Shown one piece after another: positions 1 through 64,000 of a stretch of 64,000 nucleotides of DNA (positions within the stretch are counted from its first letter, which is position 1; each line of letters starts with the position of its first letter). Source of the DNA: a phage. The stretch is from the NCBI GenBank assembly GCA_025611195.1, contig GCA_025611195.1_4718.1; one strand, written 5' to 3'. The notes beneath the pieces are model-generated. The model was not told the DNA's origin. It made no database searches and saw nothing but the letters and a program-made list of their open reading frames with translations. Both the position numbers and the translations under genes were made by a program.

Positions 1-2
1 TC

Positions 3-39
3 CCTTCCTTCCCTAGCCATCAAGGCCGGGGAAGGAAGG
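3..39. terminator. family-B palindromic hairpin
   Basis: Stem CCTTCCTTCCC/GGGAAGGAAGG, 15-nt loop TAGCCATCAAGGCCG; reverse-orientation copy at 46159..46193. Confidence 0.45.
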
Positions 40-51
40 TTTATGGTTTAT

Positions 52-591
52 TTACTGTTTGTTCTTAGCTTCACGAATGAAAATAACGTCAGGATATTCT
101 TGAGATTCAATGAATTCAGGATTACGATAACGACGAATATGACGCATCGCCGTACAGGCAAGTTTGTAAAGATGTTCCTCCTCACGTTGTGTTAATAGCA
201 TCAGCTGTGTGTCTGGAATCACGAATGGAAGTCTTTCATTCACATATTCCCGGAGGTCATCGAGATCATCATGATGGATACCCTCTGAGAGTTTATATAA
301 CGCTTCCAGCAGTTCTAATCCGCCAAATTGGTAACTTCCTATTGTCGTCTTAAACAATGCGCCAGAACGCGTGGTGGATGCTCTATCGGCAACGTCGTAC
401 TGTTCCAACACATATCCGTAGACCATGCTACGTCGATCCAGTGTATCTGTAACGAGATTACGCCATCGTTCCAGTCTTTTGAGCGCCTTGTCGATAGAGT
501 AAACGATCATGCCATGTTCATCTAACTCTTCCGCGATACCCATCAGTTCGGTGTTGTTCGGTTTTGCTGCGCCGATAAGAAAAACACTCAT
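52..591 (-). CDS. hypothetical protein (179 aa)
   Basis: Complete ORF; start codon overlaps stop of upstream ORF (TAATG). No motif recognised. Confidence 0.55.
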   Translation of the reverse strand: MSVFLIGAAKPNNTELMGIAEELDEHGMIVYSIDKALKRLERWRNLVTDTLDRRSMVYGYVLEQYDVADRASTTRSGALFKTTIGSYQFGGLELLEALYKLSEGIHHDDLDDLREYVNERLPFVIPDTQLMLLTQREEEHLYKLACTAMRHIRRYRNPEFIESQEYPDVIFIREAKNKQ

Positions 592-1043
592 TACTCAAAC
601 TCCTTATTCCAAAACTCGATTAACGAATCAAGCTGTTCCTTACTGGTTATCTCACCTCCCTTAACAAAATGAAATCGTTCTTGAATCGCGATCTTTTCAA
701 GGATATCGGTAAGTAAATGACGATGACAGAAATTTCCTGCAGGACAATAACACCCTAACACCACAACCGGATGGGAGAATAAAGACAACCATTCCGATGT
801 ATGATCAACAAAGCTTTTACGCATGAGCGCGTAGTAGCCTGCGGTATATTCATCCTCGGTTAACGTTTTTGATTTGATTCCTGTAACAAGTTCCCATGAA
901 GGTGCGTAGAGCGGGTTACCTGTTTTCACCGTTGTGTCCAGTAGGAACGCCCGTGTGTCTGAAAGCCAACGATATTTAGCTAATTGAAGGGTGTATAAAA
1001 ACATAGCACTAACCCCCAAAGGATAAAAATAAAACCTTAACAT
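591..1043 (-). CDS. DUF4326-like protein (CxC...CH motif)
   Basis: Contains VVVLGCYCPAGNFCHRHLLTDIL, matching my recollection of the DUF4326 signature (LxCWCxPxxCHxDVL). ORF-track start 1052 is GTG; ATG at 1043 or 1004 (GGGGG RBS) more likely. Confidence 0.5.
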   Translation of the reverse strand: MLRFYFYPLGVSAMFLYTLQLAKYRWLSDTRAFLLDTTVKTGNPLYAPSWELVTGIKSKTLTEDEYTAGYYALMRKSFVDHTSEWLSLFSHPVVVLGCYCPAGNFCHRHLLTDILEKIAIQERFHFVKGGEITSKEQLDSLIEFWNKEFE

Positions 1044-1109
1044 AACCACCACCGCAACCCCATTACAGGGCTACGGTGGGGTCATACAGAGAGACGTGTT
1101 ATGTTACAA

Positions 1110-1589
1110 TCAGTCTTTCAACAGCTCGGCTGCATACGCACTGATGTTGTCGCGAATATGCTTAACCTGAGTTGTCGGGAAAGATTTCTTATACGCGGTG
1201 GTCAGACGTCCGTAAACCTGTTTCTTCTCGTTAGAGCCGAAACCAACTTCAGCGCTACGTTGAACTGTTGCAGACACAACGTCTTTGCCCAGCGGCAGGG
1301 TTACAGAAACAACGTCGACCTGTTTGTTGTCCGCCATGAACTGTGCACCAACGCGGCCAACCGCCAGACCGTGAGCCAGGCCAATGTCGGTGGTCAGTTT
1401 CTGTGCTTTTTCCAGGATTTCTTTTTCTTCCGGTGTTACCAGAGTACCCAGGAAATCACTGCCCAGCTTCTGGCTACCTGATTCGTCCAGTTTAAGACCG
1501 GCGGCGATTTTATCAGAAAGAGCCTGAACTTCCGGACGTACGTTAGAAGTGGTTTCAGTTGCTACGGTGGTTTCTACAGCTTCAGACAT
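1110..1589 (-). CDS. hypothetical protein (159 aa), predicted early gene
   Basis: ORF with GGAG 8 nt upstream of ATG; CTATATTACCT promoter-like motif about 120 nt upstream. Confidence 0.6.
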   Translation of the reverse strand: MSEAVETTVATETTSNVRPEVQALSDKIAAGLKLDESGSQKLGSDFLGTLVTPEEKEILEKAQKLTTDIGLAHGLAVGRVGAQFMADNKQVDVVSVTLPLGKDVVSATVQRSAEVGFGSNEKKQVYGRLTTAYKKSFPTTQVKHIRDNISAYAAELLKD

Positions 1590-1710
1590 GTTAATACTCC
1601 AATTAGTTTTTTCGATCGATCAAAAGGATAAAATCAGAAGATTCTTTCTTCATAGGGAAAACACAAGTCGGTTAAGGTTTACTTCTTAAACTCCTTGCGT
1701 TCTATCAGTT

Positions 1711-1721
1711 AGGTAATATAG
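1711..1721 (-). promoter_or_regulatory. early-promoter-like motif CTATATTACCT
   Basis: Plus strand reads AGGTAATATAG; minus-strand gene start at 1589. Confidence 0.45.
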
Positions 1722-1724
1722 ACC

Positions 1725-2525
1725 TCAACTTTTTTCCAATAATGCCGCAACGTTCCGCGCGAAACGAATCACCTTGTAATTGCGCGTTTGTGTAGCATCT
1801 TCTTCTCCGTCGCTATCTTCTTCGGACGGATCTTCCCACATGAAGTCTTGTTCGTCAGCTTTCTGGATATAGCGATATAGCTGCACCATACAGCGTGCGG
1901 TCGGGGAGATAGCACGAAGCTCATCTAATTCTTCATCGGTCAACAGAACGTTCGGTGAGCGCAGCGGTTCTGTTGTCGTATTACACAACAGACGAATGAG
2001 CAGATCAACACACGGAATAACAGAACCTGGTGATGCGATTTCTGGGTGTAACGTATAGCCCCAATACACGGTGTTAAAATACGTCAAAACAGCAGGTAAT
2101 GACGGATGTTCCATCGCGCGACCAATTTGTTGTCTCACGATAGATGCACGATCGCTCAACACATCGAAAGTAATCTGCTGTGGTTCCATAACCGCAAGTG
2201 AAATACCGTAAGCATCGGCCACGCCCAGGATTTCATGAAGGGTCGAGCGTTCTTCTTCGGTGGATATCGTTCCGATTGCTTTACGTCCCGCAAGGTCAAT
2301 CAGCATCGGTGAAACAGCTTCTTTAACCGCATTAAAAGAAGCCTGGTAAGCGTGTTTGTGGATATACAATGTCCACGCTAATGCGCGCTCAGCTGCGTGA
2401 AGCAGATCGACATAAGACTGTTCTTGATGGCATGGTCCATACACGCTCACAGCAAGCTTGGTGGCTTTCTCAGAAGCTTGCATAATAACATCCGGTGATT
2501 TAGGCATATCGCGTTCTTCTTGCAT
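1725..2525 (-). CDS. hypothetical protein (266 aa)
   Basis: Long ORF with acidic C-terminus; no motif recognised. Confidence 0.55.
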   Translation of the reverse strand: MQEERDMPKSPDVIMQASEKATKLAVSVYGPCHQEQSYVDLLHAAERALAWTLYIHKHAYQASFNAVKEAVSPMLIDLAGRKAIGTISTEEERSTLHEILGVADAYGISLAVMEPQQITFDVLSDRASIVRQQIGRAMEHPSLPAVLTYFNTVYWGYTLHPEIASPGSVIPCVDLLIRLLCNTTTEPLRSPNVLLTDEELDELRAISPTARCMVQLYRYIQKADEQDFMWEDPSEEDSDGEEDATQTRNYKVIRFARNVAALLEKS

Positions 2526-2628
2526 CTTTTAAATTCCTACTTAACAATAAAGTTCATATACGACGTATGTATCCGTAGAATAATGAGTTCTGGTAAGATC
2601 TTACATCAAAATGACGGCATAAAAAGTA

Positions 2629-2654
2629 CCTCCTTACCCACATGGGTAAGGAGG
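2629..2654 (-). terminator. intrinsic terminator
   Basis: 11-bp stem CCTCCTTACCC/GGGTAAGGAGG, loop ACAT, followed on minus strand by TACTTTTTATG. Confidence 0.55.
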
Positions 2655-2805
2655 CTCGTCCATCACGACGGAAGGACGTTATGTGACGCGGTGTCCATAA
2701 CGGCCCTGGTAGCAGGCATTAAAGATAACAAAAAGGATGTAAGTTGAGCTAAACCACCTAAATACGGTAACGATTACTTCCGTACACAATATAACGTAAC
2801 ATCTT

Positions 2806-3615
2806 TTACCATTGATTAAAGCTGCCCGCCTTAACGACATCACAGCGCAGATGGTTACGTAACTGATCCAGGAAGACGACCGGGCTATCACCAGACAACA
2901 TAGCCAGCGCGTGTTGACCGCCGGAACGAACAACGAGCTCGTCAACCATTGGTGCTGTGATTGGGAGATCGTACGCATCCATGATCGCTTTGGCTTCTTG
3001 TTCTACGTCTTTCTGAAACCCTTCCATCGTCGGAGAGTCATATTTGGTTGCAAACTCGATACCAGGCAAGTTGACGTAATCGTAAGTCATGACGCGAGTC
3101 ATAACACGGCGTCGCTCACGTTGCCAGATCTGAGGATCGGTTAACGCTCGAACAGAAAAACACACATTCACCAGCGGTGTTTCAAAATCCTTACGTAATG
3201 GATCACCGTACGGTCCGCAAGGAATAACATCACCCATCACCATCACGACGGGACGACCGCGACGATCGCGTCCAGCTTCTTCTAACCAAATCTTAGAAAA
3301 ACAATGGCTTACCTTCGTTTCTTCGATTCGTAATGCTCGCTGTAAAAAGCTGGTTGCATCCTGACCGATCTCTGGTTTAGGGTGACCGTATTCACCTTTC
3401 AATGAACGGTTACGTGCGTTTGTTTGCAGTAAACTGTTTTCCAGGAACAATGGTTTCGAACGCTCAAGCTCGTAATATTCTTCGGTATTGTTAAAGCAGT
3501 TAAATCCGCCGATAACACAGGTGTAGGCACCGTCAGCATTAGGACGGATAATACCTTTCTTATTCACACCAAGATAACTGGTGCAAACAAGATTACTAAT
3601 TGGTGGTTGCATCAT
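2806..3615 (-). CDS. hypothetical protein (269 aa)
   Basis: Long ORF; AAGGGG RBS upstream. Function not assignable from sequence. Confidence 0.55.
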   Translation of the reverse strand: MMQPPISNLVCTSYLGVNKKGIIRPNADGAYTCVIGGFNCFNNTEEYYELERSKPLFLENSLLQTNARNRSLKGEYGHPKPEIGQDATSFLQRALRIEETKVSHCFSKIWLEEAGRDRRGRPVVMVMGDVIPCGPYGDPLRKDFETPLVNVCFSVRALTDPQIWQRERRRVMTRVMTYDYVNLPGIEFATKYDSPTMEGFQKDVEQEAKAIMDAYDLPITAPMVDELVVRSGGQHALAMLSGDSPVVFLDQLRNHLRCDVVKAGSFNQW

Positions 3616-3694
3616 AACCCCTTTATAAGCAACTGAATGAAAAAAGCGTTACCTTCCCACGTTTACGTCAAGAAGGCGACGCGTAAGCGTTATA

Positions 3695-4426
3695 TCACCA
3701 TTCATACGATCCGGCGCACTGATGCCCCAATAGTACCAACGCGTCGTCTTTGGCCGCCAGATATTTCTCTAACGTTATCCGTGAAACAGACACATTAGAG
3801 AAATCCATCACACCTAAGCGATGATCGTAATGATTAATTTGCATCCGGTAATAACCTTTCTTTACCACCAGAAACTCACCTTGACGCAACCATAGCGGAA
3901 CGTTGTCAACCTCCGCATGGATATAAAACACCGGGCATTCTGTCGTAACAGAGTTTTCCTTTCCGTCGCTATCTGTAATCTTCCCTTTGGGAACAGCCGC
4001 GATAAAACATTCTCCGATACGCTCTGTTTGGTACCCGTTCGGATAACGCGGGTCATGAAATAACCAATGCTCATCGCTAATATCAACATCGGATAACAAC
4101 GTACGATGTGGGCGTAAGGCGATATCAAACGGAACACGATAGATAACGTACCCACCTAACCAATGGGATAAGTGACCACCGGAATAGTACTGCTTGATTG
4201 CGGTACTGTATCCGTATATGCAACCCATCAAACTACTGGATACACAGATCCTTGGAAACGACCCGTCTTCCATACGCAAGGTACGTTGAGGGATACGCGG
4301 CATCATCGTTTTCAGTTCGGTATCGGTGCTAATATGCAATAAACCGAAAGGAAGCGTTTTACTCGGCACCCACGCGCAACGTTCCATAATCGCTCTTGGG
4401 ACAATAGTCTCGATAGACGATAACAT
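3695..4426 (-). CDS. hypothetical protein (243 aa)
   Basis: ORF directly downstream of 4428..5138 in the same operon. Confidence 0.5.
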   Translation of the reverse strand: MLSSIETIVPRAIMERCAWVPSKTLPFGLLHISTDTELKTMMPRIPQRTLRMEDGSFPRICVSSSLMGCIYGYSTAIKQYYSGGHLSHWLGGYVIYRVPFDIALRPHRTLLSDVDISDEHWLFHDPRYPNGYQTERIGECFIAAVPKGKITDSDGKENSVTTECPVFYIHAEVDNVPLWLRQGEFLVVKKGYYRMQINHYDHRLGVMDFSNVSVSRITLEKYLAAKDDALVLLGHQCAGSYEW

Positions 4427-4427
4427 A

Positions 4428-5138
4428 TCACCCCCTCAGAATCGCTTCTGTTTCGCTGATCGTATCCGCAGGATAAACCAAACTACTATCGATTGCGTTA
4501 TTCACGTAACCACCCATTAAGTTGGTGATGGTGTTTGTACCACTATCGATAATGTTTCGTAATCCGATGTCGATGGCTTTTAAGGTACTGCGTTCTTCAT
4601 CCGAAAGCAGACGCCATGCCCGACGACGATCGTTGGGGTCACGCGTGGTGATAGACGCCAGAACAGAATAGATGCTGCTGTCTGCGTTCAGTTTAACGCC
4701 AGCCAATTTCGCTGACGTATACAACAACTGATATTTTTCTTTCTCAGTATACCACCATGGCACTTTACCGAGTGTATAGATCTCGTTATACATCAGCCAT
4801 GGGAAAGAGTTTCGCATCACGACGTCGGTCGACACCAACACCGTGTCACCAGGAAGAAATACGAACTCGTAAAACGGCTGACCATCCATGGTAATCTCAC
4901 GGATGTCAGACGGGTCGATATGGAGCTGGGTCAATGCGTGGCTGACACCATACTGACCATCAGGAAGAATAATCGGGCAGCACGCACAAACCCGGTTCTC
5001 ACTCCCGATGATAGATAAACCCAATCCCTCGTAACGGACGGGCGTCAGAATCGAACACCCGCCACGAGTAACAACAGATTTATCTTCTTGTATGTCCCAG
5101 TCCGCAAGCACCGCAGCACCGTTGCGGACAAGCGCCAT
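4428..5138 (-). CDS. hypothetical protein (236 aa)
   Basis: ORF tightly packed in minus-strand operon. Confidence 0.5.
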   Translation of the reverse strand: MALVRNGAAVLADWDIQEDKSVVTRGGCSILTPVRYEGLGLSIIGSENRVCACCPIILPDGQYGVSHALTQLHIDPSDIREITMDGQPFYEFVFLPGDTVLVSTDVVMRNSFPWLMYNEIYTLGKVPWWYTEKEKYQLLYTSAKLAGVKLNADSSIYSVLASITTRDPNDRRRAWRLLSDEERSTLKAIDIGLRNIIDSGTNTITNLMGGYVNNAIDSSLVYPADTISETEAILRG

Positions 5139-6662
5139 TTACACCTCGCTAATCTGGATAACGTAAAGCTGCTGGGCCACGTAGTCGGTGGTCAGATGCA
5201 TCGTTGCGATGGTCGCTGCTTCGAACACCGTGAGTTCAGGACGTTCACGCATAATCAAATCGATCTCGTCGATGAGACGGTTAACGCCTTGAGCGTCTTC
5301 ATGATGCATCGTTTTCACGTACAGCGTACGGAAATACTGCTGGAAGTTAGCTACGTCGGTATCGGTAAGGGTAGCAACTTCACCACGTACGATTTCCATA
5401 ACCTTCTTACGGGTATCTTCATCGAGGTCGACCGTAATCAGATCGGCGAACACACCCTGCAATGCCAGCGCGTATGCGCGTAAGCGGTTTGCGGCCTGCT
5501 GACTGGCTTTCATGTTGATGTAGTTACGGTAATGCTGCATGAAGCCTGCACCGTTAGCCAGCAGTTCATCTTTACTGATGAGTTCACGCTCTAACAGAAC
5601 GGCTGCGGTTAATGCTTCCGGTGAACCACCTTCTTGCAGATAACCCATGTAAACATCCGCGTTAACGAAAATCGTCATCGTTGACGCATCTTCAGCACGT
5701 TGAATCTGAGAAGCTGATGGCGCAGAAAGAATCAGTTCACCACGCTCCATACGCAGGATACGATCACGACCGACGCGTGCCATCCCGTTGATCGCCGCAG
5801 CGCGAGCTTGTTGCATTTTAGCGCGGTAGTTTTCAAGCATCATGTCGTTGCCGTCCTGGATATCTTCCAGCAGGTTAACGGCCCACATATAGCAGAGGAA
5901 TGCAGGAGTTGCCGCCGTGCGCGAACCGTGGAATGCAACGTTATCGCTATCCGGATACGTAATCAGATAAGCGGTGGTGTTCGAAGAAGGAGCGGAGCCA
6001 CGGAAGAAATAGTTATAGATATCTTCCAGTGACTGATCACTCATTCCTTCCGTTGCTTGCTGCACAAAGCGATCCAGGTTTTCATTACCAGTATACAGCA
6101 ACGTACGCAGCTTATCACCGGTGATAAACGCAAGCTTTCCGGTTGGGGTGAAATCGTTATTAATCGAAATCAAGCCGTTGAGATCGTAATCGCTAACTAA
6201 GGCCTGGTACTCTTCGGAGTTATAAAACTCAGGATAGTAACTCAGACTTACTGTCGGGATCAGTTTCGGTGCCAGGATGATCGAATCGATACGTTTTTCC
6301 AGCTCCGGGTACAGCGCACGGCATTTCGGCAGGATGGTGTTACGCGCCAACTCTTTGGCATACACCACTTTTTCCACCACGTCTTGAACTGCGGTCTGTA
6401 AAACTTCATCATGGATATAAACCTCGCGTTCGCTGGCCGGTGCTACAGCGCCATCTTCGGTTTCATCAAGTGTTTCAGCAACAACCATACGTTCAGCACT
6501 AAGCTGCACCAACGCATCCGCGTCTTCCGGTGGCTGGTTCCAATGCATGGTTTCACAAACCGCGGCTAACGGCGTGCCCGGAATGGCAGCGACGATTTGA
6601 TTACGTTTGATAAACCCTTCGACAATGGGTTCAACAGCATAAACAGTTTTATTGGTGATCAT
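5139..6662 (-). CDS. hypothetical protein (507 aa)
   Basis: Long ORF; start overlaps stop of 6662..6895 (TAATG). No RNAP beta motifs found. Confidence 0.55.
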   Translation of the reverse strand: MITNKTVYAVEPIVEGFIKRNQIVAAIPGTPLAAVCETMHWNQPPEDADALVQLSAERMVVAETLDETEDGAVAPASEREVYIHDEVLQTAVQDVVEKVVYAKELARNTILPKCRALYPELEKRIDSIILAPKLIPTVSLSYYPEFYNSEEYQALVSDYDLNGLISINNDFTPTGKLAFITGDKLRTLLYTGNENLDRFVQQATEGMSDQSLEDIYNYFFRGSAPSSNTTAYLITYPDSDNVAFHGSRTAATPAFLCYMWAVNLLEDIQDGNDMMLENYRAKMQQARAAAINGMARVGRDRILRMERGELILSAPSASQIQRAEDASTMTIFVNADVYMGYLQEGGSPEALTAAVLLERELISKDELLANGAGFMQHYRNYINMKASQQAANRLRAYALALQGVFADLITVDLDEDTRKKVMEIVRGEVATLTDTDVANFQQYFRTLYVKTMHHEDAQGVNRLIDEIDLIMRERPELTVFEAATIATMHLTTDYVAQQLYVIQISEV

Positions 6663-6895
6663 TACTGCGCTCCCTCCAACGCATTACTACCTACGGGTTC
6701 TTTGGTTTCCAGACGGCTGTTTAAACGCGCAGCAACCGCATCTTCCAATCCCAACGGCATAACCTTTTTGTTCACGTCAGGATCGGCGGCATCGTTACCA
6801 ACGGTTTGACGTACGACCTCAGCAACCAACGTTACCGCGTTCGTCAGCGCAACAAAGCTCGCTGCCCGAGCCGTGTTAAGTTGTTCTTGGTTCAT
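6662..6895 (-). CDS. hypothetical small protein (77 aa)
   Basis: Short ORF translationally coupled to downstream gene; AAGGAAAAG RBS. Confidence 0.45.
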   Translation of the reverse strand: MNQEQLNTARAASFVALTNAVTLVAEVVRQTVGNDAADPDVNKKVMPLGLEDAVAARLNSRLETKEPVGSNALEGAQ

Positions 6896-6997
6896 TCACT
6901 TTTCCTTTTTAATGTCAAAGCATCGCATTCTTGACATGCGTCAAGAAGGTATTGCGTTCAGCGAAATAAACGAGCAGGGGCATGACGCCCCATGCTC

Positions 6998-9900
6998 TTA
7001 TTTAGCGTCGTTAAAGTAAATATCAACAGCTCGTTCCGTTGCGTAGAGGAGACCAAGATTCACAGTCCCAACCACTTCCGGTGAACCGATGATACGGTTA
7101 GCGATACTGGTACCACTGAAGATAGCATCAAGGGTGTGCCCGTCTTCGGTTTTGTTCACACCATGACCCACGGAAGAGACAACGGATTTCGCTTGTGCTG
7201 CGAAGGTACCTTTATCACCCATCCCCGCACCAAGGTCGTAACGCATGAAAATACGGATGGCGATCTGGTTCTCGCCTAACGGATTACCGTCTATTCTCAC
7301 GTTACTGTTATTGATACGCCCCGTTGTTGCTTCGTTGAGTTTCAGTTCCTTGACACGTTTAGCTCGCGCTTTATCCGCATCGCCGACGAGCGCCGCCATG
7401 GTTTCACTCATATCCTCAATCTGAGCGCGGTACAGTACATCGATCTGTACAACTTCACCATGAACGTCAGCACGTGGGTTATACTGACTCATACGACGTA
7501 ATGCTTCAACGGCTTCCTGACTCTCATCACTCAGATCGGTTGCAATCGGTTCTTCCAGTGTCGCAAGGATCGTTCGCGGTTCAACGTGATCGCCGATTTT
7601 CACGAGACCGCGAATGTTGAGATGGGCGTCAACGATAAGCGTACGACTCTTAATCGATGGTGTTACGAGACGTTCAGCAAGATTGTCGAAGATATACGAA
7701 CTGTCCTCGTGGGTCTCTGGAATATCCAGAATACCGACAAGAGACAGAACACCAGCGCGCCAAACAACCTGACCTGGGTTCCACCAGTCGCGTTTAAAAT
7801 AAAGACGATGGAAAACCACCACATCCTGATCCTTAACGCGATCCCCGACTTTATAATCGGTAATGAGATCGTGAGGATAATACTTACCCGGTCCTTTCCC
7901 GATTATTGTCCCGAGCTGGAAAACCTCTTCCCCTAACTCTGGATCGTCGTATTGTACCGTAAGCGCAGTTTTAGTGACCTTCTTAACAACACCATCGCCT
8001 TGGGCAGCTGCTGCAAAGAGTTTACCAACACGATGCGCGATAACAGTCTCACCGCCTGTACGCCATGGTTGCACATCGTAACCTTCAGCAGCAATCATGC
8101 GGTTGTGTTGGATTCCGACGAAGACCAGACGTTTTCCATCATCACGGTCTACAGCCGGAACAGCTAACGCCGACGTACTCATTACCGATGAGATACCATC
8201 TGTCTTTTCATCGAATGGTCGTGTTTCACCATACACCGACACGATATTAGCATTAGGTGCAAGGTAAGCAGAGATACCCACATCCCCACTATCTTTCGTA
8301 CCCTCTGACACAATACCAACATCGGACTTGTCGTATTCACGATCGCGTGCGCGTCGAAGCGATGTCTTTGAACGACCCCCGATACCAGTCATCGTCGCTT
8401 CTTCACCCTGCTTGATATCCAACATCGGGTTGGTTTCATCGATCACGATGGAAGCACTGTCGTCAAGAATTTGGTTCCAGACGCTCACCGGACTGATTGA
8501 GATCTTCTGTCGGTTGCCTTGGCTGCTGTTCTCATTCTGACGTATAGCACCAACCAGGTCCTTATACACCAATTCAGCGAACTTATCGTACGTTTTAAAA
8601 CGTTGGTAGTTCACATCGTTCGTGTTAGGAGCCCAATCATCCAGAAGCAGTTCGACGGCACGCAGTAACAACATGGCGAAATCGGTAGGTTCTCCCATGT
8701 TCTGCAACAACGTACGGCTTACTGGATCAACGAAAAGACGCTCCATGAGTTCAAGTTCGCGTAAATGGCGAACCTTAAGTCCAGCCCCATCGACAACGTT
8801 AAAATAGATATCTCGATTGTCAAAAGCGCCGCGAGCGTAACCAATGTAGTTACGGTATTCGTTAAACCCACCCAGCAACAACGTCGTCATGCGGTCGTCT
8901 TTACTGAAAATCAAACTTTCGTCGTCAAAGCTCACCGCGAATTCATCTGCTGCTAAACCCATACGAGAACCGCGAGGTACCGTGCGATAGTTTGCTTTAA
9001 GATGTTCTAATAACGGAGTAAGTCCACCCAGATAACTTAGAACAATACCGACCGGAATACGTACACCCATGAATTCAAGATCGGCGGCTTCGATCGGCAT
9101 CTTAGCCGCATTGATGCCGAAGAAATCAGGGAACGTCCCTACAGGTGTTGGTGTTTGTCCCGACTGACAGATATAGAGCTGATTGCGCTCATCGATCGCT
9201 AGGAATTCGTCAGATGTGTTACGTGCGAACGTCAGGAGTCCTTCGGCTAACTGTTCGTTGAACCGATCTTCCCCAATGAACTCCGGTAGCGTTTTTATAT
9301 CGAGACGTATATCCCAATCGGCAAATTGGATTTGGGTATAATTGCGTGCAAGCACTGCGAAGTAATACGGGACTTTGACAGCCGGATCAAAGACGTTACC
9401 ACGTTTTAACGTGGTTAAGGGTGAGGACTTATCGTAATACATCGCCGTAAGTTGACGTGTTAGCCAACGACCAGCGTTATTAACGACGCGCTCTGAACGT
9501 TTAACAAACACCTTACCGTAGGCGGTACTCAACGCAACTTCGGATGACGATACCTTTCTAATAGGTTTATCGACGCGTTGTTTACGCATCCGGTACTTGA
9601 TACCGTTAACGACATAAATGCCGTCCTTACGAACCTTCGGCAACATCACCGGGAACGTGGTCGGGACACCGCCTACGGGAGCCAGTTTAATCGTGATGAC
9701 TTGATAATCTCCCATCACGTCAACAACATCTTCAACTTTATATCCCGTAACAGGGTAACCCGCCTGTTGTACCGCAACAACAGCAGCTGCGATGTCCTTT
9801 TGCATTACGTGTTCGACGTAATGTTTGTCCCACACCGCAAGCGTCGATTTACACAAGCTCTTATCGACGATAACGTCCGCTTCAGGCATAACCTTTGCGG

Positions 9901-11344
9901 GAGCTAATTTTGCGGCTTTTGGTTTGACTTCAACATACTCGGCGAGCGTGAGTCCAGAACCGTCAGGTGCTTCGATTTCATGGATGGCGTCAGCGTTACG
10001 CATCGCTGCTTTATATTGGACGCCACTTAACTGCCCCGCATCGGCCAGATCGCTCGCGCGCACCAACACCGCATCCGATAACGACTGAATATACTCACCG
10101 TGTGTTTTTGGTAACGTTGCCGCGTCAAAGACATCAACCTTTTCTTCTTCGGTATCGTCGGTAACGACTTCGAAGAGATCGTCGGTAATGTCCTGATCTT
10201 CATCAGGTTGGAAATCCGGTTGTACTTCTACCCCGGGTACTTCACGGACATCTTCGAACGTGCGTTCTACAACGGCGTTCCATGCATCAGCGTCATCGTC
10301 TTCATCCGACCCACCAACCAACTCCGCTTCTAACTCATCGGGGTCAAGAACAGTGGCCAGATCCTCACCGTTAGGAAGCACGACGTCACGATCGTCGTAT
10401 TCCGCATCCGGGTCGTCGGTAAGAATATCTCGCTCTTGACGAAGAACCTGTTCCTCTTCTTGTTTCTGTTCTTCTTCATTCGCGCTCTGCGACCACAAAC
10501 GTGTTACCGCCATCATCCAACGACGCTGGAAGGTTTCAAGTGTCGTTTTATCGAGTTCTTCCCCTTCCTTTACAAGCCCGGTACGCCATTCCTCCAGCAA
10601 GCCGAGATTCAGCGTAAAGAAGTACACACCGTCTGTAAATACAACGTTAAGCTTATCTAGCGTGGCTCTGTCTAACGAAGCCATCGTGCTGTTCTCACGA
10701 TCGGTTCCCAACCAGCGGAAGAAGTCAAAGAACGACAGCTCCTCTGGCGTGGCGAAATTCATGAGGTTGTTGCGGGTCGGTGCCTGTTGCGTGGTGCGCA
10801 TCAACGAAATCTTCGGCAATGTTGTCGGTAAACGGAACAACAAAAAGTGTTGACGATCGCTTTGCTGTGCGATTTCGTTGGCTTTCGACCAAATTGTTTT
10901 ACGTACGTTGAACCATTCATCATACCAACGGGTGAGCGTTGGACGATAGATGTACATGTGGTTAAGATGCGCGTAGTTAGCAACGATCTGAGCGTTGATG
11001 TTTTTCTCCACCGTACTTAGATCGGTAACCAAACGAAAACGACGATGCGATGCACGATAATCCAATTTCGCTCGTGGAAGTTGGAATCGTTGATCACGTC
11101 GAGGTGCGCCTTGTTTGGTTGCGAGATCATCCGCAAACGAAATCCATAGTTGAGCATTTTCTTTACTCAGCATGTATTCGTTTTCTGGAGGACCTATCAA
11201 TGATGGATCCGTTGCGGTGTAATGATAGACAGCATAACGCGGCAGCTGCAATAGCTGCACTAAACGTAATCTTGGTGATAGTAGCTCTTGGTAGCGTCTG
11301 ACACCGAACTGTCGGTAGTAATCAAGGTATTTAAGTTTTGCCAT
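6998..11344 (-). CDS. RNA polymerase beta'-like subunit, C-terminal fragment (1448 aa)
   Basis: NNAGRWLTRQLTAM resembles the beta' bridge helix (ANSGYLTRRLVDV). Roughly 100-aa highly acidic insertion. GGAG RBS lies inside the end of the upstream ORF. Confidence 0.5.
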   Translation of the reverse strand: MAKLKYLDYYRQFGVRRYQELLSPRLRLVQLLQLPRYAVYHYTATDPSLIGPPENEYMLSKENAQLWISFADDLATKQGAPRRDQRFQLPRAKLDYRASHRRFRLVTDLSTVEKNINAQIVANYAHLNHMYIYRPTLTRWYDEWFNVRKTIWSKANEIAQQSDRQHFLLFRLPTTLPKISLMRTTQQAPTRNNLMNFATPEELSFFDFFRWLGTDRENSTMASLDRATLDKLNVVFTDGVYFFTLNLGLLEEWRTGLVKEGEELDKTTLETFQRRWMMAVTRLWSQSANEEEQKQEEEQVLRQERDILTDDPDAEYDDRDVVLPNGEDLATVLDPDELEAELVGGSDEDDDADAWNAVVERTFEDVREVPGVEVQPDFQPDEDQDITDDLFEVVTDDTEEEKVDVFDAATLPKTHGEYIQSLSDAVLVRASDLADAGQLSGVQYKAAMRNADAIHEIEAPDGSGLTLAEYVEVKPKAAKLAPAKVMPEADVIVDKSLCKSTLAVWDKHYVEHVMQKDIAAAVVAVQQAGYPVTGYKVEDVVDVMGDYQVITIKLAPVGGVPTTFPVMLPKVRKDGIYVVNGIKYRMRKQRVDKPIRKVSSSEVALSTAYGKVFVKRSERVVNNAGRWLTRQLTAMYYDKSSPLTTLKRGNVFDPAVKVPYYFAVLARNYTQIQFADWDIRLDIKTLPEFIGEDRFNEQLAEGLLTFARNTSDEFLAIDERNQLYICQSGQTPTPVGTFPDFFGINAAKMPIEAADLEFMGVRIPVGIVLSYLGGLTPLLEHLKANYRTVPRGSRMGLAADEFAVSFDDESLIFSKDDRMTTLLLGGFNEYRNYIGYARGAFDNRDIYFNVVDGAGLKVRHLRELELMERLFVDPVSRTLLQNMGEPTDFAMLLLRAVELLLDDWAPNTNDVNYQRFKTYDKFAELVYKDLVGAIRQNENSSQGNRQKISISPVSVWNQILDDSASIVIDETNPMLDIKQGEEATMTGIGGRSKTSLRRARDREYDKSDVGIVSEGTKDSGDVGISAYLAPNANIVSVYGETRPFDEKTDGISSVMSTSALAVPAVDRDDGKRLVFVGIQHNRMIAAEGYDVQPWRTGGETVIAHRVGKLFAAAAQGDGVVKKVTKTALTVQYDDPELGEEVFQLGTIIGKGPGKYYPHDLITDYKVGDRVKDQDVVVFHRLYFKRDWWNPGQVVWRAGVLSLVGILDIPETHEDSSYIFDNLAERLVTPSIKSRTLIVDAHLNIRGLVKIGDHVEPRTILATLEEPIATDLSDESQEAVEALRRMSQYNPRADVHGEVVQIDVLYRAQIEDMSETMAALVGDADKARAKRVKELKLNEATTGRINNSNVRIDGNPLGENQIAIRIFMRYDLGAGMGDKGTFAAQAKSVVSSVGHGVNKTEDGHTLDAIFSGTSIANRIIGSPEVVGTVNLGLLYATERAVDIYFNDAK

Positions 11345-11347
11345 GGG

Positions 11348-12994
11348 TTAGGCTCCACGAGGTCCCGTTAAGTTGCGTAATAGGAACGCAACCGTATCGT
11401 AACCAATATCAATGTTGAATTTATTTTTACCACTTACCCAGAAAGCTCGCTTCTTGTGCGAGTTGGTAATTTCGTCAATAGCTTCCATGGAATAAAGAAC
11501 GTTAACCGAGACCGTATCACCATCAAAGTCCCCACCAAGTCCGGCAAGGTATGGGGCTGGGACAATCGTCGTTTCTACGAACGATGCATTAGGTAACCAG
11601 TCGGGGTATTCCCATGCGATAAATCGTTCATCCGTTATTGGTTCCCAGTTACTATCCAGTTCGGTTTTCGGTTTTGCGGCAACGGTTGTACGTGCGTAAC
11701 AGGTCAACGGAATGACGGATTGCATACCGGATACCGGATAACGTGTTACCATCGCAGCCAGGTTATTCCAGTATTTATATCCGGCGATGTACACTAATTC
11801 GGTATACGTGATAGGGTGAACATCCGCACCAGGCTTATTCAGCATCTCTGGAGGTAATTCACTCATGCCACGGAATAACCGAAACGAATCATTATTTACA
11901 TAGACGAGACAAAGATAACGTCCATTAACCATGATAGGTTCATTGCGCACACCTGGATCGCTTAAGGTGTTCAATAAACGTTCTATTCCGTCCCACGTTG
12001 TAAAGTCATCGATGGTGTCTGGATCAAGCGTGACGCGCTCACGTTCCATCGTTTCGGTATCGATAAGCTCAACTTCGGTAACATCACGGACAAATATTTC
12101 CTGCAAAATACCGGTACGTAACGCGTGTTGCGTCACGGGTAGGGCGGCTTTGCTCATCTGGTATAACCCTAACTGAACAGCTGTGCAAGAAGGCTGGTTA
12201 GGCGACCCTAGTACCTCCGTTGTGGGGTTAATTGCCGAAATAACGTTACGGGTTGAGTTCCAAACGCGACGTGAGCCGAACTTACCTTGGAAGATCCCTT
12301 TCTTACCCTGGAACATATCCAACAACAAAGCGTAGATATCGTTAAATGTTCTCTGTAAGCTCCAGCGTTGACCGTCGTAAACGGGATCGGAATAATCTTT
12401 TAATCCATCAGGGACGGTGTTAGAAATTGCAAGGAAACGACGATACAACTCCGTGATTTCTTGCTCGCTTTCATACCCGCCTTCTTTTACTTCTATTTCA
12501 CGTAAGCCCGCAGGTAAAACCAGTAAGTGACGGGTCATCGCTTTGAACATGTTCTCTTCGACAACTTTAATTCGTAGCTCTCGTTGAGCTGAACCCGTTG
12601 AAACGAACTTGATATCCGCGACGTGTTGTGCAAAGAACCCGTATCCTGTTTGTCCTGTTAACGCATCAGACGCAACGAAGTCGCGTTGTTCAGGATCCCA
12701 ACGAGCATACGCCTTTCCTGACATGATATCACCATAGAGGTGTTTTAGTCGAATGAGGCGGTCGTAAATGACAGGGTGCAGGATTTCAACTTTGCATTCA
12801 ATCACCGCAAATCGACGATCTCGATCTTCACTACCTGCACTACCAAAGATGGTGTAAGAATAGAAACCATCATCGTGGAAATTACCGGTGCTTGGGTCAC
12901 GAATGCTCATGCTCGTGATCTTGGGGAGAAAACGTAACTGCTGTTTATCGAGGTGCAAAATACTAATATTAAACGGCTCTCTGACTTTAGCCAT
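11348..12994 (-). CDS. RNA polymerase beta'-like subunit, N-terminal fragment with DFDGD catalytic motif
   Basis: C-terminal GGDFDGDTVSVNVLYSMEA matches beta' NADFDGDQMAVHVPLTLEA. Start placed at ATG 12994 (GAGGAG RBS) not ORF-track 13036. Confidence 0.6.
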   Translation of the reverse strand: MAKVREPFNISILHLDKQQLRFLPKITSMSIRDPSTGNFHDDGFYSYTIFGSAGSEDRDRRFAVIECKVEILHPVIYDRLIRLKHLYGDIMSGKAYARWDPEQRDFVASDALTGQTGYGFFAQHVADIKFVSTGSAQRELRIKVVEENMFKAMTRHLLVLPAGLREIEVKEGGYESEQEITELYRRFLAISNTVPDGLKDYSDPVYDGQRWSLQRTFNDIYALLLDMFQGKKGIFQGKFGSRRVWNSTRNVISAINPTTEVLGSPNQPSCTAVQLGLYQMSKAALPVTQHALRTGILQEIFVRDVTEVELIDTETMERERVTLDPDTIDDFTTWDGIERLLNTLSDPGVRNEPIMVNGRYLCLVYVNNDSFRLFRGMSELPPEMLNKPGADVHPITYTELVYIAGYKYWNNLAAMVTRYPVSGMQSVIPLTCYARTTVAAKPKTELDSNWEPITDERFIAWEYPDWLPNASFVETTIVPAPYLAGLGGDFDGDTVSVNVLYSMEAIDEITNSHKKRAFWVSGKNKFNIDIGYDTVAFLLRNLTGPRGA

Positions 12995-13239
12995 GGAGAC
13001 ACTCCTCTTTACCACCACCGGCTGCGGCGGTATCATCTGAACACACGAGAGACGTAATGGGTGACGCCATCACCCATCGCTTCCTTGCTTGAGGCGAGGA
13101 AGTTATTAGGTTACGTACCTGCCTGATTTTATCAGGTGGGCGATGTGTGAAGTTACGCTTCAACATTATCAATGCCGAAGGTAAGCTTCGTGCATCACGT
13201 TCCAACGTAACATGGGAACGTATCGAACTGGAGGTATAC

Positions 13240-16200
13240 ATGGTAGATAAAACCCGTGTTGAGGGTGATGATAATTGGGATAACTGGGATGATGACTTCT
13301 CCCTGGATCTCGATTTTAACGAACCCAAAGACGATCGTAAACCGATAACACGCTTTGCGGTAGGAGCGGTTAAAGGTGCTGCTGAGGATCTTACTTCCTA
13401 CGAAAGAATGAAGGAGATCGCCAGAAACGCATTGCCTAAGGGCTATAGCGACGGTATGGATCTTATTGATTCCGCCGTCGGATCCACGAAGGAACTATAC
13501 AATGAAGCCGTTCGTGACGTTCTTCCTAAGGTCCAAAGCTCAAAACGGTTAGCTGCACAACTGACCAAGAAATACCGTGCAAGCATGCCCGATTTCTCGA
13601 AGAAAATTCTTGAGCAATGGGAGCAAGAAGCCAAGGAAGAAGACGAACGTAAACAAGCTGAAGAAACTCTTCGTCAACGCATGGCGAGCGCGGGGGACGA
13701 TGAGATCGCCCGCAAGGTTGCCGAGGCATTAGGCGAATCAGCAAACCAAAGCGCAGATCAGTTCGCTGAACAGCAAGCGAAAGAAAGTATCCGTGACGAT
13801 ATCGCTGACAAACGGTACGCTGTAACCAACAAACAAATGAGTGCGATGCAAGAAGGCGTCGCCAAGATGGTTGGTTTCAACAATGAATTCGCTGCACGCT
13901 ACATGCGTAAAAGCCTGGAACTGAAATATCGTTCCTTAGCGATTCAACGTGCAAGTTTCGACCAGCATAAAAAGTTAGCCGAAGTCTATATCGGTTTATT
14001 ACAAAACATCCAGAAGAATACGGCTTTACCTGATGCGGCTAAAGCAAAAATGTCGGAAGAATTCCGTCGTAGTGCGTACCAACGTTTCTTTGGTAATGCG
14101 TTAGATGCGATGAGTTCTTTCGAGAACCGTTTCTTTGCTGATGTTAAGAAGAACCTTGCCACCAACGCATTAGGCGCTTTAAAAGGCGTCGTGTCTGGCG
14201 CAAACGATGCGTTATACGGTTTAAACGAAGCACGTGACTCGATGTCCATGATGGACGGGATGGGGTCAGAAGGCGATATTAAGGAAATGCAAGGAAAGAT
14301 GTTGGGTCAGTTCATTGGCTCAACTGTCGCACCATGGATGGCTAATAAAGGTAGGATGGCGTTACGCGATTTAGCAAAACGTCACCCCAATGCTAAATTC
14401 GCTAGCGCGTTAAAAGCCGTGGATCAAGGTGGTGAGGCTGCCGCATACACAACGCGTAATCTCGGTAAACTGCTCCAGGAAGATATTCGTAAGAACGAAT
14501 TCAATCTTAGCGATCCGTTTTACAAGCAATTGTTACGCGGTGCGGGGCGTTGGGCGTTCAACATGGACAGCGGACGTAACTTCCGTGTGATGAACGACAC
14601 CGCTGAAACATTGGCGGAACAAACGTCTTTCGACGGTTTAACCTACCGCAGTATCAATGAAGTTATTCCTGGCTTTCTTGCACGCATTCTGAAAAGCAGT
14701 GAGGGTATCCGCACCGGAAACAGCGATCCAGACTACGAGGTCTATGACGGCATCAGCGGGCAATTCGTGTCTCAGCGTACGCGTGAACAAAGCGTCAACG
14801 ACACACTGTTTAACAAACGTACATTTGGTTATTACGCCAGCCGTTTCAACGAGGTTATCTCGGTCATCGATCCCGATAAACAATTATCGGAAAAAGCCAG
14901 AAAGGCGCTGGCTAAGCAGTTGGCACGAGATAGCGACGCGAACATCGCATTCGACCCGGCTCGTTTTACGGATGAAAGCAACTTCGATCGTAGTATCGAT
15001 CGTGACGCTATTAAGGAACTTTCCGCGTACTTTCGTGACCGTTATGGTATTCGTGACGATATCAACGATAAAGGCGAACGTCATCAGGTCATTGGAAACC
15101 GCGGACAATATTACACGGAACGTAACCGAGCTGATCTTCGCTACGGTAATCTGAAATCTTTACAACCGGATATCCAGCGTAACCTTAACCTACTGAAACG
15201 TACTGGTGACGTCCAATATCTGGAACGTATCGGTATTGTGACGAGAAATAGCGACGGAAGCTACTCGGTTAATCACGATCGTTATTTCTCTGAAATTGAT
15301 CAATACATCGACCGACCAGAGTACGCTGACCGTGGCGATGTCAATACGCGATTAACCTCTCAGGAAACAAGAGCGCTGGCGCTGGGTTACCGTGACGCAA
15401 AACCATCAACAGGCGACGTCCAAAATGCAGGTCTGCCGAACATCGAACGTAAGGTTGCTGGAACAGTAACCATTGATGAAAACATCGGCTACGATAAATG
15501 GTGGAACGACACGGGTGTTATCACCACATCGCTTGAAGAACAGAATCGAGCATGGCAAGAACTCTATCTCGAAGCGCTGTCTGAAGCATCCGAACAACGT
15601 GTTGAAATGCTTACGTTACTGAAAGCCATTTCTGAGAAAGACTGGTCTAATAACGTTTCACTGGATGGCGAAGATGTACCTGAAGGTACGGCACCTATTT
15701 CCTTTATCGATCGCGCCAAACAAAAACTCGGTGCGCGTAACCTCTTTAAAGGCGGCCGTAATCTCCTCTGGAAAGGAATTAAAAATACCGCACGATTGGG
15801 TGTTAAAGGCGCACGTTGGGGTGCAGAACGTACATTAGGTAGTTTGGTAAATTCCGGCCGACGCATTATCAACTTCAACCGATTCGTGTTCGGTGCGTTA
15901 TCCAAAGTCGATCAGGTTCCGTTTGACATTTACGTTAAAGGGGAATCCCAACCACGCATACTGGCTGCCAAACTTCGTCAGGGGTTATACTTCGACGAAG
16001 CGACAGGAAAAGCCGTAAAACGAATGAAGGATATCAAAGGCCCACTCGTTGATGCAGATGGAAACATCGTAATCAGCAACGAGGATATCGAGAAAGGGTT
16101 GGTCACTCGCGCTGGTCGTGCCTTTGAGAATTCAGGACTTAAAGCGTGGGCGCATGAAGGTCTTAATGGAATAACGACGGTCTTAAGTCTGCCGCGGATG

Positions 16201-19200
16201 TTAAAACGCGGTGCGGTTGAGATCTACAAACAGCTTGACAAAACGCCCGACGTTTACGTCAAGGGAGAATCAACGCCTCGTCTATTATCCATGGTGTTAG
16301 CAGCGGGTGGGTATTTCCGTCGCTCTGATGGACAAACCATCAAAAATCTTGAAGACATCGATGGCGATGTTGTTGATGCACAAGGTAACGTCGTACTTAC
16401 GCTTGCCGACATGCAGAAAGGGCTTGTCGATAAATACGGTAAAGCGATTCGTCGCTTAAAAGAAAAGCTCATCAACTTCGGTGTAAAAGCTTTTACATTA
16501 CCGTTAACGCTGCTACGTAAGACAAAGGACATCCTTAAAACCCTTCCAGGTAAAACCGTTAACGGCCTACGACGGATGGGATTAAATTTCCAATCACCTG
16601 ACGCATTATTGGTGGGAACAACGTCGAGCATGGTAGATCGCCTCGACGCTATTTACCAGCTTCTCGACCAACGTATGCCGGGTGGTGACAGGGATTATCG
16701 CGATTGGAATGGGGATGGTGTTCGAGAAGGATCGTTGGAAGACCTGAAACGTAAACGTGCAGCCAAGGAAAACGGTAAGGATGACACCGGCAAAGATTCC
16801 AATAAAGGAGAAGAAAAGGAGAAGAAACGAGGATTACTCGGAAGCCTTTTCGATATGCTTGGCGATACCGCATTAGGTAAACGACTCATGGCGAGTCCGC
16901 TTGGAAAAATTCTAGGTGGTCTTGGGGCGGTGTTAAGCGGCGGAGCATCGTTAACCGGATTGTTGGGCAAGGGTCTCATTAGTGGAACCGGCGCGCTAGT
17001 CAAGGGAGGACTAAGTGCGGCAGGATGGTTAGGCCGTGGTGCGTTAATGGCGGGCGGGGCCGCATTGAACGCTGTTGGTGGTTTATCGGGATTAGGCGCA
17101 TTCCTTATATCACCTGTTGGGCTTGCTATTGCTGGCGGCGCATTGGCTGCTTATGCAGGATGGAAGATCTATCAACATTTCGCCGAGAAGCCCGACCCGA
17201 TGCAGAAGCTCCGTCTTATTGCATACGGTGCAAAAGGGGACGATAAAGACTTCAATAAGAAGCTGCTTGCGACAGAAACATACCTCACCGACCATGTGGT
17301 TATGACCGGGGATACCATCGGATTCGATCCGAAAGCGGATTCTGAAAAGATTCTCGAAATCTGGGAATTGTCCCTGGAAGATTCCGACCGAATGAACGAA
17401 TGGAAACGCTGGTATCTGCATCGTTTTATTCCTGTTTTCGCTCGTGCGTACAAACTCTGGAAAGAGCATATGCCGGACGAGAAGAAATACATGGAAATGG
17501 ATAAATATCCGAACGGTGAGAACAAGGTGAAATGGTCGGAAGCGTTTATCTGGCCTTCTGATAGTCCTGACGGCCCGTATTACGTCGAAGCTAACCCGTT
17601 GGGTTCTTCTGGTGCGACGCGTTATATTGCTGGTCAAGACGTCAAAACCTTGATGCTGAAACAACTCGAAGCCATCAAGAAAGAGTACCAGAATCAGATT
17701 AAGCAATACACTCATGATGAGGCTATTGCTGATTGGTCACGGATGTCTGACACACAACGTAAATCCGTTGCACCTAACGCATTACGTGGTCAGAAAGCGT
17801 CGTTACGTTTTAACGATAAACGTTACAACAGCGCTGGCGCTAAAGGACGACAGAAGCTTGACGCAACCGCCGTTATTGAAAGCGTAGACCGCCGTGGTAG
17901 GAAATGGGTTGCTGGCGGGTACATCGATGAACTCACCAGTCTCCGTGTTCGCGCGTACGGTATCAAGGTTCCGTTGTTAAGTCAGATAAAAGTGCTGATG
18001 GAACTCGAAGACGCTGTGGAACCTGGTGTAGTCGCTGAAGGTAAAGGGGTTAAATACGGTGGCGATCTTGTCGCGCTCTACAAGAAATTCGCGACGAAGT
18101 TCGGAAGAGACGTTAACAGCAAGCAGGATCAGGATATCTGGTTTGCTTGGATGAATAACCGTTTCCTGCCTGTCTTTTTAACCTATTACCAACAAGTTAG
18201 CGACATGGGCGGTCAAGGTCTTCTGTCCGACGTGGTACAGAACCTGAAAGACAGCCAACGTTGGGAAATCGGTGAAGCACTTGTCGCAACGCAATACCGT
18301 GATGAGAAAGGTGCACTACAGCCTGTATGGACCTGGAATAGTTGTGGTTTCTCCGGTACTGAAGCTAACACCACCAGCAGTTCAACAAAGAGCCAACTCG
18401 ATCTGTTAAAAGAATATGCGGATAAAGAGAAGGTTCGTGAGAAGAACGCGGAAGCATCGCAAGAGGATACCGAGAAATTATCGAAGATCCAAGAGCTGAT
18501 GATGAAGCAGGCTGGGTACGAGAAGAAAGACGGTGTTTGGCAGAAGAAATCTCGCATTACCGGTGGGATGAGTAACGCCGAAGCGAATTACAACCCCAAT
18601 GGGAATAGGGTAGGTGCAAGCAGCTTTACTGCTTCGGCTACTTCCAGTGCTGGGTTGGGGTCAACCGGCGATCTTACCGGATTGCCTAACATGGGCTTAC
18701 AGAAACCTGCAACGGGACCAGGTCCTGAAGCTGGGCGACGTACGCTTGTTAAATCTGCTGTGAAACACGGTATTACCGATCCAATGGAAATGGCGATGTT
18801 CCTTGCGAACATCGAACATGAATCGGGGAACTACAGTCACGTACGTGAGGGGAACTATAAGACACCAGAGCGTCTTAAACAGGTCTTCCCTTACAAATTC
18901 CGTGATGTGCAGGATGCCGCACAAACGATCAGCATGGGACCGGAAGCGGTATTCGAACGTGTGTATGGTAATCGTAAAGATCTAGGAAACACACAGAAAG
19001 GGGACGGGGCGAAGTATTTAGGACGTGGCTTCATTCAGGTTACCGGTAAAGCTAACTACGCTCGTCTGTCCAAGACCTTGAATAAGGATCTTGTCAGCGA
19101 TCCGACCTACCTGGAAACGCCGGAAGGTGCGGCGGAAGGTAGTGTCGCATGGTGGCTCAACCGAGGTAACGTGTTACGCGATCCCGCAAAACGGGGTGAC

Positions 19201-19905
19201 GTACGCCAAGTTCGTTATCTGGTTAACGGTGGCTATAACGGATTACGTGATGTTGAACAACGTTCAGCTTATTGGATTCAGGCGGCTAAGAACGGCACCC
19301 TGAAGAAAATGATGGACGAGTTATCAGGGTCAACATCAGACGATCAAGCTGAAGGACCGACCACCGCCGAGCAGGTTAAGAACGAAGCAGCACAAGAGGC
19401 AAACGGAACACCTGCTGTAAGCAACGATCCGCAAGCCCCAGTATCTTCTACTACCCCTGAAGCTAAACCGTCTGCGGCTGCCGGGACGGCCCCAGCACCT
19501 GGAGAAGCATCACCAACGCCTGGAAGTTTCGAAACAGCAAAAGCCGCGGCAGGACAACCGACATCAACACCAGCGCCTAGCGATTTGCCGTCAAACCCGG
19601 GCGCAAATCGAGGGATATCGGTTCCGAATACGCCTGCACAGGTTGCGCAGTCTGCGACACAAACATCGGTTGCAAGTGAGAACTTCTACGGTAGCGCTGG
19701 TGAAATTCTCCGACAGCAGCTGACCACACAGCAGAACATCGAGAAGAACACCGGTAGAACGAATGAACTTATTTCGGAATTAATCCAAGCCGTTAAGGGT
19801 TCTTCTATCGGTAAGGGTTCTGCAGGTCCTTCTCAACAACAGACGATGTCGCTACCTAATCGTCCGCAAGGAATCTCTCCAACACGGACAAGGTACGCAC
19901 AGTAG
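13240..19905 (+). CDS. giant virion-associated protein with C-terminal GH19-like peptidoglycan hydrolase domain
   Basis: 2221 aa from ATG 13240 (GGAGG RBS). Gly-rich hydrophobic segment (GLLGSLFDMLG...AIAGGALAAYAGW). C-terminal FLANIEHESGNY...YLGRGFIQVTGKANY resembles GH19 lysozyme motifs. Confidence 0.65.
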   Translation: MVDKTRVEGDDNWDNWDDDFSLDLDFNEPKDDRKPITRFAVGAVKGAAEDLTSYERMKEIARNALPKGYSDGMDLIDSAVGSTKELYNEAVRDVLPKVQSSKRLAAQLTKKYRASMPDFSKKILEQWEQEAKEEDERKQAEETLRQRMASAGDDEIARKVAEALGESANQSADQFAEQQAKESIRDDIADKRYAVTNKQMSAMQEGVAKMVGFNNEFAARYMRKSLELKYRSLAIQRASFDQHKKLAEVYIGLLQNIQKNTALPDAAKAKMSEEFRRSAYQRFFGNALDAMSSFENRFFADVKKNLATNALGALKGVVSGANDALYGLNEARDSMSMMDGMGSEGDIKEMQGKMLGQFIGSTVAPWMANKGRMALRDLAKRHPNAKFASALKAVDQGGEAAAYTTRNLGKLLQEDIRKNEFNLSDPFYKQLLRGAGRWAFNMDSGRNFRVMNDTAETLAEQTSFDGLTYRSINEVIPGFLARILKSSEGIRTGNSDPDYEVYDGISGQFVSQRTREQSVNDTLFNKRTFGYYASRFNEVISVIDPDKQLSEKARKALAKQLARDSDANIAFDPARFTDESNFDRSIDRDAIKELSAYFRDRYGIRDDINDKGERHQVIGNRGQYYTERNRADLRYGNLKSLQPDIQRNLNLLKRTGDVQYLERIGIVTRNSDGSYSVNHDRYFSEIDQYIDRPEYADRGDVNTRLTSQETRALALGYRDAKPSTGDVQNAGLPNIERKVAGTVTIDENIGYDKWWNDTGVITTSLEEQNRAWQELYLEALSEASEQRVEMLTLLKAISEKDWSNNVSLDGEDVPEGTAPISFIDRAKQKLGARNLFKGGRNLLWKGIKNTARLGVKGARWGAERTLGSLVNSGRRIINFNRFVFGALSKVDQVPFDIYVKGESQPRILAAKLRQGLYFDEATGKAVKRMKDIKGPLVDADGNIVISNEDIEKGLVTRAGRAFENSGLKAWAHEGLNGITTVLSLPRMLKRGAVEIYKQLDKTPDVYVKGESTPRLLSMVLAAGGYFRRSDGQTIKNLEDIDGDVVDAQGNVVLTLADMQKGLVDKYGKAIRRLKEKLINFGVKAFTLPLTLLRKTKDILKTLPGKTVNGLRRMGLNFQSPDALLVGTTSSMVDRLDAIYQLLDQRMPGGDRDYRDWNGDGVREGSLEDLKRKRAAKENGKDDTGKDSNKGEEKEKKRGLLGSLFDMLGDTALGKRLMASPLGKILGGLGAVLSGGASLTGLLGKGLISGTGALVKGGLSAAGWLGRGALMAGGAALNAVGGLSGLGAFLISPVGLAIAGGALAAYAGWKIYQHFAEKPDPMQKLRLIAYGAKGDDKDFNKKLLATETYLTDHVVMTGDTIGFDPKADSEKILEIWELSLEDSDRMNEWKRWYLHRFIPVFARAYKLWKEHMPDEKKYMEMDKYPNGENKVKWSEAFIWPSDSPDGPYYVEANPLGSSGATRYIAGQDVKTLMLKQLEAIKKEYQNQIKQYTHDEAIADWSRMSDTQRKSVAPNALRGQKASLRFNDKRYNSAGAKGRQKLDATAVIESVDRRGRKWVAGGYIDELTSLRVRAYGIKVPLLSQIKVLMELEDAVEPGVVAEGKGVKYGGDLVALYKKFATKFGRDVNSKQDQDIWFAWMNNRFLPVFLTYYQQVSDMGGQGLLSDVVQNLKDSQRWEIGEALVATQYRDEKGALQPVWTWNSCGFSGTEANTTSSSTKSQLDLLKEYADKEKVREKNAEASQEDTEKLSKIQELMMKQAGYEKKDGVWQKKSRITGGMSNAEANYNPNGNRVGASSFTASATSSAGLGSTGDLTGLPNMGLQKPATGPGPEAGRRTLVKSAVKHGITDPMEMAMFLANIEHESGNYSHVREGNYKTPERLKQVFPYKFRDVQDAAQTISMGPEAVFERVYGNRKDLGNTQKGDGAKYLGRGFIQVTGKANYARLSKTLNKDLVSDPTYLETPEGAAEGSVAWWLNRGNVLRDPAKRGDVRQVRYLVNGGYNGLRDVEQRSAYWIQAAKNGTLKKMMDELSGSTSDDQAEGPTTAEQVKNEAAQEANGTPAVSNDPQAPVSSTTPEAKPSAAAGTAPAPGEASPTPGSFETAKAAAGQPTSTPAPSDLPSNPGANRGISVPNTPAQVAQSATQTSVASENFYGSAGEILRQQLTTQQNIEKNTGRTNELISELIQAVKGSSIGKGSAGPSQQQTMSLPNRPQGISPTRTRYAQ

Positions 19906-19916
19906 TCATTAGTTAA

Positions 19917-19935
19917 GGGCGGGAGATTCCCGCCC
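19917..19935 (+). terminator. hairpin downstream of giant gene (terminator or attenuator)
   Basis: GGGCGGGA-GAT-TCCCGCCC followed by TCTTCTT. Confidence 0.4.
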
Positions 19936-19954
19936 TCTTCTTGAGGAATGTTAC

Positions 19955-22096
19955 ATGGGTATTCTTGTTCAAAACGCCCTAATCACCAAACAGGCGTTTT
20001 TATTACCAGGCGATAGCAGCACGCTTAGTGCCGACATGATTAAAGCGAGACATACACCGTATTCCTACGATAACGTCGATGATACCACTTTAGGCGGGAA
20101 CTGGGTGCTTAACCCGCCACCGCAATATACGAAATTTGCTGATATCAAAGAACGTCGGCGTGCGGTTATGCCGGGATCAACGGGCATGGGCCGAGGCTAT
20201 AGTGAAAGCATTAACAGCTTTAAAGAAGTCGTTACATTACGATTCGGTAAACCACGCTTTACAGGCGCAAGTATCTTCTTTACCGATTTCTACGATGCGG
20301 ATGTTGCCGTAACGGTTAAAACCGGTCGGGATCCCGGTATTCTTTATTACGCAGCCAAAGCGTATACCACCGTTCTTTCTTACCTCACACCGCTACCTTA
20401 CTTGTATATGGTTGGACGTATTGGTCGATATTTCCTGGGTAAGCCTACCAGTCAATATTACTATCAAGTACCAACCATGCACGTGTATTGGGCGTCTTTC
20501 CAGACGTTGGTAAACCAAACAGCGATAAACATGGGTCTTATCGCCGGTGCTGGTAAAGATAAAGGCTATGTGGAAGAAGGGGGTACCGTACTCCACCAAT
20601 ATTCGATCGGTGGTCAGAACGTTGAAGAATTCATCAACTACGCCTCTAAGACGCTACCGGGGATTTATAAGAAAGGTGGTGGGATCGATATCTACCAGAT
20701 CGCAACACGACGTCAGCGTATACAGAACGCATGGGTACGTCGTATTCAATCCATGATGGAAAACGATTACTCGTCTTACGAGGAGTTCTGGAACGATCTT
20801 GATAAACGACTTGATAGCGGAGCATTTCCATCGGATGTTACCGGTCGTACGTTAACGCAGTATCTCGCCGACACACAGAAATCTGCTGTTTACAGTGCGA
20901 CAGCTGGTGATAATAAACAAACGATGGACGACCTTTTATTCGGAAGGGCCTCATACACCAACAAGGATGCTGATGCCAATTTCAAAATCTCAGCGGCTAC
21001 CTCCGACGGTGGTACATCAGCGCAAAGCCAGGGTACGACAGCCAATGTCGGTAATTCGACATCAGGGACAACGCAGGCTGCAACAGCAGCATCGACGGCT
21101 GGAGGTGCGAACGTACAGAGCAAAGGAATCGGGCAAACGAACGCAGCCGAAGAAGCTACGTTTCTTGATCTGATGGATGCTGAACTGGCTGACGGTGCTC
21201 AGTTTATCAGTTTTCGTGTCGATTCTGTTACCAGTGTAACCGAAACGTTTTCAAACAGCGCTTCAGAAAGTTCTATCGCGCAGACGATGAATAGCCGTGC
21301 GCAAGCGAACATCGAACGTCGTTTCACCCTCTCCGGTGGTAATACAGGTTGGGCTGTACTAGACGAAGCAATCAAAGCCGGTTCCGATCTCGTCAACGGG
21401 GCTATTTCCGGGATGGGTCTGGATGGTATTTTTGGTGCCTTCATGGGTTCCGGCTTCGCAGACATTCCGAAATTCTATTCCGGATCATCGGTAAGTCTAC
21501 CGCGTGCAGACCTGACGATGGAATTGCGTTCCTGGAGTGGGGATCGCTGGTCGATCTTTACGAACCTCATGGTACCTCTTTTAGCTATCCTTGCAGGTGG
21601 TTTACCTCAAGCTACCGGTAAATCGTCCTACGGGATGCCGTTCATGTGTGAATGTTATATTCCCGGTAAAGTCCAGATTAAAATGGGTCTTATCGATAAC
21701 ATCACTGTGACACGCCATGTTGGAAACGTACCATCGACACGCGAGCGATTACCGTTGGGCATCGATGTCAGCTTCAGCGTTTATGACCTGTCGTCCATCG
21801 TCGCAATGCCAATCACAACGACAGCCGCATCGATCGCAAAATTAGATCCTCGTGGCTTCTTAAGTGATCTTCTTGCTGACGATACTCCACTCAACAACTA
21901 TCTTGCTGTATTATCGGCATTGACGCTTACGGAACAAGTTTACATGATTCCTGATTTAAGTCGTCGCATGCATAAAACCATGGCTGATATCGATAGTTTC
22001 TGGAGTAAAGGTAATTTTGCTAGCTGGTTGTCCGACACCATGCCTGGCAGGATAGCATCAGGGCTGTTATGGAAACGTACAGAACGACCGTTCTGA
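19955..22096 (+). CDS. hypothetical protein (713 aa), possibly virion-associated
   Basis: Long ORF with GAGGA RBS directly after the giant gene. Ser/Thr/Gly-rich middle region. Confidence 0.55.
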   Translation: MGILVQNALITKQAFLLPGDSSTLSADMIKARHTPYSYDNVDDTTLGGNWVLNPPPQYTKFADIKERRRAVMPGSTGMGRGYSESINSFKEVVTLRFGKPRFTGASIFFTDFYDADVAVTVKTGRDPGILYYAAKAYTTVLSYLTPLPYLYMVGRIGRYFLGKPTSQYYYQVPTMHVYWASFQTLVNQTAINMGLIAGAGKDKGYVEEGGTVLHQYSIGGQNVEEFINYASKTLPGIYKKGGGIDIYQIATRRQRIQNAWVRRIQSMMENDYSSYEEFWNDLDKRLDSGAFPSDVTGRTLTQYLADTQKSAVYSATAGDNKQTMDDLLFGRASYTNKDADANFKISAATSDGGTSAQSQGTTANVGNSTSGTTQAATAASTAGGANVQSKGIGQTNAAEEATFLDLMDAELADGAQFISFRVDSVTSVTETFSNSASESSIAQTMNSRAQANIERRFTLSGGNTGWAVLDEAIKAGSDLVNGAISGMGLDGIFGAFMGSGFADIPKFYSGSSVSLPRADLTMELRSWSGDRWSIFTNLMVPLLAILAGGLPQATGKSSYGMPFMCECYIPGKVQIKMGLIDNITVTRHVGNVPSTRERLPLGIDVSFSVYDLSSIVAMPITTTAASIAKLDPRGFLSDLLADDTPLNNYLAVLSALTLTEQVYMIPDLSRRMHKTMADIDSFWSKGNFASWLSDTMPGRIASGLLWKRTERPF

Positions 22097-22112
22097 TATT
22101 CACTGCATAAAC

Positions 22113-22144
22113 CCCTCTCCCTTCCCTTACGGGTTGGGAGAGGG
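22113..22144. terminator. family-A palindromic hairpin at convergent junction
   Basis: Stem CCCTCTCCC/GGGAGAGGG, loop TTCCCTTACGGGTT. Confidence 0.5.
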
Positions 22145-22150
22145 AATATG

Positions 22151-23218
22151 TTAACCCAACGTCACCGTAGGTAAATCGGGATAAAGTTTCTTCAAGCCTG
22201 CCATCGTGGTGGTAGTTGTATAATTCTTACCCATCACGGCAAGAGATGCGTATTTCTTACTGCGTGAGAAAAGGGAATAGAACCCACTGGATGTTTCCAT
22301 CCACATCGTGAGGAGTTCCGCATCATTACCATGATAGTTCGTTTTACCCCATCCGGGTTTAAACGCATCGGCAAAATCAATTAAACGTGATGCTTCAGCG
22401 TCGTATTCTTTAAGAGCGATGTACGACGGAATACGGTAGTTACGAAACAATAACGTAATGAGTTCAGGGACAACGCTACGAGCACGTTCAGCGGTAATAA
22501 GTTCGGTGATGACAGCAGCCGTACGGAAATCGCCGTTAAGGCCAACGCTGCTTAACGATTCCGCTAAAGTGGTCGCCATCGCTACTTTATCTTCCGCTGA
22601 CCCAGAGTCATACAGACTACGTACATCGATATAGTTACCCGCTAATGCAGCCTGACGAATCAACGACGTGACAACCGTCCGGTTCGTCTTATAGTCGTTG
22701 TAGCTGAATTCGGTTCGCGTTTTCCCTTGATCATCGAGATACTGATCAACGATCGTGGACAGCTTATAATACTCATCACCCGACATCAGACTATCGAGAA
22801 GCTTAACGTTTCCATCTTTATCAATAAGCTTCCCTAACGCACCATTGGATTGCTGGTTAATGGTGCTGTAAATCTGGTCTTTTACTTGCGATAGGATGTT
22901 ATCGGTTGACGATATATTCAGGCCTGTAACATCTTTGATCTTATTCATCAATGCGTTTTCATTCAGGGAGATTTTGCCGCCGCTGATATCGATGAAAGAA
23001 TTAAGATCGCTTATGGAAATCAGGTTTCCTGTTAACGCCGATAATGTACTATTGATACTGTTCGTAATACTGCTACGAAAACTGGTTAACGCATCCGCCG
23101 CCGAAACAGCGGTACCGCTAACCGCTTTAAGGAGCGTATCACGCCCTGTCGAAAAATCGCTGGTGATGGTTTTGATCTTGGACGTATCTATACTCGGCAG
23201 TTTGTCGTAAAGACTCAT
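22151..23218 (-). CDS. hypothetical protein (356 aa)
   Basis: Start placed at ATG 23218 (MSLYDKL) preceded by AGGAGG; ORF-track start 23269 lies inside a terminator hairpin. Confidence 0.55.
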   Translation of the reverse strand: MSLYDKLPSIDTSKIKTITSDFSTGRDTLLKAVSGTAVSAADALTSFRSSITNSINSTLSALTGNLISISDLNSFIDISGGKISLNENALMNKIKDVTGLNISSTDNILSQVKDQIYSTINQQSNGALGKLIDKDGNVKLLDSLMSGDEYYKLSTIVDQYLDDQGKTRTEFSYNDYKTNRTVVTSLIRQAALAGNYIDVRSLYDSGSAEDKVAMATTLAESLSSVGLNGDFRTAAVITELITAERARSVVPELITLLFRNYRIPSYIALKEYDAEASRLIDFADAFKPGWGKTNYHGNDAELLTMWMETSSGFYSLFSRSKKYASLAVMGKNYTTTTTMAGLKKLYPDLPTVTLG

Positions 23219-23256
23219 CACGTCCTCCTGAAAAAGAAAAAAGAAATACGGCATAA

Positions 23257-23284
23257 AGCCTACCCACACAATGGTGGGTAGGCT
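23257..23284 (-). terminator. intrinsic terminator
   Basis: Stem AGCCTACCCAC/GTGGGTAGGCT followed on minus strand by a T-rich tract. Confidence 0.55.
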
Positions 23285-23300
23285 AAGATCAACATCGATG

Positions 23301-23813
23301 TTAAACTTCTTCGTTTTCTGAACCTAATGATTCAGCATCTGGATCGTCAACAGGAATTGTTGCATCAAAATACCGTTTCGTGTGCGTGGTTGTATATCCT
23401 ACGCTATCTGTGATGGAAATCGTAAACGTGACTTCTCTTGCACGGATTAAGCGTAGTTTATTCATGAAGTTACGGAACGGCATCGATCCCCGATTCAACT
23501 CCTTAATGACGTTTCCTCGAATACTGGAAATGTCTTTATTCGTTTTATCAGGATGCCGTTTCTTCACATCACGCATATGTCGGGTAATATACGAATTGAG
23601 CTGATTTGCGCCGATCCCTCTCTCCGTATAAATCTGCAACAGGAACTCCGTAAGGAAATCCTGTCTCCCCGTAGGCGTCCAGAAATTGTTACCGTGATTG
23701 TAGTTAGTCGCTCGTCCTCGATTACTTTGAGGATTTTCATCATCGTTTTCGTCACAACGCTTAAGCGGATTAATGCGTGCTCGGAAAGAGACTTCATTAT
23801 ATTTATTTGTCAT
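23301..23813 (-). CDS. hypothetical protein (170 aa)
   Basis: Start ATG (MTNKYN) overlaps stop of upstream gene (ATGA). Confidence 0.5.
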   Translation of the reverse strand: MTNKYNEVSFRARINPLKRCDENDDENPQSNRGRATNYNHGNNFWTPTGRQDFLTEFLLQIYTERGIGANQLNSYITRHMRDVKKRHPDKTNKDISSIRGNVIKELNRGSMPFRNFMNKLRLIRAREVTFTISITDSVGYTTTHTKRYFDATIPVDDPDAESLGSENEEV

Positions 23814-24325
23814 AATACACCAGTGTACTGACTGAGTGCGAAGGTTAGGAGTTCGCAACAGTCTCTCGCTAGTTTCCTTGTTTTGCGTAATCCATAAGCC
23901 GCATCCAAATCGTCACGTTCCGCTAGCGCGTCTAACCACGTCGCAAGTATGCGTCCATACTCGATAACGTCGCGCATGAGAACGTCGAACTGGATAACAC
24001 GACCATCGGCATCAGCAAGCCAACGATTGAATGTGATTTGTGGTGCTAGTATTGCATATGTTCTCTCCTCTAATGCTATTATGTTTATGTTGCCTTCGTT
24101 ATCGAACGCTTGATGCCAACGGCGAAGGTCAAGCATCAACGACTCAGCGTCCATATACCACAACGGTAAATACGTTTTACGCGCAACGCGTATATCGTAG
24201 ATGTTGTGAACCCAGGACGTTGTTTTATAAAGCAACAAGAGTTCGTTTAACCGTTGCCTATCATCTTGAAACGTCTTCCTTTTATAACGTTGGAATGCAC
24301 GCCTCAAGAAAAAGCGATGTAACAT
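23810..24325 (-). CDS. hypothetical protein (171 aa), predicted early gene
   Basis: ORF about 80 nt downstream of a CTATATTACCT motif. Confidence 0.55.
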   Translation of the reverse strand: MLHRFFLRRAFQRYKRKTFQDDRQRLNELLLLYKTTSWVHNIYDIRVARKTYLPLWYMDAESLMLDLRRWHQAFDNEGNINIIALEERTYAILAPQITFNRWLADADGRVIQFDVLMRDVIEYGRILATWLDALAERDDLDAAYGLRKTRKLARDCCELLTFALSQYTGVL

Positions 24326-24406
24326 GGCATCACCTATGTATCATTCTTGCAGGCATCAATGAAACCATCACAAGAAGGTAACGTTATACGTCGCCTTCAT
24401 GACAGT

Positions 24407-24427
24407 CATCATGAAGGTAATATAGTC
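24407..24427 (-). promoter_or_regulatory. early-promoter-like motif (21-nt GACTATATTACCTTCATGATG)
   Basis: Identical 21-mer also at 50903..50923; minus-strand gene start at 24325. Confidence 0.5.
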
Positions 24428-24458
24428 CTGTTATTTTTTTCAATACGGAGAATGTAAA

Positions 24459-25088
24459 ATGAGCGAATACGGTGTTGTCCCCGTAGATGATGAACCGCAA
24501 GAGGCACCCGATAAATTCGAGGTCCGTCTTGACGAAACCCGTAATATCCGTCAACGATTTATTCAACGTCTCGAAATGCTGTTAGATAGCGAATTCAAAG
24601 ATTTTGAGCGTAACCCCGGTGCAGATAATAAAGCCATTGTTGACGTCGAAAACGTCGACCGAATAGGTAAGCTGTTGTTGAAATCGTTGGGTGATAACGA
24701 TAAAGTCGACTTAACGTTAAAACGTATCAGTGCCGACCAGGCTATGAACGACAGCGCATTGAAAACAGCACAGGCCCTAACCGAAACCATGCTGCGCCGC
24801 TTAGGTCAGATGAATGAACATCCTCTCGCAGCAGGGGCTGTTTACGATGGCGAAGTCGTGAAGTCAGTTACGCCTGAAGAACGCGATCGTCGACTTGGTT
24901 TTGCATCGTTGGAAGAGTTTAATAGCAAGGAGTTTTCACCAGGCGTTCTCATACAGGGACGTGTTGAAGAAACCAGTGATGCTTTCTACGCTAGAATGGC
25001 TCAACTGACGGAGTCTGTTCGTGAGGAGGTGTCTCAGAAGATGGTTGCAGATCATCAGTCTTCGGAGGCGTCACACGAGGAGGAATAA
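24459..25088 (+). CDS. acidic hypothetical protein (209 aa)
   Basis: ACGGAG RBS 8 nt upstream of ATG; acidic, Glu-rich C-terminus. Overlaps convergent gene by about 98 bp. Confidence 0.5.
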   Translation: MSEYGVVPVDDEPQEAPDKFEVRLDETRNIRQRFIQRLEMLLDSEFKDFERNPGADNKAIVDVENVDRIGKLLLKSLGDNDKVDLTLKRISADQAMNDSALKTAQALTETMLRRLGQMNEHPLAAGAVYDGEVVKSVTPEERDRRLGFASLEEFNSKEFSPGVLIQGRVEETSDAFYARMAQLTESVREEVSQKMVADHQSSEASHEEE

Positions 25089-25779
25089 AATAACTGAACC
25101 ATTTTATTCCAAAGAACCGCATGAACATCACGGGTGCGTTAGAAAGTTCGATTGCTTCGTAAAGTTTGTCATAAGCCAGATCGGAATCAGGGATGGTTTC
25201 GCTGATTCGTCTGGCTACAACCAACACGTTGCAAATCGGATTGTCTTCTAACAGCATCTGATTGGGGAGATGCCAGCGTTTGAAATCGTAAAAGAACATC
25301 GCATTATACGTCTTACGGATTTCTGATGGATGCAGTGTAGCCGGATGACGATACACAATCTCAACGCTATCTTGCGCGCCGAGGTATTGCTGGATGCCTT
25401 CTTTTAACGCGACAGCGGCATCTCCCACAAATTCAAACGGGTACGTATTCACATGAACCGAAAAATCCGGTGCAGCAATCCCTGTCAAGCGGTCTTTCAT
25501 GTAATCCGCGACCACGTAGCATAATCGCCACATCAACTCCGTCGGAATGCATTTATCGAGAATGGTTTCATCGATATTTGCCAACGCATCCTTAAACTCT
25601 TCGTAAGTATAAGTAACACCCGCCTGCTTCTCCGGCTCCAGGTTATAGGGTCGGTAATGCCATTTCTTCCCCCACTTTCTGATAGCCTCAGGATCCAACG
25701 TTGTTGCTACCGCCATTTCGATATCGAGCAGCGCCTCGAGTTCTACATACACCGTCACTAACGCCGCACTTCCAGTCAT
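24991..25779 (-). CDS. hypothetical protein (262 aa)
   Basis: Long ORF; low-complexity Pro/Ser/Thr C-terminal tail overlaps the convergent plus-strand gene. Confidence 0.5.
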   Translation of the reverse strand: MTGSAALVTVYVELEALLDIEMAVATTLDPEAIRKWGKKWHYRPYNLEPEKQAGVTYTYEEFKDALANIDETILDKCIPTELMWRLCYVVADYMKDRLTGIAAPDFSVHVNTYPFEFVGDAAVALKEGIQQYLGAQDSVEIVYRHPATLHPSEIRKTYNAMFFYDFKRWHLPNQMLLEDNPICNVLVVARRISETIPDSDLAYDKLYEAIELSNAPVMFMRFFGIKWFSYFIPPRVTPPKTDDLQPSSETPPHEQTPSVEPF

Positions 25780-26483
25780 CGTTGCTCTCCAGCTTCACCG
25801 GTTAACATCTGCATATCGGGAGACGTTTTAATTTTCTTCTCGTACTCTTTTGTTTGTTTGAATACCAATTCACCGATTTCTTCCAATTCTTCAACGGTGA
25901 CGGTATGCAAATAAAGCAACGGGATAATCCAGGTATTCGCACGAAGCATATCCTGAATATCGTCAACGGTGGGTAACTCCGTAAAGAACTGTTCGTCTAC
26001 CGCAAATAAATCCCGTGCGATACCATCCACCAGTTTATGATTGCTTTCATGGATCCATGCAAAACTTTCAGCAAGATGGTCAACAAGCATACTGATGTCA
26101 TCGTCCGTTGAGAACACCGTACGGCGAACGTGTGTTGTGAGGTCCATCGTAAAACCCATTAACGAAGGGGTTTCCTCGGAGCGGAGTTCACGCCAAAGAC
26201 GAAGCATGTTTTCGGGGATAAACAAATCATGGATGAACGTTACGCTGAATTTCGTAATCCAATCACGAATTGTCGCACCTCTGGAATACTGCTGCGGTGG
26301 AGAATACAAATACACCCAACGTTTCGTAAACGCGATAACTTCCTTTCGCATCGTCGCATCTAAAACAAGCACGTAACGATCGGAAGCAAGCTCTTCTAAT
26401 AAAAGCTCGAACGCAGTATCGCTCTCTGGAGAGAACGACCGTTTTATTTCTGCGATACGTCGTGATAACCGACCACGTAACAT
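25776..26483 (-). CDS. hypothetical protein (235 aa)
   Basis: ORF with 4-nt overlap to downstream gene. Confidence 0.5.
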   Translation of the reverse strand: MLRGRLSRRIAEIKRSFSPESDTAFELLLEELASDRYVLVLDATMRKEVIAFTKRWVYLYSPPQQYSRGATIRDWITKFSVTFIHDLFIPENMLRLWRELRSEETPSLMGFTMDLTTHVRRTVFSTDDDISMLVDHLAESFAWIHESNHKLVDGIARDLFAVDEQFFTELPTVDDIQDMLRANTWIIPLLYLHTVTVEELEEIGELVFKQTKEYEKKIKTSPDMQMLTGEAGEQR

Positions 26484-26485
26484 AA

Positions 26486-27160
26486 TTAGCCCTCATCAAG
26501 GTTATTCTGGAGATGCATTGCGGTGAGAATAACGCCAACAGCTGTTACCGATTTTGCCTTGCTGTCTTCAGGGAGCTGCTCCAAGCTTACGGTACCTGTT
26601 TCTAACAGCATGCGGTTCATTGCGTTGAACTTCTTATCATCGCCACCACGAGCCTGCATTAACTCTCGGTTCACGTTCGGCATCGATCGTCCTAACGTTG
26701 CCTGCATTTCCGGCTGGCTCCAAGTGGAACCTTTACTATCACCCGTCGGCTGATTGGTGAGCTGGTCCTTGGTGTTGTTGTTTTTCGGAATCGATATTTT
26801 AGCGCTCAACGTTTCGGCTTGTCGGCGGTTTGGAATCAGGTACAATCTGGTTGGACGATCACGAAGCACCAATTGTCCTGTTTTCTGATCGGTGAGATAA
26901 ACGCGTTGGAAGAAAGGGAAACCGTATTTCTTACCGACTTCCAGTGCGCGTTTTATCGTCACCTCGTTTTTGTTCATGTTGGGTACCCAGATGGGTAGAA
27001 TCTCTTTCTTATCCCGACATAAACGCATATACGCATCAAACGTCTCATCATCAATTTCAGCAAAACGTTTTTTGTAAATAGCGTAGGTCGGACTCGATCC
27101 CCCCACCAGGTCTTTGATATACCCAAGAATGAATTTTTCTGCTGCAGCGCGGTTGGACAT
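26486..27160 (-). CDS. hypothetical protein (224 aa)
   Basis: ORF in minus-strand operon. Confidence 0.5.
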   Translation of the reverse strand: MSNRAAAEKFILGYIKDLVGGSSPTYAIYKKRFAEIDDETFDAYMRLCRDKKEILPIWVPNMNKNEVTIKRALEVGKKYGFPFFQRVYLTDQKTGQLVLRDRPTRLYLIPNRRQAETLSAKISIPKNNNTKDQLTNQPTGDSKGSTWSQPEMQATLGRSMPNVNRELMQARGGDDKKFNAMNRMLLETGTVSLEQLPEDSKAKSVTAVGVILTAMHLQNNLDEG

Positions 27161-27169
27161 AAACGTCTC

Positions 27170-27511
27170 CTATTGTCGTGTCTGTTGCGGAAATACCCGA
27201 AACACCTGGACGATGATGTTCTTGTCCTCGCGGTTGGCGATGTCGATCATGTGTTTTGTTCCAGGACTTTTGAAATCCCAGAACGCAACTAGATGCGTAA
27301 TGACATCGCCCATCCACTCGTTGCGTCTGAATCCAGCACCTTTACGATAAGGGCCATCCCAATCAGCAGGAAACGTAGTGTATTTAAACCCGTAATCCTT
27401 CGCATAGCGGCGCACATGCAAATCAGCACCTGAACGCGCACCGCCAGCAATGAGATGAACTTTGTCGTGAGGGAGGTTATGTAACATCTGGTTCATACGC
27501 TTTTCGAACAA
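27170..27511 (-). CDS. DUF2493/SLOG-family-like protein (113 aa)
   Basis: LIAGGARSGADLHVRRYAKDYG ... VAFWDFKSPGTKHMIDIA resembles the DUF2493 pattern (HGGARGADRLA...VAFPGGRGT) as I recall it. Confidence 0.45.
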   Translation of the reverse strand: MFEKRMNQMLHNLPHDKVHLIAGGARSGADLHVRRYAKDYGFKYTTFPADWDGPYRKGAGFRRNEWMGDVITHLVAFWDFKSPGTKHMIDIANREDKNIIVQVFRVFPQQTRQ

Positions 27512-27564
27512 GGGATAATCATCCCAGTAGCGTGATCCTGATACCCCTACACGATAGGGTTCGC

Positions 27565-27885
27565 TTATCTTCCACCGCGCAATGACTTTACGTTGCGTGC
27601 GATAAAGGGTGCAACGTAATCACGGAAATTATGGATCCATCCTTTAATGGGTTGATTGTCTAGTAAGCACTCTCGAACCGAGAACGTACTTACTTCTAAT
27701 ACGCCGAACTGCAGTCGCCAATAACGATTGATTTCGGCTTGGGCGTGTTCTAAGGTCATGTACTCAGGAACACGGGCCAGCAGATCGTGTTTAAATTGCT
27801 CGGCAATCGCTGGTTGATGCGACGCAATTGTCTGTGCGATAACATCAACCAGTTCGTGCGCGTGCTTGATAGCAGGTGCGGTCAT
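27565..27885 (-). CDS. hypothetical protein (106 aa)
   Basis: ORF in operon. Confidence 0.45.
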   Translation of the reverse strand: MTAPAIKHAHELVDVIAQTIASHQPAIAEQFKHDLLARVPEYMTLEHAQAEINRYWRLQFGVLEVSTFSVRECLLDNQPIKGWIHNFRDYVAPFIARNVKSLRGGR

Positions 27886-27897
27886 TTATTCAGCCTT

Positions 27898-29388
27898 TTA
27901 TTTTTTGCTTGGACGATTTAATGCGGGTACCGGGTTCTTTGGTTGCTTCGTCTTTTCATCCATCCAGTACGGGAAGTACTCGCCGGTACGCATACGCAAT
28001 AAGTCCATTGTGGACAGGAACGGCAGCGGGTTAGGATCATCCAGATACGTCCAGTAACCACGCGTGTTTAATAACACATCCCAATCGAACCCTTTTGCTT
28101 TAAGATCGTCGTACAGTTCCTGTGGGGTGCAATACAATTGTGGGTTTTCGTAAACCTCTTGACGCCAGAGATTATGCATCTGGCATAGCTCCGACGTAAT
28201 TTCCAGAGCACGCTGTAAATACTCATCTTCTTCGCAGAGGGAACGAATGGTCGTACGCTGCAACGCAACATCCGGATAAATATCCAAATACACCGTTGAA
28301 GCACCATCAGCTGACTTACCACCTGATGCATGCATACCCCAACCACGCATCCAATCTTTATCGCGCAGGTAGTGGTATTCCGTTAACGATGGCTTAACCC
28401 CTTCGCTCTGACTAACTACAATCGGGAACGGTAAGCCAGTGGGTCCGTTTTTAGCACGCATGTTGAAGACTTGGATCATCTGCAGATCGGTATCGCCGAT
28501 AAGGTTGTCGCCAGGTCCACGCGGATAAAGAACGCGTTTATCGGCGTTCTGAAGAATCGTCAGTTTATCGATTTTCCAGAGGTTATTCGTATAAAACGTG
28601 AAGCGTTCGGGGACGTTCTTAAACTTCTCATCACCCTTAAACCCTTTCAGTTTTCGTACCGGCTGCTGTCCAGGCATACCACCAACGTTTACACCGTCAC
28701 CGAGGTGAGCGGTCATGGTAATGTAGATACCTGCTGACGCTGTAAGTACCGGCATCTGTGATAGAATCTGGCTTTTCGCTGCTGCCGAACGCATCGCTTC
28801 AGCATTCAGTTTTGCACCACCTGCGGTTTCTTTATCAAACAGTGCGTCAACGGCATCGATGGGTAATCCAGAGAAACTGTCGATGAGTACGACGGTCGGT
28901 AACCACCAGGTATAGTTCTCACCATGTTTATTAATGAACGGAACAGCTTTGCGTTGGGATTTATCTTTGACCTTGTCGTCACGGAATTTCTTAATCGCAT
29001 CAAACCAAATGTTACCACTCATCTGAACGGCATCGGTGATAAACACGCGTTCTTCTTCGAAAAGATCGACGCCAGCGATATTAGACATGTTCATCGCAAG
29101 CGTTAAGATACGTGTTGTCGTTAACGACATTTCTGTGTCGTAAACGCTACTATTGCTGTTCGCGTAACGATCGATAACACGTAACAAGCGAAACATTATG
29201 AACGTGGTTTTGTTCATGTTGCCGCGAGCGCCTGCGCCCTCAACAAGCATCATACCGCCGTTACAAATGCTTTCACCGTGTTTACCGACATAGTACCGAC
29301 CACCAGATGTGGGAATATCCATTAAGCAACCAATGTTGAGATTAAAACGCATCTCTTCACCGGGAGAAAGGTACTTATTAAGATTCAT
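27898..29388 (-). CDS. hypothetical protein (496 aa)
   Basis: Long ORF heading a minus-strand operon; no Walker or nuclease motif recognised. Confidence 0.55.
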   Translation of the reverse strand: MNLNKYLSPGEEMRFNLNIGCLMDIPTSGGRYYVGKHGESICNGGMMLVEGAGARGNMNKTTFIMFRLLRVIDRYANSNSSVYDTEMSLTTTRILTLAMNMSNIAGVDLFEEERVFITDAVQMSGNIWFDAIKKFRDDKVKDKSQRKAVPFINKHGENYTWWLPTVVLIDSFSGLPIDAVDALFDKETAGGAKLNAEAMRSAAAKSQILSQMPVLTASAGIYITMTAHLGDGVNVGGMPGQQPVRKLKGFKGDEKFKNVPERFTFYTNNLWKIDKLTILQNADKRVLYPRGPGDNLIGDTDLQMIQVFNMRAKNGPTGLPFPIVVSQSEGVKPSLTEYHYLRDKDWMRGWGMHASGGKSADGASTVYLDIYPDVALQRTTIRSLCEEDEYLQRALEITSELCQMHNLWRQEVYENPQLYCTPQELYDDLKAKGFDWDVLLNTRGYWTYLDDPNPLPFLSTMDLLRMRTGEYFPYWMDEKTKQPKNPVPALNRPSKK

Positions 29389-29486
29389 TGGGTAAAAACT
29401 CCTTCGATTCTTCGACTAATTCTTAGTGTTCAGAGAATAACTATTTTTAGTTAAGACTGACAACCACTATTTCCACGAGGACCATC

Positions 29487-30329
29487 ATGCATAAATTTAC
29501 CATTCCTGAAGACCCGATTACACTGCAGACCCTTTGGGATTCACATCGTGCTCTATCAATGGAAGGCTTCGCACAAGACTTCGCTTCGCTTACCGCAGTA
29601 ACGAATCTTCGTAGTATGTTTACTAACGGTAAGAAGTTCGTTACCGATTGGCTTAAAAAACGTGATGTGACGGTTTATCCTAAAGTCTTCGATGACCTCG
29701 ATACCATCTTTAGCAACAACGCTTACAGCGATCTCATTGGGTATCGTGCTTTTATTCCGAATGGTTTAAACGCACCGATGTCAGATTATGTTGTTGCTTT
29801 AACCCAGAGCCTGGATAGCGTAATTGGCACCATCTTGCCCGATTTGGATAAGTTGACCGTAACGTGCGCTAAAGCCGTCAACGACGTTAACTTCCGTCGT
29901 AGTAGTGGTATGGCTCAAACACTACCTAAAAACGATCCAGAGAACGTTCTAGAGACGTTACGTGCGATGTTCAAACGTGGGACGGTAACACAGACCACTG
30001 TAGGTCGTGCATATAAGAACGAAGACGATATCCGTCAAATCGGAAAAGATCTGGATGTTTCCCGTACCCGTGCGCTTGACGTTAATCCTAAAGACGTGAA
30101 GAAGGCAATTGAACGTTTCATGGAGGTGGCTGACCGCTTAACCGAAATCCTGGTTCAAGACTACAATGAAGGTGCGGTGAGCAACGCGATGATTCGCGAT
30201 ATTAGTGACGCTATCTACCAAACAGCCAAGCAGGCTGAACTGTATGCGTTTCTCGTGAACGCTTTGGCTGAGGCGATCACTGCATATAACGACACTTGGG
30301 ACGCTGTTAAAAAGAACGCGAAAAAATAA
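29487..30329 (+). CDS. hypothetical protein (280 aa)
   Basis: GAGGACC RBS; ends just before a large palindromic hairpin. Confidence 0.55.
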   Translation: MHKFTIPEDPITLQTLWDSHRALSMEGFAQDFASLTAVTNLRSMFTNGKKFVTDWLKKRDVTVYPKVFDDLDTIFSNNAYSDLIGYRAFIPNGLNAPMSDYVVALTQSLDSVIGTILPDLDKLTVTCAKAVNDVNFRRSSGMAQTLPKNDPENVLETLRAMFKRGTVTQTTVGRAYKNEDDIRQIGKDLDVSRTRALDVNPKDVKKAIERFMEVADRLTEILVQDYNEGAVSNAMIRDISDAIYQTAKQAELYAFLVNALAEAITAYNDTWDAVKKNAKK

Positions 30330-30337
30330 CATAATAA

Positions 30338-30373
30338 CCCACCCTACTACCCCGTTAAGGGTGGTAGGGTGGG
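30338..30373. terminator. palindromic hairpin at convergent junction
   Basis: 15-bp stem CCCACCCTACTACCC/GGGTGGTAGGGTGGG (one G-U position), loop CGTTAA. Confidence 0.5.
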
Positions 30374-30380
30374 GTAAGGT

Positions 30381-30812
30381 TTATTTGCCGTATAGCTGTA
30401 CCACTCGTTGTGTCGTAGGAACGCAGACTCTTACCAGAAGCTTTTTAATCTCCTGACGAATCGTTGCCTTATCATCATAATAAAGCCATGGCGGAACGCG
30501 CTGCATTATGCACTGCACGGCTTCATCGTAGTTTGTCGTCCCATTAAGTAACGTCTCACTATCCAGATCTTTCCATGCAGTAATACCGAGCCGCGCAGCA
30601 AACATCAACGCTGAAACCGACTCAGCTATCTCCAATCGCTCATTCATATCCGCAAGACCTTTTAGCATGACGTAATTATCATCATGTTGGTGCAGGGTAC
30701 CAAACAAACTTCCGAAGAGAAGTATACGTTTAGCTTTTGCGGTTAAGAGGAACGACAGGAGAGCGTGTTTCAACGGTTGTTTCTCACGTTCTACCTGTTC
30801 GACCATCACCAT
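30381..30812 (-). CDS. hypothetical protein (143 aa)
   Basis: In-frame with upstream ORF, separated by TAA plus one codon. Confidence 0.5.
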   Translation of the reverse strand: MVMVEQVEREKQPLKHALLSFLLTAKAKRILLFGSLFGTLHQHDDNYVMLKGLADMNERLEIAESVSALMFAARLGITAWKDLDSETLLNGTTNYDEAVQCIMQRVPPWLYYDDKATIRQEIKKLLVRVCVPTTQRVVQLYGK

Positions 30813-30815
30813 TGA

Positions 30816-32354
30816 TTACTCCAACACATAACGTGGGTTACTGTATATGTTAGCCCATATACCAACGTCGTCCCCCGACTCAATAATCACGGCAAAACGA
30901 AACGCAACATCAGACTCGCGATATGTTACCGCGTACGCTTTCGTTTCCGGTGATGCTAAATAGCTCAAGTTCAGACGTTGAGGCAGGTCTAACCCCAAGG
31001 ACATGGTACAGGACGTAACACCCTGCTTATCGGGGGTCAGTCTGTAATTCACATCCACCTTCAGGCTTTTCGTAACCTGCGTAATCGCACTATGCACTTT
31101 GGTAACCGTTTTGCCTTTCTTATCCTTTTCTGTTTCGAAAAGAACGTCGGTAATTTCGGTTACGACCAGACGCGGTGTGGATTCGCGGTTAGCGTCAAGC
31201 CATTCATCCAGTAACGTCTTTAAGAAGTTCAAGGAATCAATCGCACGCCAAGCAAGGTTAGGCGGATTGCATGCTTCCATTAAAATGGCTGTGTTCGATC
31301 CACCTAGCGGAAGATGCACGCTCTTACCGAGGCCTGTTGGACGCATCGTAAGATCGCACTCACCCTCAAGAATATCGCGATGATATTGACGATGATGAAG
31401 GTTATCCGTGTATGCAATATACACTGACTCCGTTGTCCCATGCTCTAATACCCGAGATGCATGCGTACGCATAATCTCAATAGCATCATCCGGCTTGCTT
31501 AAATAGATAACACTATACGCGCTATCGCTAATCCTTTTCCCTAACTCAAGACGTCCCTTGTTGTCTTTATCGGTGTTACCACCGAAATAGATATAGCGGC
31601 CATCTTTCGCACGCTCTTGCTGCTGGTTGGTGGTAAAGTAGCAGCGCGAGAACGTAAAGAACGGGCTTATTTCCGGTTCGGGGCTCCAATACCCCTTGGC
31701 CGGAAGTTCGCGACGTATTTGGGTTCTTACAGCCCAGTCCTGGTTTTGTGATAGATATGTTCCACGCGTTGCCAACATATCCGCACGTTCGTTGCCAACA
31801 TTGCCCTCATGTCCAGGAACGTAGCGCAGCGAAATATCGATAGCGTCGCGCTTCGCATCCCTTATCGCACTATCGAGTTTCCGCCACCGTTCCGCATTCA
31901 TTAACGGTTTATTGTCGGATTTAACCCAGTTGTTCTCTCGCCAGTTAGCAAGATGGTTGGTGGCACCCACAACAACATATTGGCTGTCCGACAACAGCTG
32001 GATCCGTTTTGCCCCCTTTGCTTTTCCAAGTTCAATCGCACGTATTGCAGCATCCAACTCAGCCTGATTGTTCGTTACATTGAAACCCAAAGCCTCTAAC
32101 TCATCCACGTATTCCTTGGGTTCGACAAGCACAGCGTCTTTAGGAAAGTTGAGTTTAGGGTCAACATAACCGTATTGTGTTGGTTTGGGCTTTCCACTTT
32201 TTGAAGGTTCCAAGGTGCCTTTTATTTCTTTCACCATATCGTAGGTGTAGCCATGCACGCCATAGCCACCATACCCACTCGATGTTGGACGGGATCCTCC
32301 ATCACAGTAGAAAACGGCACCAAGCTCAGTATTTCCTGCCATTGTAAACCTCAT
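30816..32354 (-). CDS. rnh: RNase HI-domain protein with about 320-aa C-terminal extension
   Basis: N-terminal motifs CDGGSR...GYGGYG, NQAELDAAIRA, LLSDSQYVV and GHEGNVGNERADMLA match RNase H catalytic signatures. Confidence 0.65.
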   Translation of the reverse strand: MRFTMAGNTELGAVFYCDGGSRPTSSGYGGYGVHGYTYDMVKEIKGTLEPSKSGKPKPTQYGYVDPKLNFPKDAVLVEPKEYVDELEALGFNVTNNQAELDAAIRAIELGKAKGAKRIQLLSDSQYVVVGATNHLANWRENNWVKSDNKPLMNAERWRKLDSAIRDAKRDAIDISLRYVPGHEGNVGNERADMLATRGTYLSQNQDWAVRTQIRRELPAKGYWSPEPEISPFFTFSRCYFTTNQQQERAKDGRYIYFGGNTDKDNKGRLELGKRISDSAYSVIYLSKPDDAIEIMRTHASRVLEHGTTESVYIAYTDNLHHRQYHRDILEGECDLTMRPTGLGKSVHLPLGGSNTAILMEACNPPNLAWRAIDSLNFLKTLLDEWLDANRESTPRLVVTEITDVLFETEKDKKGKTVTKVHSAITQVTKSLKVDVNYRLTPDKQGVTSCTMSLGLDLPQRLNLSYLASPETKAYAVTYRESDVAFRFAVIIESGDDVGIWANIYSNPRYVLE

Positions 32355-32392
32355 TAATCATTGTCCGTATGATAGCCCAAAGTTGTACGGTA

Positions 32393-32944
32393 TTACCGAT
32401 TACCGTCAGTTGACGTTGGTTGATTGCGATCGATTTTCATTGACCGTAATTTTCCACCATTAGTTACACACTGATTGCGCTGTTCGACGGAGGTCAGACT
32501 GTTACAGACATAATAAGTATCGATAAAACGCTCAACGCGTTCTTGAAACTTCCTCCCGGCAACTTGCTCTTTTTCAAAAGTTCGTAACGCACGATCGACC
32601 TCACCTTGGAGAATCCGGTTCTGTTCAACCATACTGTCGATTAAACGGCCTCGCACTTCGTTCGATGTATAGAGTTGATGAATCAGTTCTCGGTTGGTGT
32701 CTCGCGCATAGCGCAATGTTGTATTTTCCTGACGTAAACTATTCGCCTCAGCCATCAAGGTAAAGATTTTTTCGCCAGCAAATAACGTCACGATACCCAA
32801 CACGATGAAAAAACCCGTAATCAAGAATATCGAGGACTGTCGAGCTCCATCTCGACGATAGCGTGTGGGTGGTCGCTTACTTCGCCGAAACAACTCGCGA
32901 AGAAAAGGGAAAAGCCAGGGCAACGCCTTGAGTGTAGTAAACAT
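32393..32944 (-). CDS. membrane/coiled-coil protein (about 184 aa)
   Basis: Start placed at ATG 32944 (MFTTLKALPW); hydrophobic segment IFLITGFFIVLGIVTLFAG then Gln/Arg-rich helix. ORF-track start 33235 would overlap the divergent gene. Confidence 0.45.
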   Translation of the reverse strand: MFTTLKALPWLFPFLRELFRRSKRPPTRYRRDGARQSSIFLITGFFIVLGIVTLFAGEKIFTLMAEANSLRQENTTLRYARDTNRELIHQLYTSNEVRGRLIDSMVEQNRILQGEVDRALRTFEKEQVAGRKFQERVERFIDTYYVCNSLTSVEQRNQCVTNGGKLRSMKIDRNQPTSTDGNR

Positions 32945-32998
32945 GCGTGTGTCCTTGATAGTATGAAATTTCCAATACAACTTAACCGAGGACGTCGA

Positions 32999-34339
32999 AT
33001 GATTAGTATTTTTGGTTTTTATACGTACAAAGGGTACGCTAATAACCACCCAAAAACCACGGCGAAATTCGGTGAGTTCAGCCAGCATAGTGCTACGTTC
33101 AGTCGCGAGATCGGCATCTATACCAACACGGCGTACGCACGTACGACCCTGCTGGTATTGAATGCAGAAAACGAAGCTGGTGAAGCACAAACGCTGGATG
33201 ACAACACCGCAAATCAGATTCTTCAGGTTGGTCAATGGTTGCTGGAAAAAGCCTCATCGGGCGAAATCCAGGATGACAGAGACCAGGTTATCAGCTACCT
33301 AAAAGACGACTTCACAACGTATTTGGATTCTATCGACATCCCGACACCCACCACCGATGGGAAAGTCTATCTACCGGCGTGGATCAGTTTCAAGATAACC
33401 GCCACAGGTGATGTTGTCAAGATATGGCTGTCTGATAGCGTATTCCAAAGTCAATATCCAAAATACGAATATGAAGTCGTTCCTCCTGTTCCTAAGGATC
33501 AGTTAGACACCTTCTTCGAAGATCTGGCAACGTTGAAGAAACTGGTTGACAGTCGAAGTAGCGAGAAACTGACCGAAGAAATCAACGAGGTGCGCGACCA
33601 ATTCCCAGACACACAATTGTGGACGAAAACCTATAAAGCGTACGATTACACCGACGATTCGAAATACATCGATACCGATTGGACGGTGATTATCTACGGT
33701 GCAGCAGGTAACAATATTGATAATATCAAGGAGTTCCTGCAAAACTGGATTCTTAGCAATAGTACGCACGGACGCCCAGACTGGGAAATCGTTCTGCCAG
33801 ATCTTTTTATTCCGACAGAACACATCTTCATCCCGATCTGGAACCGTCACAGCGCTCCGGAGATGACCAATCAGGCACGTATCTATAGTCCCATCTTCGA
33901 TGATTCGTTGATGGATACCTACCTGAAAAACTTTGCTGATGGTTACGGTGAAACCGCCGAAGTCCGTAAATCGCTTCAAGCGGTGCCGACGCTATGGCGT
34001 TCGATCGGTTTCTTAAGTGTTGGTAACTCACGTAACCGTGATGGTAAACTTAAGTTCTACGATCGTTGGCCGCAATACGCGCTCATCAGCACAACCAGTA
34101 TTGATATTAACCGCATCGACGACGCGACACGTGAATTCATCACGTTCACTTACGAAATGCTGAAACTGGCGGAATCGCTTACTGAAGACGACCCGGTACC
34201 GTTGGGTTATAGTCGTGTTACGCGTGGTAGCAATAACTTCTTAGCGAAAAGCCACAACGATGTTCAGTATCTCTTCTTAACAAAAGAAGCGTTCCTGAAG
34301 AAAATGCCGGATGAAGCCGACACACCTGTTGGAGGTTGA
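32999..34339 (+). CDS. hypothetical protein (about 447 aa)
   Basis: Start placed at ATG 32999 preceded by GAGGACG; ORF-track start 32963 is in frame. Confidence 0.55.
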   Translation: MISIFGFYTYKGYANNHPKTTAKFGEFSQHSATFSREIGIYTNTAYARTTLLVLNAENEAGEAQTLDDNTANQILQVGQWLLEKASSGEIQDDRDQVISYLKDDFTTYLDSIDIPTPTTDGKVYLPAWISFKITATGDVVKIWLSDSVFQSQYPKYEYEVVPPVPKDQLDTFFEDLATLKKLVDSRSSEKLTEEINEVRDQFPDTQLWTKTYKAYDYTDDSKYIDTDWTVIIYGAAGNNIDNIKEFLQNWILSNSTHGRPDWEIVLPDLFIPTEHIFIPIWNRHSAPEMTNQARIYSPIFDDSLMDTYLKNFADGYGETAEVRKSLQAVPTLWRSIGFLSVGNSRNRDGKLKFYDRWPQYALISTTSIDINRIDDATREFITFTYEMLKLAESLTEDDPVPLGYSRVTRGSNNFLAKSHNDVQYLFLTKEAFLKKMPDEADTPVGG

Positions 34340-34968
34340 TTATGGCTGTAACACGCATGACGCCAAGTCCCGGTGCGGTCGGGGTATTCACAGTATCCGC
34401 GCCGTTCTCCGTTGGTGCGTCAACGCTTTATACCGTTACAGCGTTGCGTAGATTCAGTGAAGTTATTGGTAGCGGAATCGATCTATTTAAGGAACTGTAC
34501 GAACCGTTATCGATAGACAAACCCACATTCGATGCGCATCTCGAAGCGAATGCTTATCTCGTTACGTTGCAACCGGATTACGGTGCGCCCGTACTGGTAC
34601 CCGATACGTATATCACATCGTACCCAAAGAACGATTCATTGCGGTATCGTCGCATTATTCTGGGTATCGATTTCGGGCCTCTTCCTCCAGGTCTTGACCT
34701 TTCGTATTTAACAACAATATTGAAAGGTAAGGCCAGTGATATTCTTGGTGTCGAACCTGAAGTTAAAATAATGGAAATCACTCTCGATGATACCGTTACA
34801 CAGGAACAACATCAGATAAACGAAGCCCGTCGTCAGGCTGCGATAAAAGAGCGAGATACCATTTACGCACGCTGTGAAACGCAAGAGAAGCAGATAACAG
34901 CTTTACTTGCAACCCAAAAGCAACTTATCAAATTGCTTCAGGACGCCGGAATCAATCCGACACCTTAA
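34336..34968 (+). CDS. hypothetical protein (210 aa)
   Basis: 4-nt overlap with upstream gene; followed by tandem hairpins. Confidence 0.5.
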   Translation: MIMAVTRMTPSPGAVGVFTVSAPFSVGASTLYTVTALRRFSEVIGSGIDLFKELYEPLSIDKPTFDAHLEANAYLVTLQPDYGAPVLVPDTYITSYPKNDSLRYRRIILGIDFGPLPPGLDLSYLTTILKGKASDILGVEPEVKIMEITLDDTVTQEQHQINEARRQAAIKERDTIYARCETQEKQITALLATQKQLIKLLQDAGINPTP

Positions 34969-34974
34969 CATATT

Positions 34975-35006
34975 CCCTCCTCCTTCCCTTACGGGTTGGA
35001 GGAGGG
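34975..35006. terminator. family-A palindromic hairpin
   Basis: Stem CCCTCCTCC/GGAGGAGGG, loop TTCCCTTACGGGTT identical to 22122..22135. Confidence 0.5.
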
Positions 35007-35035
35007 TTATGCCGTCAAGCAAAAAAAAAATGATA

Positions 35036-35068
35036 GTCACGGACCCTCCAATGAAGGAGGGTCGTGAC
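35036..35068 (-). terminator. intrinsic terminator (hairpin plus T10)
   Basis: GTCACGGACCCTCC/GGAGGGTCGTGAC stem; A10 at 35021..35030 gives a U10 tract on the minus-strand transcript. Confidence 0.6.
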
Positions 35069-35076
35069 CGTCAGTT

Positions 35077-35781
35077 TTAGGATGTAGATAATCTCGCGTA
35101 CTTCTGGCGAACATGGTTCTTACGGCGAACTTCGTCATCCTCGTCACGCCATTCGAGGTAAGCAACGAATCGACGTAACTGTGCTGCTGTCATCGTTGAC
35201 GATCGGTCTTCTACATCTAGAACGACGTAACGAACGCCACCAACATCATCGCATTCAACGTAATTGAATACCATAAGACCATCACCGTATTCAACGACGG
35301 TAACTTCGAACCGTTTCTCGAACAAATAAAACAGTTCTGATTCGATGATCATCGGAATGACGCTTATATCAGCACGATCGAGGATTTCCATCATCGCCCG
35401 TAACGCGCGAGGAGTATGGCGAGCGAACTGACCGTTAAAACGTTCTCTCATCGCTTGTTCCACGCCATCTGTTTTTGTTCCAAACCAAGGACGTATTACA
35501 GATTTCGGTGGTGTAAGACGAAAGCGATATGCTTGTATAAACAACAGAATATCAGCGGCGTTAGGAAATTCTTCCTGGTCTTCGTATATCTTGCGGATAA
35601 TATCCGGAATCGTAACCATCAAGTATTTCTTATCGCCTCCCACTTTCTCGAGATTAGCAATATGCCCTTCTACTACCGGCTGGTAAACGAAATTATACCA
35701 ATGACGGTATCTTGCGGCACGCTGGTAGTTCGGGATAAAATTAAGAACAACATTCACTGCACGTTTTAACGGGTTCATCAA
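35077..35781 (-). CDS. hypothetical protein (234 aa)
   Basis: ORF followed on minus strand by hairpin plus T10 tract. Confidence 0.55.
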   Translation of the reverse strand: MMNPLKRAVNVVLNFIPNYQRAARYRHWYNFVYQPVVEGHIANLEKVGGDKKYLMVTIPDIIRKIYEDQEEFPNAADILLFIQAYRFRLTPPKSVIRPWFGTKTDGVEQAMRERFNGQFARHTPRALRAMMEILDRADISVIPMIIESELFYLFEKRFEVTVVEYGDGLMVFNYVECDDVGGVRYVVLDVEDRSSTMTAAQLRRFVAYLEWRDEDDEVRRKNHVRQKYARLSTS

Positions 35782-35792
35782 AAGGATCCTTC

Positions 35793-36227
35793 TTATGTTC
35801 TAATATGCACATCGTCAATCCCCTCGGTAATCCAGCCGATGGGAAGGACAATCGTTGTTATCGTGTTATGGGTGTAGGGATTAAGAAAATGGAAATAGTA
35901 ATTTTTGTTAGACTGTTCGATGCGCAGCTCGAGCTGCGCATCTTCAGGTAACCGCAACCAAGCACCGTACAGTTCATTAAACTTACGCTGAATTTTACCG
36001 GGGTTCATTGGAACCCTACGACCACGGTGGCGTAGCTGGCGTAATGATTCAATCAAACACTCAGAGATACCCATCACCGTTCCGTTATCGCTTGTATCAA
36101 TAACGATGAACTCATGTGACCCACGGCCATGATAGAATCCAGCAACAAGCGCAACGGCGACAACGACAACCGTACCGATACCTACGTACCAATAGTAAAC
36201 GTCCATAACAGCCTCACTTATGCCCAA
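35793..36227 (-). CDS. membrane protein (N-terminal TM helix)
   Basis: N-terminal hydrophobic stretch YWYVGIGTVVVVAVALVAGFY. Confidence 0.45.
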   Translation of the reverse strand: MGISEAVMDVYYWYVGIGTVVVVAVALVAGFYHGRGSHEFIVIDTSDNGTVMGISECLIESLRQLRHRGRRVPMNPGKIQRKFNELYGAWLRLPEDAQLELRIEQSNKNYYFHFLNPYTHNTITTIVLPIGWITEGIDDVHIRT

Positions 36228-36745
36228 TAGTCGGCGAGCGGTTTCACCTTATTAATGGGTAACTGTACTTTACCGATGTTCTCTACATCCGCATCAGCGT
36301 AGAGAACGATTTTATCGTCGTCTCTTTCCCAACGAATAATAAATCGACCAGGAAGAAGATTACCCTGTTCAAGAGATGCTGTAACCTGTTGTGTTAAAAC
36401 AGACAACCAAGCAGGCATCAGTGTTGCAATATCTAAGTCATTTGACCACTCAGCACGTTGCTCCACTGGACGCAACATACGTTGGACGGTGCGTTGAACT
36501 GTTGCGGTGATATAGCCTTTATCTTCGTCACTGATTGGATCCGGACGAGACACGAAACGTTCAGCAGGCTTACGGGAAATATACTCATGTAGTTTGATGA
36601 GTGGTGTTGTCATAGTACTCGCTCCATCAGAATGTAATTGGGTAACCCGCAGGGTTGTCTGCATGTTATTCAGAAGCGCAAAAGCGCCATAAACAACAAC
36701 GATACCAAGTACAGCCAAAACAGAAATCATTAACGTGTATTGCAT
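36218..36745 (-). CDS. membrane protein (N-terminal TM helix)
   Basis: Start placed at ATG 36745 (MQYTLMISVLAVLGIVVVYGAF) after GAGGGG RBS. Confidence 0.5.
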   Translation of the reverse strand: MQYTLMISVLAVLGIVVVYGAFALLNNMQTTLRVTQLHSDGASTMTTPLIKLHEYISRKPAERFVSRPDPISDEDKGYITATVQRTVQRMLRPVEQRAEWSNDLDIATLMPAWLSVLTQQVTASLEQGNLLPGRFIIRWERDDDKIVLYADADVENIGKVQLPINKVKPLADYWA

Positions 36746-36780
36746 TGTCATCTTCCCCTCATACGCATCTTGAAGATTAG

Positions 36781-36840
36781 TTAAAAACAACAAAAGAAAA
36801 AACGATATAAAGCAAGGTCCTCTGATATCAGAGGACCTTG
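36781..36840 (-). terminator. intrinsic terminator
   Basis: 28-bp perfect palindrome CAAGGTCCTCTGATATCAGAGGACCTTG (36813..36840) followed on minus strand by a long T-rich tract. Confidence 0.65.
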
Positions 36841-36846
36841 GATCAA

Positions 36847-37503
36847 TTAGCTTGCAGCATCTTCATTCGTATCAGGTTTGCTTCCCCCTAACAAACCGTC
36901 AAACAGACCCGTATGTTTCAGGTAGAAGAGAGCGATAGCGCCCATCGCTGCTGCGCTCGTCGCCGTTAACGCAACCCCAGCACGATACTGCCATTTACGG
37001 TCAGGCTTTTGATCAAGCGCCATACGACGCATGTATTCAGCCTCTGCTTCATTCCGATGAATTTCGGATTCTGCCAGACGGGCTAAGGTATCGCGGTCCA
37101 GGTTATCATAACGTACGTTCATGGTGGTTTCCTCTTGTTTGGAAGTTGATTGCTTGGTGAATTCTTGATCAACAGTCGTTTCGGTTGGTTCAAACGGCTG
37201 GTTGTTCATTTTCTGATCTTGATTGGTCATGATAGACTCCTTCGATTTTTGAGACGAAATTGATTTAAACCATCGTGGATGGAGGTATTCGGTTTTACAT
37301 GTACAGTTAAGTTTCTCGTGCATGAAAGCGTAAAAACGTTTTGCGCCTACACGTAAGGCTTTCAGCATTATCCATCCACGAGCACTCAAACGGTGTAGCT
37401 GTTGTGGTATATCTAGTTTCCTAGCCAAGCGAAAGTATCTTTCAATCACTTCGATAGGAAACCATTGTTGTTCCACATCGGTGAGACTGAAAGTCTTATC
37501 CAT
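36847..37503 (-). CDS. hypothetical protein with C-terminal TM segment, predicted early gene
   Basis: Start placed at ATG 37503 (MDKTFSL); CTATATTACCT motif 30 nt upstream. C-terminal hydrophobic ALTATSAAAMGAIALFYL. Confidence 0.5.
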   Translation of the reverse strand: MDKTFSLTDVEQQWFPIEVIERYFRLARKLDIPQQLHRLSARGWIMLKALRVGAKRFYAFMHEKLNCTCKTEYLHPRWFKSISSQKSKESIMTNQDQKMNNQPFEPTETTVDQEFTKQSTSKQEETTMNVRYDNLDRDTLARLAESEIHRNEAEAEYMRRMALDQKPDRKWQYRAGVALTATSAAAMGAIALFYLKHTGLFDGLLGGSKPDTNEDAAS

Positions 37504-37532
37504 GATTGAAATCTCGCTGGCTTGCTTCACCT

Positions 37533-37543
37533 AGGTAATATAG
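37533..37543 (-). promoter_or_regulatory. early-promoter-like motif CTATATTACCT
   Basis: 30 nt upstream of ATG 37503. Confidence 0.45.
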
Positions 37544-37652
37544 CCGTGAAAAATGTTGGAGTACATCGAATTCCACCACCGCGGCTATTTTATGGGCTAA
37601 GAGCCTAAACCAATCATCTTCGAAATCATCATCTACGAAACAGGAACCTATC

Positions 37653-38474
37653 ATGGATAAAGTATTTGTTTGTAAGCTGTTTACTAATGGCAATAGCCAA
37701 CCGATGTATCTGACCGATCCTGTTCTGGGTAATCGAAACAGCACCGTATTTAAAGAAGCTATCGATTACGCCAAAAACAAAGCCGTGAGAACACTGACGT
37801 CCGATGACTGTATCAATGGTATCACGTGGGCAGAGTTATTCGGCGATGCTGTTAGACACTTCATTCGGGATGCAAGAAAACAGGAAATCAGCCTCACGAC
37901 TATTGTTGTGCGCGAAAACGCAGAAATTTTATCAAACGTTTTGGTTGATTTTAGTGACGTTTACGTGTTTAATCCAGAGAACACTTTTGAACAATACCTT
38001 GCTGCCCTGAACAAACAGCTCGGTAAAGATATTCATCCCGAATTCGCCAAGTTAACGTATCAAGTACTTTTTAACGACGTCGATCCAAATACGAAGATCA
38101 ATACCAGCTTGTCGCCCCTGGTAAAGAAATACGGATCGGTTCTTGCTACAGCAACACCCGCCATCGATGGCGGTTATGATATCGAATTAGATGGTCCATT
38201 AAAAGAACAAGAACCTACTGGGGTTCGGGCAATACACCATACCCTCGTCGTTAAATCCGATGGTTGTGATGAGCATTACGCTATGACAAACGATGAAAAT
38301 AATCACCGTTTAACTCAAGCGATCGGTGTTCTACGTTATACCGAACCAACCACCGTAGACGATTATACTTCGACAACAACGCACACCACGTGTTTCATTT
38401 TCATTTATCCAAATGAAAGTGTGTACATTACTGACTGCTACGGCAACACTGTAGATAGCTTACGTCGTTATTAA
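37653..38474 (+). CDS. hypothetical protein (273 aa)
   Basis: ORF followed by UUCG-tetraloop terminator. Confidence 0.55.
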   Translation: MDKVFVCKLFTNGNSQPMYLTDPVLGNRNSTVFKEAIDYAKNKAVRTLTSDDCINGITWAELFGDAVRHFIRDARKQEISLTTIVVRENAEILSNVLVDFSDVYVFNPENTFEQYLAALNKQLGKDIHPEFAKLTYQVLFNDVDPNTKINTSLSPLVKKYGSVLATATPAIDGGYDIELDGPLKEQEPTGVRAIHHTLVVKSDGCDEHYAMTNDENNHRLTQAIGVLRYTEPTTVDDYTSTTTHTTCFIFIYPNESVYITDCYGNTVDSLRRY

Positions 38475-38481
38475 TCATCGA

Positions 38482-38505
38482 GCCTGTCCTTCGGGGCAGG
38501 CTTTT
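38482..38505 (+). terminator. intrinsic terminator with UUCG tetraloop
   Basis: GCCTGTCC-TTCG-GGGCAGGC followed by TTTTAT, just after stop of 37653..38474. Confidence 0.65.
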
Positions 38506-38582
38506 ATGCTGCTAAATATCGGGAATAAGAATTAACAAAATAGGAAAATGGTGTGAATATAACACAAAGGAGGGAGATGATT

Positions 38583-38699
38583 ATGTTACTCATTCTAATG
38601 GAGAGGGCGTTGCTGGCGGGTATATGCGCATTCTCTGTTAAACACGCTGTTGCTATCATGACTGAAGAAAGGCGTAATACGCATAATGTATTACGCTGA
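38583..38699 (+). CDS. small hydrophobic peptide (about 38 aa)
   Basis: Below the ORF-track cutoff. AAGGAGGGAG RBS, MLLILMERALLAGICAFSVKHAVAIM..., stop 5 nt before next ATG. Confidence 0.35.
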   Translation: MLLILMERALLAGICAFSVKHAVAIMTEERRNTHNVLR

Positions 38700-38704
38700 A
38701 AACA

Positions 38705-39118
38705 ATGTCTGCATTAGTGTATGACGAGAAATCGTCGAGGCCCCCGTCTTCACGAGGGCCAACACCTATGCGCGACTATTTACCATCTACGAAACAAAGG
38801 GTTATAAACATGAGCAATTTGAATGTTGAATTTACTTCAACAACGCCTGTCATGAATGGCGTTGGTACTGAAACCAAGATCGTATTAGAACCCATTCCGG
38901 GGTTACGTGATCTCGGCGATTTTTACCAACTGATGCCACGTATACGGAAAGCCTTAAACAGCATCGATCTCGATTCTGATAAAGATTTCCAACACGATAC
39001 AGAAAATACCGATCATGTGCTGCTACCATCAGGAGTAGCAAAATTCACCTACACGCAAACATTGAAAGCCTCCGATGGTGAAATCCGTCGTTTTATTGTT
39101 GAAGTAGAAAGCGCATAA
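38705..39118 (+). CDS. hypothetical protein (137 aa)
   Basis: ORF; stop codon sits inside the flank of a family-A hairpin. Confidence 0.5.
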   Translation: MSALVYDEKSSRPPSSRGPTPMRDYLPSTKQRVINMSNLNVEFTSTTPVMNGVGTETKIVLEPIPGLRDLGDFYQLMPRIRKALNSIDLDSDKDFQHDTENTDHVLLPSGVAKFTYTQTLKASDGEIRRFIVEVESA

Positions 39119-39122
39119 AAAC

Positions 39123-39154
39123 CATCCTCCCAACCCGTCAGGGAAGGGAGGATG
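39123..39154. terminator. family-A palindromic hairpin (reverse orientation)
   Basis: Stem CATCCTCCC/GGGAGGATG, loop AACCCGTCAGGGAA. Confidence 0.5.
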
Positions 39155-39171
39155 AAATATGCCGTTATATG

Positions 39172-39801
39172 TTATTCAACAAATCCCGCGTTCAACAAAT
39201 TGTCGTAAACACGATTAGCGACATCAACAGGAGAATGTGTGTTACTGGTGTCTATACACAACGTTTTCGCGTCGCCGAGATAGTCCATAAAATCCATGTA
39301 ACGATAACGTCGTTTATTGAATGTCGCTTCATCGATGTTATCAAACATCTGATGTTTAGCGTGGCGAACACGGAACCGTCTTAAATACGTAGGATAGTCA
39401 ATATCCAGATAAACGTAGTAAGATGGCATGATAATCGACGGTAGGTTCGGCAACAACGCATCAAACAGCTTAACGTTAGCATCATTAACCTGATAAACGT
39501 ACGTCGAAGCAATCGAACGATCGCTAAGCACAGTCTTCCCTTCGTTAAGGGCTGGATGAATCACCTTATTGAAGAGATGATTCCGTTGCGACATCATCGC
39601 CAATAGTTCAGTTTCTGGATCGAATCTGTTCGTTGGCGTCTGATCTTCCAGGATAAGTTTACGAATCGCTTCTCCGTAGAGTGTACCGCCGGGTTCACGT
39701 ACAACACAGACATTGTTTAAACGACTGTGTAAAGACGAGATAACCGAACTCTTTCCTGAATAATCCAGACCTTCAATAACGATATATTTATTACGAGACA
39801 T
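39172..39801 (-). CDS. tmk: thymidylate kinase (dTMP kinase)
   Basis: KYIVIEGLDYSGKSS P-loop, REPGGT and DRSIASTYVYQ align with E. coli Tmk (KYIVIEGLEGAGKTT, REPGGT, DRHDLSTQAYQ). Start at ATG 39801 after GGAGCGGGGA. Confidence 0.85.
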   Translation of the reverse strand: MSRNKYIVIEGLDYSGKSSVISSLHSRLNNVCVVREPGGTLYGEAIRKLILEDQTPTNRFDPETELLAMMSQRNHLFNKVIHPALNEGKTVLSDRSIASTYVYQVNDANVKLFDALLPNLPSIIMPSYYVYLDIDYPTYLRRFRVRHAKHQMFDNIDEATFNKRRYRYMDFMDYLGDAKTLCIDTSNTHSPVDVANRVYDNLLNAGFVE

Positions 39802-39817
39802 TCCCCGCTCCAATTAA

Positions 39818-40999
39818 CTATTTCGTTTTTGCCGTCAACGGTTGCGATACCGTAATCTCGACACGATTCTCATCGGTACGTTTAACGATGATAAGGTTGC
39901 GCTCGTCACCGAATGGTTCTGCTACCTTGGAAGCCTCTTTAAGATTTTCAAGAATCTCACCGAAAGCTTCAAATACCGCAAAACCAGAGCTAACATCAAT
40001 TCTTACTAAATGTACACGCATATCGTTTACGGTAACGGTGTCATCCGTCTTGAACCCGCAACAGGAGGGTAGACAGAACTGACCATTAACGCAGTTATCT
40101 AAGTATGCTTCACCGCCGAACATTTCTATTAACGTCACCGGTTTAAATGTTTTCTCTGGGAAAGCACTATTAAGGGTATCGTTTCCGTTCACGAACCAGA
40201 TCGTTACTTTATCTTCGGAATACGCTAGTCGGTACGGTTGGGTTGCGGACGCTTGCGCTTTATGCTGGTTAAATAACTTTGATTTTGTCGCAATCGCAGC
40301 ACGACCTTCGACGTCGAAGTACAGAACTTCATATCCAACACATCCGATAAACACGCGACGGTTATTAAGTTCCGGAATTCTGACTAATAATGCTTCACCG
40401 TTGTATCCAGTAGGAACAATACCGCGTAGGATGATAGATTCATTGTTCAATACCGAGTTATCTGCAGTGATACTTCGCATTACCGCTGGCGTCACTATTT
40501 TATCTGCGGTAGGTTCAGGTTGCTCAGCAATGCGGTCAAAAGGTTCGATGGTTACCGCGGGAACGAAGTATTCAACTATATGCTTGTTTTCAGCACCAAC
40601 GTCCATGACGGTGATCTGCAAACGCGTAGCATCCGAATTCAATGCCTGTCTCACACGTTCTGCATTAGGAGTATCGCGGTCAATATGAATCAAGGCTTTT
40701 ACCACACCGTCGTCTTCCAACCATCCTGTTAAAACGCGACCGACGATATCATTCACGTCACGAATCGGGAAGCGCAGTTCAGCGCCATCGAGCACTGCTT
40801 CGATTTTACTGCTAGTGACGGGCACCTTACCGTCGTTAAGATGTGCCAACAGACCGGTTAATGCATCTTCACTAACCGGATATTTTGTCGTTGTACTGAC
40901 CAACGGTACGATAAAACGATCTTCGCTGTATTTCTCTGCACCACAGATAACCGGGACTTGAGGGCATTGATCAACTAGGCCCCACTCAACAGTATTCAT
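39818..40999 (-). CDS. hypothetical protein (393 aa)
   Basis: Long ORF between RuvC-like gene and tmk; no phosphoesterase motifs. Confidence 0.5.
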   Translation of the reverse strand: MNTVEWGLVDQCPQVPVICGAEKYSEDRFIVPLVSTTTKYPVSEDALTGLLAHLNDGKVPVTSSKIEAVLDGAELRFPIRDVNDIVGRVLTGWLEDDGVVKALIHIDRDTPNAERVRQALNSDATRLQITVMDVGAENKHIVEYFVPAVTIEPFDRIAEQPEPTADKIVTPAVMRSITADNSVLNNESIILRGIVPTGYNGEALLVRIPELNNRRVFIGCVGYEVLYFDVEGRAAIATKSKLFNQHKAQASATQPYRLAYSEDKVTIWFVNGNDTLNSAFPEKTFKPVTLIEMFGGEAYLDNCVNGQFCLPSCCGFKTDDTVTVNDMRVHLVRIDVSSGFAVFEAFGEILENLKEASKVAEPFGDERNLIIVKRTDENRVEITVSQPLTAKTK

Positions 41000-41031
41000 A
41001 ACGTTTTCCTTCTTGGGTTTTGTACATGTTG

Positions 41032-41646
41032 CTAACGGCGTTTTGTACCAACCTTCCCATTTCGATGGTCGTCAAGAATACGCCATTCTTCGAACAGGAG
41101 TTCAGCTGCGAAATAACCTACGGCGATGCTGTCTATCGCATGCTCATCAAGATTCGCTAACACAACACCGTTTCTGGGTGTGATGTTCATGAGGTTCAAC
41201 ACTTTCTGGCGAACATCGTCCTTACCGACACGGGACGTCATGATCCCAACGGCGCGTTTTGCGCTTCGGTTATCAACCCCTAAGAAAGACACCGTAGGGT
41301 CAAAATCGATAACCGTTGTCTGAATCGCTGAAAACAGTTCACTGAGCGCCATACCGCTTTGCTTGAAACGACCGATAAACGGTGTTTCACAAGCGACCGC
41401 TTGCGGTTGGTACTCTTGCAATAACGATGTCAGCGAACGACGATGTTCTTGGATACGTGCGGCACGGTTACCGTATCCAAGAGCAATATCGCCATCAGGA
41501 TCATATCGGCGTGAGGCGTGCCATGTCCCCGCATAAAGCAGTTCAATATCTTCGACACGCACGTCCAAACGCAGTAACGACGCACCGAGTGTATCGGTGC
41601 CAGGGTCGATTGCCAGAATATCGTAAGCGTATTCTGGTGGGATCAT
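41032..41646 (-). CDS. RuvC-like Holliday junction resolvase
   Basis: ILAIDPGTDTLGA, AVACETPF and EHAIDSIAVGYF resemble RuvC catalytic motifs. Start ATG 41646 overlaps upstream stop (ATGA). Confidence 0.5.
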   Translation of the reverse strand: MIPPEYAYDILAIDPGTDTLGASLLRLDVRVEDIELLYAGTWHASRRYDPDGDIALGYGNRAARIQEHRRSLTSLLQEYQPQAVACETPFIGRFKQSGMALSELFSAIQTTVIDFDPTVSFLGVDNRSAKRAVGIMTSRVGKDDVRQKVLNLMNITPRNGVVLANLDEHAIDSIAVGYFAAELLFEEWRILDDHRNGKVGTKRR

Positions 41647-42458
41647 GGTGTTACAACAGCCTCTACTGACCACGGGAAGGTTTTCGCAATAACGCCTTCC
41701 AGGAAGCGTTCAACTTCGGCTTGCTCATACACCGAAAGCTTTTCAAACGGCGTTTGGTCCTCGGTTAAACCCACCGCATGAATAGGACCCAGATCTTTAA
41801 CCAGGGTAACTTCGCCTTTAACGCCTTCACGTTTAACGATAACCGCATGGTCATTAACCTTAGGGTCGTACAACACACGCATCATGGTTACCGCATCATC
41901 CGGTTCATAACCGAAATCGATCGCAACGCGAGCACTCGTCCCTTCTTCATCCAAGAGCTTGCTCAACGCTTTACAACGGTCTTCAATCCAATCCAACGCA
42001 ACCACGGTTTCTTGGCGTAGCTGAACCTCAACTTCTTTTCCTTGTTCGTCGATACGTTTCACGGTAACAAAATCACGCAATAAGCGGTCAGGAAGAAGGG
42101 AAGCGATAAGTTCAACGTTGGGTTCGGGTTTATCGTTTTCCAGAATGATGGTCGCTTGTGCGTCCAGATGTTCTTTAAAACGGATGTAACGTGTTAATCG
42201 CAGAACTTCATCCTGGGATTTTGCGTCTTCGGGAATAATCTCCGTCATGACGTTATAAATCTTTTCAGCGAACGTTGGAATTACGGTGATTGTAATTCGT
42301 GCTGGTGTACCACGCTCCTGGTACTCATCGGCTAACTTCTTTGCCATCCCGTTAAAGTAGGTCTGGAGAAACGGTTGTTGGGTTAAAAACATTTTCTCCA
42401 GATCGGAATAGCGATGCTTGCGCGCGTGGCCTAGCTTCTTCATGGGCTTTTTCATCAA
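41643..42458 (-). CDS. hypothetical protein (271 aa)
   Basis: ORF between Rad50-like and RuvC-like genes. Confidence 0.5.
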   Translation of the reverse strand: MMKKPMKKLGHARKHRYSDLEKMFLTQQPFLQTYFNGMAKKLADEYQERGTPARITITVIPTFAEKIYNVMTEIIPEDAKSQDEVLRLTRYIRFKEHLDAQATIILENDKPEPNVELIASLLPDRLLRDFVTVKRIDEQGKEVEVQLRQETVVALDWIEDRCKALSKLLDEEGTSARVAIDFGYEPDDAVTMMRVLYDPKVNDHAVIVKREGVKGEVTLVKDLGPIHAVGLTEDQTPFEKLSVYEQAEVERFLEGVIAKTFPWSVEAVVTP

Positions 42459-42476
42459 CAGAAATCCTTATTTATC

Positions 42477-44933
42477 TTAAATAATCGTGACGTGTTCGTT
42501 ATACGTTTCAGGGAGGATGATGTTCGTTTTATCAAGAACCATACACTCAGCTTTACGGAATGATGCATGGTTGATAACATAGTGGCTGATGAACCACACT
42601 TGGCTTACGCGATGACCATCGACCAAACGACGAACAAAATCCATGGCATTAGATTGGTGCTGCGGATCAAATGTTGATGCGAATTCATCTAACATCAACG
42701 GATAATCCGTAAACCCCTTGTAATGCATCATCGCGATGATAAACGCGATATTGATAATTTCCTTTTGTCCCTTACTCCCATAAACAATATCTTTTCGCGG
42801 CGTCGGATACTTCTCAGTTAAAAGCGGAAAACGATAGTTCAATCCTTGCGCGTCGATAGCACACGGAAGTATCTGAAGTTGGTATTCCCAAATACTCGAA
42901 ATGATACCGTTCATGTATTCAACGAACGCGTTGATTGGACCAGCGATTGTTTCGGCAATCAATCCGTTGGATGGACTCAACTCATCCAGAACAAGTTGTG
43001 CGTAACTGAGCTGTTCTTCCACCTCTTTTTGCGTTGTTTCCAACTGAGCCAGAAGCTGCTGGTCGGTTTTAGCTTCCTGTAACTGCTGTTCGACATGACT
43101 TATCCGGCGAACCGTATCAGACATCGCAGCACGTAGTGATTTCGTGTAAAGATGCTGTAGATACTCCAACCACAGTTGCGTTAACGCTTTATCGCTACTA
43201 TCAGAACGTACCTGATCTTCCATAATCGCCGTAATGGTTTCCAATCTACCTTCCGTAGCTGTGATGGCTTGTGTTAACCGTTCAACGGTTGTTAACAACT
43301 CTGTCCTGTTCTTATAAAGCAGTTCTCGACGTTGCTGTAATGGTTCAACATCAACCGCTTGTACACGTTCGAGCATATCCTGAAGATGTTTACGTTCTTG
43401 CTCGGCTTGTGTATAACGCGCGAGTTTCTCGAATGCAAGCAACCAGTCGTTAATGATGCCAATACTGCGGAATCCTAAACCGTTTTTGCGGCCTTCTTCC
43501 AGCAGATTATCCCACATGGGTTTAATAGCGTAATAATCTTTCGTCCAACGCGTTAACTGACGATGCTGTTCCATCCAAAGCGTATAACGCTGCACCTTCT
43601 CATTAAGTTCGGCTAACGATTTCTCCTGTTCTTCAACCCAAGCGCGACCCTTCTGAATACGTTGTTCAATGCTCGCTTTGCTGGTCTTTTCTGTCTCACC
43701 AACATGAAAGCGATAATTGCATTTTGGACAGCTGGTCTGGGGTTGATGGTTAAGATGGTCAAGATGCGCTTCCAAATCGGCTAACGCGTGTTTCGCGTTA
43801 CGCAAACGCATTCGTGCCGCCTCTTCCTCCTTGATGTAAGCTTCAGCATCGTAAACATGATAGGTGTTGTCGGTATCAATCCATTCTTGCAATAGTTCCG
43901 TTAACGGAGCCTGAACTTGCGTGAGCTGTTGTAAACAAACCGCGGCGTCCAGATTCATCGTTAAAAGCTCACCTGGATGATCATGCTGAAGTTGTTCGTC
44001 CAAACAGGCAAGGCGGGCTTTAATCTGATCGATATCGCCTTCTCCAGACTGTTTCAACTGGTCAAGGATATTATCGATACCCAACAGCTCGTCAACCTGA
44101 CTTTCGAGTTTCGCATTCGCATTCGCGAGTTGCTCTCTTAGTTCAGCCAGATTCCGCTGTTCTTGTTGCGATGTTCCTCCTTGGTAACGAACAACCGCAC
44201 GAAGAAGCTCGCGATTAAAATGATGGGCACGTTGTGCGGATTCCAGAAGCTGTCGTTGATCAACATCGCTATCGAATAACGGCAATCCCATCATCGCTTC
44301 GAGCGCCGAGCGTTGCTGCTTTAACTCTGCTTCCAATCCCTGGTGGTCGGTTCCAGTGTATTTCGCTTCAATTCGCTGTGATGTTTCAACCAACTTATTC
44401 AATGTGTGCTCATTCACCGCTTTCAGTGAACGTACCTGTTGCTTAACAACCTGAAACAGCTCAAGCGCATAATCGACGTTAACCGGGCATATCTGCGTTA
44501 ATCGTTCGCGACGTTTCATCGGTCCCATTTCGGTGAACTGGTAAGCTGTTTCGTAACCTAACAACAAACGAATGGTGTCGTCATTAAGTTCGAAATGTTC
44601 TTCGATCAGTTTCCACTGGGCTGGTTGTGTGCCACCACCATTCAAGTTCTCACTGTCGTTAACGTAGAACTCGTGCTTAAACCCTTTTTCTAAACGACTG
44701 ATAAGACGGTATTGCTTATTACGGTGTTCGCAGCGGTACTCGTAATACCCGTCTTTATCAAAATCAGCGCGCTCGGGAACGGTTGGATACAGCAAAGGCA
44801 GTAGACTGCTCTTACCCGAACCATTACTACCTAGAATGAGTTGTACGGGATTATCTGGCCGGATGACCAGCTCCCGAATCATCCCGGTATCAAAACGATT
44901 GAATCCACGTAAGTGGAGATAGGTGCATCGCAT
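42477..44933 (-). CDS. Rad50/SbcC-like recombination ATPase
   Basis: Walker A LILGSNGSGKSSLL, central CPKCNYRF zinc-hook-like CxxC in coiled-coil region, C-terminal LMLDEFASTFD Walker B. Start at ATG 44933 (MRCTYLHLRGF) with AGAAGGA RBS. Confidence 0.7.
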   Translation of the reverse strand: MRCTYLHLRGFNRFDTGMIRELVIRPDNPVQLILGSNGSGKSSLLPLLYPTVPERADFDKDGYYEYRCEHRNKQYRLISRLEKGFKHEFYVNDSENLNGGGTQPAQWKLIEEHFELNDDTIRLLLGYETAYQFTEMGPMKRRERLTQICPVNVDYALELFQVVKQQVRSLKAVNEHTLNKLVETSQRIEAKYTGTDHQGLEAELKQQRSALEAMMGLPLFDSDVDQRQLLESAQRAHHFNRELLRAVVRYQGGTSQQEQRNLAELREQLANANAKLESQVDELLGIDNILDQLKQSGEGDIDQIKARLACLDEQLQHDHPGELLTMNLDAAVCLQQLTQVQAPLTELLQEWIDTDNTYHVYDAEAYIKEEEAARMRLRNAKHALADLEAHLDHLNHQPQTSCPKCNYRFHVGETEKTSKASIEQRIQKGRAWVEEQEKSLAELNEKVQRYTLWMEQHRQLTRWTKDYYAIKPMWDNLLEEGRKNGLGFRSIGIINDWLLAFEKLARYTQAEQERKHLQDMLERVQAVDVEPLQQRRELLYKNRTELLTTVERLTQAITATEGRLETITAIMEDQVRSDSSDKALTQLWLEYLQHLYTKSLRAAMSDTVRRISHVEQQLQEAKTDQQLLAQLETTQKEVEEQLSYAQLVLDELSPSNGLIAETIAGPINAFVEYMNGIISSIWEYQLQILPCAIDAQGLNYRFPLLTEKYPTPRKDIVYGSKGQKEIINIAFIIAMMHYKGFTDYPLMLDEFASTFDPQHQSNAMDFVRRLVDGHRVSQVWFISHYVINHASFRKAECMVLDKTNIILPETYNEHVTII

Positions 44934-44958
44934 GCTATGATAATCCTTCTTCGATACC

Positions 44959-44978
44959 TTCTGAACCATGGTTCAGAA
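44959..44978. promoter_or_regulatory. 20-bp perfect palindrome TTCTGAACCATGGTTCAGAA (operator-like)
   Basis: Perfect dyad in divergent region between Rad50-like gene and 45047 gene, 26 nt upstream of ATG 44933. Confidence 0.4.
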
Positions 44979-45046
44979 TGCGAAGCTGAAGCCATACTTC
45001 AGCGTTATTTTCTATATCGTTATTTAAATCAGTAGGAGATTACAGC

Positions 45047-46135
45047 ATGAGCGATCTGGCAACAGACAACCGCACAAAAGGGAGTCAGTTAGCTCCAGAC
45101 AGCAACGTAAGCGTTTTCCGTATCTTTGCCTTGGGTACCGTTGCTGCCGACTTTTCCAATAAAAGTCTGGAGGAAGATCCGAACCAGGCGCTGGAGGTCT
45201 TTCTTGACGAGATGATGTCAGGTGCTGACGGGAAAGTTGAAGCGGCGGGAAGCGTGAAAGAAGTTAGTGCAACAGACGCTCAAGGGAACAGTTATACCGC
45301 AAAAGCGGCAACAACAACCAGCGTACAGTGTTACTGGTTACCCTTTGGTAGTAACCGGATGACAGCACCTAACTTGAGGAAAGGTCAGCGTGTGGTGGTC
45401 TGGCGTACTGCCGATGAAGAACAACTCTACTGGCAGCCCAAAGGAGGGGATAGTGAGCTGATGACCATGGAATCGGTTATCCTCACCGTCAGTGCACGTC
45501 CTAGCGCTAAGAAGGACCGTAAATCGATTTCAACGGAAGACTGCTATTACCTAATGGTTGATACCTTTCTTAAGAAAGCGGTTATCGGTACAAGCGCACA
45601 GCTTGGTGAAGTTACCCAAGTCTACATGGAACTTAATCTGGACGAGGGTTACTTACAGGTTGCGGACAGCGTCCATCAAAACCTACTATTGCTCCATTTT
45701 GTCGAGCATATGCTGCGATACCAAAACCAGGACGACAGCATTATCGACGTAACAAAAAAGAACATCACATTCCAATGCGAGGATACGCTCAAAGCAATCG
45801 CTAAGAACGATATCCGAATGAAAGCAAAAAATATTTATACGGAATGTGAGAACTTTGAACGTACCAGCAAAACAGAAAGCGTTACGAGTCAGAATGTTTC
45901 TTTGAAATGCGATCGCTACACCGCGCAAGTATCAGGACAAACCATATTCAAATGTCCGAATACGGTATTCACCGGAGCCGTGAGTTTCACTGGTGAAGAC
46001 GGAAACACGATGACATTGAACGGTAACTTCATACACGTCGCGGGATCTTGGCGTTCACCAAGCGGAACAAACGTGTACACTCACGACCACGGTGGTGTTA
46101 AATCCGGTAGTAGTAGAACCGACCCGTTTCAATAA
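45047..46135 (+). CDS. hypothetical protein (362 aa), possible beta-helical spike-like protein
   Basis: GGAG RBS. C-terminal half has alternating beta-like repeats ending in YTHDHGGV, reminiscent of HxH apex motifs of puncturing spikes; weak. Confidence 0.45.
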   Translation: MSDLATDNRTKGSQLAPDSNVSVFRIFALGTVAADFSNKSLEEDPNQALEVFLDEMMSGADGKVEAAGSVKEVSATDAQGNSYTAKAATTTSVQCYWLPFGSNRMTAPNLRKGQRVVVWRTADEEQLYWQPKGGDSELMTMESVILTVSARPSAKKDRKSISTEDCYYLMVDTFLKKAVIGTSAQLGEVTQVYMELNLDEGYLQVADSVHQNLLLLHFVEHMLRYQNQDDSIIDVTKKNITFQCEDTLKAIAKNDIRMKAKNIYTECENFERTSKTESVTSQNVSLKCDRYTAQVSGQTIFKCPNTVFTGAVSFTGEDGNTMTLNGNFIHVAGSWRSPSGTNVYTHDHGGVKSGSSRTDPFQ

Positions 46136-46158
46136 AACAAAAAAGAAATATAACATAG

Positions 46159-46193
46159 CCTCCTTCCCCGGCCTTGGTGGCTAGGGAAGGAGG
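46159..46193. terminator. family-B palindromic hairpin
   Basis: Stem CCTCCTTCCC/GGGAAGGAGG, loop CGGCCTTGGTGGCTA (reverse complement of the loop at 14..28, one mismatch). Confidence 0.5.
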
Positions 46194-46208
46194 ATTATAG
46201 TTTATTTA

Positions 46209-46646
46209 TTAACGCACTGCGTTCTGGATGATTTCTTTTCCGATCTTAACCAAAGCAGGTATCTGCACAGCGGTTGCGCCTCGATGACGAAACGCGGTCG
46301 TTAACGCGGTATCGATACTCACAGCACGTCCGTGGAGACGATCGAAATAGACTTGCGTGATTGCAGCAGCGTAATCCTTTCGCTGTTTCTTGGTTTGGTT
46401 TAATAGCGCCGCACTATGGCTAACGATGAAGTAAGCGATTAAGAAGAACGCCGCCGACCGCGAACCGGGTAGAAAACCTTGTCGCTTAGGAAGCATCTCA
46501 CAATCGCGAACAGTATTATCGTTCGCGAGCTCATCCATGTCAACGCAGCATAATTTTGCATAGGTGTGGAGATAGTGGGTAAAAGTTGAATTTAACATGT
46601 TTCTTTCCTCGATTACAATGAGTTCAATGTATAGCTTAAACGTCAC
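46209..46646 (-). CDS. hypothetical protein (145 aa)
   Basis: ORF downstream of family-B hairpin. Confidence 0.45.
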   Translation of the reverse strand: MTFKLYIELIVIEERNMLNSTFTHYLHTYAKLCCVDMDELANDNTVRDCEMLPKRQGFLPGSRSAAFFLIAYFIVSHSAALLNQTKKQRKDYAAAITQVYFDRLHGRAVSIDTALTTAFRHRGATAVQIPALVKIGKEIIQNAVR

Positions 46647-46704
46647 AGAACGACGTGTAGCGATTTGTTTTAATTTCTAAGGGGTTTCCTTATCTAAGAT
46701 TGAT

Positions 46705-47067
46705 TTAAAGCGTTCTGAAGAGTTCTGTATCGTTCTCGTCACGTAAACACGCTTCGTTCAACAATTCAGCTAACAACTTCGACCGAACTTCAACAAATGT
46801 CCTGAGGCGATGCTTCCATTCTAAACAGACGGTGTATGAACGATCTAACTTTTTGTGCTCGACGATAGATGCCGTGCAGTAGGTTTCGCGTTTATTCACA
46901 TCGTCCCAAACATCACGAATGATCGTCAAGCCTTTCTCAGTACATGTAAACGTTATAACGTAGTGATTGTTCGCTACTTCAACACGAACATCAGTAAATT
47001 CGTTTCGTAACGATGAGGTCTTAGTTAAACGATCAATAGCGAGCGATAAACCAACACGTTGTTGCAT
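46705..47067 (-). CDS. hypothetical protein (120 aa)
   Basis: ORF in operon. Confidence 0.45.
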   Translation of the reverse strand: MQQRVGLSLAIDRLTKTSSLRNEFTDVRVEVANNHYVITFTCTEKGLTIIRDVWDDVNKRETYCTASIVEHKKLDRSYTVCLEWKHRLRTFVEVRSKLLAELLNEACLRDENDTELFRTL

Positions 47068-47068
47068 A

Positions 47069-47494
47069 TCAGATCCCCTCTTTCAGAATCTCATTAAGGC
47101 CGTCAGTAATCCAGTCGAACTTCGTCTTAATCATAGCTGGGGTCAATCCGTATACTTCCCACACAAGCTGTGGTTTATGTGTTCCATCGTCCAAACAAAG
47201 CACATCGATTGAGAGCATCATACCGCCCGTCAGTTTCATGTTCTCACAACTACGAAGATATGCGGATTCTAGCAATACTTTCCCTAACGCGGTGCAAGCA
47301 AACGTTAACCGGGAAGAATACATGTACGATGAAGTTTTACAGTAGGTTGCTGATATCGGTTGAATATGTTTGCGGAGTTTGGCGTCTTCACGTAAAAGCA
47401 GTAACGTGCGATGTAAACGCGTATGCTCGGTAACCGATGGGCTATATTCACCGATACGCTCTTCGACTACTGATTTAGGCCATTTAATTTCCAT
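47069..47494 (-). CDS. hypothetical protein (141 aa), MEIK-start paralog
   Basis: Shares N-terminus MEIKWPKS and 14-nt DNA identity at the start with 47510..47953. Confidence 0.5.
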   Translation of the reverse strand: MEIKWPKSVVEERIGEYSPSVTEHTRLHRTLLLLREDAKLRKHIQPISATYCKTSSYMYSSRLTFACTALGKVLLESAYLRSCENMKLTGGMMLSIDVLCLDDGTHKPQLVWEVYGLTPAMIKTKFDWITDGLNEILKEGI

Positions 47495-47509
47495 GTTATC
47501 TTCCTCGTA

Positions 47510-47953
47510 TTAACACTGTGTTCCATTCGATAAGCGGGTGGTATCAAAACGATCCAGTTGGTGTACAATGCTATCAGCAACACGATGCAAATAGTGTATT
47601 TTGTCCATTCGTGAAATCGCAGAAATCGTCCAGCAAGCCTCTGACGTCCAATAGGTGCCGTCTTCACTAAGGCTAACGTTATAAACTAACTTCGTCATCA
47701 CATTTCTCGCCTTATGCTCAGCAGACCAGAATATGTTTTCTAACACATCCTTCCCCGTTTGTGAAAACACGAACCCAAGCTTCACGTCGAAGTCGGATGC
47801 TTCAAGATTAACGCAGTGAAGATGATTCTCTAACGGCGCAAAAGAGGCTAAACGTTCCAGCGCATGTTGCAGTGTGGGATGATCGAGCTTTTCGAGATCA
47901 TCCACAGGTTGTTCAGGTACAATCGCGATCGATTTACAGAATTTAATTTCCAT
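47510..47953 (-). CDS. hypothetical protein (147 aa), MEIK-start paralog
   Basis: N-terminus MEIKFCKS; AAGAGGAACC RBS; GGGGAC-N6-GTCCCC hairpin 37 nt upstream. Confidence 0.5.
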   Translation of the reverse strand: MEIKFCKSIAIVPEQPVDDLEKLDHPTLQHALERLASFAPLENHLHCVNLEASDFDVKLGFVFSQTGKDVLENIFWSAEHKARNVMTKLVYNVSLSEDGTYWTSEACWTISAISRMDKIHYLHRVADSIVHQLDRFDTTRLSNGTQC

Positions 47954-48065
47954 GGTAGGTTCCTCTTGATAGTGGTTGATGATAGTAACGGGGACGGCGA
48001 TGTCCCCTTGGTTTCTTATTGCCCCGCCCGAACCCGATGGGGTACAGGCGGGTGATGTTGATGCG

Positions 48066-48473
48066 TTATAGCGGCATCAGACGTTCTTTAAGTTGGGTTA
48101 ACTTATTTGCAACGATGTTCTCAACGCCGATCATCTTGTTCATGTTGTCGAGGGTATCCTGCCAGATGAAAATATCCACGGAACCGGTTCCGACTAACGC
48201 GTTCTCAGGACGATGGTCACGGGTCACGTAGCGTGGTCTCTGCGGGCAGGTTTGTAACTCGATCCAAAGCGCATCTAACGGACCACGGTCCGTGACACCT
48301 AAGGCGAAGAATTCACCTCGTACGACCAGAACATCATCAGCCGTCCTGACGCGGGTTGATCCTTCGTACACCAATTCCATCTTTGCTCGACAGGCTGGGT
48401 TCTCGTTCCACGCCTGGACGGCATCGGCAAGGGCTATTGACGTTGCGGTGGTGTTCGTTTGATCATGTTGCAT
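48066..48473 (-). CDS. hypothetical protein (135 aa)
   Basis: ORF. Confidence 0.45.
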   Translation of the reverse strand: MQHDQTNTTATSIALADAVQAWNENPACRAKMELVYEGSTRVRTADDVLVVRGEFFALGVTDRGPLDALWIELQTCPQRPRYVTRDHRPENALVGTGSVDIFIWQDTLDNMNKMIGVENIVANKLTQLKERLMPL

Positions 48474-48550
48474 TCTAAGCTCCTGTAACGCTATCTAAGC
48501 GTCGTTTTAAGTTAAGGTATAGTTTCCCTTCCTTGGGTTCGTTTATTGCG

Positions 48551-48826
48551 TTACACGGCTTTACAGCTTGCGTAAACCACAACTGTTCCGTTGTTGATTG
48601 CCTCAACAACATCCTGGGTCAGTTTGGTCGCGAGTTTATTATCCGCACTCGGTACGTAATAACCTTCCCCTGTTTCAGTGACTAGGCGATAACGTACTAA
48701 TCCTACCGCACGCTCGACGCGTATCACCTTTTCAAGTTTGTATTTGATGATCTTCGTCAGGCTGACGGCGTCTGATGCGTAGATTGCTTTATAAACCTTG
48801 TTCTTTGCTGTCGGTTTCATCAACAT
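48551..48826 (-). CDS. hypothetical protein (about 91 aa)
   Basis: Start placed at ATG 48826 (MLMKPTAK) with AAGGAAAA RBS; ORF-track start 48889 would overlap upstream gene. Confidence 0.4.
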   Translation of the reverse strand: MLMKPTAKNKVYKAIYASDAVSLTKIIKYKLEKVIRVERAVGLVRYRLVTETGEGYYVPSADNKLATKLTQDVVEAINNGTVVVYASCKAV

Positions 48827-48848
48827 GGTTTCTGTTTTCCTTGGTTTA

Positions 48849-49682
48849 TCACGATGCCAGGTCAGCGATATCCCAATGGGTATAACCAACCTCGCGGATG
48901 AGCTCTGCTGTTTCTTCGAACAGTGGGGTAGGGCTAATGACCGGTAACCATTTCCCCTCTCGGGTTATCTTGACTTCGACGGTCTGTAAGTTCGTGTTCC
49001 AACGAACATCATAAACCAGCGCATAGCCAAGAGGATGAACAAGTCCATCTTGGTTAAATGTCTCCAAAAGACCTCGTACGTCTTCTTCGTAGGATGTTTT
49101 CGACAAGACAGCACGTACTCGTCGCAGTCTCTTCGTGATAACCTTTCCCAGCTCGATGCTCTCCCAGCCTGTCATGACGCAAGGATTGTCATCACGACGA
49201 AGAGACCGAGAAATATAAATAGAATCGCTCGCGGTAAGGTGTACCCACCCAAGATCGCAGTATGCGACAGGTCGTGGTGATTCTCCTTCGATAACCGTCG
49301 GTTCATCCAACATCGCCACAACACCGCAGTCTGCGAACTCCGGCGATACTTCATCCAGCATCTTAATACGGCTTTCTTGGCCGGTATGGTCAGGATCAAC
49401 ATGCGCGTAGTAGTAATTAGGCTCTATCGCACGGTATTGCGCAATACGTCTACGGAAGTCAGGATCCTGCATTCCCAGCGGATGGTAATACGCAAGCTGT
49501 TGCTTTATACCATCCTTGATTACCAACAGAAGATCTTCGCGATCTGATGCGGGATCTTCCACCACGATGTATTTAACAATCGCTTTCAGGTTCTTAACGA
49601 TGTTATCCGGAAGTTTCTCGATATCTCGAGCATCGTAGACGCGGTTAACTACAGTGCTTACAAGGTGTTTTGATAGGCTCAT
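48849..49682 (-). CDS. hypothetical protein (277 aa), paralog of 50039..50821
   Basis: C-terminal VHPLGYALVYDVRWNTNLQTVEVKITREGKWLPVISP aligns with VHPLGFAWVSEVRYNPRKKRVEAKVLNERWLPVVQP in the other gene. Confidence 0.55.
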   Translation of the reverse strand: MSLSKHLVSTVVNRVYDARDIEKLPDNIVKNLKAIVKYIVVEDPASDREDLLLVIKDGIKQQLAYYHPLGMQDPDFRRRIAQYRAIEPNYYYAHVDPDHTGQESRIKMLDEVSPEFADCGVVAMLDEPTVIEGESPRPVAYCDLGWVHLTASDSIYISRSLRRDDNPCVMTGWESIELGKVITKRLRRVRAVLSKTSYEEDVRGLLETFNQDGLVHPLGYALVYDVRWNTNLQTVEVKITREGKWLPVISPTPLFEETAELIREVGYTHWDIADLAS

Positions 49683-49724
49683 CGATGATCTCTCTTTGTT
49701 ATTTCTACCGATAACTCGGCATAA

Positions 49725-49742
49725 GGGGACAATGATGTCCCC
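49725..49742 (-). terminator. GGGGAC-N6-GTCCCC hairpin
   Basis: GGGGAC-AATGAT-GTCCCC between stop of 49752 gene and start of 49682 gene; sibling at 47990..48007. Confidence 0.4.
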
Positions 49743-49751
49743 ATGTTCATG

Positions 49752-50042
49752 TTAACTCCCTCTGTGGCATGAAAACAGAGCGTCTAATTGCTCCCGTTGT
49801 TCTTTTAAGTATGCGGGAAGCTGGTCTTCCCGTACCGTTCCGATTTCCAACGTGATGTACCAGCGTTGTTCGGAAGCCTGCCATTGAAAACTGCTCTGTA
49901 ACCTCAGGATGTTGGGATCGTGTACCATGCTTGCGCTGTAACGGTTGAACCAATTCAGGTATTCTGCTTTCCCTTCCTCGTCGGCAACGTAACGCTGCAC
50001 GCTGTTCTTCCCTTTGTTCTCGTATCCTGTTGCACGTATCAT
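49752..50042 (-). CDS. hypothetical protein (about 96 aa)
   Basis: Frame chosen over overlapping Arg-rich frame 49747..50091. Start ATG 50042 overlaps upstream stop (ATGA). Confidence 0.45.
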   Translation of the reverse strand: MIRATGYENKGKNSVQRYVADEEGKAEYLNWFNRYSASMVHDPNILRLQSSFQWQASEQRWYITLEIGTVREDQLPAYLKEQREQLDALFSCHRGS

Positions 50043-50821
50043 GCGAACGTTTCTCCTGTAACGTGTTGTGGGCGTTGTAGCATGGTAGCATCCCATTGTA
50101 CGATCCGGCTCCGGCTTACCCGCATCATGATGGATTCATCGTCAAGCCCTGGTTGCACAACCGGTAACCAACGTTCGTTAAGCACCTTCGCTTCAACCCG
50201 TTTCTTGCGTGGGTTGTAACGCACCTCGCTAACCCAAGCGAATCCAAGCGGATGGACCACCCGTGGATAATACATGCGAAGCAATTGATGCATCCGATCC
50301 AGTACCTCCAGGTCAGCATCGGTCAGGTATGGTTTCACCATGGTAAGCTTTTTGGTGTAATACGTTCCGGTGGTATGATTGATCCAACCAGGAAGCACGT
50401 GATGGAACCCTACCTGTAATGGCGTATCCCCGTTCACCTTCAACCAACCGTATCGCCCTGTCGCACGTCCCTCATCGTAAGCAACTTGTGCAAGCTGATC
50501 GATGAACGCACGATCGGTGATCTCGATGCGTTCCACCCGTTCATCCAACGCACCGCGTACCACGAATCCGCTCGCGCTCATCCGCGCAGGATGCTGGCTG
50601 CGATGCGCGTACCAATTCTTGTTGCCGGTAAGCAGGTAAGGGTACGTGTGAGCACCCCGCCAAACAACCGTTCCGTTCGTCCCATCAACACAGTGTACAT
50701 ACATCCCATCTTGACCGTTGTTGTAGCATGCTACCTTCACGCATTCGTTTTGAACATCGCTCGGTAACGCCAGGTATTCACCTTCGGTAAACATGGTATC
50801 AAAAATGATTTCGTCGTTCAT
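50039..50821 (-). CDS. hypothetical protein (260 aa), paralog of 48849..49682; predicted early gene
   Basis: Paralogous C-terminal block; CTATATTACCT motif about 80 nt upstream. Confidence 0.55.
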   Translation of the reverse strand: MNDEIIFDTMFTEGEYLALPSDVQNECVKVACYNNGQDGMYVHCVDGTNGTVVWRGAHTYPYLLTGNKNWYAHRSQHPARMSASGFVVRGALDERVERIEITDRAFIDQLAQVAYDEGRATGRYGWLKVNGDTPLQVGFHHVLPGWINHTTGTYYTKKLTMVKPYLTDADLEVLDRMHQLLRMYYPRVVHPLGFAWVSEVRYNPRKKRVEAKVLNERWLPVVQPGLDDESIMMRVSRSRIVQWDATMLQRPQHVTGETFA

Positions 50822-50902
50822 CTAAAAAAGATCCTCTGTTTTTCACGTTAATTAAACAACGTATTGATTTCTATTTAACGCAATACGAACATTGTACGTA
50901 TG

Positions 50903-50923
50903 CATCATGAAGGTAATATAGTC
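50903..50923 (-). promoter_or_regulatory. early-promoter-like motif (21-nt GACTATATTACCTTCATGATG)
   Basis: About 80 nt upstream of ATG 50821, at the edge of the AT-rich non-coding region. Confidence 0.5.
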
Positions 50924-51064
50924 GTGAAAGGATTTGCATTAAAGCAAGGGTTTTGTTTTAAGAAGGGATGGATTTAGAAGAGGTGTTTCAAGGAAGGTAA
51001 ACGAGGATAGGTATTTTGATTTAAGTAAGATGTTATCTGTATTTGTTAAAAGTGTATTGTCTAT

Positions 51065-51396
51065 GTTATCTTGTTTATCTTAGGTTATGTCTTATTGTTT
51101 AATCGTTTTATCTTTGTAGGTTAAATTGTTCTAGTTATCTTGTTGTATAAAGTAATTCAATAAGCTTATCTTCAAAATGATAAATAACTTGTGTTTATTG
51201 TACATGCTAATCAAAAAACCATTTGTGATACTCTTCTTCACGTTGTTCATCAGAGTATCTCGTCTATACTCATTGCATTCGTATACGACATAACCGTTAT
51301 ACGCTAACGCTACGCTTATAGCTTGATAACTCTAAGGATAAAAACATAAACTCGCTTCGCTCGTTTAGTTTTTCTTTTTCTTAGAGTTATCTTGTT
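51065..51396. repeat. iteron-like direct repeats (A)GTTATCTTGTT(G) in AT-rich non-coding region
   Basis: Three copies at about 51065, 51134 and 51386; no ORF of 60 aa or more in this region. Confidence 0.4.
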
Positions 51397-51557
51397 GCTC
51401 GTCTCTAAAGGACTTCGCTCCTCCCCCGTCCCCCGAAGGGGCCGAGGTCGTGGAAATTTTACTTTCCAAATACATTTACAACATCTGTAAACTTTTACTC
51501 CAGGTACTTAATCTTATCATTAGAAATTATAAAGAGAAGAATAAACACAAACATAAA

Positions 51558-51589
51558 CCTTCCTCCAACCCAACAGGGAAGGAGGAAGG
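51558..51589 (-). terminator. family-A palindromic hairpin
   Basis: Stem CCTTCCTCC/GGAGGAAGG, loop AACCCAACAGGGAA; T-rich tract follows on minus strand. Confidence 0.5.
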
Positions 51590-51602
51590 GGATTAATTAA
51601 AA

Positions 51603-52496
51603 TTATTCGGAAACGTTGTAACCGAATACCGCTTTACCGTAGGTGTGAGTACCGTCAGCTAATGACAGCACCAACACGTGGTTGTACGTAGCGTTAACGC
51701 CTTTATCGGTGGAATCGGTGGTAGCACCGTTATAGACGAAAGTAGCCGTTTGCAGATTGGCTTTCAGCTCGGTGATGATCTCGTCGCCCACACCCGTCTG
51801 CTCTTTGATCAGCGTGGTCAGGTTACCTGCCAGGCTTTCATCGATCTTGGTTTCGTTACTGGTAATCGCCTGTAAACCTGCGGTGTAGGTACTGAAGTCT
51901 AACGGATAGGTTAACAGACGCGCTGAGGTCTTGGTGCCATCGCCTTCATCAACGTAGGTTAAGTTACCCAGGTTGGTAACCTTGATGATGTTGGACAGAT
52001 CCAGCGTGGTGTTATAAACCTTAACTTGAACAGAACCGTACCAAGCCAGCGAATCTTCTTTGGCTTTCAGGGTGATCGTCTGGATACCATGATCGTCGAA
52101 GGTAACCGGCGTAGCTAACGTATCGGCTTTGATGTCTTTCGCTTTATCCAGGAACTTCTCACCGGAAGGTGTGATCATACCGTAGCGTTGAGCTACAAGG
52201 TCAACCACATCACCGATGGTGGTGTTTTTATTAACGTTAACGCGTACGGCGATCTTCTGGAACCACTTAGCCAGATCCAGACGATGATAGGTAACATCGC
52301 GGTCATTGAAGTAAGGAGTACCTTCACCAGGGCTAAGCGTTAAAGTTGCATCTGGAGCAGAATCGCTTTTGGATTTAAGAACGTATTTAAGGTCGGTGGG
52401 TTTGAAGTTGGCACCCGTATCGGCGTTGAGTGTGTTAATCTCATCAACGATAAGTTGCCAAGGTGTTTTTAAAGTAAGTGATACTTGAGCTGTCAT
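51603..52496 (-). CDS. hypothetical structural-type protein (297 aa)
   Basis: N-terminal region homologous to 52643..53185 (YFNDRDVTYHRLDLAKWF vs FYYDRLALSEVF; TIGDVVDLVAQRYGMITPSGE vs SIKASELVSKLVTKFGLASLTGE). Confidence 0.55.
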   Translation of the reverse strand: MTAQVSLTLKTPWQLIVDEINTLNADTGANFKPTDLKYVLKSKSDSAPDATLTLSPGEGTPYFNDRDVTYHRLDLAKWFQKIAVRVNVNKNTTIGDVVDLVAQRYGMITPSGEKFLDKAKDIKADTLATPVTFDDHGIQTITLKAKEDSLAWYGSVQVKVYNTTLDLSNIIKVTNLGNLTYVDEGDGTKTSARLLTYPLDFSTYTAGLQAITSNETKIDESLAGNLTTLIKEQTGVGDEIITELKANLQTATFVYNGATTDSTDKGVNATYNHVLVLSLADGTHTYGKAVFGYNVSE

Positions 52497-52533
52497 TTTC
52501 TTCCTCGATGGTTGTTACATTACTCTCAAAAGA

Positions 52534-52547
52534 TGTAAACGTTTACA
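52534..52547. promoter_or_regulatory. palindrome TGTAAACGTTTACA in divergent promoter region
   Basis: Perfect 14-bp dyad followed by TATATATAAAATGTAAATACTATG upstream of 52643..53185. Confidence 0.3.
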
Positions 52548-52642
52548 GAAATTAATATATCTTTATATATAAAATGTAAATACTATGGAGAACGACTCCG
52601 ACTCTCCTTTTCGACCATCAAAAAATCAGAGGATACATAATC

Positions 52643-53185
52643 ATGGCCTTAGACTTTAACAAAGCAGCCAAATCCCTTCTGCTTGATCTTATCAACACCA
52701 AAGCAACCCGCCCACTGACTGAAGAAGAACTGCAGTTCGGTACTCCGGGAGCATCTTCCGAACATGAAAAGAACACCGTTATCCAGCTGGATGCTGCAGC
52801 TGAAGCAGCTAACCTGCAGGGTACTCAGCAGTTCTACTACGATCGTCTGGCTCTGTCCGAAGTTTTCGCTGATGTAACCAGCGATGTTACTTTCGAACTG
52901 CCGCACGGCACTGACAGCATTAAGGCTTCCGAGCTGGTAAGCAAGCTGGTCACCAAATTCGGTCTGGCTTCCCTGACCGGTGAAATCAATGAAGAAACCT
53001 TCCAGCTGTCTGCTGGCACTGTTGGTGAAGTAACCCTGACTGCGATCGAGGGTGGTCTGGTATATACCGGCACCCTGCAGGTTGCACTGACCTACGCACC
53101 AGCACCGAAAGACGAACTGGCAACCGTTCTGGCGAATAACGTAGCTGAAGGTTTCGTGAAACCTGAAGTTGCTGTCGTTGGCTAA
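52643..53185 (+). CDS. abundant small protein (180 aa), probably virion-associated
   Basis: Strongly host-optimal codon usage (CTG, GGT, ACC, TTC, GAA) unlike neighbours; GAGGA RBS; strong stem-loop immediately after stop. Confidence 0.65.
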   Translation: MALDFNKAAKSLLLDLINTKATRPLTEEELQFGTPGASSEHEKNTVIQLDAAAEAANLQGTQQFYYDRLALSEVFADVTSDVTFELPHGTDSIKASELVSKLVTKFGLASLTGEINEETFQLSAGTVGEVTLTAIEGGLVYTGTLQVALTYAPAPKDELATVLANNVAEGFVKPEVAVVG

Positions 53186-53194
53186 TAAGCACGT

Positions 53195-53234
53195 AGAGCA
53201 ATAGTATGGGTTTTGTACAGCTCGGCTATTGCTC
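53195..53234 (+). terminator. stem-loop after highly expressed gene
   Basis: 10-bp stem AGAGCAATAG/CTATTGCTCT with 20-nt loop, 10 nt after stop of 52643..53185. Confidence 0.4.
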
Positions 53235-53384
53235 TTCTACAATTTGGTTGTAACAATCTGCGTGGTTGCACGCTTATCTTTCTCAATGAGCGCTTCATAC
53301 GAAGCGTGGTGTTGAAAGGGTTGTGGATCTCCTCAAGCGGCCAGGGACCCAGACCAACCTGAATAAACACAAACACATGTTAAG

Positions 53385-53416
53385 CCCCTCCTCATCCGTT
53401 ATTGGGTGGGGAGGGG
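53385..53416. terminator. CCTCC-type hairpin in convergent intergenic region
   Basis: CCCCTCC ... GGAGGGG stem in the 290-bp non-coding gap. Confidence 0.35.
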
Positions 53417-53479
53417 TCTTATACGTCTTTATGCGTTCCGTTCGTTCTGGAGCGTTTTAGGACGGTTTATGATGGTGTT

Positions 53480-54115
53480 TTACTCAACACTGAACCCGTT
53501 CAAGATGATCGCTTCATAACGCTTACGTTCACGACGTTTGCGTGCCTGCCAACCGTAGATGAATTTCTCATCTTTCTCGCGTCGCTCTGCTAACTCGATG
53601 TAATAAGTGCTCTGCATATCCAGCATCGCATCGATGAGATAATCCTTACCGGTTGCACCACGCTTAGCGATGTATGCGTCGAGCGCGCTTAACGTCGCAG
53701 GTCCCATCAAACCGTCGGCGTTGATATTTTTCCAGTAAGTTTGGCGGTTGTTCATGACGTTCAGATAACGCTGGAGGTTCTTAACCGGAACGGTTTTGCC
53801 TGCGTTGATACCCAGGTCAAAGAGACGATCAGCCAAGAACACGGAACGTTTCATGACCTCATCAAGCTTCATCTTATCCCAGAAGTGGGTCTTGTAGATA
53901 AAGAACGCCATTTCCGTGGTAAGGTTACGCATGTTACCGTCCCAGCCGAATTTCGTTTTCAGCGTGGTTTTGTATTGATCGGCGAGTGTTTTCGTAATGC
54001 CGTGGTTCGTGATTCCGCCCGAATCATCGGGATCGTCGACGTAACCTGCTTCGATGCTAGTTTTGTCACGAATTATGAATTCGCAAGTAAAATCTTTTTC
54101 AGTAATCTTAGCCAT
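53480..54115 (-). CDS. endolysin, GH108-type muramidase with PG_binding_3-like domain
   Basis: SIEAGYVDDPDDSGGITNHGIT matches the GH108 EGGY...GG.T.YGIT signature; INADGLMGPATLSAL matches the peptidoglycan-binding motif. Confidence 0.65.
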   Translation of the reverse strand: MAKITEKDFTCEFIIRDKTSIEAGYVDDPDDSGGITNHGITKTLADQYKTTLKTKFGWDGNMRNLTTEMAFFIYKTHFWDKMKLDEVMKRSVFLADRLFDLGINAGKTVPVKNLQRYLNVMNNRQTYWKNINADGLMGPATLSALDAYIAKRGATGKDYLIDAMLDMQSTYYIELAERREKDEKFIYGWQARKRRERKRYEAIILNGFSVE

Positions 54116-54157
54116 TAGAACTCCTCATTTAAATAACGATTTAGAGGAACAGGAAGG

Positions 54158-54237
54158 GTCTAGAACGCGATAAACGATTTAACCCAGGCAAACCCTAGAT
54201 TAAACTTTTCGAAGCGTTACAACGCGTTCTAGAACGC
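54158..54237. promoter_or_regulatory. inverted repeats TCTAGAACGCG ... CGCGTTCTAGAACGC upstream of endolysin gene
   Basis: 11-bp inverted repeat pair 53 bp apart; the distal copy is a self-complementary 14-mer. Confidence 0.35.
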
Positions 54238-54241
54238 TGAA

Positions 54242-56290
54242 TTAAATACCCTTGGTTCCTTTCACGTGATGTGCAATTTCTTCAACCATTGCACGCAGGG
54301 CACGAAGTTGTTGGTCGTGTTCATACCAACCGCCTAACAGAACCCCGCTATACACCATGGTGTCAAGACTTAACAGCCCTTTATCTGATACGTTGATCAT
54401 TTCCGGGAACTGTTCTTGAACACGCTGTGCGATAACACCGATCTTCTCGACATCAGGATCGTAGTTGTGACGGAAACGAGCGAGTCCGCTATGTGCCATC
54501 TCACGTAAACGATCACTGAAAGATTCCGGATGGTCTTTCAGATAACGGATGTCATGTTTACTGCGTTCATCAGAACGGATGTATGCGTTAGGAACATCGA
54601 TGTTGCTGTTGAAGTACAGCGCACTACCGCCACCGGCAGAGTTCCCCCAATAGAAGCTGGTTAAGATGCTACCCCCGTTACCTGTAACGTGCACCGTGCT
54701 GCCTACACGGGTTCCCCCACTACCATCAACGAAGACAAGCTTGTTCCCGCTGTAAGAACCCCAGAACAAACGGCTGTCGATGATGTTTGTTGCAGCGAGG
54801 CGAGCGTTACGTGGTGTAGAATACACGGTGTTAACATCTTGCTGTGCTTGCGCATCGGAAGCGATACCGTAGTTCTGAACATTCCCTAAGCCTACCTGGG
54901 CTTTGTTAACGGCGTGAGGGTTATCCCGACGGTTAGCGTGAGCATTAACCAGATCGCCCGCCAGTTTTTGAATAGCCCAGTTGGTAGATTGTGGCGTCAT
55001 ATAGCGGTTAGTTGCAGAACCACCTTGCGCTTCAGCTTGGTTAGCAGTTGGATAGTTCTCAACGCTTCCCAACCCTACCTGTGCTTTAGACACTTGGTGC
55101 GGGTTGTTCTTGTCGGCGATGTGCGCATTAAGCGGAACTAACGCGAAGGTCTCAATGGACGCTTTGGTGGTGTTCGGTGCCATTAATCGGTTAGCTGCAA
55201 CACCCGCACGCGCTTCTTCTTCAGAAGCCATCGGATAGTCTTGCACATTCCCTAACCCAACCTGCGCCTTGGTTACTCTGTGTGGGTTGTTGTAATCGGC
55301 TTTATGCGCATTAAGTGGAATCAATGCGAACTGTTCAATCGCTGCAACGGTACGTAGCGGTGTCATGAAACGGTTGTTCGCTGTTCCGGCTTTCGCCTCA
55401 TCATCCGAAGCGGTCGGGAAGTTATCAACGTTCCCAAGGTTAACCTGTGCTTTGGTGACGCTATGTGGGTTATCTCGACGGTTAGCATGCGCGTCGACTA
55501 GATCGCCCGCCAGTTTAGCAATCGCCCATCCAACCGTCTGTGCTGTCATGTATCGGTCAGGTGCGGTACCGGCTTCTGCCTCCGCCTTGTTTGCGGTAGG
55601 ATAGTTCTGTACGTTACCTAGTCCGACTTGGGCTTTTGTTACTTCATGCGGGTTATCGGTACGGTTAGCGTGCGCGTAATGCAGATCGGTCAGATCTTTA
55701 TCCGCTGCTTGCATGTCTTTGCGTAACTGATCGATTGCCGCCCAGAGACGGTTATCGGACGCAGCATCACCGATGAGTATTGCGGCTTTTAGCGAATAGA
55801 TCGCTAAGCAAAGATGTTCGGTACCGTAGATAGCACTAACGTGGTGGATGTGTGGTTCAGGCGGATAAAGTTCCGGTTTGTTCTTGATGTCGTCCCAGTT
55901 GATCGGACGATCGTCAAGTTTGAGTTCTTCGATAGCCTGATACAACGCATCAATAAGACTTACGTAAACACCACCGATGATACGATAGTCGTTAACTAAT
56001 GTACCCTCGATGTCATCGTTGATGATGGCGATGGCCGCACAGATTTCTTTACCAGCGTAAAGCGTAGCGTCCTGATACAAGAAAATGGGTTTGTAATCCA
56101 CGCCGCGTACCAGTGTCTTACCGGTAAGCTTTTCGGTGATAACCAGACTTTCGGTGAAGAACGGTCCGCCATCGAGGGCGTAACATTTATTCTCGGTTCG
56201 TGGAACGGTGTGCTCTTCACCAACGATGTGGTTGCTATCGAGCGTGCCGGTCCAGTCCTCGGGGTACTTCAGGGTAATTGGTGTTGACAT
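54242..56290 (-). CDS. tail fibre protein with NPHxVTKAQVGLGNV repeats and C-terminal S74-like chaperone domain
   Basis: Five tandem repeats of about 57 aa (phage tail-fibre repeat). C-terminal RSDERSKHDIRYL resembles the S74 intramolecular chaperone motif. Confidence 0.75.
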   Translation of the reverse strand: MSTPITLKYPEDWTGTLDSNHIVGEEHTVPRTENKCYALDGGPFFTESLVITEKLTGKTLVRGVDYKPIFLYQDATLYAGKEICAAIAIINDDIEGTLVNDYRIIGGVYVSLIDALYQAIEELKLDDRPINWDDIKNKPELYPPEPHIHHVSAIYGTEHLCLAIYSLKAAILIGDAASDNRLWAAIDQLRKDMQAADKDLTDLHYAHANRTDNPHEVTKAQVGLGNVQNYPTANKAEAEAGTAPDRYMTAQTVGWAIAKLAGDLVDAHANRRDNPHSVTKAQVNLGNVDNFPTASDDEAKAGTANNRFMTPLRTVAAIEQFALIPLNAHKADYNNPHRVTKAQVGLGNVQDYPMASEEEARAGVAANRLMAPNTTKASIETFALVPLNAHIADKNNPHQVSKAQVGLGSVENYPTANQAEAQGGSATNRYMTPQSTNWAIQKLAGDLVNAHANRRDNPHAVNKAQVGLGNVQNYGIASDAQAQQDVNTVYSTPRNARLAATNIIDSRLFWGSYSGNKLVFVDGSGGTRVGSTVHVTGNGGSILTSFYWGNSAGGGSALYFNSNIDVPNAYIRSDERSKHDIRYLKDHPESFSDRLREMAHSGLARFRHNYDPDVEKIGVIAQRVQEQFPEMINVSDKGLLSLDTMVYSGVLLGGWYEHDQQLRALRAMVEEIAHHVKGTKGI
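54850..55660 (-). repeat. intragenic tandem repeats encoding NPHxVTKAQVGLGNV modules
   Basis: Five units of about 170 nt; recurring DNA blocks such as TTCCCTAACCCAACCTG.GCTTTGGT.AC. Confidence 0.7.
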
Positions 56291-56303
56291 AACCTGGAGG
56301 TCC

Positions 56304-58907
56304 TTATAACGTGACTGTACCTAATTTGGTTGTCTTATTGAGATTGATGACAGAAATCTGGGTATCGCTGGTCGTAATCGTCCCGATGTTAACGCGCTGC
56401 CCTTTATCATCTTCTTGCTTGTGGATGGTTAACTCCAATTCTAACTGGTCGCCATTAGGAACAACGGAAACGTACCATGTTTTATTACCTGGTGAGCTAT
56501 TATAGTCTTTTAGGTTATAATGGCCTTTAGGTAGGGTCATGACTTTACCAGCAAACAAGCAAGTGATGTCTTCGTTGATGTAGATATCGTAACCGGAAGC
56601 AGCAACGACCGTAGAAACCATGTAACGGTTTTTAACAGCGAGAGCTTTATATTCCGCAACGGAATTGCCGACAACACTAAAGACTTGACCGCCATTACCC
56701 ATCACCGTAGAGACTGCGGCATCAACATAACCGATTCCCCACACCGGATGTACGTTCCAACGATAGCCGCTTGACTGTAGGTAAGCATACAAACCTTCAA
56801 ATGCGATGGTTGTCCAGTTCCCATCGTTTTGTCGTCCAGCTCGGAACTGATAGGTGTTCTGGTTCCCTGCAGACTGACGTAAATACGGAACATGTCCAGC
56901 AACAAGCCACCCATCACTCACCTTCTTGTAAGCTAATACACCCCAGGCGGCATTCTGACTGTAGATATTTGTTGAATCGGGGTCTTCGACATAACCCAGC
57001 AGTTTGGTTACGCCCGTCACCGTAATAGCGCCTTTACGTGCGGATACGGTAACCTCCGCAGCGATTCGTCCATGTACGCGTGTGCTGGTATTACAGCCAG
57101 CAACAAACAGAATACACGGTGCGTTTGTACCATCTGGAGGTACGGCTAACGCATGCTGCCACCGACTGACGCCAGACACCTTGTTTCCGGTATATGCGTT
57201 CCACACGAGCTGTCCGCCTGCTTGCAGGTTGGCTGCGGTTATGCTGATGGCTTCACCGGAAGGTGCGAGTTTGGTGGCGTCGTATCCGATTTTACCGGAT
57301 AAGTTTGAATCAGTTAAATAAGACCCGCTAACTACCGTATTGTCATCGCTTAAATGTACGGTTAGGAAAGGTCGCGACATTTGACCTGCGCTAACCACCA
57401 CGTTGTTGGAAGGCGGAAAACCGTAAACGTCAATACCTTCTCCCTGATAACGGTAATCGAGATTCCAGTCATAGGTCACTAGACGAGCCTCAAAATTACC
57501 CTGTCCACCACCCGTACGTGAGTTAACGAAAACCTTGTTTTTAGAAAAGAAACCCAGGTAACCATGGGACGCGAGTGCACCTACGATGCGATCCCCGACG
57601 TTTTTCCAGTATGAGTCGTACTGTATTCCACCAGTAGGACCGAGTTTGGCGAGTTCGTCGAACACATTTCCAGAGAAACCGTTGATGGTGTACGATCGCG
57701 CTTGGGGGGCGGATAAATTGTCGTTTTGGATAATGGCTACCTGACCGCGTTCGTTGATTTCGATATTCCCGGTACCGTTACCCGAACGCCATTGCCAGAA
57801 ACCATCGTTATACTCACTTGTTCCATCGGTTGTAGTAGATGGTCCTACCCAGTCTATCCCGCTATCTGTTGACACGTATGTGGATTGTCCAGCGCCCGGG
57901 TTCATGCTGTAACTGTTGTTGGCGGTTTCAAAATCGAGATAGAACTGATGTAGCCCGTTCTTTTGCTGGTTTTTGCGGTTGTTCGTCCACCATGCCGAAG
58001 CAATCAGAATACGTGCTTTAGTACCTTTGGTTGCTGCGAGCATACGAATCTGAGCACGCCAGACGGTTTGACCGATCCCATCAGAAGGGAAATCGTTAGT
58101 AGTTATGCGGTTGCAGACAATCATCTCGGCACTGTTGCTTATCGCCGTTCCTTCTATCGTTCTACCGCTAATATTCGTAAGCTGTGTAGCCGCTACGCTG
58201 CCACCGCTGGGACCGATGGAAGATTTGGTTACGGTATAAACATTTAAGTAGAGTTTATAACTGTTAGTGCCAGCGATAGCGATGTAGATTTTACCGTTAA
58301 TTTCCCAACAGCAGATATGCGGTGATGTATCAACAAAGTTGGCAAGACTACCATCAAGATACATGGCGACATGTTTGGATGCGTCAAACGTTCCGTCTGT
58401 CAACGCGATAAACATTTTAGGGCTGCTACCGTCTTCAAAAGCAGCTTGACCTAACATGATACCGTTCTGGTGACAGTATATCACCGTAGGAATACGATCG
58501 AGCGTTGCGGGCTCATAGCGGCGGCTGGTTGGAATAACTTCAGTGATCTGTCCGTTTTGATTTGTTTTACAGATAACGTAGTAAACCCCTTTCTTTACGC
58601 TGTTCGTTGCCGAACGCAGTAACACGATGGTACCATCGGATTCACGGCATACGCCGTAACGACGGTATTTGTCGTTTAGACAGATAGCACCATCAGCGGA
58701 GCCTTCGATTGCCAGAGGAAAATAACTTTGATCCCCAACCTGTTCGATATCGGTTACGCCGATATCGATGTATTTTTCCATCTCGGTGTCGAACTCAGCG
58801 GTACTATAGGCACCGAGATCGCTCGCCTTTAGTCCCGTTGGGTTGTCGCGACTGGCGATACGTGTATTAACGCTACTCACCAGTTCACTGAACTTTTTCA
58901 TTGCCAT
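56304..58907 (-). CDS. tail fibre / tailspike-like receptor-binding protein (867 aa)
   Basis: N-terminus RDNPTGLKASDLGAYS is a degenerate fibre repeat; Gly/Ser/Thr/Asn-rich body; sits inside the fibre operon. Confidence 0.6.
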   Translation of the reverse strand: MAMKKFSELVSSVNTRIASRDNPTGLKASDLGAYSTAEFDTEMEKYIDIGVTDIEQVGDQSYFPLAIEGSADGAICLNDKYRRYGVCRESDGTIVLLRSATNSVKKGVYYVICKTNQNGQITEVIPTSRRYEPATLDRIPTVIYCHQNGIMLGQAAFEDGSSPKMFIALTDGTFDASKHVAMYLDGSLANFVDTSPHICCWEINGKIYIAIAGTNSYKLYLNVYTVTKSSIGPSGGSVAATQLTNISGRTIEGTAISNSAEMIVCNRITTNDFPSDGIGQTVWRAQIRMLAATKGTKARILIASAWWTNNRKNQQKNGLHQFYLDFETANNSYSMNPGAGQSTYVSTDSGIDWVGPSTTTDGTSEYNDGFWQWRSGNGTGNIEINERGQVAIIQNDNLSAPQARSYTINGFSGNVFDELAKLGPTGGIQYDSYWKNVGDRIVGALASHGYLGFFSKNKVFVNSRTGGGQGNFEARLVTYDWNLDYRYQGEGIDVYGFPPSNNVVVSAGQMSRPFLTVHLSDDNTVVSGSYLTDSNLSGKIGYDATKLAPSGEAISITAANLQAGGQLVWNAYTGNKVSGVSRWQHALAVPPDGTNAPCILFVAGCNTSTRVHGRIAAEVTVSARKGAITVTGVTKLLGYVEDPDSTNIYSQNAAWGVLAYKKVSDGWLVAGHVPYLRQSAGNQNTYQFRAGRQNDGNWTTIAFEGLYAYLQSSGYRWNVHPVWGIGYVDAAVSTVMGNGGQVFSVVGNSVAEYKALAVKNRYMVSTVVAASGYDIYINEDITCLFAGKVMTLPKGHYNLKDYNSSPGNKTWYVSVVPNGDQLELELTIHKQEDDKGQRVNIGTITTSDTQISVINLNKTTKLGTVTL

Positions 58908-58919
58908 TATTCACCTCGA

Positions 58920-59405
58920 TTAAATAGGCGAGTCGGGAAGCTGACCATCATCGATCTCGATGGCGGCCACCTTACGTGTCGCAGCAAGATGTGATGTACC
59001 CTGGACTTTGTTCCAGGTACCGATACGCATGGTGTTTTTGTAGCTGCTATCGCTATCGTTCAGCGTGTAAACAAAACCGCTATCGGTTACGGCAAGATAG
59101 ATCCAGCCTACAGACTCACTGATACCCGACACGTCCAAAGTTGTTGCTGGCACCGTCCCTACCACCGTGTTGTATTCCGCTGTACCTTGGCCAATGCTGA
59201 TCCGCCCGTTGCTGTAACTGGCTGCCGGAAGCGTTTTATTTCGACTGAAGAAAAGAAACGGAAGGTAACGCTGGGTAACAAGCGGTGCAAGTTTAGGAGC
59301 CACTTCGGTCTTAGTGTAGACATCTGTTTGTTCTGGCGTTACCTCGTGAGGGTTCTTTTGGGTAAGATACGTTCCCCATTCAGAAAGCAGTGTTGATAGC
59401 TTCAT
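58920..59405 (-). CDS. short tail-fibre-like protein (161 aa)
   Basis: N-terminus QKNPHEVTPEQ shares the fibre-repeat motif. Confidence 0.5.
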   Translation of the reverse strand: MKLSTLLSEWGTYLTQKNPHEVTPEQTDVYTKTEVAPKLAPLVTQRYLPFLFFSRNKTLPAASYSNGRISIGQGTAEYNTVVGTVPATTLDVSGISESVGWIYLAVTDSGFVYTLNDSDSSYKNTMRIGTWNKVQGTSHLAATRKVAAIEIDDGQLPDSPI

Positions 59406-59409
59406 GCGG

Positions 59410-59919
59410 TTACCCCATGTAACGTTTTTGGCCGAGGATGAAGACTTTGTTAAATACCACCGAAGTGATTCCTGATGCGTTACAGCTTACCTGCCCGACG
59501 CGAATTGCTGTTGACGTATCGACCCCAGCACTACTCTGCCAGCTCCAATCAATCGATCCGTCTTTCTGATGAATGAAAAGATAACCGGTTTTGTTCGCCC
59601 AGTCGGAAGTAAGATTTTTGATGTCTAACGTTCCTTTCGCCAGAATATAGTCGGTACCGGCGATCATGACGGGGATTTCAGGATACGAGATTACCGTACC
59701 GCTAGCGGTAACGTTGCTGATGCGATCACTACGGATATCGGTACAATCACCGAAATACGCTACGGGGAGTATCCCCTTAGGTAGCTTTTTGTCGATTCTC
59801 GTATCGATCGTGCTTTTATCGGGTGCGTCGATTTGCGCTGCAGTGACTTGGTTAGGGTTATCCTTCCTTGCATACCACGTCGTCATGCGAGCACCCAACT
59901 CACTCATTTTTGTGCCCAT
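59410..59919 (-). CDS. short tail-fibre-like protein (about 169 aa)
   Basis: N-terminus RKDNPNQVTAAQ fibre-repeat motif; ORF-track start 59925 is GTG, ATG at 59919 preferred. Confidence 0.5.
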   Translation of the reverse strand: MGTKMSELGARMTTWYARKDNPNQVTAAQIDAPDKSTIDTRIDKKLPKGILPVAYFGDCTDIRSDRISNVTASGTVISYPEIPVMIAGTDYILAKGTLDIKNLTSDWANKTGYLFIHQKDGSIDWSWQSSAGVDTSTAIRVGQVSCNASGITSVVFNKVFILGQKRYMG

Positions 59920-59953
59920 TTTCACGTCCTATCGAAAAATAAAAAGAAGGAAA

Positions 59954-59970
59954 GGTGGGTAGAACCCACC
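59954..59970 (-). terminator. intrinsic terminator after tail-fibre gene
   Basis: GGTGGGT-AGA-ACCCACC followed on minus strand by TTTCCTTCTTTTTATTTTTCG. Confidence 0.55.
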
Positions 59971-59976
59971 CATCCA

Positions 59977-62130
59977 TTATAACGTTTCGAAGTCTTTTGC
60001 CTTGATGACCGCGTTGAAGTTGGCAAGGAATTCCTTAAGTAATGCTTGGAAAACATCGCGGAACGCCGCGTTCGTCTTCAAGCTGGTTAAATAATCGTTC
60101 TTAAGGTAATCACTAAGCTTACCGATCTTCTGCATTGTCACGCCTTCATCGTTCTCTCCGGGTTCCTGGCTATTGATATTAGCCCACTTGATCCCTTCGA
60201 GATCGCCATCAGCAAGGAAGTTAGCTGGCGTCTCATCATCGTTAAGGATTTTGATCGTGTCGCTGGATTCAATACCACCGTAAGCTTCCAGAAGCTGGTT
60301 GACGGTCAACTTATTGACGTTGATTGAACCATTAGCACCATCGATACCGAGTCCGGTACCCGTGATAGACGTTGCTGAAAGATCGATTGGTCCGGTTAAC
60401 TTACCCCCATTGATAGGGAGCGCACCGACTTGTTCGGCTGTGTGCGTGTGATCTGCTAACGCCGCGAACGCTGCAATCGACTTGTAAGTCGAGTACGGTG
60501 TCATGTACGCCGTCTGGTTAGTCCTGTCAGCAGCTTGCACATCGGTGGCGACAGCAAAGTCCTGTACGTTCCCTAACCCCACTTGTACCTTGGTTACTTC
60601 ATGCGGGTTACTCTTATCGACAACGTGTGCTGCAAAACCATCACCTGCTAAAGCGATGATCGCTGCTTTTGTCGCAGCCGGTGTCATATAGCGGTTGGTC
60701 GCTACACCTGTTTGCGCTTCCACATCAGAAGCAACAGGGTAGTTCTCAACACTCCCCAACCCAACCTGGGTTTTCGTTACCCTGTGCGGGTTCTCGGTAT
60801 TTGCGATGTGGCTACTGAACCCTTGACCAGCCATTTGCTCGATCGCGTAACGAACAAGTATTGGTGTCATGTACTTGTTGTTAGCCTGACCGTCGATCGC
60901 TTCTTGGGTAGTAGCAACCCCAAAGTTCTGCACACTTCCCAGACCGACTTGGGCTTTTGTCACCCCATGCGGGTTATTGGTGTTACCGATATGTTCGGTT
61001 ACGGTTGGGGTGATTAACGCTGCGATAGCGGCGGCTGTGGTCGCAGGCGTCATGTATTTGTTGTTAGCAACACCCGCACCAGCTTCCCCATTAGACGCTA
61101 CACCATAGTTCTGTACGTCCCCCAGCCCTACCTGTGCTTTCGTAACAGCATGAGGGTTGTTATTATCCTCGGTATGGGTTGTTAACGTAGCGTTGACATG
61201 ATCGATGCGTGTACTTAAGCCGTCCGTGATTGCCTTGATTGCTGCTCGTACACCCGCTGGAGTCGTGTACAGATTAGTGGCTGTACCGGTAACGGTTGTA
61301 TTATCATCGGCTACACCGTAGTTCTCAACGTCTCCGAGTCCCACCTGGGCTTTGGTCACCTTGTGTGGGTTGTTGCGGTTACTGATGTGTGCGGCGGCAC
61401 TATCACCACTAAGGTTAGCGATCATCTTGCGCGTCATCGCCAACGTCATGTACAGATTTTCACCGACAGTTTCCAGATCGCTCTCAGTCGCTGTTGTGAA
61501 ATTCTGCACATTCCCTAAGCCCACCTGGGCTTTCGTAACGCCGTGGGGATTATCGCGTCGATTCTCATGCTGTACTAACGCAGTCATTGCTTTATTGAAC
61601 CCTTCTTCAAGCGGTTCTTTCAATGACTCGATTGCAGCCACCACATCGTCCCACGTCATTGTGTCGGTTTCGACATTATGTTGGTGGTTGATTGGTGGGA
61701 ATACAGAAGGAACGTCGGCAACCTTTTCCCAGAACGTAACACGAGGATCGTAAAGGTTGTTGGCTAAAACGTTAAGAATTTGTTGTTGATCAAGTGTAAA
61801 CTCACCCCCCAGTGAATAGTAGTTCAGTTGCAACTGTCCACTGAATGCGGTGTCCAACAGCATGATGGAACCGTATAATTCCAGGCCGGTCAGCGCAGCC
61901 ATGGCACGGAAGGGGTGAGTGCATAAAAAGTCAACGCCTTCTTCCAGATACGCGTTTGTTTCAGGGTTGTAGATCTTTAACCCATTACGAAAATAGGGTG
62001 CGTATTTAGGAACGAGAAAGTTAAATCCGGTCCCCGTGGAAGGACGGACAGTGACGAGTTCTTCTGGAACCCATGCGCCATCCAAATTCCCCTGCGGGTT
62101 ATACGGAAGGCGTTTAATTTCATCTGTCAT
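59977..62130 (-). CDS. tail fibre protein with six NPHxVTKAQVGLG repeats
   Basis: Six tandem repeats; N-terminal region similar in layout to 54242..56290; no S74 domain; followed by hairpin plus T-tract. Confidence 0.75.
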   Translation of the reverse strand: MTDEIKRLPYNPQGNLDGAWVPEELVTVRPSTGTGFNFLVPKYAPYFRNGLKIYNPETNAYLEEGVDFLCTHPFRAMAALTGLELYGSIMLLDTAFSGQLQLNYYSLGGEFTLDQQQILNVLANNLYDPRVTFWEKVADVPSVFPPINHQHNVETDTMTWDDVVAAIESLKEPLEEGFNKAMTALVQHENRRDNPHGVTKAQVGLGNVQNFTTATESDLETVGENLYMTLAMTRKMIANLSGDSAAAHISNRNNPHKVTKAQVGLGDVENYGVADDNTTVTGTATNLYTTPAGVRAAIKAITDGLSTRIDHVNATLTTHTEDNNNPHAVTKAQVGLGDVQNYGVASNGEAGAGVANNKYMTPATTAAAIAALITPTVTEHIGNTNNPHGVTKAQVGLGSVQNFGVATTQEAIDGQANNKYMTPILVRYAIEQMAGQGFSSHIANTENPHRVTKTQVGLGSVENYPVASDVEAQTGVATNRYMTPAATKAAIIALAGDGFAAHVVDKSNPHEVTKVQVGLGNVQDFAVATDVQAADRTNQTAYMTPYSTYKSIAAFAALADHTHTAEQVGALPINGGKLTGPIDLSATSITGTGLGIDGANGSINVNKLTVNQLLEAYGGIESSDTIKILNDDETPANFLADGDLEGIKWANINSQEPGENDEGVTMQKIGKLSDYLKNDYLTSLKTNAAFRDVFQALLKEFLANFNAVIKAKDFETL
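60500..61560 (-). repeat. intragenic tandem repeats encoding NPHxVTKAQVGLG modules
   Basis: Six units, homologous at DNA level to those in 54850..55660. Confidence 0.7.
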
Positions 62131-62234
62131 GATGCGCCCTTTACAAGTTGTTAGTAAGTGTGGGATACCCTGGGGTATCCTGTGTTAACAGCGGTAAAAT
62201 ATTACTGTAACTATAAAATAAGGGGGCCTCTCCC

Positions 62235-63515
62235 ATGTATACATTGGTAAAAACTTACGGATTACCCGTAGGTTCCGGCACGGCCTGGACAGCACTTGAG
62301 GCGGGTGAAAGTGTCCTGAGTACGTTGTTCTCAGCGTATCAAAAACTCAAGATCCAGGTTCATGAAAGCTATGCTGACCAGCAACAAGTTATTGATCTGT
62401 ACACATTTCAATCCGAGCTTCAAAACAGCAATGACACGCTCAATGCGTGGTTGAAAGCGAAATCGGATGCGCACACCAACCTTCGAGGACAGCCTGGTGA
62501 GCTGTCGATTAAAACCCACAAGCTTTATTGTCACGACGTTATTACCGTAGGCTTTCTCCCTAAAGTCGGTAATAGCGGTTATCATCCGAGCAACGCGATC
62601 CCTGAGTCGGAACGTACCGATATCCTGTTGACGAAAGCGGATACGAATTACGAAAATATCGGCAAACATTGCTTGTTCACCGTAGGCGGTTATGTTCATC
62701 CTCATGTTTACGGTAAAGACGTCGGTGTCTATATCCAGGGTGGGTTCGAGACAGCACAGCGTAGCCAAGAAAACGATATCGGCATGATTGATTTTAGTCG
62801 TATCGGGAGTTTGGAAATCCACGCTATCACAGAAGAGATGCTTGCTGATTCCACGAAGCTCTTGCCGTATAAGGACGAGATGTACTTACGGCTACCACGC
62901 AAGGTCGCCGAAGATGAAACCGTCGCGCTTGTGTTCGGGGGATATCTACACCTTCTTGACGATTGTTACACGATCGTTAGTGACACGACGGCAAAAATAA
63001 ACTGCAGAAACATGTTTCTGTATGAAAGATACTTCCGCTCCCGCAAATACCTTGATTTAACGTCTCTTGGTATTCTGTTGAACGAAGAAGACCCGCAGTC
63101 CGATATTGTTGCCAATCGTTTACTGTCTGATAAGACTTTAAAAGCATGGGTGACACACCCCTGCAGTTTCTGGGTGTATATCAAAGCAACATCGATTCAG
63201 GTTACACAAGAACCTTTACCACGAAGTGGTGTACCAGGACAATATTTCTTAGGTAAGAAACCGGAAGGACTGATTCGAGCTGACCTCGGTGAGTTACCGG
63301 CTTACGTGCAGACCTATGAAAAACCGTTATGGGTACTTCACTCACGCTGGGGACTTCGTAAGAACATGTTGTTTGAAAACACGTTGTACAAACATACACG
63401 CGTTAAGCGGCTTAACGATACACCTTATCTTCACCAGGTCTGGTTGGAAACGCACGCGACGTTGCAGACAGTACATAAGCTCGAATTGATCGATTCCAGT
63501 CAGAAAAACAAATAA
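62235..63515 (+). CDS. hypothetical protein (426 aa), possibly tail/baseplate-associated
   Basis: ORF divergent from fibre operon; AAGGGGG RBS. Confidence 0.5.
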   Translation: MYTLVKTYGLPVGSGTAWTALEAGESVLSTLFSAYQKLKIQVHESYADQQQVIDLYTFQSELQNSNDTLNAWLKAKSDAHTNLRGQPGELSIKTHKLYCHDVITVGFLPKVGNSGYHPSNAIPESERTDILLTKADTNYENIGKHCLFTVGGYVHPHVYGKDVGVYIQGGFETAQRSQENDIGMIDFSRIGSLEIHAITEEMLADSTKLLPYKDEMYLRLPRKVAEDETVALVFGGYLHLLDDCYTIVSDTTAKINCRNMFLYERYFRSRKYLDLTSLGILLNEEDPQSDIVANRLLSDKTLKAWVTHPCSFWVYIKATSIQVTQEPLPRSGVPGQYFLGKKPEGLIRADLGELPAYVQTYEKPLWVLHSRWGLRKNMLFENTLYKHTRVKRLNDTPYLHQVWLETHATLQTVHKLELIDSSQKNK

Positions 63516-63525
63516 ACAAACATAA

Positions 63526-63557
63526 CCCTCCTCCAACCCATCAGGGAAGGAGGAGGG
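63526..63557. terminator. family-A palindromic hairpin (reverse orientation)
   Basis: Stem CCCTCCTCC/GGAGGAGGG, loop AACCCATCAGGGAA. Confidence 0.5.
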
Positions 63558-63566
63558 AATATGTTG

Positions 63567-64000
63567 TTATGCCACGTATAACGTTAGATAACCGTCGATG
63601 AGCGTATTCATCACACTGAGTTGAAGTACAACAGCTTTACGAGCGTCTGTACGTACACCAAATGGTAGTGTTTTGAAATGCTCTGGATCGGCTATTACTT
63701 TCGCATTCTGCAAGTTGAGCGGTCCAGGTATTGACGACAATACCCAACGATCGTTGGCCGTAAGACCGTCGATCTCTTCAGAGAGACCCAATTGCAGTGC
63801 GTTCATTTCTGCGATTAATGCCTCCGATTGTGTATCACCTGAGGTTAACGTATACCCATCAGTAAGTGACGTTAGAACATCATCAGACATGAACCAGTTG
63901 TACGAAACAATAGCGCCTGGGAGTTTATCACTATCTCGATCGATGAGATAATTCAACCCAGCCAACATATTGTTGCGAATGAGGTTGTTGAGGTCGTTAT
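63567..64000 (-). CDS. hypothetical protein, 5' end truncated by window edge
   Basis: Reading frame stays open upstream of the ORF-track Met at 63968 through to position 64000. Confidence 0.45.
   Translation of the reverse strand, partial: NDLNNLIRNNMLAGLNYLIDRDSDKLPGAIVSYNWFMSDDVLTSLTDGYTLTSGDTQSEALIAEMNALQLGLSEEIDGLTANDRWVLSSIPGPLNLQNAKVIADPEHFKTLPFGVRTDARKAVVLQLSVMNTLIDGYLTLYVA

What the first reader, a model, noticed from the sequence alone, without database searches (positions are those of the whole stretch)
13240..19905. Giant 2221-aa protein with Gly-rich hydrophobic segment and C-terminal GH19-like muralytic domain
Seen: a glycine-rich hydrophobic stretch (GLLGSLFDMLG ... AIAGGALAAYAGW) around residue 1250 and a C-terminal domain with FLANIEHESGNY and YLGRGFIQVTGKANY, resembling GH19 lysozyme/chitinase motifs. 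Established (recollection): phiKZ gp181 is a virion protein of about 2237 aa with a C-terminal peptidoglycan hydrolase domain, encoded next to virion RNAP genes. The divergent arrangement with the beta' genes here mirrors that neighbourhood.
Basis: partly seen in the sequence, partly recalled or inferred. Interest (0 to 1): 0.55.

Follow-up and report, generated by a model that had tools for sequence, protein, structure and literature searches.

The report
Jumbo-phage giant tail lysin, probable tape measure
This 2221-residue gene is the already-known giant tail protein of phiKZ-like jumbo phages (98% identical to phage Goslar gp204, ortholog of phiKZ gp181), a probable tail tape measure carrying a membrane-inserting segment and a cell-wall-cutting GH19 lysozyme, so the finding is correct but not new.

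Summary
ORF 13240-19905 (+) encodes 2221 aa. It has a Gly-rich hydrophobic block at residues 1198-1308 and a GH19-type lysozyme domain at about 1828-2021, with both catalytic glutamates intact.

The window comes from a Goslar-like E. coli jumbo phage. The protein is 98% identical to Goslar gp204 and is the syntenic ortholog of phiKZ gp181, EL gp183 and SPN3US gp239.

Published data place the orthologs in the virion. Goslar gp204 is present at roughly 3-8 copies. SPN3US gp239 is missing from tailless particles. phiKZ orf181 is essential.

Recent cryo-EM atlases assign the baseplate spike to other proteins and do not model this one. The old "puncturing needle" reading therefore fails, and the tape-measure reading remains an inference.

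I add four points:
- About 120 metagenomic relatives and orthologs in 243 cultured jumbo-phage records share one scaffold: N-terminal helical region, two repeat families, hydrophobic block, C-terminal helix.
- The enzymatic cassette has been swapped repeatedly (SLT in phiKZ, GH19 here, also M23, CHAP, VanY, VgrG3-like).
- There is no detectable homology to any known tape-measure family.
- Tail length does not scale simply with protein length in the two phages that could be compared.

Verdict: already known and ordinary, with an unresolved mechanism.

The parts
13240..19905 (+). Complete CDS of the giant tail protein (2221 aa plus stop). Ortholog of Goslar gp204, phiKZ gp181, EL gp183 and SPN3US gp239.
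   Evidence: 96.1% nt and 98.1% aa identity to Goslar. 42 nonsynonymous against 205 synonymous codon differences, no indels.
13230..13234 (+). Shine-Dalgarno GGAGG, 5 nt upstream of the ATG at 13240.
13240..13629 (+). Conserved N-terminal segment (aa 1-130; KDDRKP and ALPKGY motifs).
   Evidence: Found in 126 of 127 family members. Invariant R33, P66 and Y87.
13342..14715 (+). Long-helix region (aa 35-492). It includes a predicted single helix at 118-259, at low confidence.
   Evidence: AF2 model, 80% helix in the first 500 residues. No PDB fold match.
14737..15339 (+). Confidently predicted mixed alpha/beta globular domain (aa ~500-700), function unknown. The preceding EVIPGFLARIL..IRTG motif is nearly universal.
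   Evidence: pLDDT 78-91. The core motif occurs in 126 of 127 members. Invariant P477, G478, L480, I483 and R491.
15904..16164 (+). R1 repeat, copy a (aa 889-975): small beta-rich unit, YVKGES.PR.L ... VDA.GN.V.
   Evidence: Internal duplication, E 7e-23 and 42% identity. pLDDT 65-79.
16231..16467 (+). R1 repeat, copy b (aa 998-1076).
   Evidence: R1 is present in 122 of 127 members at 1-6 copies.
16831..17163 (+). Gly-rich hydrophobic block (aa 1198-1308). Charge-free runs at 1224-1243 and 1267-1308 are putative membrane-inserting segments.
   Evidence: An equivalent block lies about 1200-1400 residues from the N-terminus in all seven cultured-phage orthologs, and one is found in most metagenomic relatives. 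This block was not included in either AF2 model.
17176..17499 (+). R2 domain, copy a (aa 1313-1420; LR..AYG ... W..RF.PVF), immediately after the hydrophobic block.
   Evidence: Duplication E 3e-5. pLDDT about 80-88. Present in 114 of 127 members. No PDB match.
17923..18210 (+). R2 domain, copy b (aa 1562-1657).
   Evidence: pLDDT 80-95.
18721..19302 (+). GH19-type lysozyme domain (aa 1828-2021). Catalytic E1861 is at nt 18820-18822, E1870 at nt 18847-18849, and T1935 (water-positioning) at nt 19042-19044.
19333..19629 (+). Pro/Ala/Ser/Thr-rich disordered linker (aa 2032-2130).
   Evidence: pLDDT below 50. Composition. The Goslar virion peptide AAAGQPTSTPAPSDLPSNPGANR maps to aa 2102-2124.
19633..19797 (+). 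C-terminal long helix (aa 2132-2186) carrying the family-wide motif L..L.VQ......L.
19955..22096 (+). Downstream co-directional gene (713 aa). Ortholog of Goslar gp203 and phiKZ gp182, the hexameric tail-tube initiator or spacer ring.
11348..13036 (-). Divergent upstream gene: virion RNA polymerase small subunit (562 aa, beta'-N-like by homology to SPN3US gp240).
   Evidence: phrog_2986 E 3e-179..
6998..11344 (-). Virion RNA polymerase large subunit (1448 aa, beta-N-like by homology to SPN3US gp241).
   Evidence: phrog_3148 E 0..

Best explanation
The gene encodes the giant, low-copy tail-internal protein of phiKZ-like (Chimalliviridae) jumbo phages. I take it to be their tape-measure-type protein fused to an infection toolkit. 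Shown: it is the ortholog of Goslar gp204, phiKZ gp181 and SPN3US gp239. It carries an intact GH19 lysozyme active site. Its orthologs are virion and tail proteins, and one is essential. Inferred: a few copies (3 or 6) lie inside the unusually wide tail-tube lumen. The conserved termini anchor at the tube ends, with the C-terminal end near the gp203 initiator ring and hub, as in other tape measures. On sheath contraction the protein is expelled ahead of the DNA. The GH19 domain cuts the glycan strands of peptidoglycan locally. The Gly-rich hydrophobic block (aa 1198-1308) inserts into the inner membrane to anchor or open the passage for DNA and co-injected proteins. Only the enzymatic cassette is interchangeable across the family, so any wall-cutting activity serves.
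For: Identity: 98.1% aa identity to Goslar gp204, phrog_3201 at E 1e-296, and collinear homology to SL2, EL, RAY, Moabite, RisingSun, D6 and SPN3US orthologs. Enzyme: E 5e-23 to solved GH19 endolysins, with E1861, E1870 and T1935 aligned, and fold matches. Virion and tail location of orthologs: Goslar MS found 34 peptides at an estimated 3.4-8 copies per virion, mapping to aa 393-406, 771-787, 969-986 and 2102-2124. [quoted passage not shown] Tape-measure-like features: the N-terminal half is 64% helical, 80% in the first 500 aa, with very long helices. The gene immediately precedes the tube-initiator gene in all 9 loci examined, mirroring T4 genes 29, 48, 54. Neither virion atlas names any other tape measure. 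Three to six copies would fill only 14-28% of a 68-A lumen. The hydrophobic block and both termini are conserved family-wide while cassettes vary. Purifying selection acts along the whole length.
Against: No sequence or profile similarity to any tape-measure family (hhalign against T4 gp29 gives probability 0.7%; no Pfam TMP hit even at E<=10). The protein is not modelled or mentioned in the Goslar (28 proteins) or phiKZ (40 proteins) cryo-EM structures, so a lumen location is unproven. Ruler scaling is not seen in the only two phages with counted rings. Goslar has the longer tube (46 x 39.16 A = 1801 A against 43 x 37.73 A = 1622 A) but the slightly shorter protein (2221 against 2237 aa) and the shorter N-terminal part (1196 against 1273 aa). 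As a continuous helix, 2221 aa would be about twice the tube length. Much of the protein is globular (aa 500-700, R1, R2, GH19). Membrane insertion of the Gly-rich block rests on hydropathy alone. All experimental data come from orthologs, not from this phage.
Confidence: 0.62

Rival explanations
1. Tail-internal ejected lysin and membrane anchor that does not set tail length. The protein sits in the tube or hub lumen and is expelled at infection, but tail length is fixed by something else.
For: No proportionality between protein length and tube length in Goslar against phiKZ. No homology to tape-measure families. Much of the chain is globular rather than an extended coiled coil.
Against: No other tape-measure candidate is reported in either virion atlas. 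The gene position next to the tube initiator matches T4 genes 29 and 48. The helical N-terminal half is conserved. Two independent groups call the orthologs tape measures.
Confidence: 0.22
2. Component of the central baseplate spike, a T4 gp5-like needle-shaped cell-puncturing device. This was the original proposal for phiKZ gp181.
For: Older literature assigns gp181 to a needle-like puncturing device as a putative trimer (review PMC5380687 citing Briers 2008 and Fokine 2008). It carries a lysozyme-type domain, as T4 gp5 does.
Against: The cryo-EM structures assign the spike, spike cap or hub, and initiator rings to other proteins: Goslar gp13, gp48, gp203 and gp62; phiKZ gp164, gp163.1, gp101, gp182 and gp88. 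The Goslar authors state that all hub, spike and inner-baseplate density is accounted for. There is no OB-fold, beta-helix or gp5-type Pfam hit. The predicted structure is helical.
Confidence: 0.05
3. Head-packaged ejection protein, like T7 gp16 (an internal core protein with an SLT domain that builds a trans-envelope conduit).
For: Low copy number, a lysin domain plus hydrophobic segments, adjacency to genes for head-packaged vRNAP subunits, and no place in the tail models.
Against: The SPN3US ortholog gp239 is absent from DNA-filled tailless heads, while the vRNAP subunits are present. The gene is co-directional with and adjacent to the tube-initiator gene in all loci. The Goslar authors label it a tail protein in their Table S4.
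Confidence: 0.05
4. Tail fibre or receptor-binding protein, as annotated in RefSeq and PHROGs. Alternatively the phage's lysis endolysin or a chitinase, as annotated in some records.
For: Database labels only: 'tail fiber protein' (phrog_3201, RefSeq) and 'endolysin' or 'chitinase' in several records.
Against: No fibre-type fold or receptor-binding domain. The protein is helical with an internal hydrophobic block. Goslar fibres are attributed to DUF7941 proteins. A 249-kDa virion protein is not a lysis endolysin, and phiKZ has a separate endolysin, gp144. GH19 phage enzymes of this clade are peptidoglycan lysins (PDB hits).
Confidence: 0.03

Closest known systems
Escherichia phage Goslar gp204 (YP_009820915.1; 'tail fiber protein' or 'putative chitinase')
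   Same: Same gene: 98.1% aa and 96.1% nt identity, same length from the ATG, no indels, same neighbours. Detected in purified Goslar virions at about 3-8 copies.
   Different: 42 amino-acid substitutions. RefSeq annotates a GTG start 93 nt upstream. Goslar has an intron plus ORF insertion in the neighbouring vRNAP gene that this window lacks.
Pseudomonas phage phiKZ gp181 (structural peptidoglycan hydrolase, 2237 aa); represented here by the Phikzvirus SL2 ortholog
   Same: Collinear scaffold: N-terminal region, R1, hydrophobic block, two R2 domains, C-terminal enzyme, linker. Divergent vRNAP genes upstream and a gp182-type gene downstream. Essential, and proposed as the tape measure. Muralytic activity has been shown.
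   Different: About 24% identity. The enzymatic cassette is SLT (PF01464), not GH19. Three R1 copies against two. The hydrophobic block starts at aa 1274 against 1197.
Salmonella phage SPN3US gp239 ('tape measure protein' in Thomas et al. 2016)
   Same: Collinear homolog with the same synteny (gp238, gp239, divergent gp240 beta'N, gp241 betaN). Experimentally a tail protein, since it is missing from tailless particles.
   Different: 2372 aa, SLT cassette, about 24% identity over the aligned parts.
Phage T5 Pb2 and other tape measure proteins that carry muralytic domains and hydrophobic segments (T4 gp29 as the myovirus reference)
   Same: Works alike by inference: a long helical tail-internal protein, a hydrophobic membrane-inserting segment, a wall-degrading domain, and a gene next to tube-initiator or hub genes (T4 order 29, 48, 54 verified). 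Pb2 is listed as a muralytic tail protein in PMC5380687. The details of Pb2 are from my own knowledge.
   Different: No detectable sequence or profile homology. About 2-4 times larger. Contains extra globular domains (aa 500-700, R1, R2). Not shown to set tail length.
GH19 phage endolysins (SPN1S endolysin 4ok7, 9eoi, 7r6s, 9ms6)
   Same: Homologous catalytic domain with a conserved Glu-Glu pair 9 residues apart and the GRGxIQxT motif. Same fold.
   Different: Those are free-standing lysis enzymes of about 200-340 aa. Here the domain is a cassette at aa 1828-2021 of a 2221-aa virion protein.

Membership tests
phiKZ gp181 / Goslar gp204 giant tail protein family (phrog_3201) | Collinear homology of the N-terminal scaffold | tested here: met
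   phrog_3201 at E 1e-296. tblastn to orthologs in 243 jumbo-phage records. N-terminal and core motifs in 126 of 127 members.
phiKZ gp181 / Goslar gp204 giant tail protein family (phrog_3201) | Synteny: divergent vRNAP subunit genes upstream, gp182/gp203-type tube-initiator gene immediately downstream | tested here: met
phiKZ gp181 / Goslar gp204 giant tail protein family (phrog_3201) | Peptidoglycan-degrading cassette in the C-terminal third | tested here: met
   GH19 at aa 1828-2021. Family cassettes vary: SLT, GH19, M23, CHAP, VanY, VgrG3-like.
phiKZ gp181 / Goslar gp204 giant tail protein family (phrog_3201) | Physical presence in the virion tail | not testable with these tools
   Literature on orthologs only: Goslar MS and SPN3US tailless particles.
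Glycoside hydrolase family 19 (lysozyme/endolysin clade) | Pfam PF00182 at gathering threshold | tested here: not met
   18.1 bits against a cut-off of 25.5, E 0.0024, and only profile positions 103-141 matched. The model is built mainly on chitinases.
Glycoside hydrolase family 19 (lysozyme/endolysin clade) | Significant homology to structurally solved GH19 enzymes over the whole domain | tested here: met
   E 5e-23 to 5e-19 against 7r6s, 9eoi, 9ms6, 9ms7 and 4ok7, covering about 170-180 residues. phrog_181 at E 2.6e-52.
Glycoside hydrolase family 19 (lysozyme/endolysin clade) | Catalytic Glu (HES motif), second Glu about 9 residues downstream, Ser/Thr of GRGxIQxT | tested here: met
   E1861, E1870 and T1935 align with the corresponding residues of the solved endolysins. 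The catalytic roles come from established GH19 knowledge.
Glycoside hydrolase family 19 (lysozyme/endolysin clade) | GH19 fold | tested here: met
   Foldseek probability 1.00 to 7r6s, 4ok7, 9eoi and 8p8e, with TM (target) 0.41-0.59. The domain model is of moderate confidence, pLDDT 60-87.
Glycoside hydrolase family 19 (lysozyme/endolysin clade) | Muralytic activity | not testable with these tools
   Needs a zymogram or turbidity assay of the aa ~1820-2030 fragment.
Tail tape measure proteins | Sequence or profile homology to a known TMP family (Pfam TMP models, T4 gp29) | tested here: not met
   No TMP family hit at E<=10. hhalign of the family profile against T4 gp29 gives probability 0.7%.
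Tail tape measure proteins | Predominantly long alpha-helical, extended architecture | tested here: inconclusive
   The N-terminal half is 64% helix with helices up to 142 residues, but at low pLDDT, and it is interrupted by globular units. The C-terminal half is mostly globular.
Tail tape measure proteins | Gene adjacent to tube-initiator or hub genes | tested here: met
   Immediately upstream of the gp203-type initiator gene in 9 of 9 loci. T4 order 29, 48, 54 verified.
Tail tape measure proteins | Protein length determines tail length | tested here: inconclusive
   Only two phages have counted tube rings, and they show no proportionality. A real test needs engineered length variants.
Tail tape measure proteins | Located in the tail-tube lumen at 3 or 6 copies | not testable with these tools
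   The MS estimate of 3.4-8 copies is compatible. A volume check shows it would fit. It is not resolved in the cryo-EM maps.
Tail fibre / receptor-binding proteins (database label) | Fibrous beta-structure or receptor-binding domain | tested here: not met
   No such Pfam domain. The helical prediction has no fibre fold match.
T4 gp5-type central spike lysozyme | OB-fold plus beta-helix spike architecture, located at the baseplate tip | tested here: not met
   No matching domains. The spike positions are occupied by other proteins in Goslar and phiKZ.

The most novel reading that the evidence does not exclude
The conserved Gly-rich hydrophobic block and the R2 domains that follow it may not form a simple inner-membrane channel. 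[quoted passage not shown] On this reading the giant tail protein would be the first structural component of a phage-made organelle. The evidence does not exclude it. The scaffold was found only in phiKZ-like jumbo phages. It is the protein expected to leave the tube first. The EPI vesicle is reported to derive from the inner membrane, with the phiKZ inner tube attached to it during injection (PMC13282480; PMC10541120). No virion protein has yet been assigned this role. Against it, hydrophobic segments are common in tape measures of phages that make no vesicle.
Probability: 0.12. Interest if true: 0.8.

Novelty: already known. Interest (0 to 1): 0.27.

Why it matters
As a finding it mostly confirms what is known. 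This is the Goslar allele of the phiKZ gp181 family, whose muralytic activity, virion location and essentiality are published for orthologs.

Its residual value lies in three places.

First, this is the largest protein of these phages, yet it is missing from both recent virion atlases. Its location and its proposed ruler function are still inferences.

Second, the repeated swapping of the enzymatic cassette on a fixed scaffold (GH19, SLT, M23, CHAP, VanY, VgrG3-like) is a natural library of virion-delivered wall-degrading modules, of interest for engineered lysins.

Third, the public annotations are inconsistent: 'tail fiber', 'endolysin', 'chitinase'. They should be harmonised to something like 'tail tape-measure-like protein with peptidoglycan hydrolase domain'.

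Tried and rejected
- Pfam, NCBIfam and PDB sequence searches of the whole protein gave nothing outside the GH19 region.
- Pfam at E<=10 on the N-terminal half (aa 1-1196) and the middle part (aa 1197-1820) gave only noise.
- Profile comparison with T4 gp29 was negative.
- Foldseek of the N-terminal model against the PDB gave nothing significant.
- BFVD returned only orthologs, so the aa 500-700 domain, R1 and R2 remain unassigned.
- A self-BLAST of the full protein reported only the identity hit. Segment-wise comparison was needed to show the repeats.
- The sigma-70 promoter and intrinsic terminator scan showed no excess over shuffles, and no terminator between the giant gene and the next gene. 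This is uninformative for phages that use their own RNA polymerases.
- The ruler test by comparing Goslar and phiKZ was not supportive and is too small (n=2) to decide.
- A search for GH19-region tryptic peptides in the Goslar MS table found none, but the stored supplement is truncated, so this says nothing.
- The Goslar and phiKZ structure papers and the RAY core-genome preprint do not mention the protein by name.
- One Pfam call failed on the residue limit and one paper look-up failed on the term limit.

Full report
**1. The observation**

An ORF spans 13147-19905 on the + strand. The ATG at 13240 lies 5 nt after a GGAGG and gives 2221 aa. A stop-free run of this length has a chance probability of about 6e-52.

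Residues 1201-1300 are 28% Gly. They contain the only strongly hydrophobic, charge-free stretches of the protein, at 1224-1243 and 1267-1308.

**2. Source and identity**

The window is a close relative of Escherichia phage Goslar. The gene is 96.1% identical in nucleotides and 98.1% in amino acids. There are 205 synonymous and 42 nonsynonymous codon differences and no indels, so the gene is under purifying selection along its whole length.

PHROGs places residues 11-1173 in phrog_3201 at E 1e-296. The neighbourhood is that of phiKZ-like phages. Two virion RNA polymerase subunit genes lie divergently upstream: 11348-13036 (phrog_2986) and 6998-11344 (phrog_3148). A 713-aa gene lies immediately downstream.

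The same triad occurs in SL2 (a Phikzvirus, where the giant protein is exactly 2237 aa), EL, RAY, Moabite, RisingSun, D6 and SPN3US. It also occurs in three distant metagenomic contigs.

**3. The enzymatic domain**

Pfam Glyco_hydro_19 is sub-threshold. The domain alone nevertheless matches solved GH19 endolysins at E 5e-23 to 5e-19 over about 175 residues. E1861 (in HES), E1870 (nine residues later) and T1935 (in GRGFIQVT) align with the corresponding residues of those endolysins. Their roles as the catalytic Glu pair and the water-positioning residue come from established knowledge of GH19. The AF2 model of the C-terminal half matches the same structures by Foldseek. The GH19 reading is therefore correct. 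'Chitinase' in the GenBank record is a family label, not the likely substrate.

**4. Architecture**

The N-terminal half is predicted to be 64% helical, and 80% helical in the first 500 residues. It has very long helices at low confidence, as expected for a coiled-coil protein modelled as a monomer. A confident globular domain at aa ~500-700 and two small beta-rich R1 repeats interrupt it (889-975 and 998-1076; duplication E 7e-23).

After the hydrophobic block come two copies of a confidently folded R2 domain (1313-1420 and 1562-1657; pLDDT 80-95). Then follow the GH19 domain, a ~100-residue Pro/Ala/Ser/Thr linker and a long terminal helix. Neither the aa 500-700 domain, R1 nor R2 matches any Pfam family or solved structure. 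The hydrophobic block itself was not included in either model.

**5. The family**

A search of 5.8 billion proteins gave 120 giant relatives of 1500-3856 aa. The scaffold alone finds 243 phage records, all of them jumbo phages of 211-322 kb. I analysed 127 sequences: the 120 relatives, this protein and six cultured-phage orthologs.

- The N-terminal segment and the EVIPGFLARIL core motif are each present in 126 of the 127.
- R1 is present in 122, at 1-6 copies.
- R2 is present in 114.
- A Gly-rich hydrophobic block is present in essentially all. It lies 1197-1391 residues from the N-terminus in the seven cultured-phage orthologs.
- A C-terminal helix motif is also retained across the family.

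The enzymatic cassette, by contrast, is interchangeable. SLT occurs in 73 sequences and GH19 in 14, never together. Others carry M23, CHAP with Phage_lysozyme2, VanY with SLT, or a T6SS VgrG3-like C-terminal domain. On a neighbour-joining tree of the scaffold, GH19 needs at least 7 state changes, so the exchange happened repeatedly (the tree is rough). phiKZ-type, Moabite, D6 and SPN3US orthologs carry SLT. EL, RAY, RisingSun and Goslar carry GH19.

**6. What the literature adds for orthologs**

- Goslar virion MS (bioRxiv 10.64898/2026.04.21.720040, Table S4) detects YP_009820915.1 with 34 peptides at an estimated 3.4-8 copies per virion, labelled 'Tail protein'. Peptides map to aa 393-406, 771-787, 969-986 and 2102-2124, so both ends of the protein are in particles.
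- The main text of that paper never mentions the protein. Its 28-protein model assigns the spike to gp13, the spike cap to gp48, the initiator rings to gp203 and gp62, and a lower wedge protein to gp202. The authors state that all hub, spike and inner-baseplate density is accounted for.
- The phiKZ atlas (PMC13250141) likewise omits gp181. It assigns the spike to gp164 and gp163.1, the hub to gp101 and the spacer ring to gp182.
- In SPN3US, gp239 is named the tape measure protein. It is among the proteins missing from DNA-filled tailless particles, whereas the vRNAP subunits remain. I verified that gp239 is a collinear, syntenic ortholog.
- An older review records the original view of gp181 as a needle-like puncturing device and reports its high muralytic activity.

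**7. Mechanism**

The best-supported reading is a tape-measure-type, tail-internal protein that is expelled first at infection. It would then cut peptidoglycan with its GH19 domain and insert its hydrophobic block into the inner membrane. This is analogous to phage T5 Pb2 (my own knowledge for the details).

Support beyond the literature:
- The N-terminal half is helical.
- The copy number is low.
- The gene sits directly upstream of the tube-initiator gene, as T4 gene 29 sits upstream of genes 48 and 54.
- Geometrically it fits. Three to six copies occupy 14-28% of a 68-A lumen over 1801 A.

Weaknesses:
- There is no homology to any tape-measure family.
- There is no structural placement.
- Scaling fails in the one available comparison. 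Goslar has the longer tube but the slightly shorter protein and the shorter N-terminal part than phiKZ.

I therefore keep 'ejected tail lysin that is not the ruler' as a serious rival. I regard the spike, tail-fibre, endolysin and head-ejection-protein readings as largely excluded.

**8. Novelty and verdict**

The gene, its family, its muralytic nature, its virion location and even its tape-measure label are already in the literature or databases for orthologs. The Goslar allele differs by only 42 residues.

What remains open is where the protein sits and whether it measures the tail. It is also open whether its hydrophobic block participates in forming the EPI vesicle, which is derived from the inner membrane with the tail tube attached. 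That speculative reading is not excluded, but nothing here supports it directly.

Noticed in passing
window 11521-11529 (within and next to the vRNAP gene at 11348-13036, - strand); Goslar L001 10239-12289: Goslar carries a ~2.05 kb insertion here. It is annotated as a group I intron plus gp206 (similar to phiKZ ORF179) and splits the small vRNAP subunit gene. The window lacks the insertion and has one intact 562-aa ORF, so this phage is an intron-free allele.
   Followed up: partly
window 13147-13239: RefSeq Goslar gp204 and the 615-member protein cluster P0001 start at a GTG 93 nt upstream (2252 aa). The GGAGG at 13230-13234 and the aligned ortholog N-termini favour the ATG at 13240, so the upstream extension is probably an annotation artefact.
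   Followed up: partly
window 15904-16164 and 16231-16467 (aa 889-975, 998-1076): The R1 repeat is a ~75-80-aa beta-rich unit present in 122 of 127 family members. Its copy number ranges from 1 to 6 (2 here, 3 in phiKZ-type SL2 and in D6). It is a possible length-adjusting module, and its function is unknown.
   Followed up: partly
window 17176-17499 and 17923-18210 (aa 1313-1420, 1562-1657): The R2 domain is duplicated and confidently predicted (pLDDT 80-95). It carries the conserved motifs R..(A/Q)YG and W..RF.PV(F/Y)L and always follows the hydrophobic block directly. It has no Pfam family and no PDB fold match.
   Followed up: partly
window 14737-15339 (aa ~500-700): A confidently predicted mixed alpha/beta globular domain (pLDDT 78-91) sits in the middle of the helical N-terminal half. 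The nearly invariant EVIPGFLARIL..IRTG motif precedes it. No known homolog was found.
   Followed up: partly
homolog P0017 aa 805-857 (also P0011, P0030, P0040, P0042, P0109): Some family members carry a Peptidase_S74 (endosialidase intramolecular chaperone, self-cleaving) domain in the middle of the scaffold. This hints that those proteins may be auto-processed.
   Followed up: no
homologs P0006, P0056, P0057, P0064 (Caballeronia and Paraburkholderia genome records; contigs 144-493 kb): Family members occur in bacterial genome assemblies, one of them named 'cell pole-organizing protein PopZ'. They probably reflect jumbo-phage genomes carried in or assembled with the bacterial genome, and a misannotation.
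   Followed up: no
243 phage records: Orthologs are annotated inconsistently as tail fiber, tail lysozyme, endolysin, chitinase, glycoside hydrolase, peptidoglycan hydrolase, virion structural protein or hypothetical protein. None of the 60 records listed is annotated as a tape measure.
   Followed up: yes
window 19955-22096 and 22151-23269: By near-identity to Goslar, the downstream genes are the tail-tube initiator (spacer) ring protein gp203 and a lower-wedge baseplate protein gp202. The giant gene therefore heads a small tail and baseplate cluster placed back-to-back with head-packaged vRNAP genes.
   Followed up: partly

Follow-up and report, generated by a model that had tools for sequence, protein, structure and literature searches.

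Palindromic hairpins with flanking TATG boxes as candidate bidirectional terminators in a Goslar-like jumbo phage

The window analysed here, a 64,000-nucleotide stretch of phage DNA (contig GCA_025611195.1_4718.1), shares about 95% identity with the nucleus-forming jumbo phage Goslar and contains exactly five copies of a hairpin family, Family A: near-identical 32-bp palindromes composed of a 9-bp pyrimidine arm, a 14-nt centre of the form (AA/TT)CCC-NNNA-GGG(AA/TT), and a 9-bp purine arm (Table 1). A preliminary description had placed five such elements in the window; all five lie at the coordinates given there, each with its 14-nt centre and a perfect 9-bp stem (5/5), and the inner CCC/GGG pair it proposed is real. 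Its term for the stems, CCCTCCTCC-type, is a fair one: in order, they are CCCTCTCCC, CCCTCCTCC, CATCCTCCC, CCTTCCTCC, and again CCCTCCTCC. The centre occurs in two orientations: TTCCC-TNNN-GGGTT at 22113 and 34975, and AACCC-NNNA-GGGAA at 39123, 51558, and 63526. Two features are shared by the 32 distinct copies collected: the base adjoining the inner CCC/GGG pair is invariant (A, or T on the other strand), and G+C-rich arms, pyrimidine 5' and purine 3', are found in these as in all five window copies (four genomes).

The set of elements in the window is not due to chance. The core, with at most one mismatch allowed, has 12 matches in the window versus 3.3 +/- 2.0 in shuffled sequence, and for the five core matches that have perfect 9-bp arms, each adds a chance factor of about 4^-9. 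A relaxed scan of the window found no sixth member of the family.

Table 1. Family A elements, their flanking boxes, and related hairpins in the window. Hairpins are given as 5' arm, centre, and 3' arm; box sequences are given on the strand indicated.
Feature	Position	Strand	Sequence	Context
Element 1, hairpin	22113..22144	.	CCCTCTCCC TTCCCTTACGGGTT GGGAGAGGG	plus-strand gene ends at 22096, minus-strand gene at 22151
Element 1, box for minus-strand transcripts	22102..22111	-	GTTTATGCAGT	reads CATAAA on the plus strand
Element 1, box for plus-strand transcripts	22146..22154	+	ATATGTTAA	
Element 2, hairpin	34975..35006	.	CCCTCCTCC TTCCCTTACGGGTT GGAGGAGGG	plus-strand gene ends at 34968, minus-strand gene at 35077
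Element 2, box for minus-strand transcripts	34965..34973	-	AATATGTTAA	overlaps the stop codon of the plus-strand gene
Element 2, box for plus-strand transcripts	35007..35015	+	TTATGCCGT	exact match to phiKZ TTATKYYGT
Element 3, hairpin	39123..39154	.	CATCCTCCC AACCCGTCAGGGAA GGGAGGATG	plus-strand gene ends at 39118, minus-strand gene (thymidylate kinase) at 39172
Element 3, box for minus-strand transcripts	39110..39121	-	GTTTTTATGCGC	
Element 3, box for plus-strand transcripts	39157..39166	+	ATATGCCGTT	
Element 4, hairpin	51558..51589	-	CCTTCCTCC AACCCAACAGGGAA GGAGGAAGG	13 nt past minus-strand gene 51603..52496; co-directional, between two minus-strand genes
Element 4, sole box	51546..51557	- (transcribed strand)	TTTATGTTTGTG	plus side has no box
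Element 5, hairpin	63526..63557	.	CCCTCCTCC AACCCATCAGGGAA GGAGGAGGG	plus-strand gene ends at 63515, minus-strand gene at 63567; Goslar ortholog annotated 'terminator'
Element 5, box for minus-strand transcripts	63515..63525	-	TTATGTTTGTT	
Element 5, box for plus-strand transcripts	63559..63567	+	ATATGTTGT	
Variant with internal loop closed	2629..2654	.	CCTCCTTACCC ACAT GGGTAAGGAGG	perfect 11-bp stem
Hairpin of loop family 'B', functional class as Family A	46159..46193	.	CCTCCTTCCC CGGCCTTGGTGGCTA GGGAAGGAGG	convergent junction 46135/46209
Sister copy of the 46159 hairpin (family 'B')	3-39			loop in opposite orientation
Hairpin of the same class as Family A	53385..53416	.	CCCCTCCTC ATCCGTTATTGGGT GGGGAGGGG	8/9 pairs; convergent junction 53185/53480; annotated 'terminator' in Goslar

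As the preliminary description noted, four elements (22113, 34975, 39123, and 63526) lie where converging genes meet; both the window genes and the Goslar annotation make 51558 the exception. The distance from element to stop codon is 4-16 nt, except on the minus side of element 2, where it is 70 nt. Palindromic hairpins with a pyrimidine arm and a purine arm occupy eight of the nine convergent junctions of the window, four of them being Family A.

The sequences flanking the stems had also been described as conserved on both sides. On the left this holds throughout, with CATA 1-5 nt before the stem in 5/5; on the right, TATG follows within 1-3 nt in 4/5, and element 4 lacks it. This pattern reflects a directional box, with the consensus W-TATG-C/T-Y-G-T in Goslar Family A flanks. 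TATG lies within 5 nt of the stem on 9 of the 10 window flanks and begins within 8 nt on 23 of 30 Goslar flanks, the genome-wide background being 1.2% per 10-nt stretch. The first T of the phiKZ-type TTAT box is often A on one side, so that the plus-strand flank reads AAUAUG versus UUAU in phiKZ. Goslar convergent sites carry the box on both sides (8/10), whereas co-directional sites carry it on the transcribed strand only (4/5), small counts for which a one-sided Fisher test gives p ~0.05; at Goslar site 174267 both sides lack the box. Thus, box direction tracks incoming transcription. The alternative that purine arm and box form a Shine-Dalgarno sequence and start codon (GGAGGAGGG-AAT-ATG) was rejected as the general function: the window ATGs open frames of only 6-8 codons or face the opposing gene, and only the ATG at Goslar site 49776 coincides with an annotated start.

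RNA folding of both strands, proposed earlier as a check, predicts a stable G+C-rich hairpin on each for all five elements (-22.6 to -31.4 kcal/mol; z from -5.3 to -6.5, hence at or below -5.3 throughout). Covariation in the arms agrees: 99.2% of cells are paired, five of the nine outer pairs have changed on both sides, and there are no G-U pairs. The predicted folds continue through CAUA:UAUG into a three-segment helix of about 16 bp, interrupted by two 2x2 internal loops. Two-tier designs with different sequences also occur in other terminator-like hairpins of the same genome. A scan for T-runs found no U-run (at least five T in 8 nt) after the stem of any of the five elements on either strand, which is why a canonical terminator scan misses them all; canonical promoter and terminator scans together called 0/5 elements, with no enrichment of sigma-70-like sites. 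Rfam, searched with the whole window at the gathering threshold, gave no match.

In Goslar itself the family numbers about 16, every copy lying between genes at a gene 3' end; of roughly 20 convergent junctions in that genome, 10 carry an element. Absence from related genomes had been named as an observation that would count against the reading as terminators; in fact, eight further Goslar-like genomes carry them. The family is limited to such genomes, within one genus, as judged on viral contigs with two specific patterns (a broad pattern also matched unrelated C-run hairpins). Most Goslar sites are common to the nine genomes, and all five window sites have Goslar orthologs, with no presence/absence polymorphism among close relatives that would indicate insertion. 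Between the window and Goslar, the arms together with AACCC/GGGAA show 0/140 differences, compared with a flank divergence of 5.8%. At the junction corresponding to that of element 1, Erwinia phage Ea35-70, whose RNA polymerase β subunit is about 40% identical, carries a simple hairpin flanked by both boxes.

At most orthologous sites among the nine genomes the 14-nt centre is inverted, including element 1 relative to Goslar. Moreover, individual tetraloop variants turn up at several sites, a sign of gene conversion between copies that fits the recent spread suggested previously. The invariant AACCC..GGGAA centre is best explained by common descent together with gene conversion, rather than by a loop-specific factor. 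Two ideas about the loop were discarded. Orientation is not a functional determinant, since it flips freely and does not follow the transcribed strand. Long two-tier loops are not demonstrably tied to convergent junctions: counted by hand, Goslar pyrimidine-arm hairpins have loops of at least 12 nt at 14/16 convergent versus 9/14 co-directional sites, too weak a difference.

What might these elements do? In phiKZ, 61 terminators mapped by ONT-cappable-seq share the motif BCCYCCCCHWWDGGGRRGGBYTTATKYYGT, six regions between convergent genes terminate bidirectionally (Putzeys et al. 2024, PMC10914365), and the mapped 3' ends do not separate termination from processing or trimming. The similar motif A of phage 201phi2-1 was mapped by the same method, and eight of that phage's terminators stopped transcription in vivo in a reporter assay (PMC11512511). 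A scan of 50 kb of phiKZ revealed the identical CATA-hairpin-TATG arrangement at convergent junctions.

Most likely, the Family A elements are terminators that stop the phage's own multisubunit RNA polymerases from either direction and independently of any factor; they would also leave a protective hairpin at the RNA 3' end. The observations behind this reading are the element anatomy, predicted folding, covariation, placement at gene 3' ends, box direction, and the match to the phiKZ motif. RNA 3' ends probably form at the elements in this phage, a suggestion drawn from the sequence. (The published Goslar RNA-seq data were analysed per gene only; bioRxiv 10.1101/2023.09.20.558163.) The preliminary description had favoured bidirectional terminators or 3'-end signals, and this remains the best-supported reading, given the arm design and box shared with phiKZ and 201phi2-1, the occupation of half of the Goslar convergent junctions, and the direction of the box.

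In the proposed mechanism, a polymerase arriving from either side would transcribe the pyrimidine arm, then the centre, then the purine arm. The RNA would form a two-tier hairpin: a 9-bp outer helix; a 2x2 internal loop of A.A or U.U; a 3-bp CCC/GGG helix; and a tetraloop. The W-TATG-C/T-Y-G-T box, 1-3 nt past the hairpin, would take the role of the bacterial U-tract, either through capture of the non-template TATG in the β-lobe pocket that reads late promoters, or through a weak A/U hybrid. Because the arms are perfect DNA palindromes with a box on each side, one element could stop both converging transcription units.

The box plausibly acts through the polymerase. TATG is the essential core of the late promoters read by the phiKZ non-virion RNA polymerase (nvRNAP), with transcription starting at the G (Yakunina 2015, PMC4666361; PMC12809450). 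The suggestion that a phage factor recognizes the elements is supported by this correspondence, the flank containing the very word that the polymerase reads directly; the factor is plausibly the polymerase itself. ChmC was considered as a loop-binding factor and has no support, given that eCLIP of the PhiPA3 protein yielded no motif for binding, with enrichment lying near start codons rather than 3' ends.

Other readings must account for the same observations. The elements could be signals for RNA processing or stability: transcription would read through, and the interrupted helix would then be cut by RNase III or a phage nuclease, or would block 3' exonucleases, thereby setting mRNA ends. The extension of the predicted folds into a three-segment helix through CAUA:UAUG, the lack of a U-tract, the precedent of T7, whose interrupted intergenic hairpins are RNase III sites, and the inseparability of termination and trimming in mapped 3' ends would all suit such a role. 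It is nevertheless unlikely. Co-directional sites (element 4 and those in Goslar) keep the downstream box only and are missing the upstream CAUA partner, so the extended helix is not the conserved feature; moreover, the phiKZ counterparts are classed as intrinsic terminators (PMC10914365), and those of 201phi2-1 worked in the reporter assay. Action at the DNA level, through cruciform or hairpin extrusion at recombination hot spots, protein-binding sites, or replication-related signals, with any effect on transcription secondary, would explain why the palindromes are perfect as DNA, without G-U-type asymmetry, and why centres invert at most orthologous sites of the nine genomes and loop variants move, both being DNA-level exchange. 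Such action seems decidedly unlikely as the main role, as the elements are confined to gene 3' ends, their directional flanking box goes with the transcribed strand, and Ea35-70 fills the same junction with a different hairpin sequence. Variation of the arms between copies with pairing kept is also a poor fit to a sequence-specific dimeric DNA binder.

It is very improbable that the elements are promoter modules, in which TATG would be a start site for the non-virion polymerase and the palindrome would aid DNA opening, yielding outward transcripts (antisense at convergent junctions, or of the next gene elsewhere). TATG is indeed the essential late-promoter core in phiKZ, with its start at G; phiKZ gp123 and its Goslar homolog, Goslar_00039, agree at 8 of the 14 residues of the TATG pocket (overall identity 24%); and antisense RNAs are reported in phiKZ. 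However, at each of the four convergent sites of the window both TATGs point towards the opposing gene's 3' end, and element 4 is separated from the next gene by over 730 nt. The box ATG at Goslar 49776 doubles as an annotated start codon, and a transcript beginning at its G would be unable to express the gene in question. Furthermore, phiKZ late promoters are not conserved past TATG, whereas Family A boxes continue with C/T-Y-G-T. Finally, functionless selfish repeats of the REP or MITE kind, spread through intergenic DNA, would likewise be multicopy, near-identical, intergenic, and confined to one genus, and concerted evolution is seen. This reading is barely credible: the five window sites, like the majority of those in Goslar, have orthologs across genomes; arms and inner helix lack substitutions despite 5.8% divergence in the flanks; and the elements are enriched at convergent junctions, with a directional box.

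The preferred reading, bidirectional termination, can be extended to a joint proposal, advanced tentatively and with considerable doubt. In nucleus-forming jumbo phages, the nvRNAP β-lobe pocket might capture TATG past the hairpin, pausing the enzyme so that the hairpin releases the transcript in a sequence-specific manner; the terminators would at the same time be recombination-active palindromes that flip and exchange their centres among about 16 copies. If so, one 4-nt word would mark both starts and stops, according to context, and flipping and exchange could be fast enough to show within a single lysate.

Chimallivirus genes are transcribed by two non-canonical polymerases within a protein nucleus, and we know of no termination factor for these phages. 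As a signal common to phages of E. coli, Erwinia, and Pseudomonas, hairpin-plus-TATGCYGT would constitute a family-wide stop signal intrinsic to the polymerase, and would provide a testable link between promoter recognition and termination as well as compact two-way insulators for engineering these phages. Annotation would improve too, since only 2/16 Goslar copies are labelled as terminators and 14/16 are not. What is new here is the inversion of the centre between orthologous sites and the tetraloop recurrence that points to gene conversion; such flipping, inter-converting loops would be a clear natural case of concerted evolution of viral regulatory hairpins.

Family A invites comparison with several known systems. 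Canonical bacterial bidirectional rho-independent terminators likewise serve both strands with one palindromic hairpin between convergent genes. Unlike them, the phage elements lack the A-tract/U-tract pair, the TATG-containing box replacing the U-run; to our knowledge of phiKZ biology, host RNA polymerase and Rho are presumably not the enzymes at work here. Plastid non-coding DNA shows 'flip-flop' inversions of hairpin loops between short inverted repeats, and there too close relatives carry the spacer either way round, with arms and flanks remaining collinear. The phage differs in having about 16 dispersed copies of one family and in exchanging loop variants between them, which makes inter-copy gene conversion, in either orientation, a likely mechanism. 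With the phiKZ nvRNAP late promoter, the elements share the tetranucleotide TATG on the non-template strand, but here it lies past a hairpin at gene 3' ends, is followed by conserved C/T-Y-G-T, and at convergent junctions faces away from any gene it could serve.

The closest parallel is the terminator motif of phiKZ and 201phi2-1, chimalliviruses that also transcribe with their own RNA polymerases. Common to all are the G+C-rich hairpin with pyrimidine 5' arm and purine 3' arm; TTATG-YY-GT 1-3 nt after the stem, in place of a U-run; and an intergenic position past stop codons, with use in both directions between convergent genes, mapped in phiKZ and predicted here. Where those phages have a 4-nt apical loop (HWWD), Family A has a 14-nt centre made of a 2x2 AA/AA or UU/UU internal loop, a CCC/GGG helix, and a tetraloop, and so represents a variant of the phiKZ-type motif. 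Its stem is 9 bp and strictly palindromic, and AATATG usually replaces TTATG on one flank. The 14-nt-centre form, known here from sequence, occurs only in Goslar-like genomes. Most likely, then, Family A is the Goslar-lineage-specific version of the phiKZ hairpin-plus-TATG terminator.

All five Family A palindromes lie where the preliminary description placed them, each a perfect 9-bp stem enclosing a 14-nt centre: AACCC and GGGAA (or the reverse complement) around a tetraloop. With up to one mismatch the core pattern occurs 12 times in the window (3.3 ± 2.0 in shuffles), and only these five matches have complementary arms. As was also claimed, four of them (elements 1, 2, 3, and 5) separate convergent stop codons, 4–16 nt away except on the minus side of element 2 (70 nt). 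Element 4 lies 13 nt past the end of a minus-strand gene.

Positions and sequences of the Family A and family B hairpins
Feature	Genome	Position	Arm	Centre	Arm	Remark
Family A, element 1	window	22113	CCCTCTCCC	TTCCCTTACGGGTT	GGGAGAGGG	
Family A, element 2	window	34975	CCCTCCTCC	TTCCCTTACGGGTT	GGAGGAGGG	
Family A, element 3	window	39123	CATCCTCCC	AACCCGTCAGGGAA	GGGAGGATG	
Family A, element 4	window	51558	CCTTCCTCC	AACCCAACAGGGAA	GGAGGAAGG	
Family A, element 5	window	63526	CCCTCCTCC	AACCCATCAGGGAA	GGAGGAGGG	
Family B	window	3-39 and 46159-46193				centres in opposite orientations
Family B	Goslar	11186, 84366, 200229				

A 10-kb piece of the window is 95.5% identical to Escherichia phage vB_EcoM_Goslar, a nucleus-forming jumbo phage (Chimalliviridae, 237 kb), and matched nothing else in the phage collection searched; the next relatives share only ~40% amino-acid identity in an RNA polymerase beta-like subunit. 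The RNA polymerase beta-like gene at window 11348-13036 (minus strand) is a single uninterrupted 562-aa ORF, whereas the Goslar ortholog is split by a group I intron with an HNH/NUMOD ORF (Goslar_00229/00230): tblastn on Goslar covers residues 1-503 at 100% and breaks thereafter. The window allele is intron-less, and an Rfam scan of the window found no group I intron. Goslar 232271-237301 corresponds to window 30000-35031, after which the window runs on into the start of the Goslar record. That GenBank record is linearised within a poly-A run (A17, versus A10 in the window; region 35017-35063, past element 2), and its two ends share a repeat of ~56 nt that takes in half of the element 2 ortholog. 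A second hairpin, GACCCTCC AATGAA GGAGGGTC, follows at 35042-35063. Element 4 is followed on the minus strand by an AT-rich (32% GC), 736-bp non-coding gap (50822-51557) with three copies of a 20-nt TTGTTCTAGTTATCTTGTTG-like repeat (51057, 51126, and 51378), additional ATGTTATCT copies, and a C/G-rich stretch at ~51416-51446. Candidate roles for the gap are an origin, a promoter cluster, or a non-coding RNA locus; its Goslar counterpart (14972-15777) is likewise unannotated.

Goslar has about 16 Family A members, all intergenic at gene 3' ends; by its annotation, ten occupy convergent junctions (~20 in total), and just two are labelled as terminators. Eight of the nine convergent junctions in the window bear a palindromic hairpin with a pyrimidine arm and a purine arm: four from Family A; two from a second multicopy family, B (10-11-bp CCTCCTTCCC-type arms, centre TAGCC-AYCAA-GGCCG); and two singletons. 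The ninth consists of overlapping genes. The convergent junction is therefore a functional slot that differing hairpin families occupy. Families A and B have in common a two-tier design (outer helix, internal loop, inner helix, tetraloop) and the flipping of centres. Of 2.9 million viral contigs, none but Goslar and two Goslar-like ones contains multiple copies of the Family A core. The search of related genomes that had been proposed found the family in further such contigs, five of 209–249 kb plus fragments, through a metagenome scan. Because the multicopy core is so confined, Family A is, on current sampling, genus-specific. Rfam holds no match for the elements.

Folding either strand yields the same three-part predicted hairpin, from the outside in: CAUA:UAUG, where both flanks exist; the 9-bp helix and a 2x2 A.A or U.U internal loop; and a 3-bp CCC/GGG helix closed by the tetraloop. 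Predicted energies for the five elements, both strands, are −22.6 to −31.4 kcal/mol (z-scores −5.3 to −6.5). An alignment of 32 distinct copies from four genomes has 99.2% of cells paired, both-sided changes in five of the nine outer pairs, and neither G-U pairs nor one-sided changes; the independent compensatory events are few, because the stems fall into a small number of types. The lack of G-U pairs is predicted for a hairpin obliged to fold on both strands, and equally for a palindrome at the DNA level. Tetraloop positions 1–3 vary freely, and the fourth (A beside GGG; T beside CCC on the other strand; alignment column 20) is invariant in all 32 copies.

The flanks are conserved, as first described, but they do not merely lengthen the dyad: they carry a directional box, W-TATG-C/T-Y-G-T-T. 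Among 71 G+C-rich perfect hairpins in Goslar, CATA lies within 10 nt upstream of 24 (background 2.4%) and TATG within 10 nt downstream of 15 (background 1.2%). When flanks are read the way they are transcribed, a TATG begins no more than 8 nt from the stem, most commonly at 2 nt, in 23 of 30 cases for Family A; the count is 12 of 30 flanks for other pyrimidine-arm hairpins and 6 of 84 for other hairpins. The box is two-sided at 8/10 convergent Family A sites in Goslar and confined to the minus-strand side at 4/5 co-directional minus-strand sites, as at window element 4; the sample is small (p about 0.05 by our own one-sided Fisher calculation). The box side tracks the transcribed strand; therefore, the conserved part is the sequence downstream of the hairpin as an incoming polymerase meets it, and CATA on the far side is simply the other strand's box. 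At Goslar 49776-49807, the start codon annotated for Goslar_00047 (62 aa) coincides with the ATG of the minus-side box, and the purine arm occupies the Shine-Dalgarno position: either the gene call is spurious, or a terminator hairpin sequesters the next gene's ribosome-binding site.

Between window and Goslar, the arms plus AACCC/GGGAA differ at 0/140 positions (P=0.0016) and the tetraloops at 6/20 (P=2e-4), against 94.2% identity in the 200-nt flanks. Other terminator-like hairpins in Goslar have the two-tier layout with other sequences (TA-GCC-GTCAA-GGC-CG, TA-CCC-ATAAC-GGG-CG, and CA-CC-CGAA-GG-TA); this suggests selection for, or at least tolerance of, the layout, and inheritance of the specific AACCC. 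Across nine Goslar-like genomes, the centre is found either way round at Goslar sites 4149, 48107, 61009, 63715, 97885, 174267, 224384, and 237246, and a metagenome fragment has it flipped at 93445, with arms and flanks collinear. Element 1 of the window exemplifies this (TTCCCTTACGGGTT versus Goslar AACCCGTGAGGGAA). The tetraloops GTAA, GTCA, GTGA, ATCA, AACA, and AGCA recur at many sites. Independent mutation is ruled out as the source by AACA, found at six sites though unlike GTAA at 3/4 positions, and by site 93445, where genomes vary in both arms (CCCTCTCCC or CCCTCCTCC). Copy-to-copy gene conversion, which palindromic arms allow in either orientation, can account for the pattern as judged from these alignments, and hairpin-mediated inversion in situ may contribute. 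Loop orientation bears no relation to which strand is transcribed and is therefore probably neutral; its effect on predicted stability is only about 2–3 kcal/mol. To our knowledge, such frequent flipping and conversion are undescribed in the literature searched.

The mechanism is most likely intrinsic termination by phage polymerases, in which the box would take the U-tract's place and the hairpin would afterwards shield the RNA 3' end. The phiKZ non-virion polymerase recognises late promoters via the 4-nt TATG and starts at G (PMC4666361; PMC12809450); a pocket of its beta-like subunit, gp123, holds TATG as single-stranded non-template DNA. The Goslar homolog, Goslar_00039 (24% identity), keeps 8/14 named pocket residues plus two aromatic swaps, so an elongating polymerase could capture the TATG just past the hairpin and would then pause. 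Against this, in the transcribing complex the gp123 pocket is reported to be incomplete, and the box runs on as C/T-Y-G-T, a continuation that late promoters lack; action through a plain weak hybrid (UAU) is simpler. That box and late promoter have TATG in common is, as far as we know, undescribed in the literature searched. The flanking TATGs are unlikely to be promoters themselves: at convergent junctions they face into the opposing gene, and at Goslar 49776 the box ATG is itself an annotated start codon.

The main rival to termination is a role in RNA processing or stability. The helix, extended and interrupted, is reminiscent of an RNase III site, and trimming would be compatible with 3'-end mapping, but the upstream half of that helix is absent at co-directional sites. 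A purely DNA-level role fits the flipping of centres and is at odds with the directional box and gene-end placement. Positional orthology of the sites and purifying constraint contradict a selfish repeat.

Many unrelated AT-rich IMG/VR viral contigs hold CCCCCC-AA-CCC-AAAA-GGG-AA-GGGGGG hairpins accompanied on one strand by A-runs and on the other by T-runs; these look like ordinary U-tract terminators. Their layout is that of Family A (outer C/G helix, 2x2 AA/UU loop, CCC/GGG, tetraloop), a likeness that could reflect convergence or a generally favoured design. In phiKZ, ONT-cappable-seq mapped 133 terminators, 61 with 5'-BCCYCCCCHWWDGGGRRGGBYTTATKYYGT-3', a stem-loop followed by a 5'-TTAT-3' region, and bidirectional terminator regions between convergent genes (n=6) (PMC10914365). 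Phage 201phi2-1 has a similar main motif (n=59) and 15 bidirectional TTS, and eight of its terminators terminated transcription in a reporter assay (PMC11512511). The Goslar-type box TTATGCYGT falls within TTATKYYGT, and the arm design is alike. This match, the directional box, and gene-end placement support the earlier reading of the elements as bidirectional terminators or RNA 3'-end signals.

In 50 kb of phiKZ scanned here, hairpins are of the GCCCTCCC-TTCG-GGGAGGGC-tttatgttgt type, and those at convergent junctions 116/117.1, 125/126, and 129/130 are flanked on both sides (CATA...TATG). In Erwinia phage Ea35-70, the ortholog of the element 1 junction (Ea357_159/160) holds AGGAGAGGGC-AAAC-GCCCTCTCCT, with CATA on one side and CTATGCCGT on the other. 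Junction hairpins there (2316-2339 and 11145-11168 of the stretch examined) keep the boxes but begin with the purine arm and end with the pyrimidine arm, opposite to Goslar and phiKZ, so the class as a whole has no fixed arm order. By these comparisons, the hairpin-plus-box signal is thus conserved among distant chimalliviruses, the hairpin itself being free to change, and Family A is the hairpin of the Goslar lineage. The sequence evidence supports a candidate assignment of the elements as a genus-specific, two-tier form of the known chimallivirus terminator class.

Follow-up and report, generated by a model that had tools for sequence, protein, structure and literature searches.

Downstream of the gp5 gene of a phage closely related to the Escherichia coli jumbo phage vB_EcoM_Goslar lies a very short open reading frame (ORF). 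The question it raises is whether this frame is a gene at all and, if it is, whether its protein, the act of its translation or the RNA that carries it is what matters to the phage. We examined it within what we call the window, the whole 64,000-nucleotide stretch of phage DNA that was analysed. The window is about 93% identical to Goslar (MK327938 / NC_048170), the sole match of a 1.8-kb query around the ORF. Goslar itself, a member of the genus Goslarvirus, is a nucleus-forming jumbo phage with a genome of 237 kb. As regards a host origin, the region showed no similarity to E. coli genomes.

The initial annotation presented the ORF as unannotated, a description that does not survive comparison with this relative. 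Sequence comparison identifies the small ORF as the ortholog of Goslar_00006 / HOV27_gp006 (QBO63799.1, YP_009820691.1), a 38-aa "hypothetical protein" encoded at 3610-3726 of the Goslar genome. It is therefore not unannotated in that relative, where it stands in both GenBank and RefSeq, and gene callers have also found it in many metagenome assemblies. A tblastn search aligned the small ORF to Goslar gp006 with 97.5% identity over 40/40 residues (E 2e-17). Within the 38-residue protein 37 positions are identical (T27 in the window against A27 in Goslar), there are three synonymous differences besides, and the exact window peptide falls into one 90% cluster with QBO63799.1. Goslar_00006 is flanked by gp005 (273 aa, with an annotated terminator after it) and gp007 (102 aa), and its position, start, stop, upstream terminator and Shine-Dalgarno (SD) sequence are the same as those of the window ORF. 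Only in the window, in contrast to Goslar, does the gp7 frame happen to run open up to an ATG at 38705. The order gp005-gp006-gp007 is kept in the fetched metagenomic loci as far as each contig reaches, the exception being locus L009, which is without gp5. The features discussed below are collected in Table 1.

Table 1. Sequence features between gp5 and gp7, in window coordinates.
Feature	Position	Strand	Basis
Terminator-like hairpin after gp5, GAGCCUGUCC-UUCG-GGGCAGGCUU, 10-bp stem followed by a U-run	38480..38507	+	Fold -18 kcal/mol, z -3.9
Shine-Dalgarno sequence AAGGAGGGAG	38567..38576	+	Read from the sequence; kept with minor changes in 22/22 genomes
Upstream in-frame ATG plus one codon, alternative and less likely start	38577..38582	+	3 nt from GGAGG; variable codon
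CDS of the 38-aa protein including stop, ortholog of Goslar_00006 / HOV27_gp006	38583..38699	+	97% identity; purifying selection; transcription in Goslar
Hairpin 1, perfect 9-bp inverted repeat GCGTAATAC/GTATTACGC giving 11 pairs in RNA, over the last 8 codons	38671..38697	+	-12.7 kcal/mol, z -4.3
Non-conserved ATG, false 35-codon extension of the gp7 frame in the window	38705..38707	+	Codon varies; no SD
Three-way junction: outer stem, GAAA-loop hairpin (38723-38736) and GC-rich hairpin (38739-38760)	38710..38772	+	-30.3 kcal/mol, z -4.4
Hypervariable spacer / 5' UTR of gp7	38773..38809	+	Two main haplotypes; 1-nt indels
Next gene proper (102 aa), orthologous to Goslar gp7	38810..39118	+	98% identical to Goslar_00007; pN/pS 0.06

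The ORF was said to follow a UUCG-tetraloop terminator and to carry a strong ribosome-binding site ahead of ATG codons at 38577 and 38583, and both observations hold. The hairpin is present and stable (Table 1), its counterpart is annotated as a terminator in Goslar (3508-3527), and its stem is invariant in 22 genomes, T-run length alone varying. No other gene start in the window has an SD sequence as strong as that of the small ORF, ordinary genes there having cores of 4-5 nt, and the SD/start region of the ORF is without significant local structure (z -0.86 against shuffles). Taken by itself an SD motif is nevertheless a weak argument, since elsewhere in the window AAGGAGG forms hairpin stems. 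Most AAGGAGG copies belong to a family of hairpins with polypyrimidine/polypurine stems (e.g. CCCTCCTCCTTCCC...GGGTTGGAGGAGGG), which we observed at 34975-35008, 46159-46194, 51559-51589, 63527-63558 and 2629-2655, none of them with a clear T-run after it.

Both ATG codons, and the peptide ascribed to the ORF, can be read directly. The start codon is most likely ATG 38583, which is favoured by its spacing from GGAGG (9 nt, against 3 nt for ATG 38577) and by the codon between the two ATGs, which varies among relatives (ATT, ATC, ACT or AAC, encoding I, T or N). The same start was chosen by the Goslar annotators and by most gene callers; one lineage has GTG at 38583 and has been called from the upstream ATG (P0013, 26 contigs). 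From 38583 the frame reads MLLILMERALLAGICAFSVKHAVAIMTEERRNTHNVLR and ends at a TGA stop at 38697-38699.

Support for a coding function comes from the pattern of substitution among relatives. We gathered 21 related loci via gp5 in viral contigs, via nine peptide variants and via gp7 in metagenome contigs. A first substitution count (N=18, S=11), drawn mostly from loci fetched by protein variants, was rejected as biased, since a non-redundant protein database enriches replacements, each variant having to carry one. The unbiased set comprises the 12 genomes reached through the neighbouring genes gp5 or gp7, independently of the ORF itself. Here 15 of the 21 substitutions in the small ORF are synonymous and six are replacements (pN/pS 0.12), a test that consists of these 21 substitutions among relatives that are all close (peptide identity of at least 87%). 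The same comparison gives 1.16 and 2.62 for the other two forward frames and 0.06 for gp7. Codon positions 1, 2 and 3 of the small ORF carry 5, 2 and 14 substitutions, and the synonymous excess has a binomial P of 3.5e-6, or of 1.5e-4 in a randomisation that preserves the mutation spectrum by keeping each base change and placing it at random. The replacements, six in all, are conservative: M/V in the start codon, then H/R, A/T, M/I, T/A and R/K. Conservation in related genomes had been proposed as a check on the ORF, and the frame is intact throughout: across 22 genomes there are no indels or stops inside it, and the indels that do occur lie outside it, at 38499 and 38514, in the T-run and around 38796. 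In the wider population 433 contigs carry the Goslar allele and 80 the window allele, and the common variants differ at residues 21-31 only. The C-terminal NTHNVLR is invariant, which could stem from the RNA hairpin described below instead of from the protein.

A natural deletion bears on the same locus. In L009 (ena:ERZ28649724 scaffold_1, 2781-2846) most of gp5 (~700 nt) is deleted, with short remnants left, and the terminator, small ORF, conserved fold and gp7 are intact despite the loss. We also considered an antisense ORF of 51 codons (38504-38659, minus strand) and rejected it, as relatives carry stops and many replacements in it. Its low pN/pS in the overlap (0.16) is a codon-phase artefact of third-codon positions shared with the real gene; outside the overlap, replacements and stops accumulate. 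Taken across all available relatives, these comparisons show purifying selection on the reading frame, on its strong ribosome-binding site and on the amino-acid sequence it encodes, and it is very probable that the ORF is a real gene selected for its protein sequence.

A further claim, that the ORF ends 5 nt before the next gene, proved mistaken. ATG 38705, which opens a 137-codon ORF in the window, has no SD upstream and is not conserved: in 22 genomes the position is A in 6, C in 13, G in 2 and T in 1, the codon being CTG, GTG or another in most relatives. Moreover, 1-nt indels near 38796 break the extended gp7 frame in 10 of the 22 genomes, and Goslar gp007 is annotated from the ATG equivalent to 38810. 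The next gene does not begin at ATG 38705 but at 38810, and the gap between the stop of the small ORF and the gp7 start is 110 nt. The last part of this gap is variable, the 39 nt of 38771-38809 having 18 segregating sites, plus indels. Such hypervariability is seen just upstream of both the gp7 and the gp5 starts (38773-38809 and 37550-37624). Segregating sites there number 17-20 per 50 nt, and indels occur alongside two main haplotypes, in contrast to the invariant blocks on the side.

Published read counts from Goslar at 30 min place the gene in the infection programme. Reads for HOV27_gp006 numbered 111/137/117 in the control and 1/1/1 under ChmA knockdown, with 411/584/499 and 1/1/6 for HOV27_gp005 and 284/383/350 and 1/1/4 for HOV27_gp007 (Armbruster et al., 10.1101/2023.09.20.558163, Supplementary Table 2). 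The leftward genes gp001-004 were unaffected by the knockdown (Armbruster et al., 10.1101/2023.09.20.558163). Since ChmA knockdown preserves solely the early programme of the infection vesicle, the loss of gp005-007 argues that these genes are non-early and depend on the phage-nucleus stage. Read densities of the three are similar once read length is allowed for, and we assign gp006 with good confidence to the middle/late expression class. Non-early expression of gp005-007 also fits the report of gp7 as an abundant virion-associated protein, present at >200 copies per Goslar virion (10.64898/2026.04.21.720040); the Goslar virion proteomics text makes no mention of gp6.

The gp006 transcript may arise from a promoter of its own or by read-through of the terminator, both of which are compatible with the Goslar counts. 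The phage does not use the host RNA polymerase, and a sigma-70 promoter scan gave nothing useful. TATG, the late-promoter motif of phiKZ (PMC7598289; PMC12809450), occurs at 38505-38508 and at 38767-38770, the latter site lying at the end of the three-way-junction segment. We rejected it as a reliable late promoter, because it is not kept upstream of gp5 in Goslar itself, where the site reads TATA.

Several other short motifs were observed in the window. Four exact copies of CTATATTACC lie on the minus strand (1712-1721, 24416-24425, 37534-37543 and 50912-50921). The copy at 37534 immediately precedes the leftward gp4-gp1 operon. In Goslar the orthologs of these genes are early and are still expressed when ChmA is knocked down, and CTATATTACC is a candidate early (virion RNA polymerase) promoter motif. 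The 16-nt motif CATCNTCTNNNAAACA has three plus-strand copies in the small Goslar cluster (L001 2653, 3656 and 3808), against an expected count of 0.04 in L001 for a pattern that was defined after two copies had been seen. Two of these Goslar copies lie 10-13 nt upstream of the gp5 and gp7 starts and one within the small ORF; in the window the motif occurs at 37627-37642 and 38629-38644. The palindromic 9-mers GCGTTAACG and CGTTAACGC are the commonest 9-mers in the window, each with 10 occurrences when both strands are counted (e.g. 5659, 16502, 20850, 36964, 43179, 46299, 51692 and 52235).

Turning to the protein, AlphaFold2 predicts a single helix over residues 2-37 (mean pLDDT 86). The mean Kyte-Doolittle score is 1.97 over residues 1-19 and the hydrophobic moment is low, and the C-terminal tail TEERRNTHNVLR is polar and basic. 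The initial annotation suggested a small hydrophobic, membrane-located peptide. Hydrophobicity and the single predicted helix stand, and insertion into a membrane follows less readily: the charged pairs E7-R8 and K20-H21 break up the hydrophobic stretch and, among 19-residue segments, only the first two and the ninth exceed the Kyte-Doolittle threshold of 1.6, which together make insertion uncertain. We regard membrane association of the 38-aa protein as a tentative proposal, somewhat short of probable. The sequence LAGIC was rejected as a lipobox, as it has isoleucine at -1 and C15 is replaced by R in one variant. Tryptic peptides expected from the 38-aa protein include ALLAGICAFSVK, HAVAIMAEER and the C-terminal NTHNVLR.

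Homologs appear to be confined to Goslar-like phages. None was found beyond them by tblastn of phage records or by a word-indexed search of 5.8 billion proteins, nor did a profile search of 1.84 billion representatives return one, the only extra profile match (P0010) being a repetitive, spurious protein. Searches of Pfam, PHROGs, NCBIfam, PADLOC and PDB sequences gave no match to the 38-aa protein, and the window holds no paralog of the small ORF. gp5 has a single remote homolog, in Erwinia phage pEa_SNUABM_9, and no small ORF comparable to gp006 follows it there.

The 3' end of the gene belongs to a second conserved feature, a predicted fold spanning 38671-38772. In hairpin 1 the only stem changes are G38671A and C38673T, both of which keep pairing, and the sole further change is in the loop. 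The core pairs of the three-way junction are canonical in all genomes, and the variable sites of the block are unpaired or wobble-compatible. Folded jointly, hairpin 1 and the three-way junction reach a z of -4.9 on the plus strand, and the minus strand folds equally well, which leaves room for an element that acts as DNA, for instance a promoter or a site of protein binding. The 71 nt of 38700-38770 have 4 segregating sites in the first set, of 14 sequences, and 5 across the 22 genomes, and the last 28 nt of the ORF have 1; by comparison the adjacent spacer has ~46 per 100 and synonymous sites have 57-69 per 100. Double compensatory changes are absent from the block because it is almost invariant, so that structure is read from stability and invariance only. 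Rfam has no family for the block (a chance mir-101 match at E 5.7 lies far below the gathering score), ARAGORN detected no tRNA in it, and the window contains no second copy of the fold. On these grounds 38671-38772 is likely to be a functional RNA or DNA element.

Several readings compete with that of a protein-coding gene. The ORF could be a chance frame within a conserved non-coding regulatory region, as the entire interval from the terminator to gp7 is conserved, the ORF has just 38 codons and its translation is itself deduced. Such a region would not be expected to show three-periodic substitution (5/2/14) and a synonymous excess specific to the frame of the ORF, to lack indels only inside it, or to place a strong SD at the correct spacing, and we consider this reading very improbable. 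A peptide resembling type I toxins, which would damage the membrane late in infection (e.g. through depolarisation or lysis timing) and might be controlled by an antisense RNA, has somewhat more to recommend it. Toxins of the Fst/Ldr type are shorter than 40 aa and combine a hydrophobic helix with a charged tail at the C-terminus, a description that the 38-aa protein recalls by analogy. More broadly, gp006 has in common with Fst, Ldr, TisB and Hok a length below 60 aa, one predicted helix, a hydrophobic N-terminal part, a charged tail and a structured mRNA (here highly structured in its 3' part), and its late-class expression would suit such a role. Unlike these toxins, gp006 is a middle/late gene of a lytic jumbo phage, its SD is exposed and not sequestered, and it has no evident antitoxin RNA, a sigma-70-like scan having given no antisense promoter and no antisense gene signal having been found. 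Nor is there a toxin-family match in Pfam, NCBIfam or PADLOC, even at E up to 1-10, or any sequence match to the type I families tested (Hok/Gef, Ldr, TisB, Fst, Ibs and ShoB). Lysis genes are not adjacent, and the hydrophobic segment carries internal charges. All told, a toxin-like peptide is improbable. A holin or other phage lysis membrane protein was rejected as well: holins have at least one transmembrane domain, a charged C-terminus and typically at least 60 aa, and are encoded beside an endolysin, whereas gp006 has 38 aa and its neighbours are gp5 (of unknown function), gp7 (a virion protein), and thymidylate kinase and RuvC-like genes.

The two readings that involve the downstream RNA differ in what the ORF is for. 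As an alternative to a membrane peptide, the initial annotation offered a leader peptide. In a reading of this kind the small ORF would be a regulatory upstream ORF, and ribosomes translating it through hairpin 1 would refold the RNA beyond and thereby control how gp7 is expressed. The ORF lies on the same strand as gp7 and is co-regulated with it, and its stop codon sits at the 3' foot of hairpin 1, so that a terminating ribosome must melt hairpin 1 and would reach the base of the three-way junction. In having a short ORF upstream of a same-strand gene and a hairpin over the ORF end, gp006 resembles the attenuator leader peptides TrpL and TnaC. It differs from them in that no U-tract follows hairpin 1 or the three-way junction, no terminator/antiterminator pair is apparent, 110 nt including a hypervariable spacer separate its stop from gp7, and the peptide is constrained along its full length (pN/pS 0.12), unlike ORFs in which the act of translation alone matters. 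When the ORF was forced to be unpaired, no alternative pairing was predicted, and in the eight genomes with the gp7 start located the unpaired probability of the gp7 SD showed no consistent change (0.51-0.65 against 0.44-0.66). Furthermore, transcription in nucleus-forming phages is reported to be physically separated from translation (10.1101/2024.03.21.585822); if that report extends to this phage, the coupling on which TrpL and TnaC depend is unavailable and classical attenuation is excluded. Given these points, a leader peptide is quite improbable. A dual-function locus, in which the ORF is translated and its 3' half is selected as structured RNA (38671-38772), would be compatible with a functional protein and in no conflict with it. 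The structured RNA would then be either a small RNA in its own right or a cis-acting element that affects gp7 expression or the stability or processing of the mRNA. In its favour are the scarcity of segregating sites in the block compared with near-neutral sites, folds far more stable than shuffles (z -4.3 to -4.9), variable positions that are all unpaired or pairing-preserving, and synonymous sites that never vary in the hairpin stems, compared with 14 of ~20 that do elsewhere in the ORF. Against these stand the lack of double compensatory changes, of an Rfam match and of a second copy in the window, the equally good fold of the minus strand, and the presence nearby of other segments just as invariant, e.g. 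37425-37524. We judge the dual-function reading unlikely, yet well within consideration. AzuC/AzuCR and SgrT/SgrS are bacterial small membrane proteins and dual-function RNAs, and the gp006 locus is like them in placing a very short ORF within an RNA that also bears a conserved structured segment. It differs from them in having no homology to either, and neither base-pairing targets nor a separate RNA function found support here.

The explanation that we favour as a whole, with moderate confidence, is a genuine protein-coding gene, the ortholog of gp006, encoding a small helical accessory protein that acts late. Under this explanation the gp006 mRNA would be translated efficiently from ATG 38583, and its product, 38 residues long, would form a single alpha-helix that is hydrophobic over about 26 N-terminal residues and ends in the short basic tail TEERRNTHNVLR. 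The protein would most likely sit in or on the host inner membrane, or bind a partner through its hydrophobic helix, and would serve as a small accessory protein late in infection and not as a regulatory leader peptide. Our best guess at its function is a membrane-associated late accessory protein. The last eight codons would at the same time supply an arm of the RNA fold, which is strongly conserved and extends a further 75 nt beyond the ORF, and this fold probably has a cis-acting role of its own, in the gp006 mRNA or in the gp7 message.

As a gene, gp006 is nothing new, being already a hypothetical protein in GenBank and RefSeq and an entry in a published expression table; the conserved fold is the only element at the locus with some novelty. 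Late mRNAs might carry it as a signal for stability, processing or export/translation, or it might exist as a discrete small RNA. It is a rather unlikely possibility on present evidence that nucleus-forming jumbo phages have, in the ~100-nt fold, a functional RNA element not described before, which would make gp006 a locus with both coding and RNA functions.

For the annotation of these phages, the start at 38705 is a trap, and an unusually conserved folded segment lies ahead of the true start of gp7, an abundant virion protein. The ORF upstream, gp006, can now count as a real, selected microprotein gene and not as a gene-caller's guess. Should the 38-aa protein prove to be membrane-active, Goslar-like phages would have in it a small factor of their own that acts late. 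Should the fold prove to be a functional RNA, few cis-acting RNA elements would have been defined earlier in a phage whose transcription and translation are kept apart.
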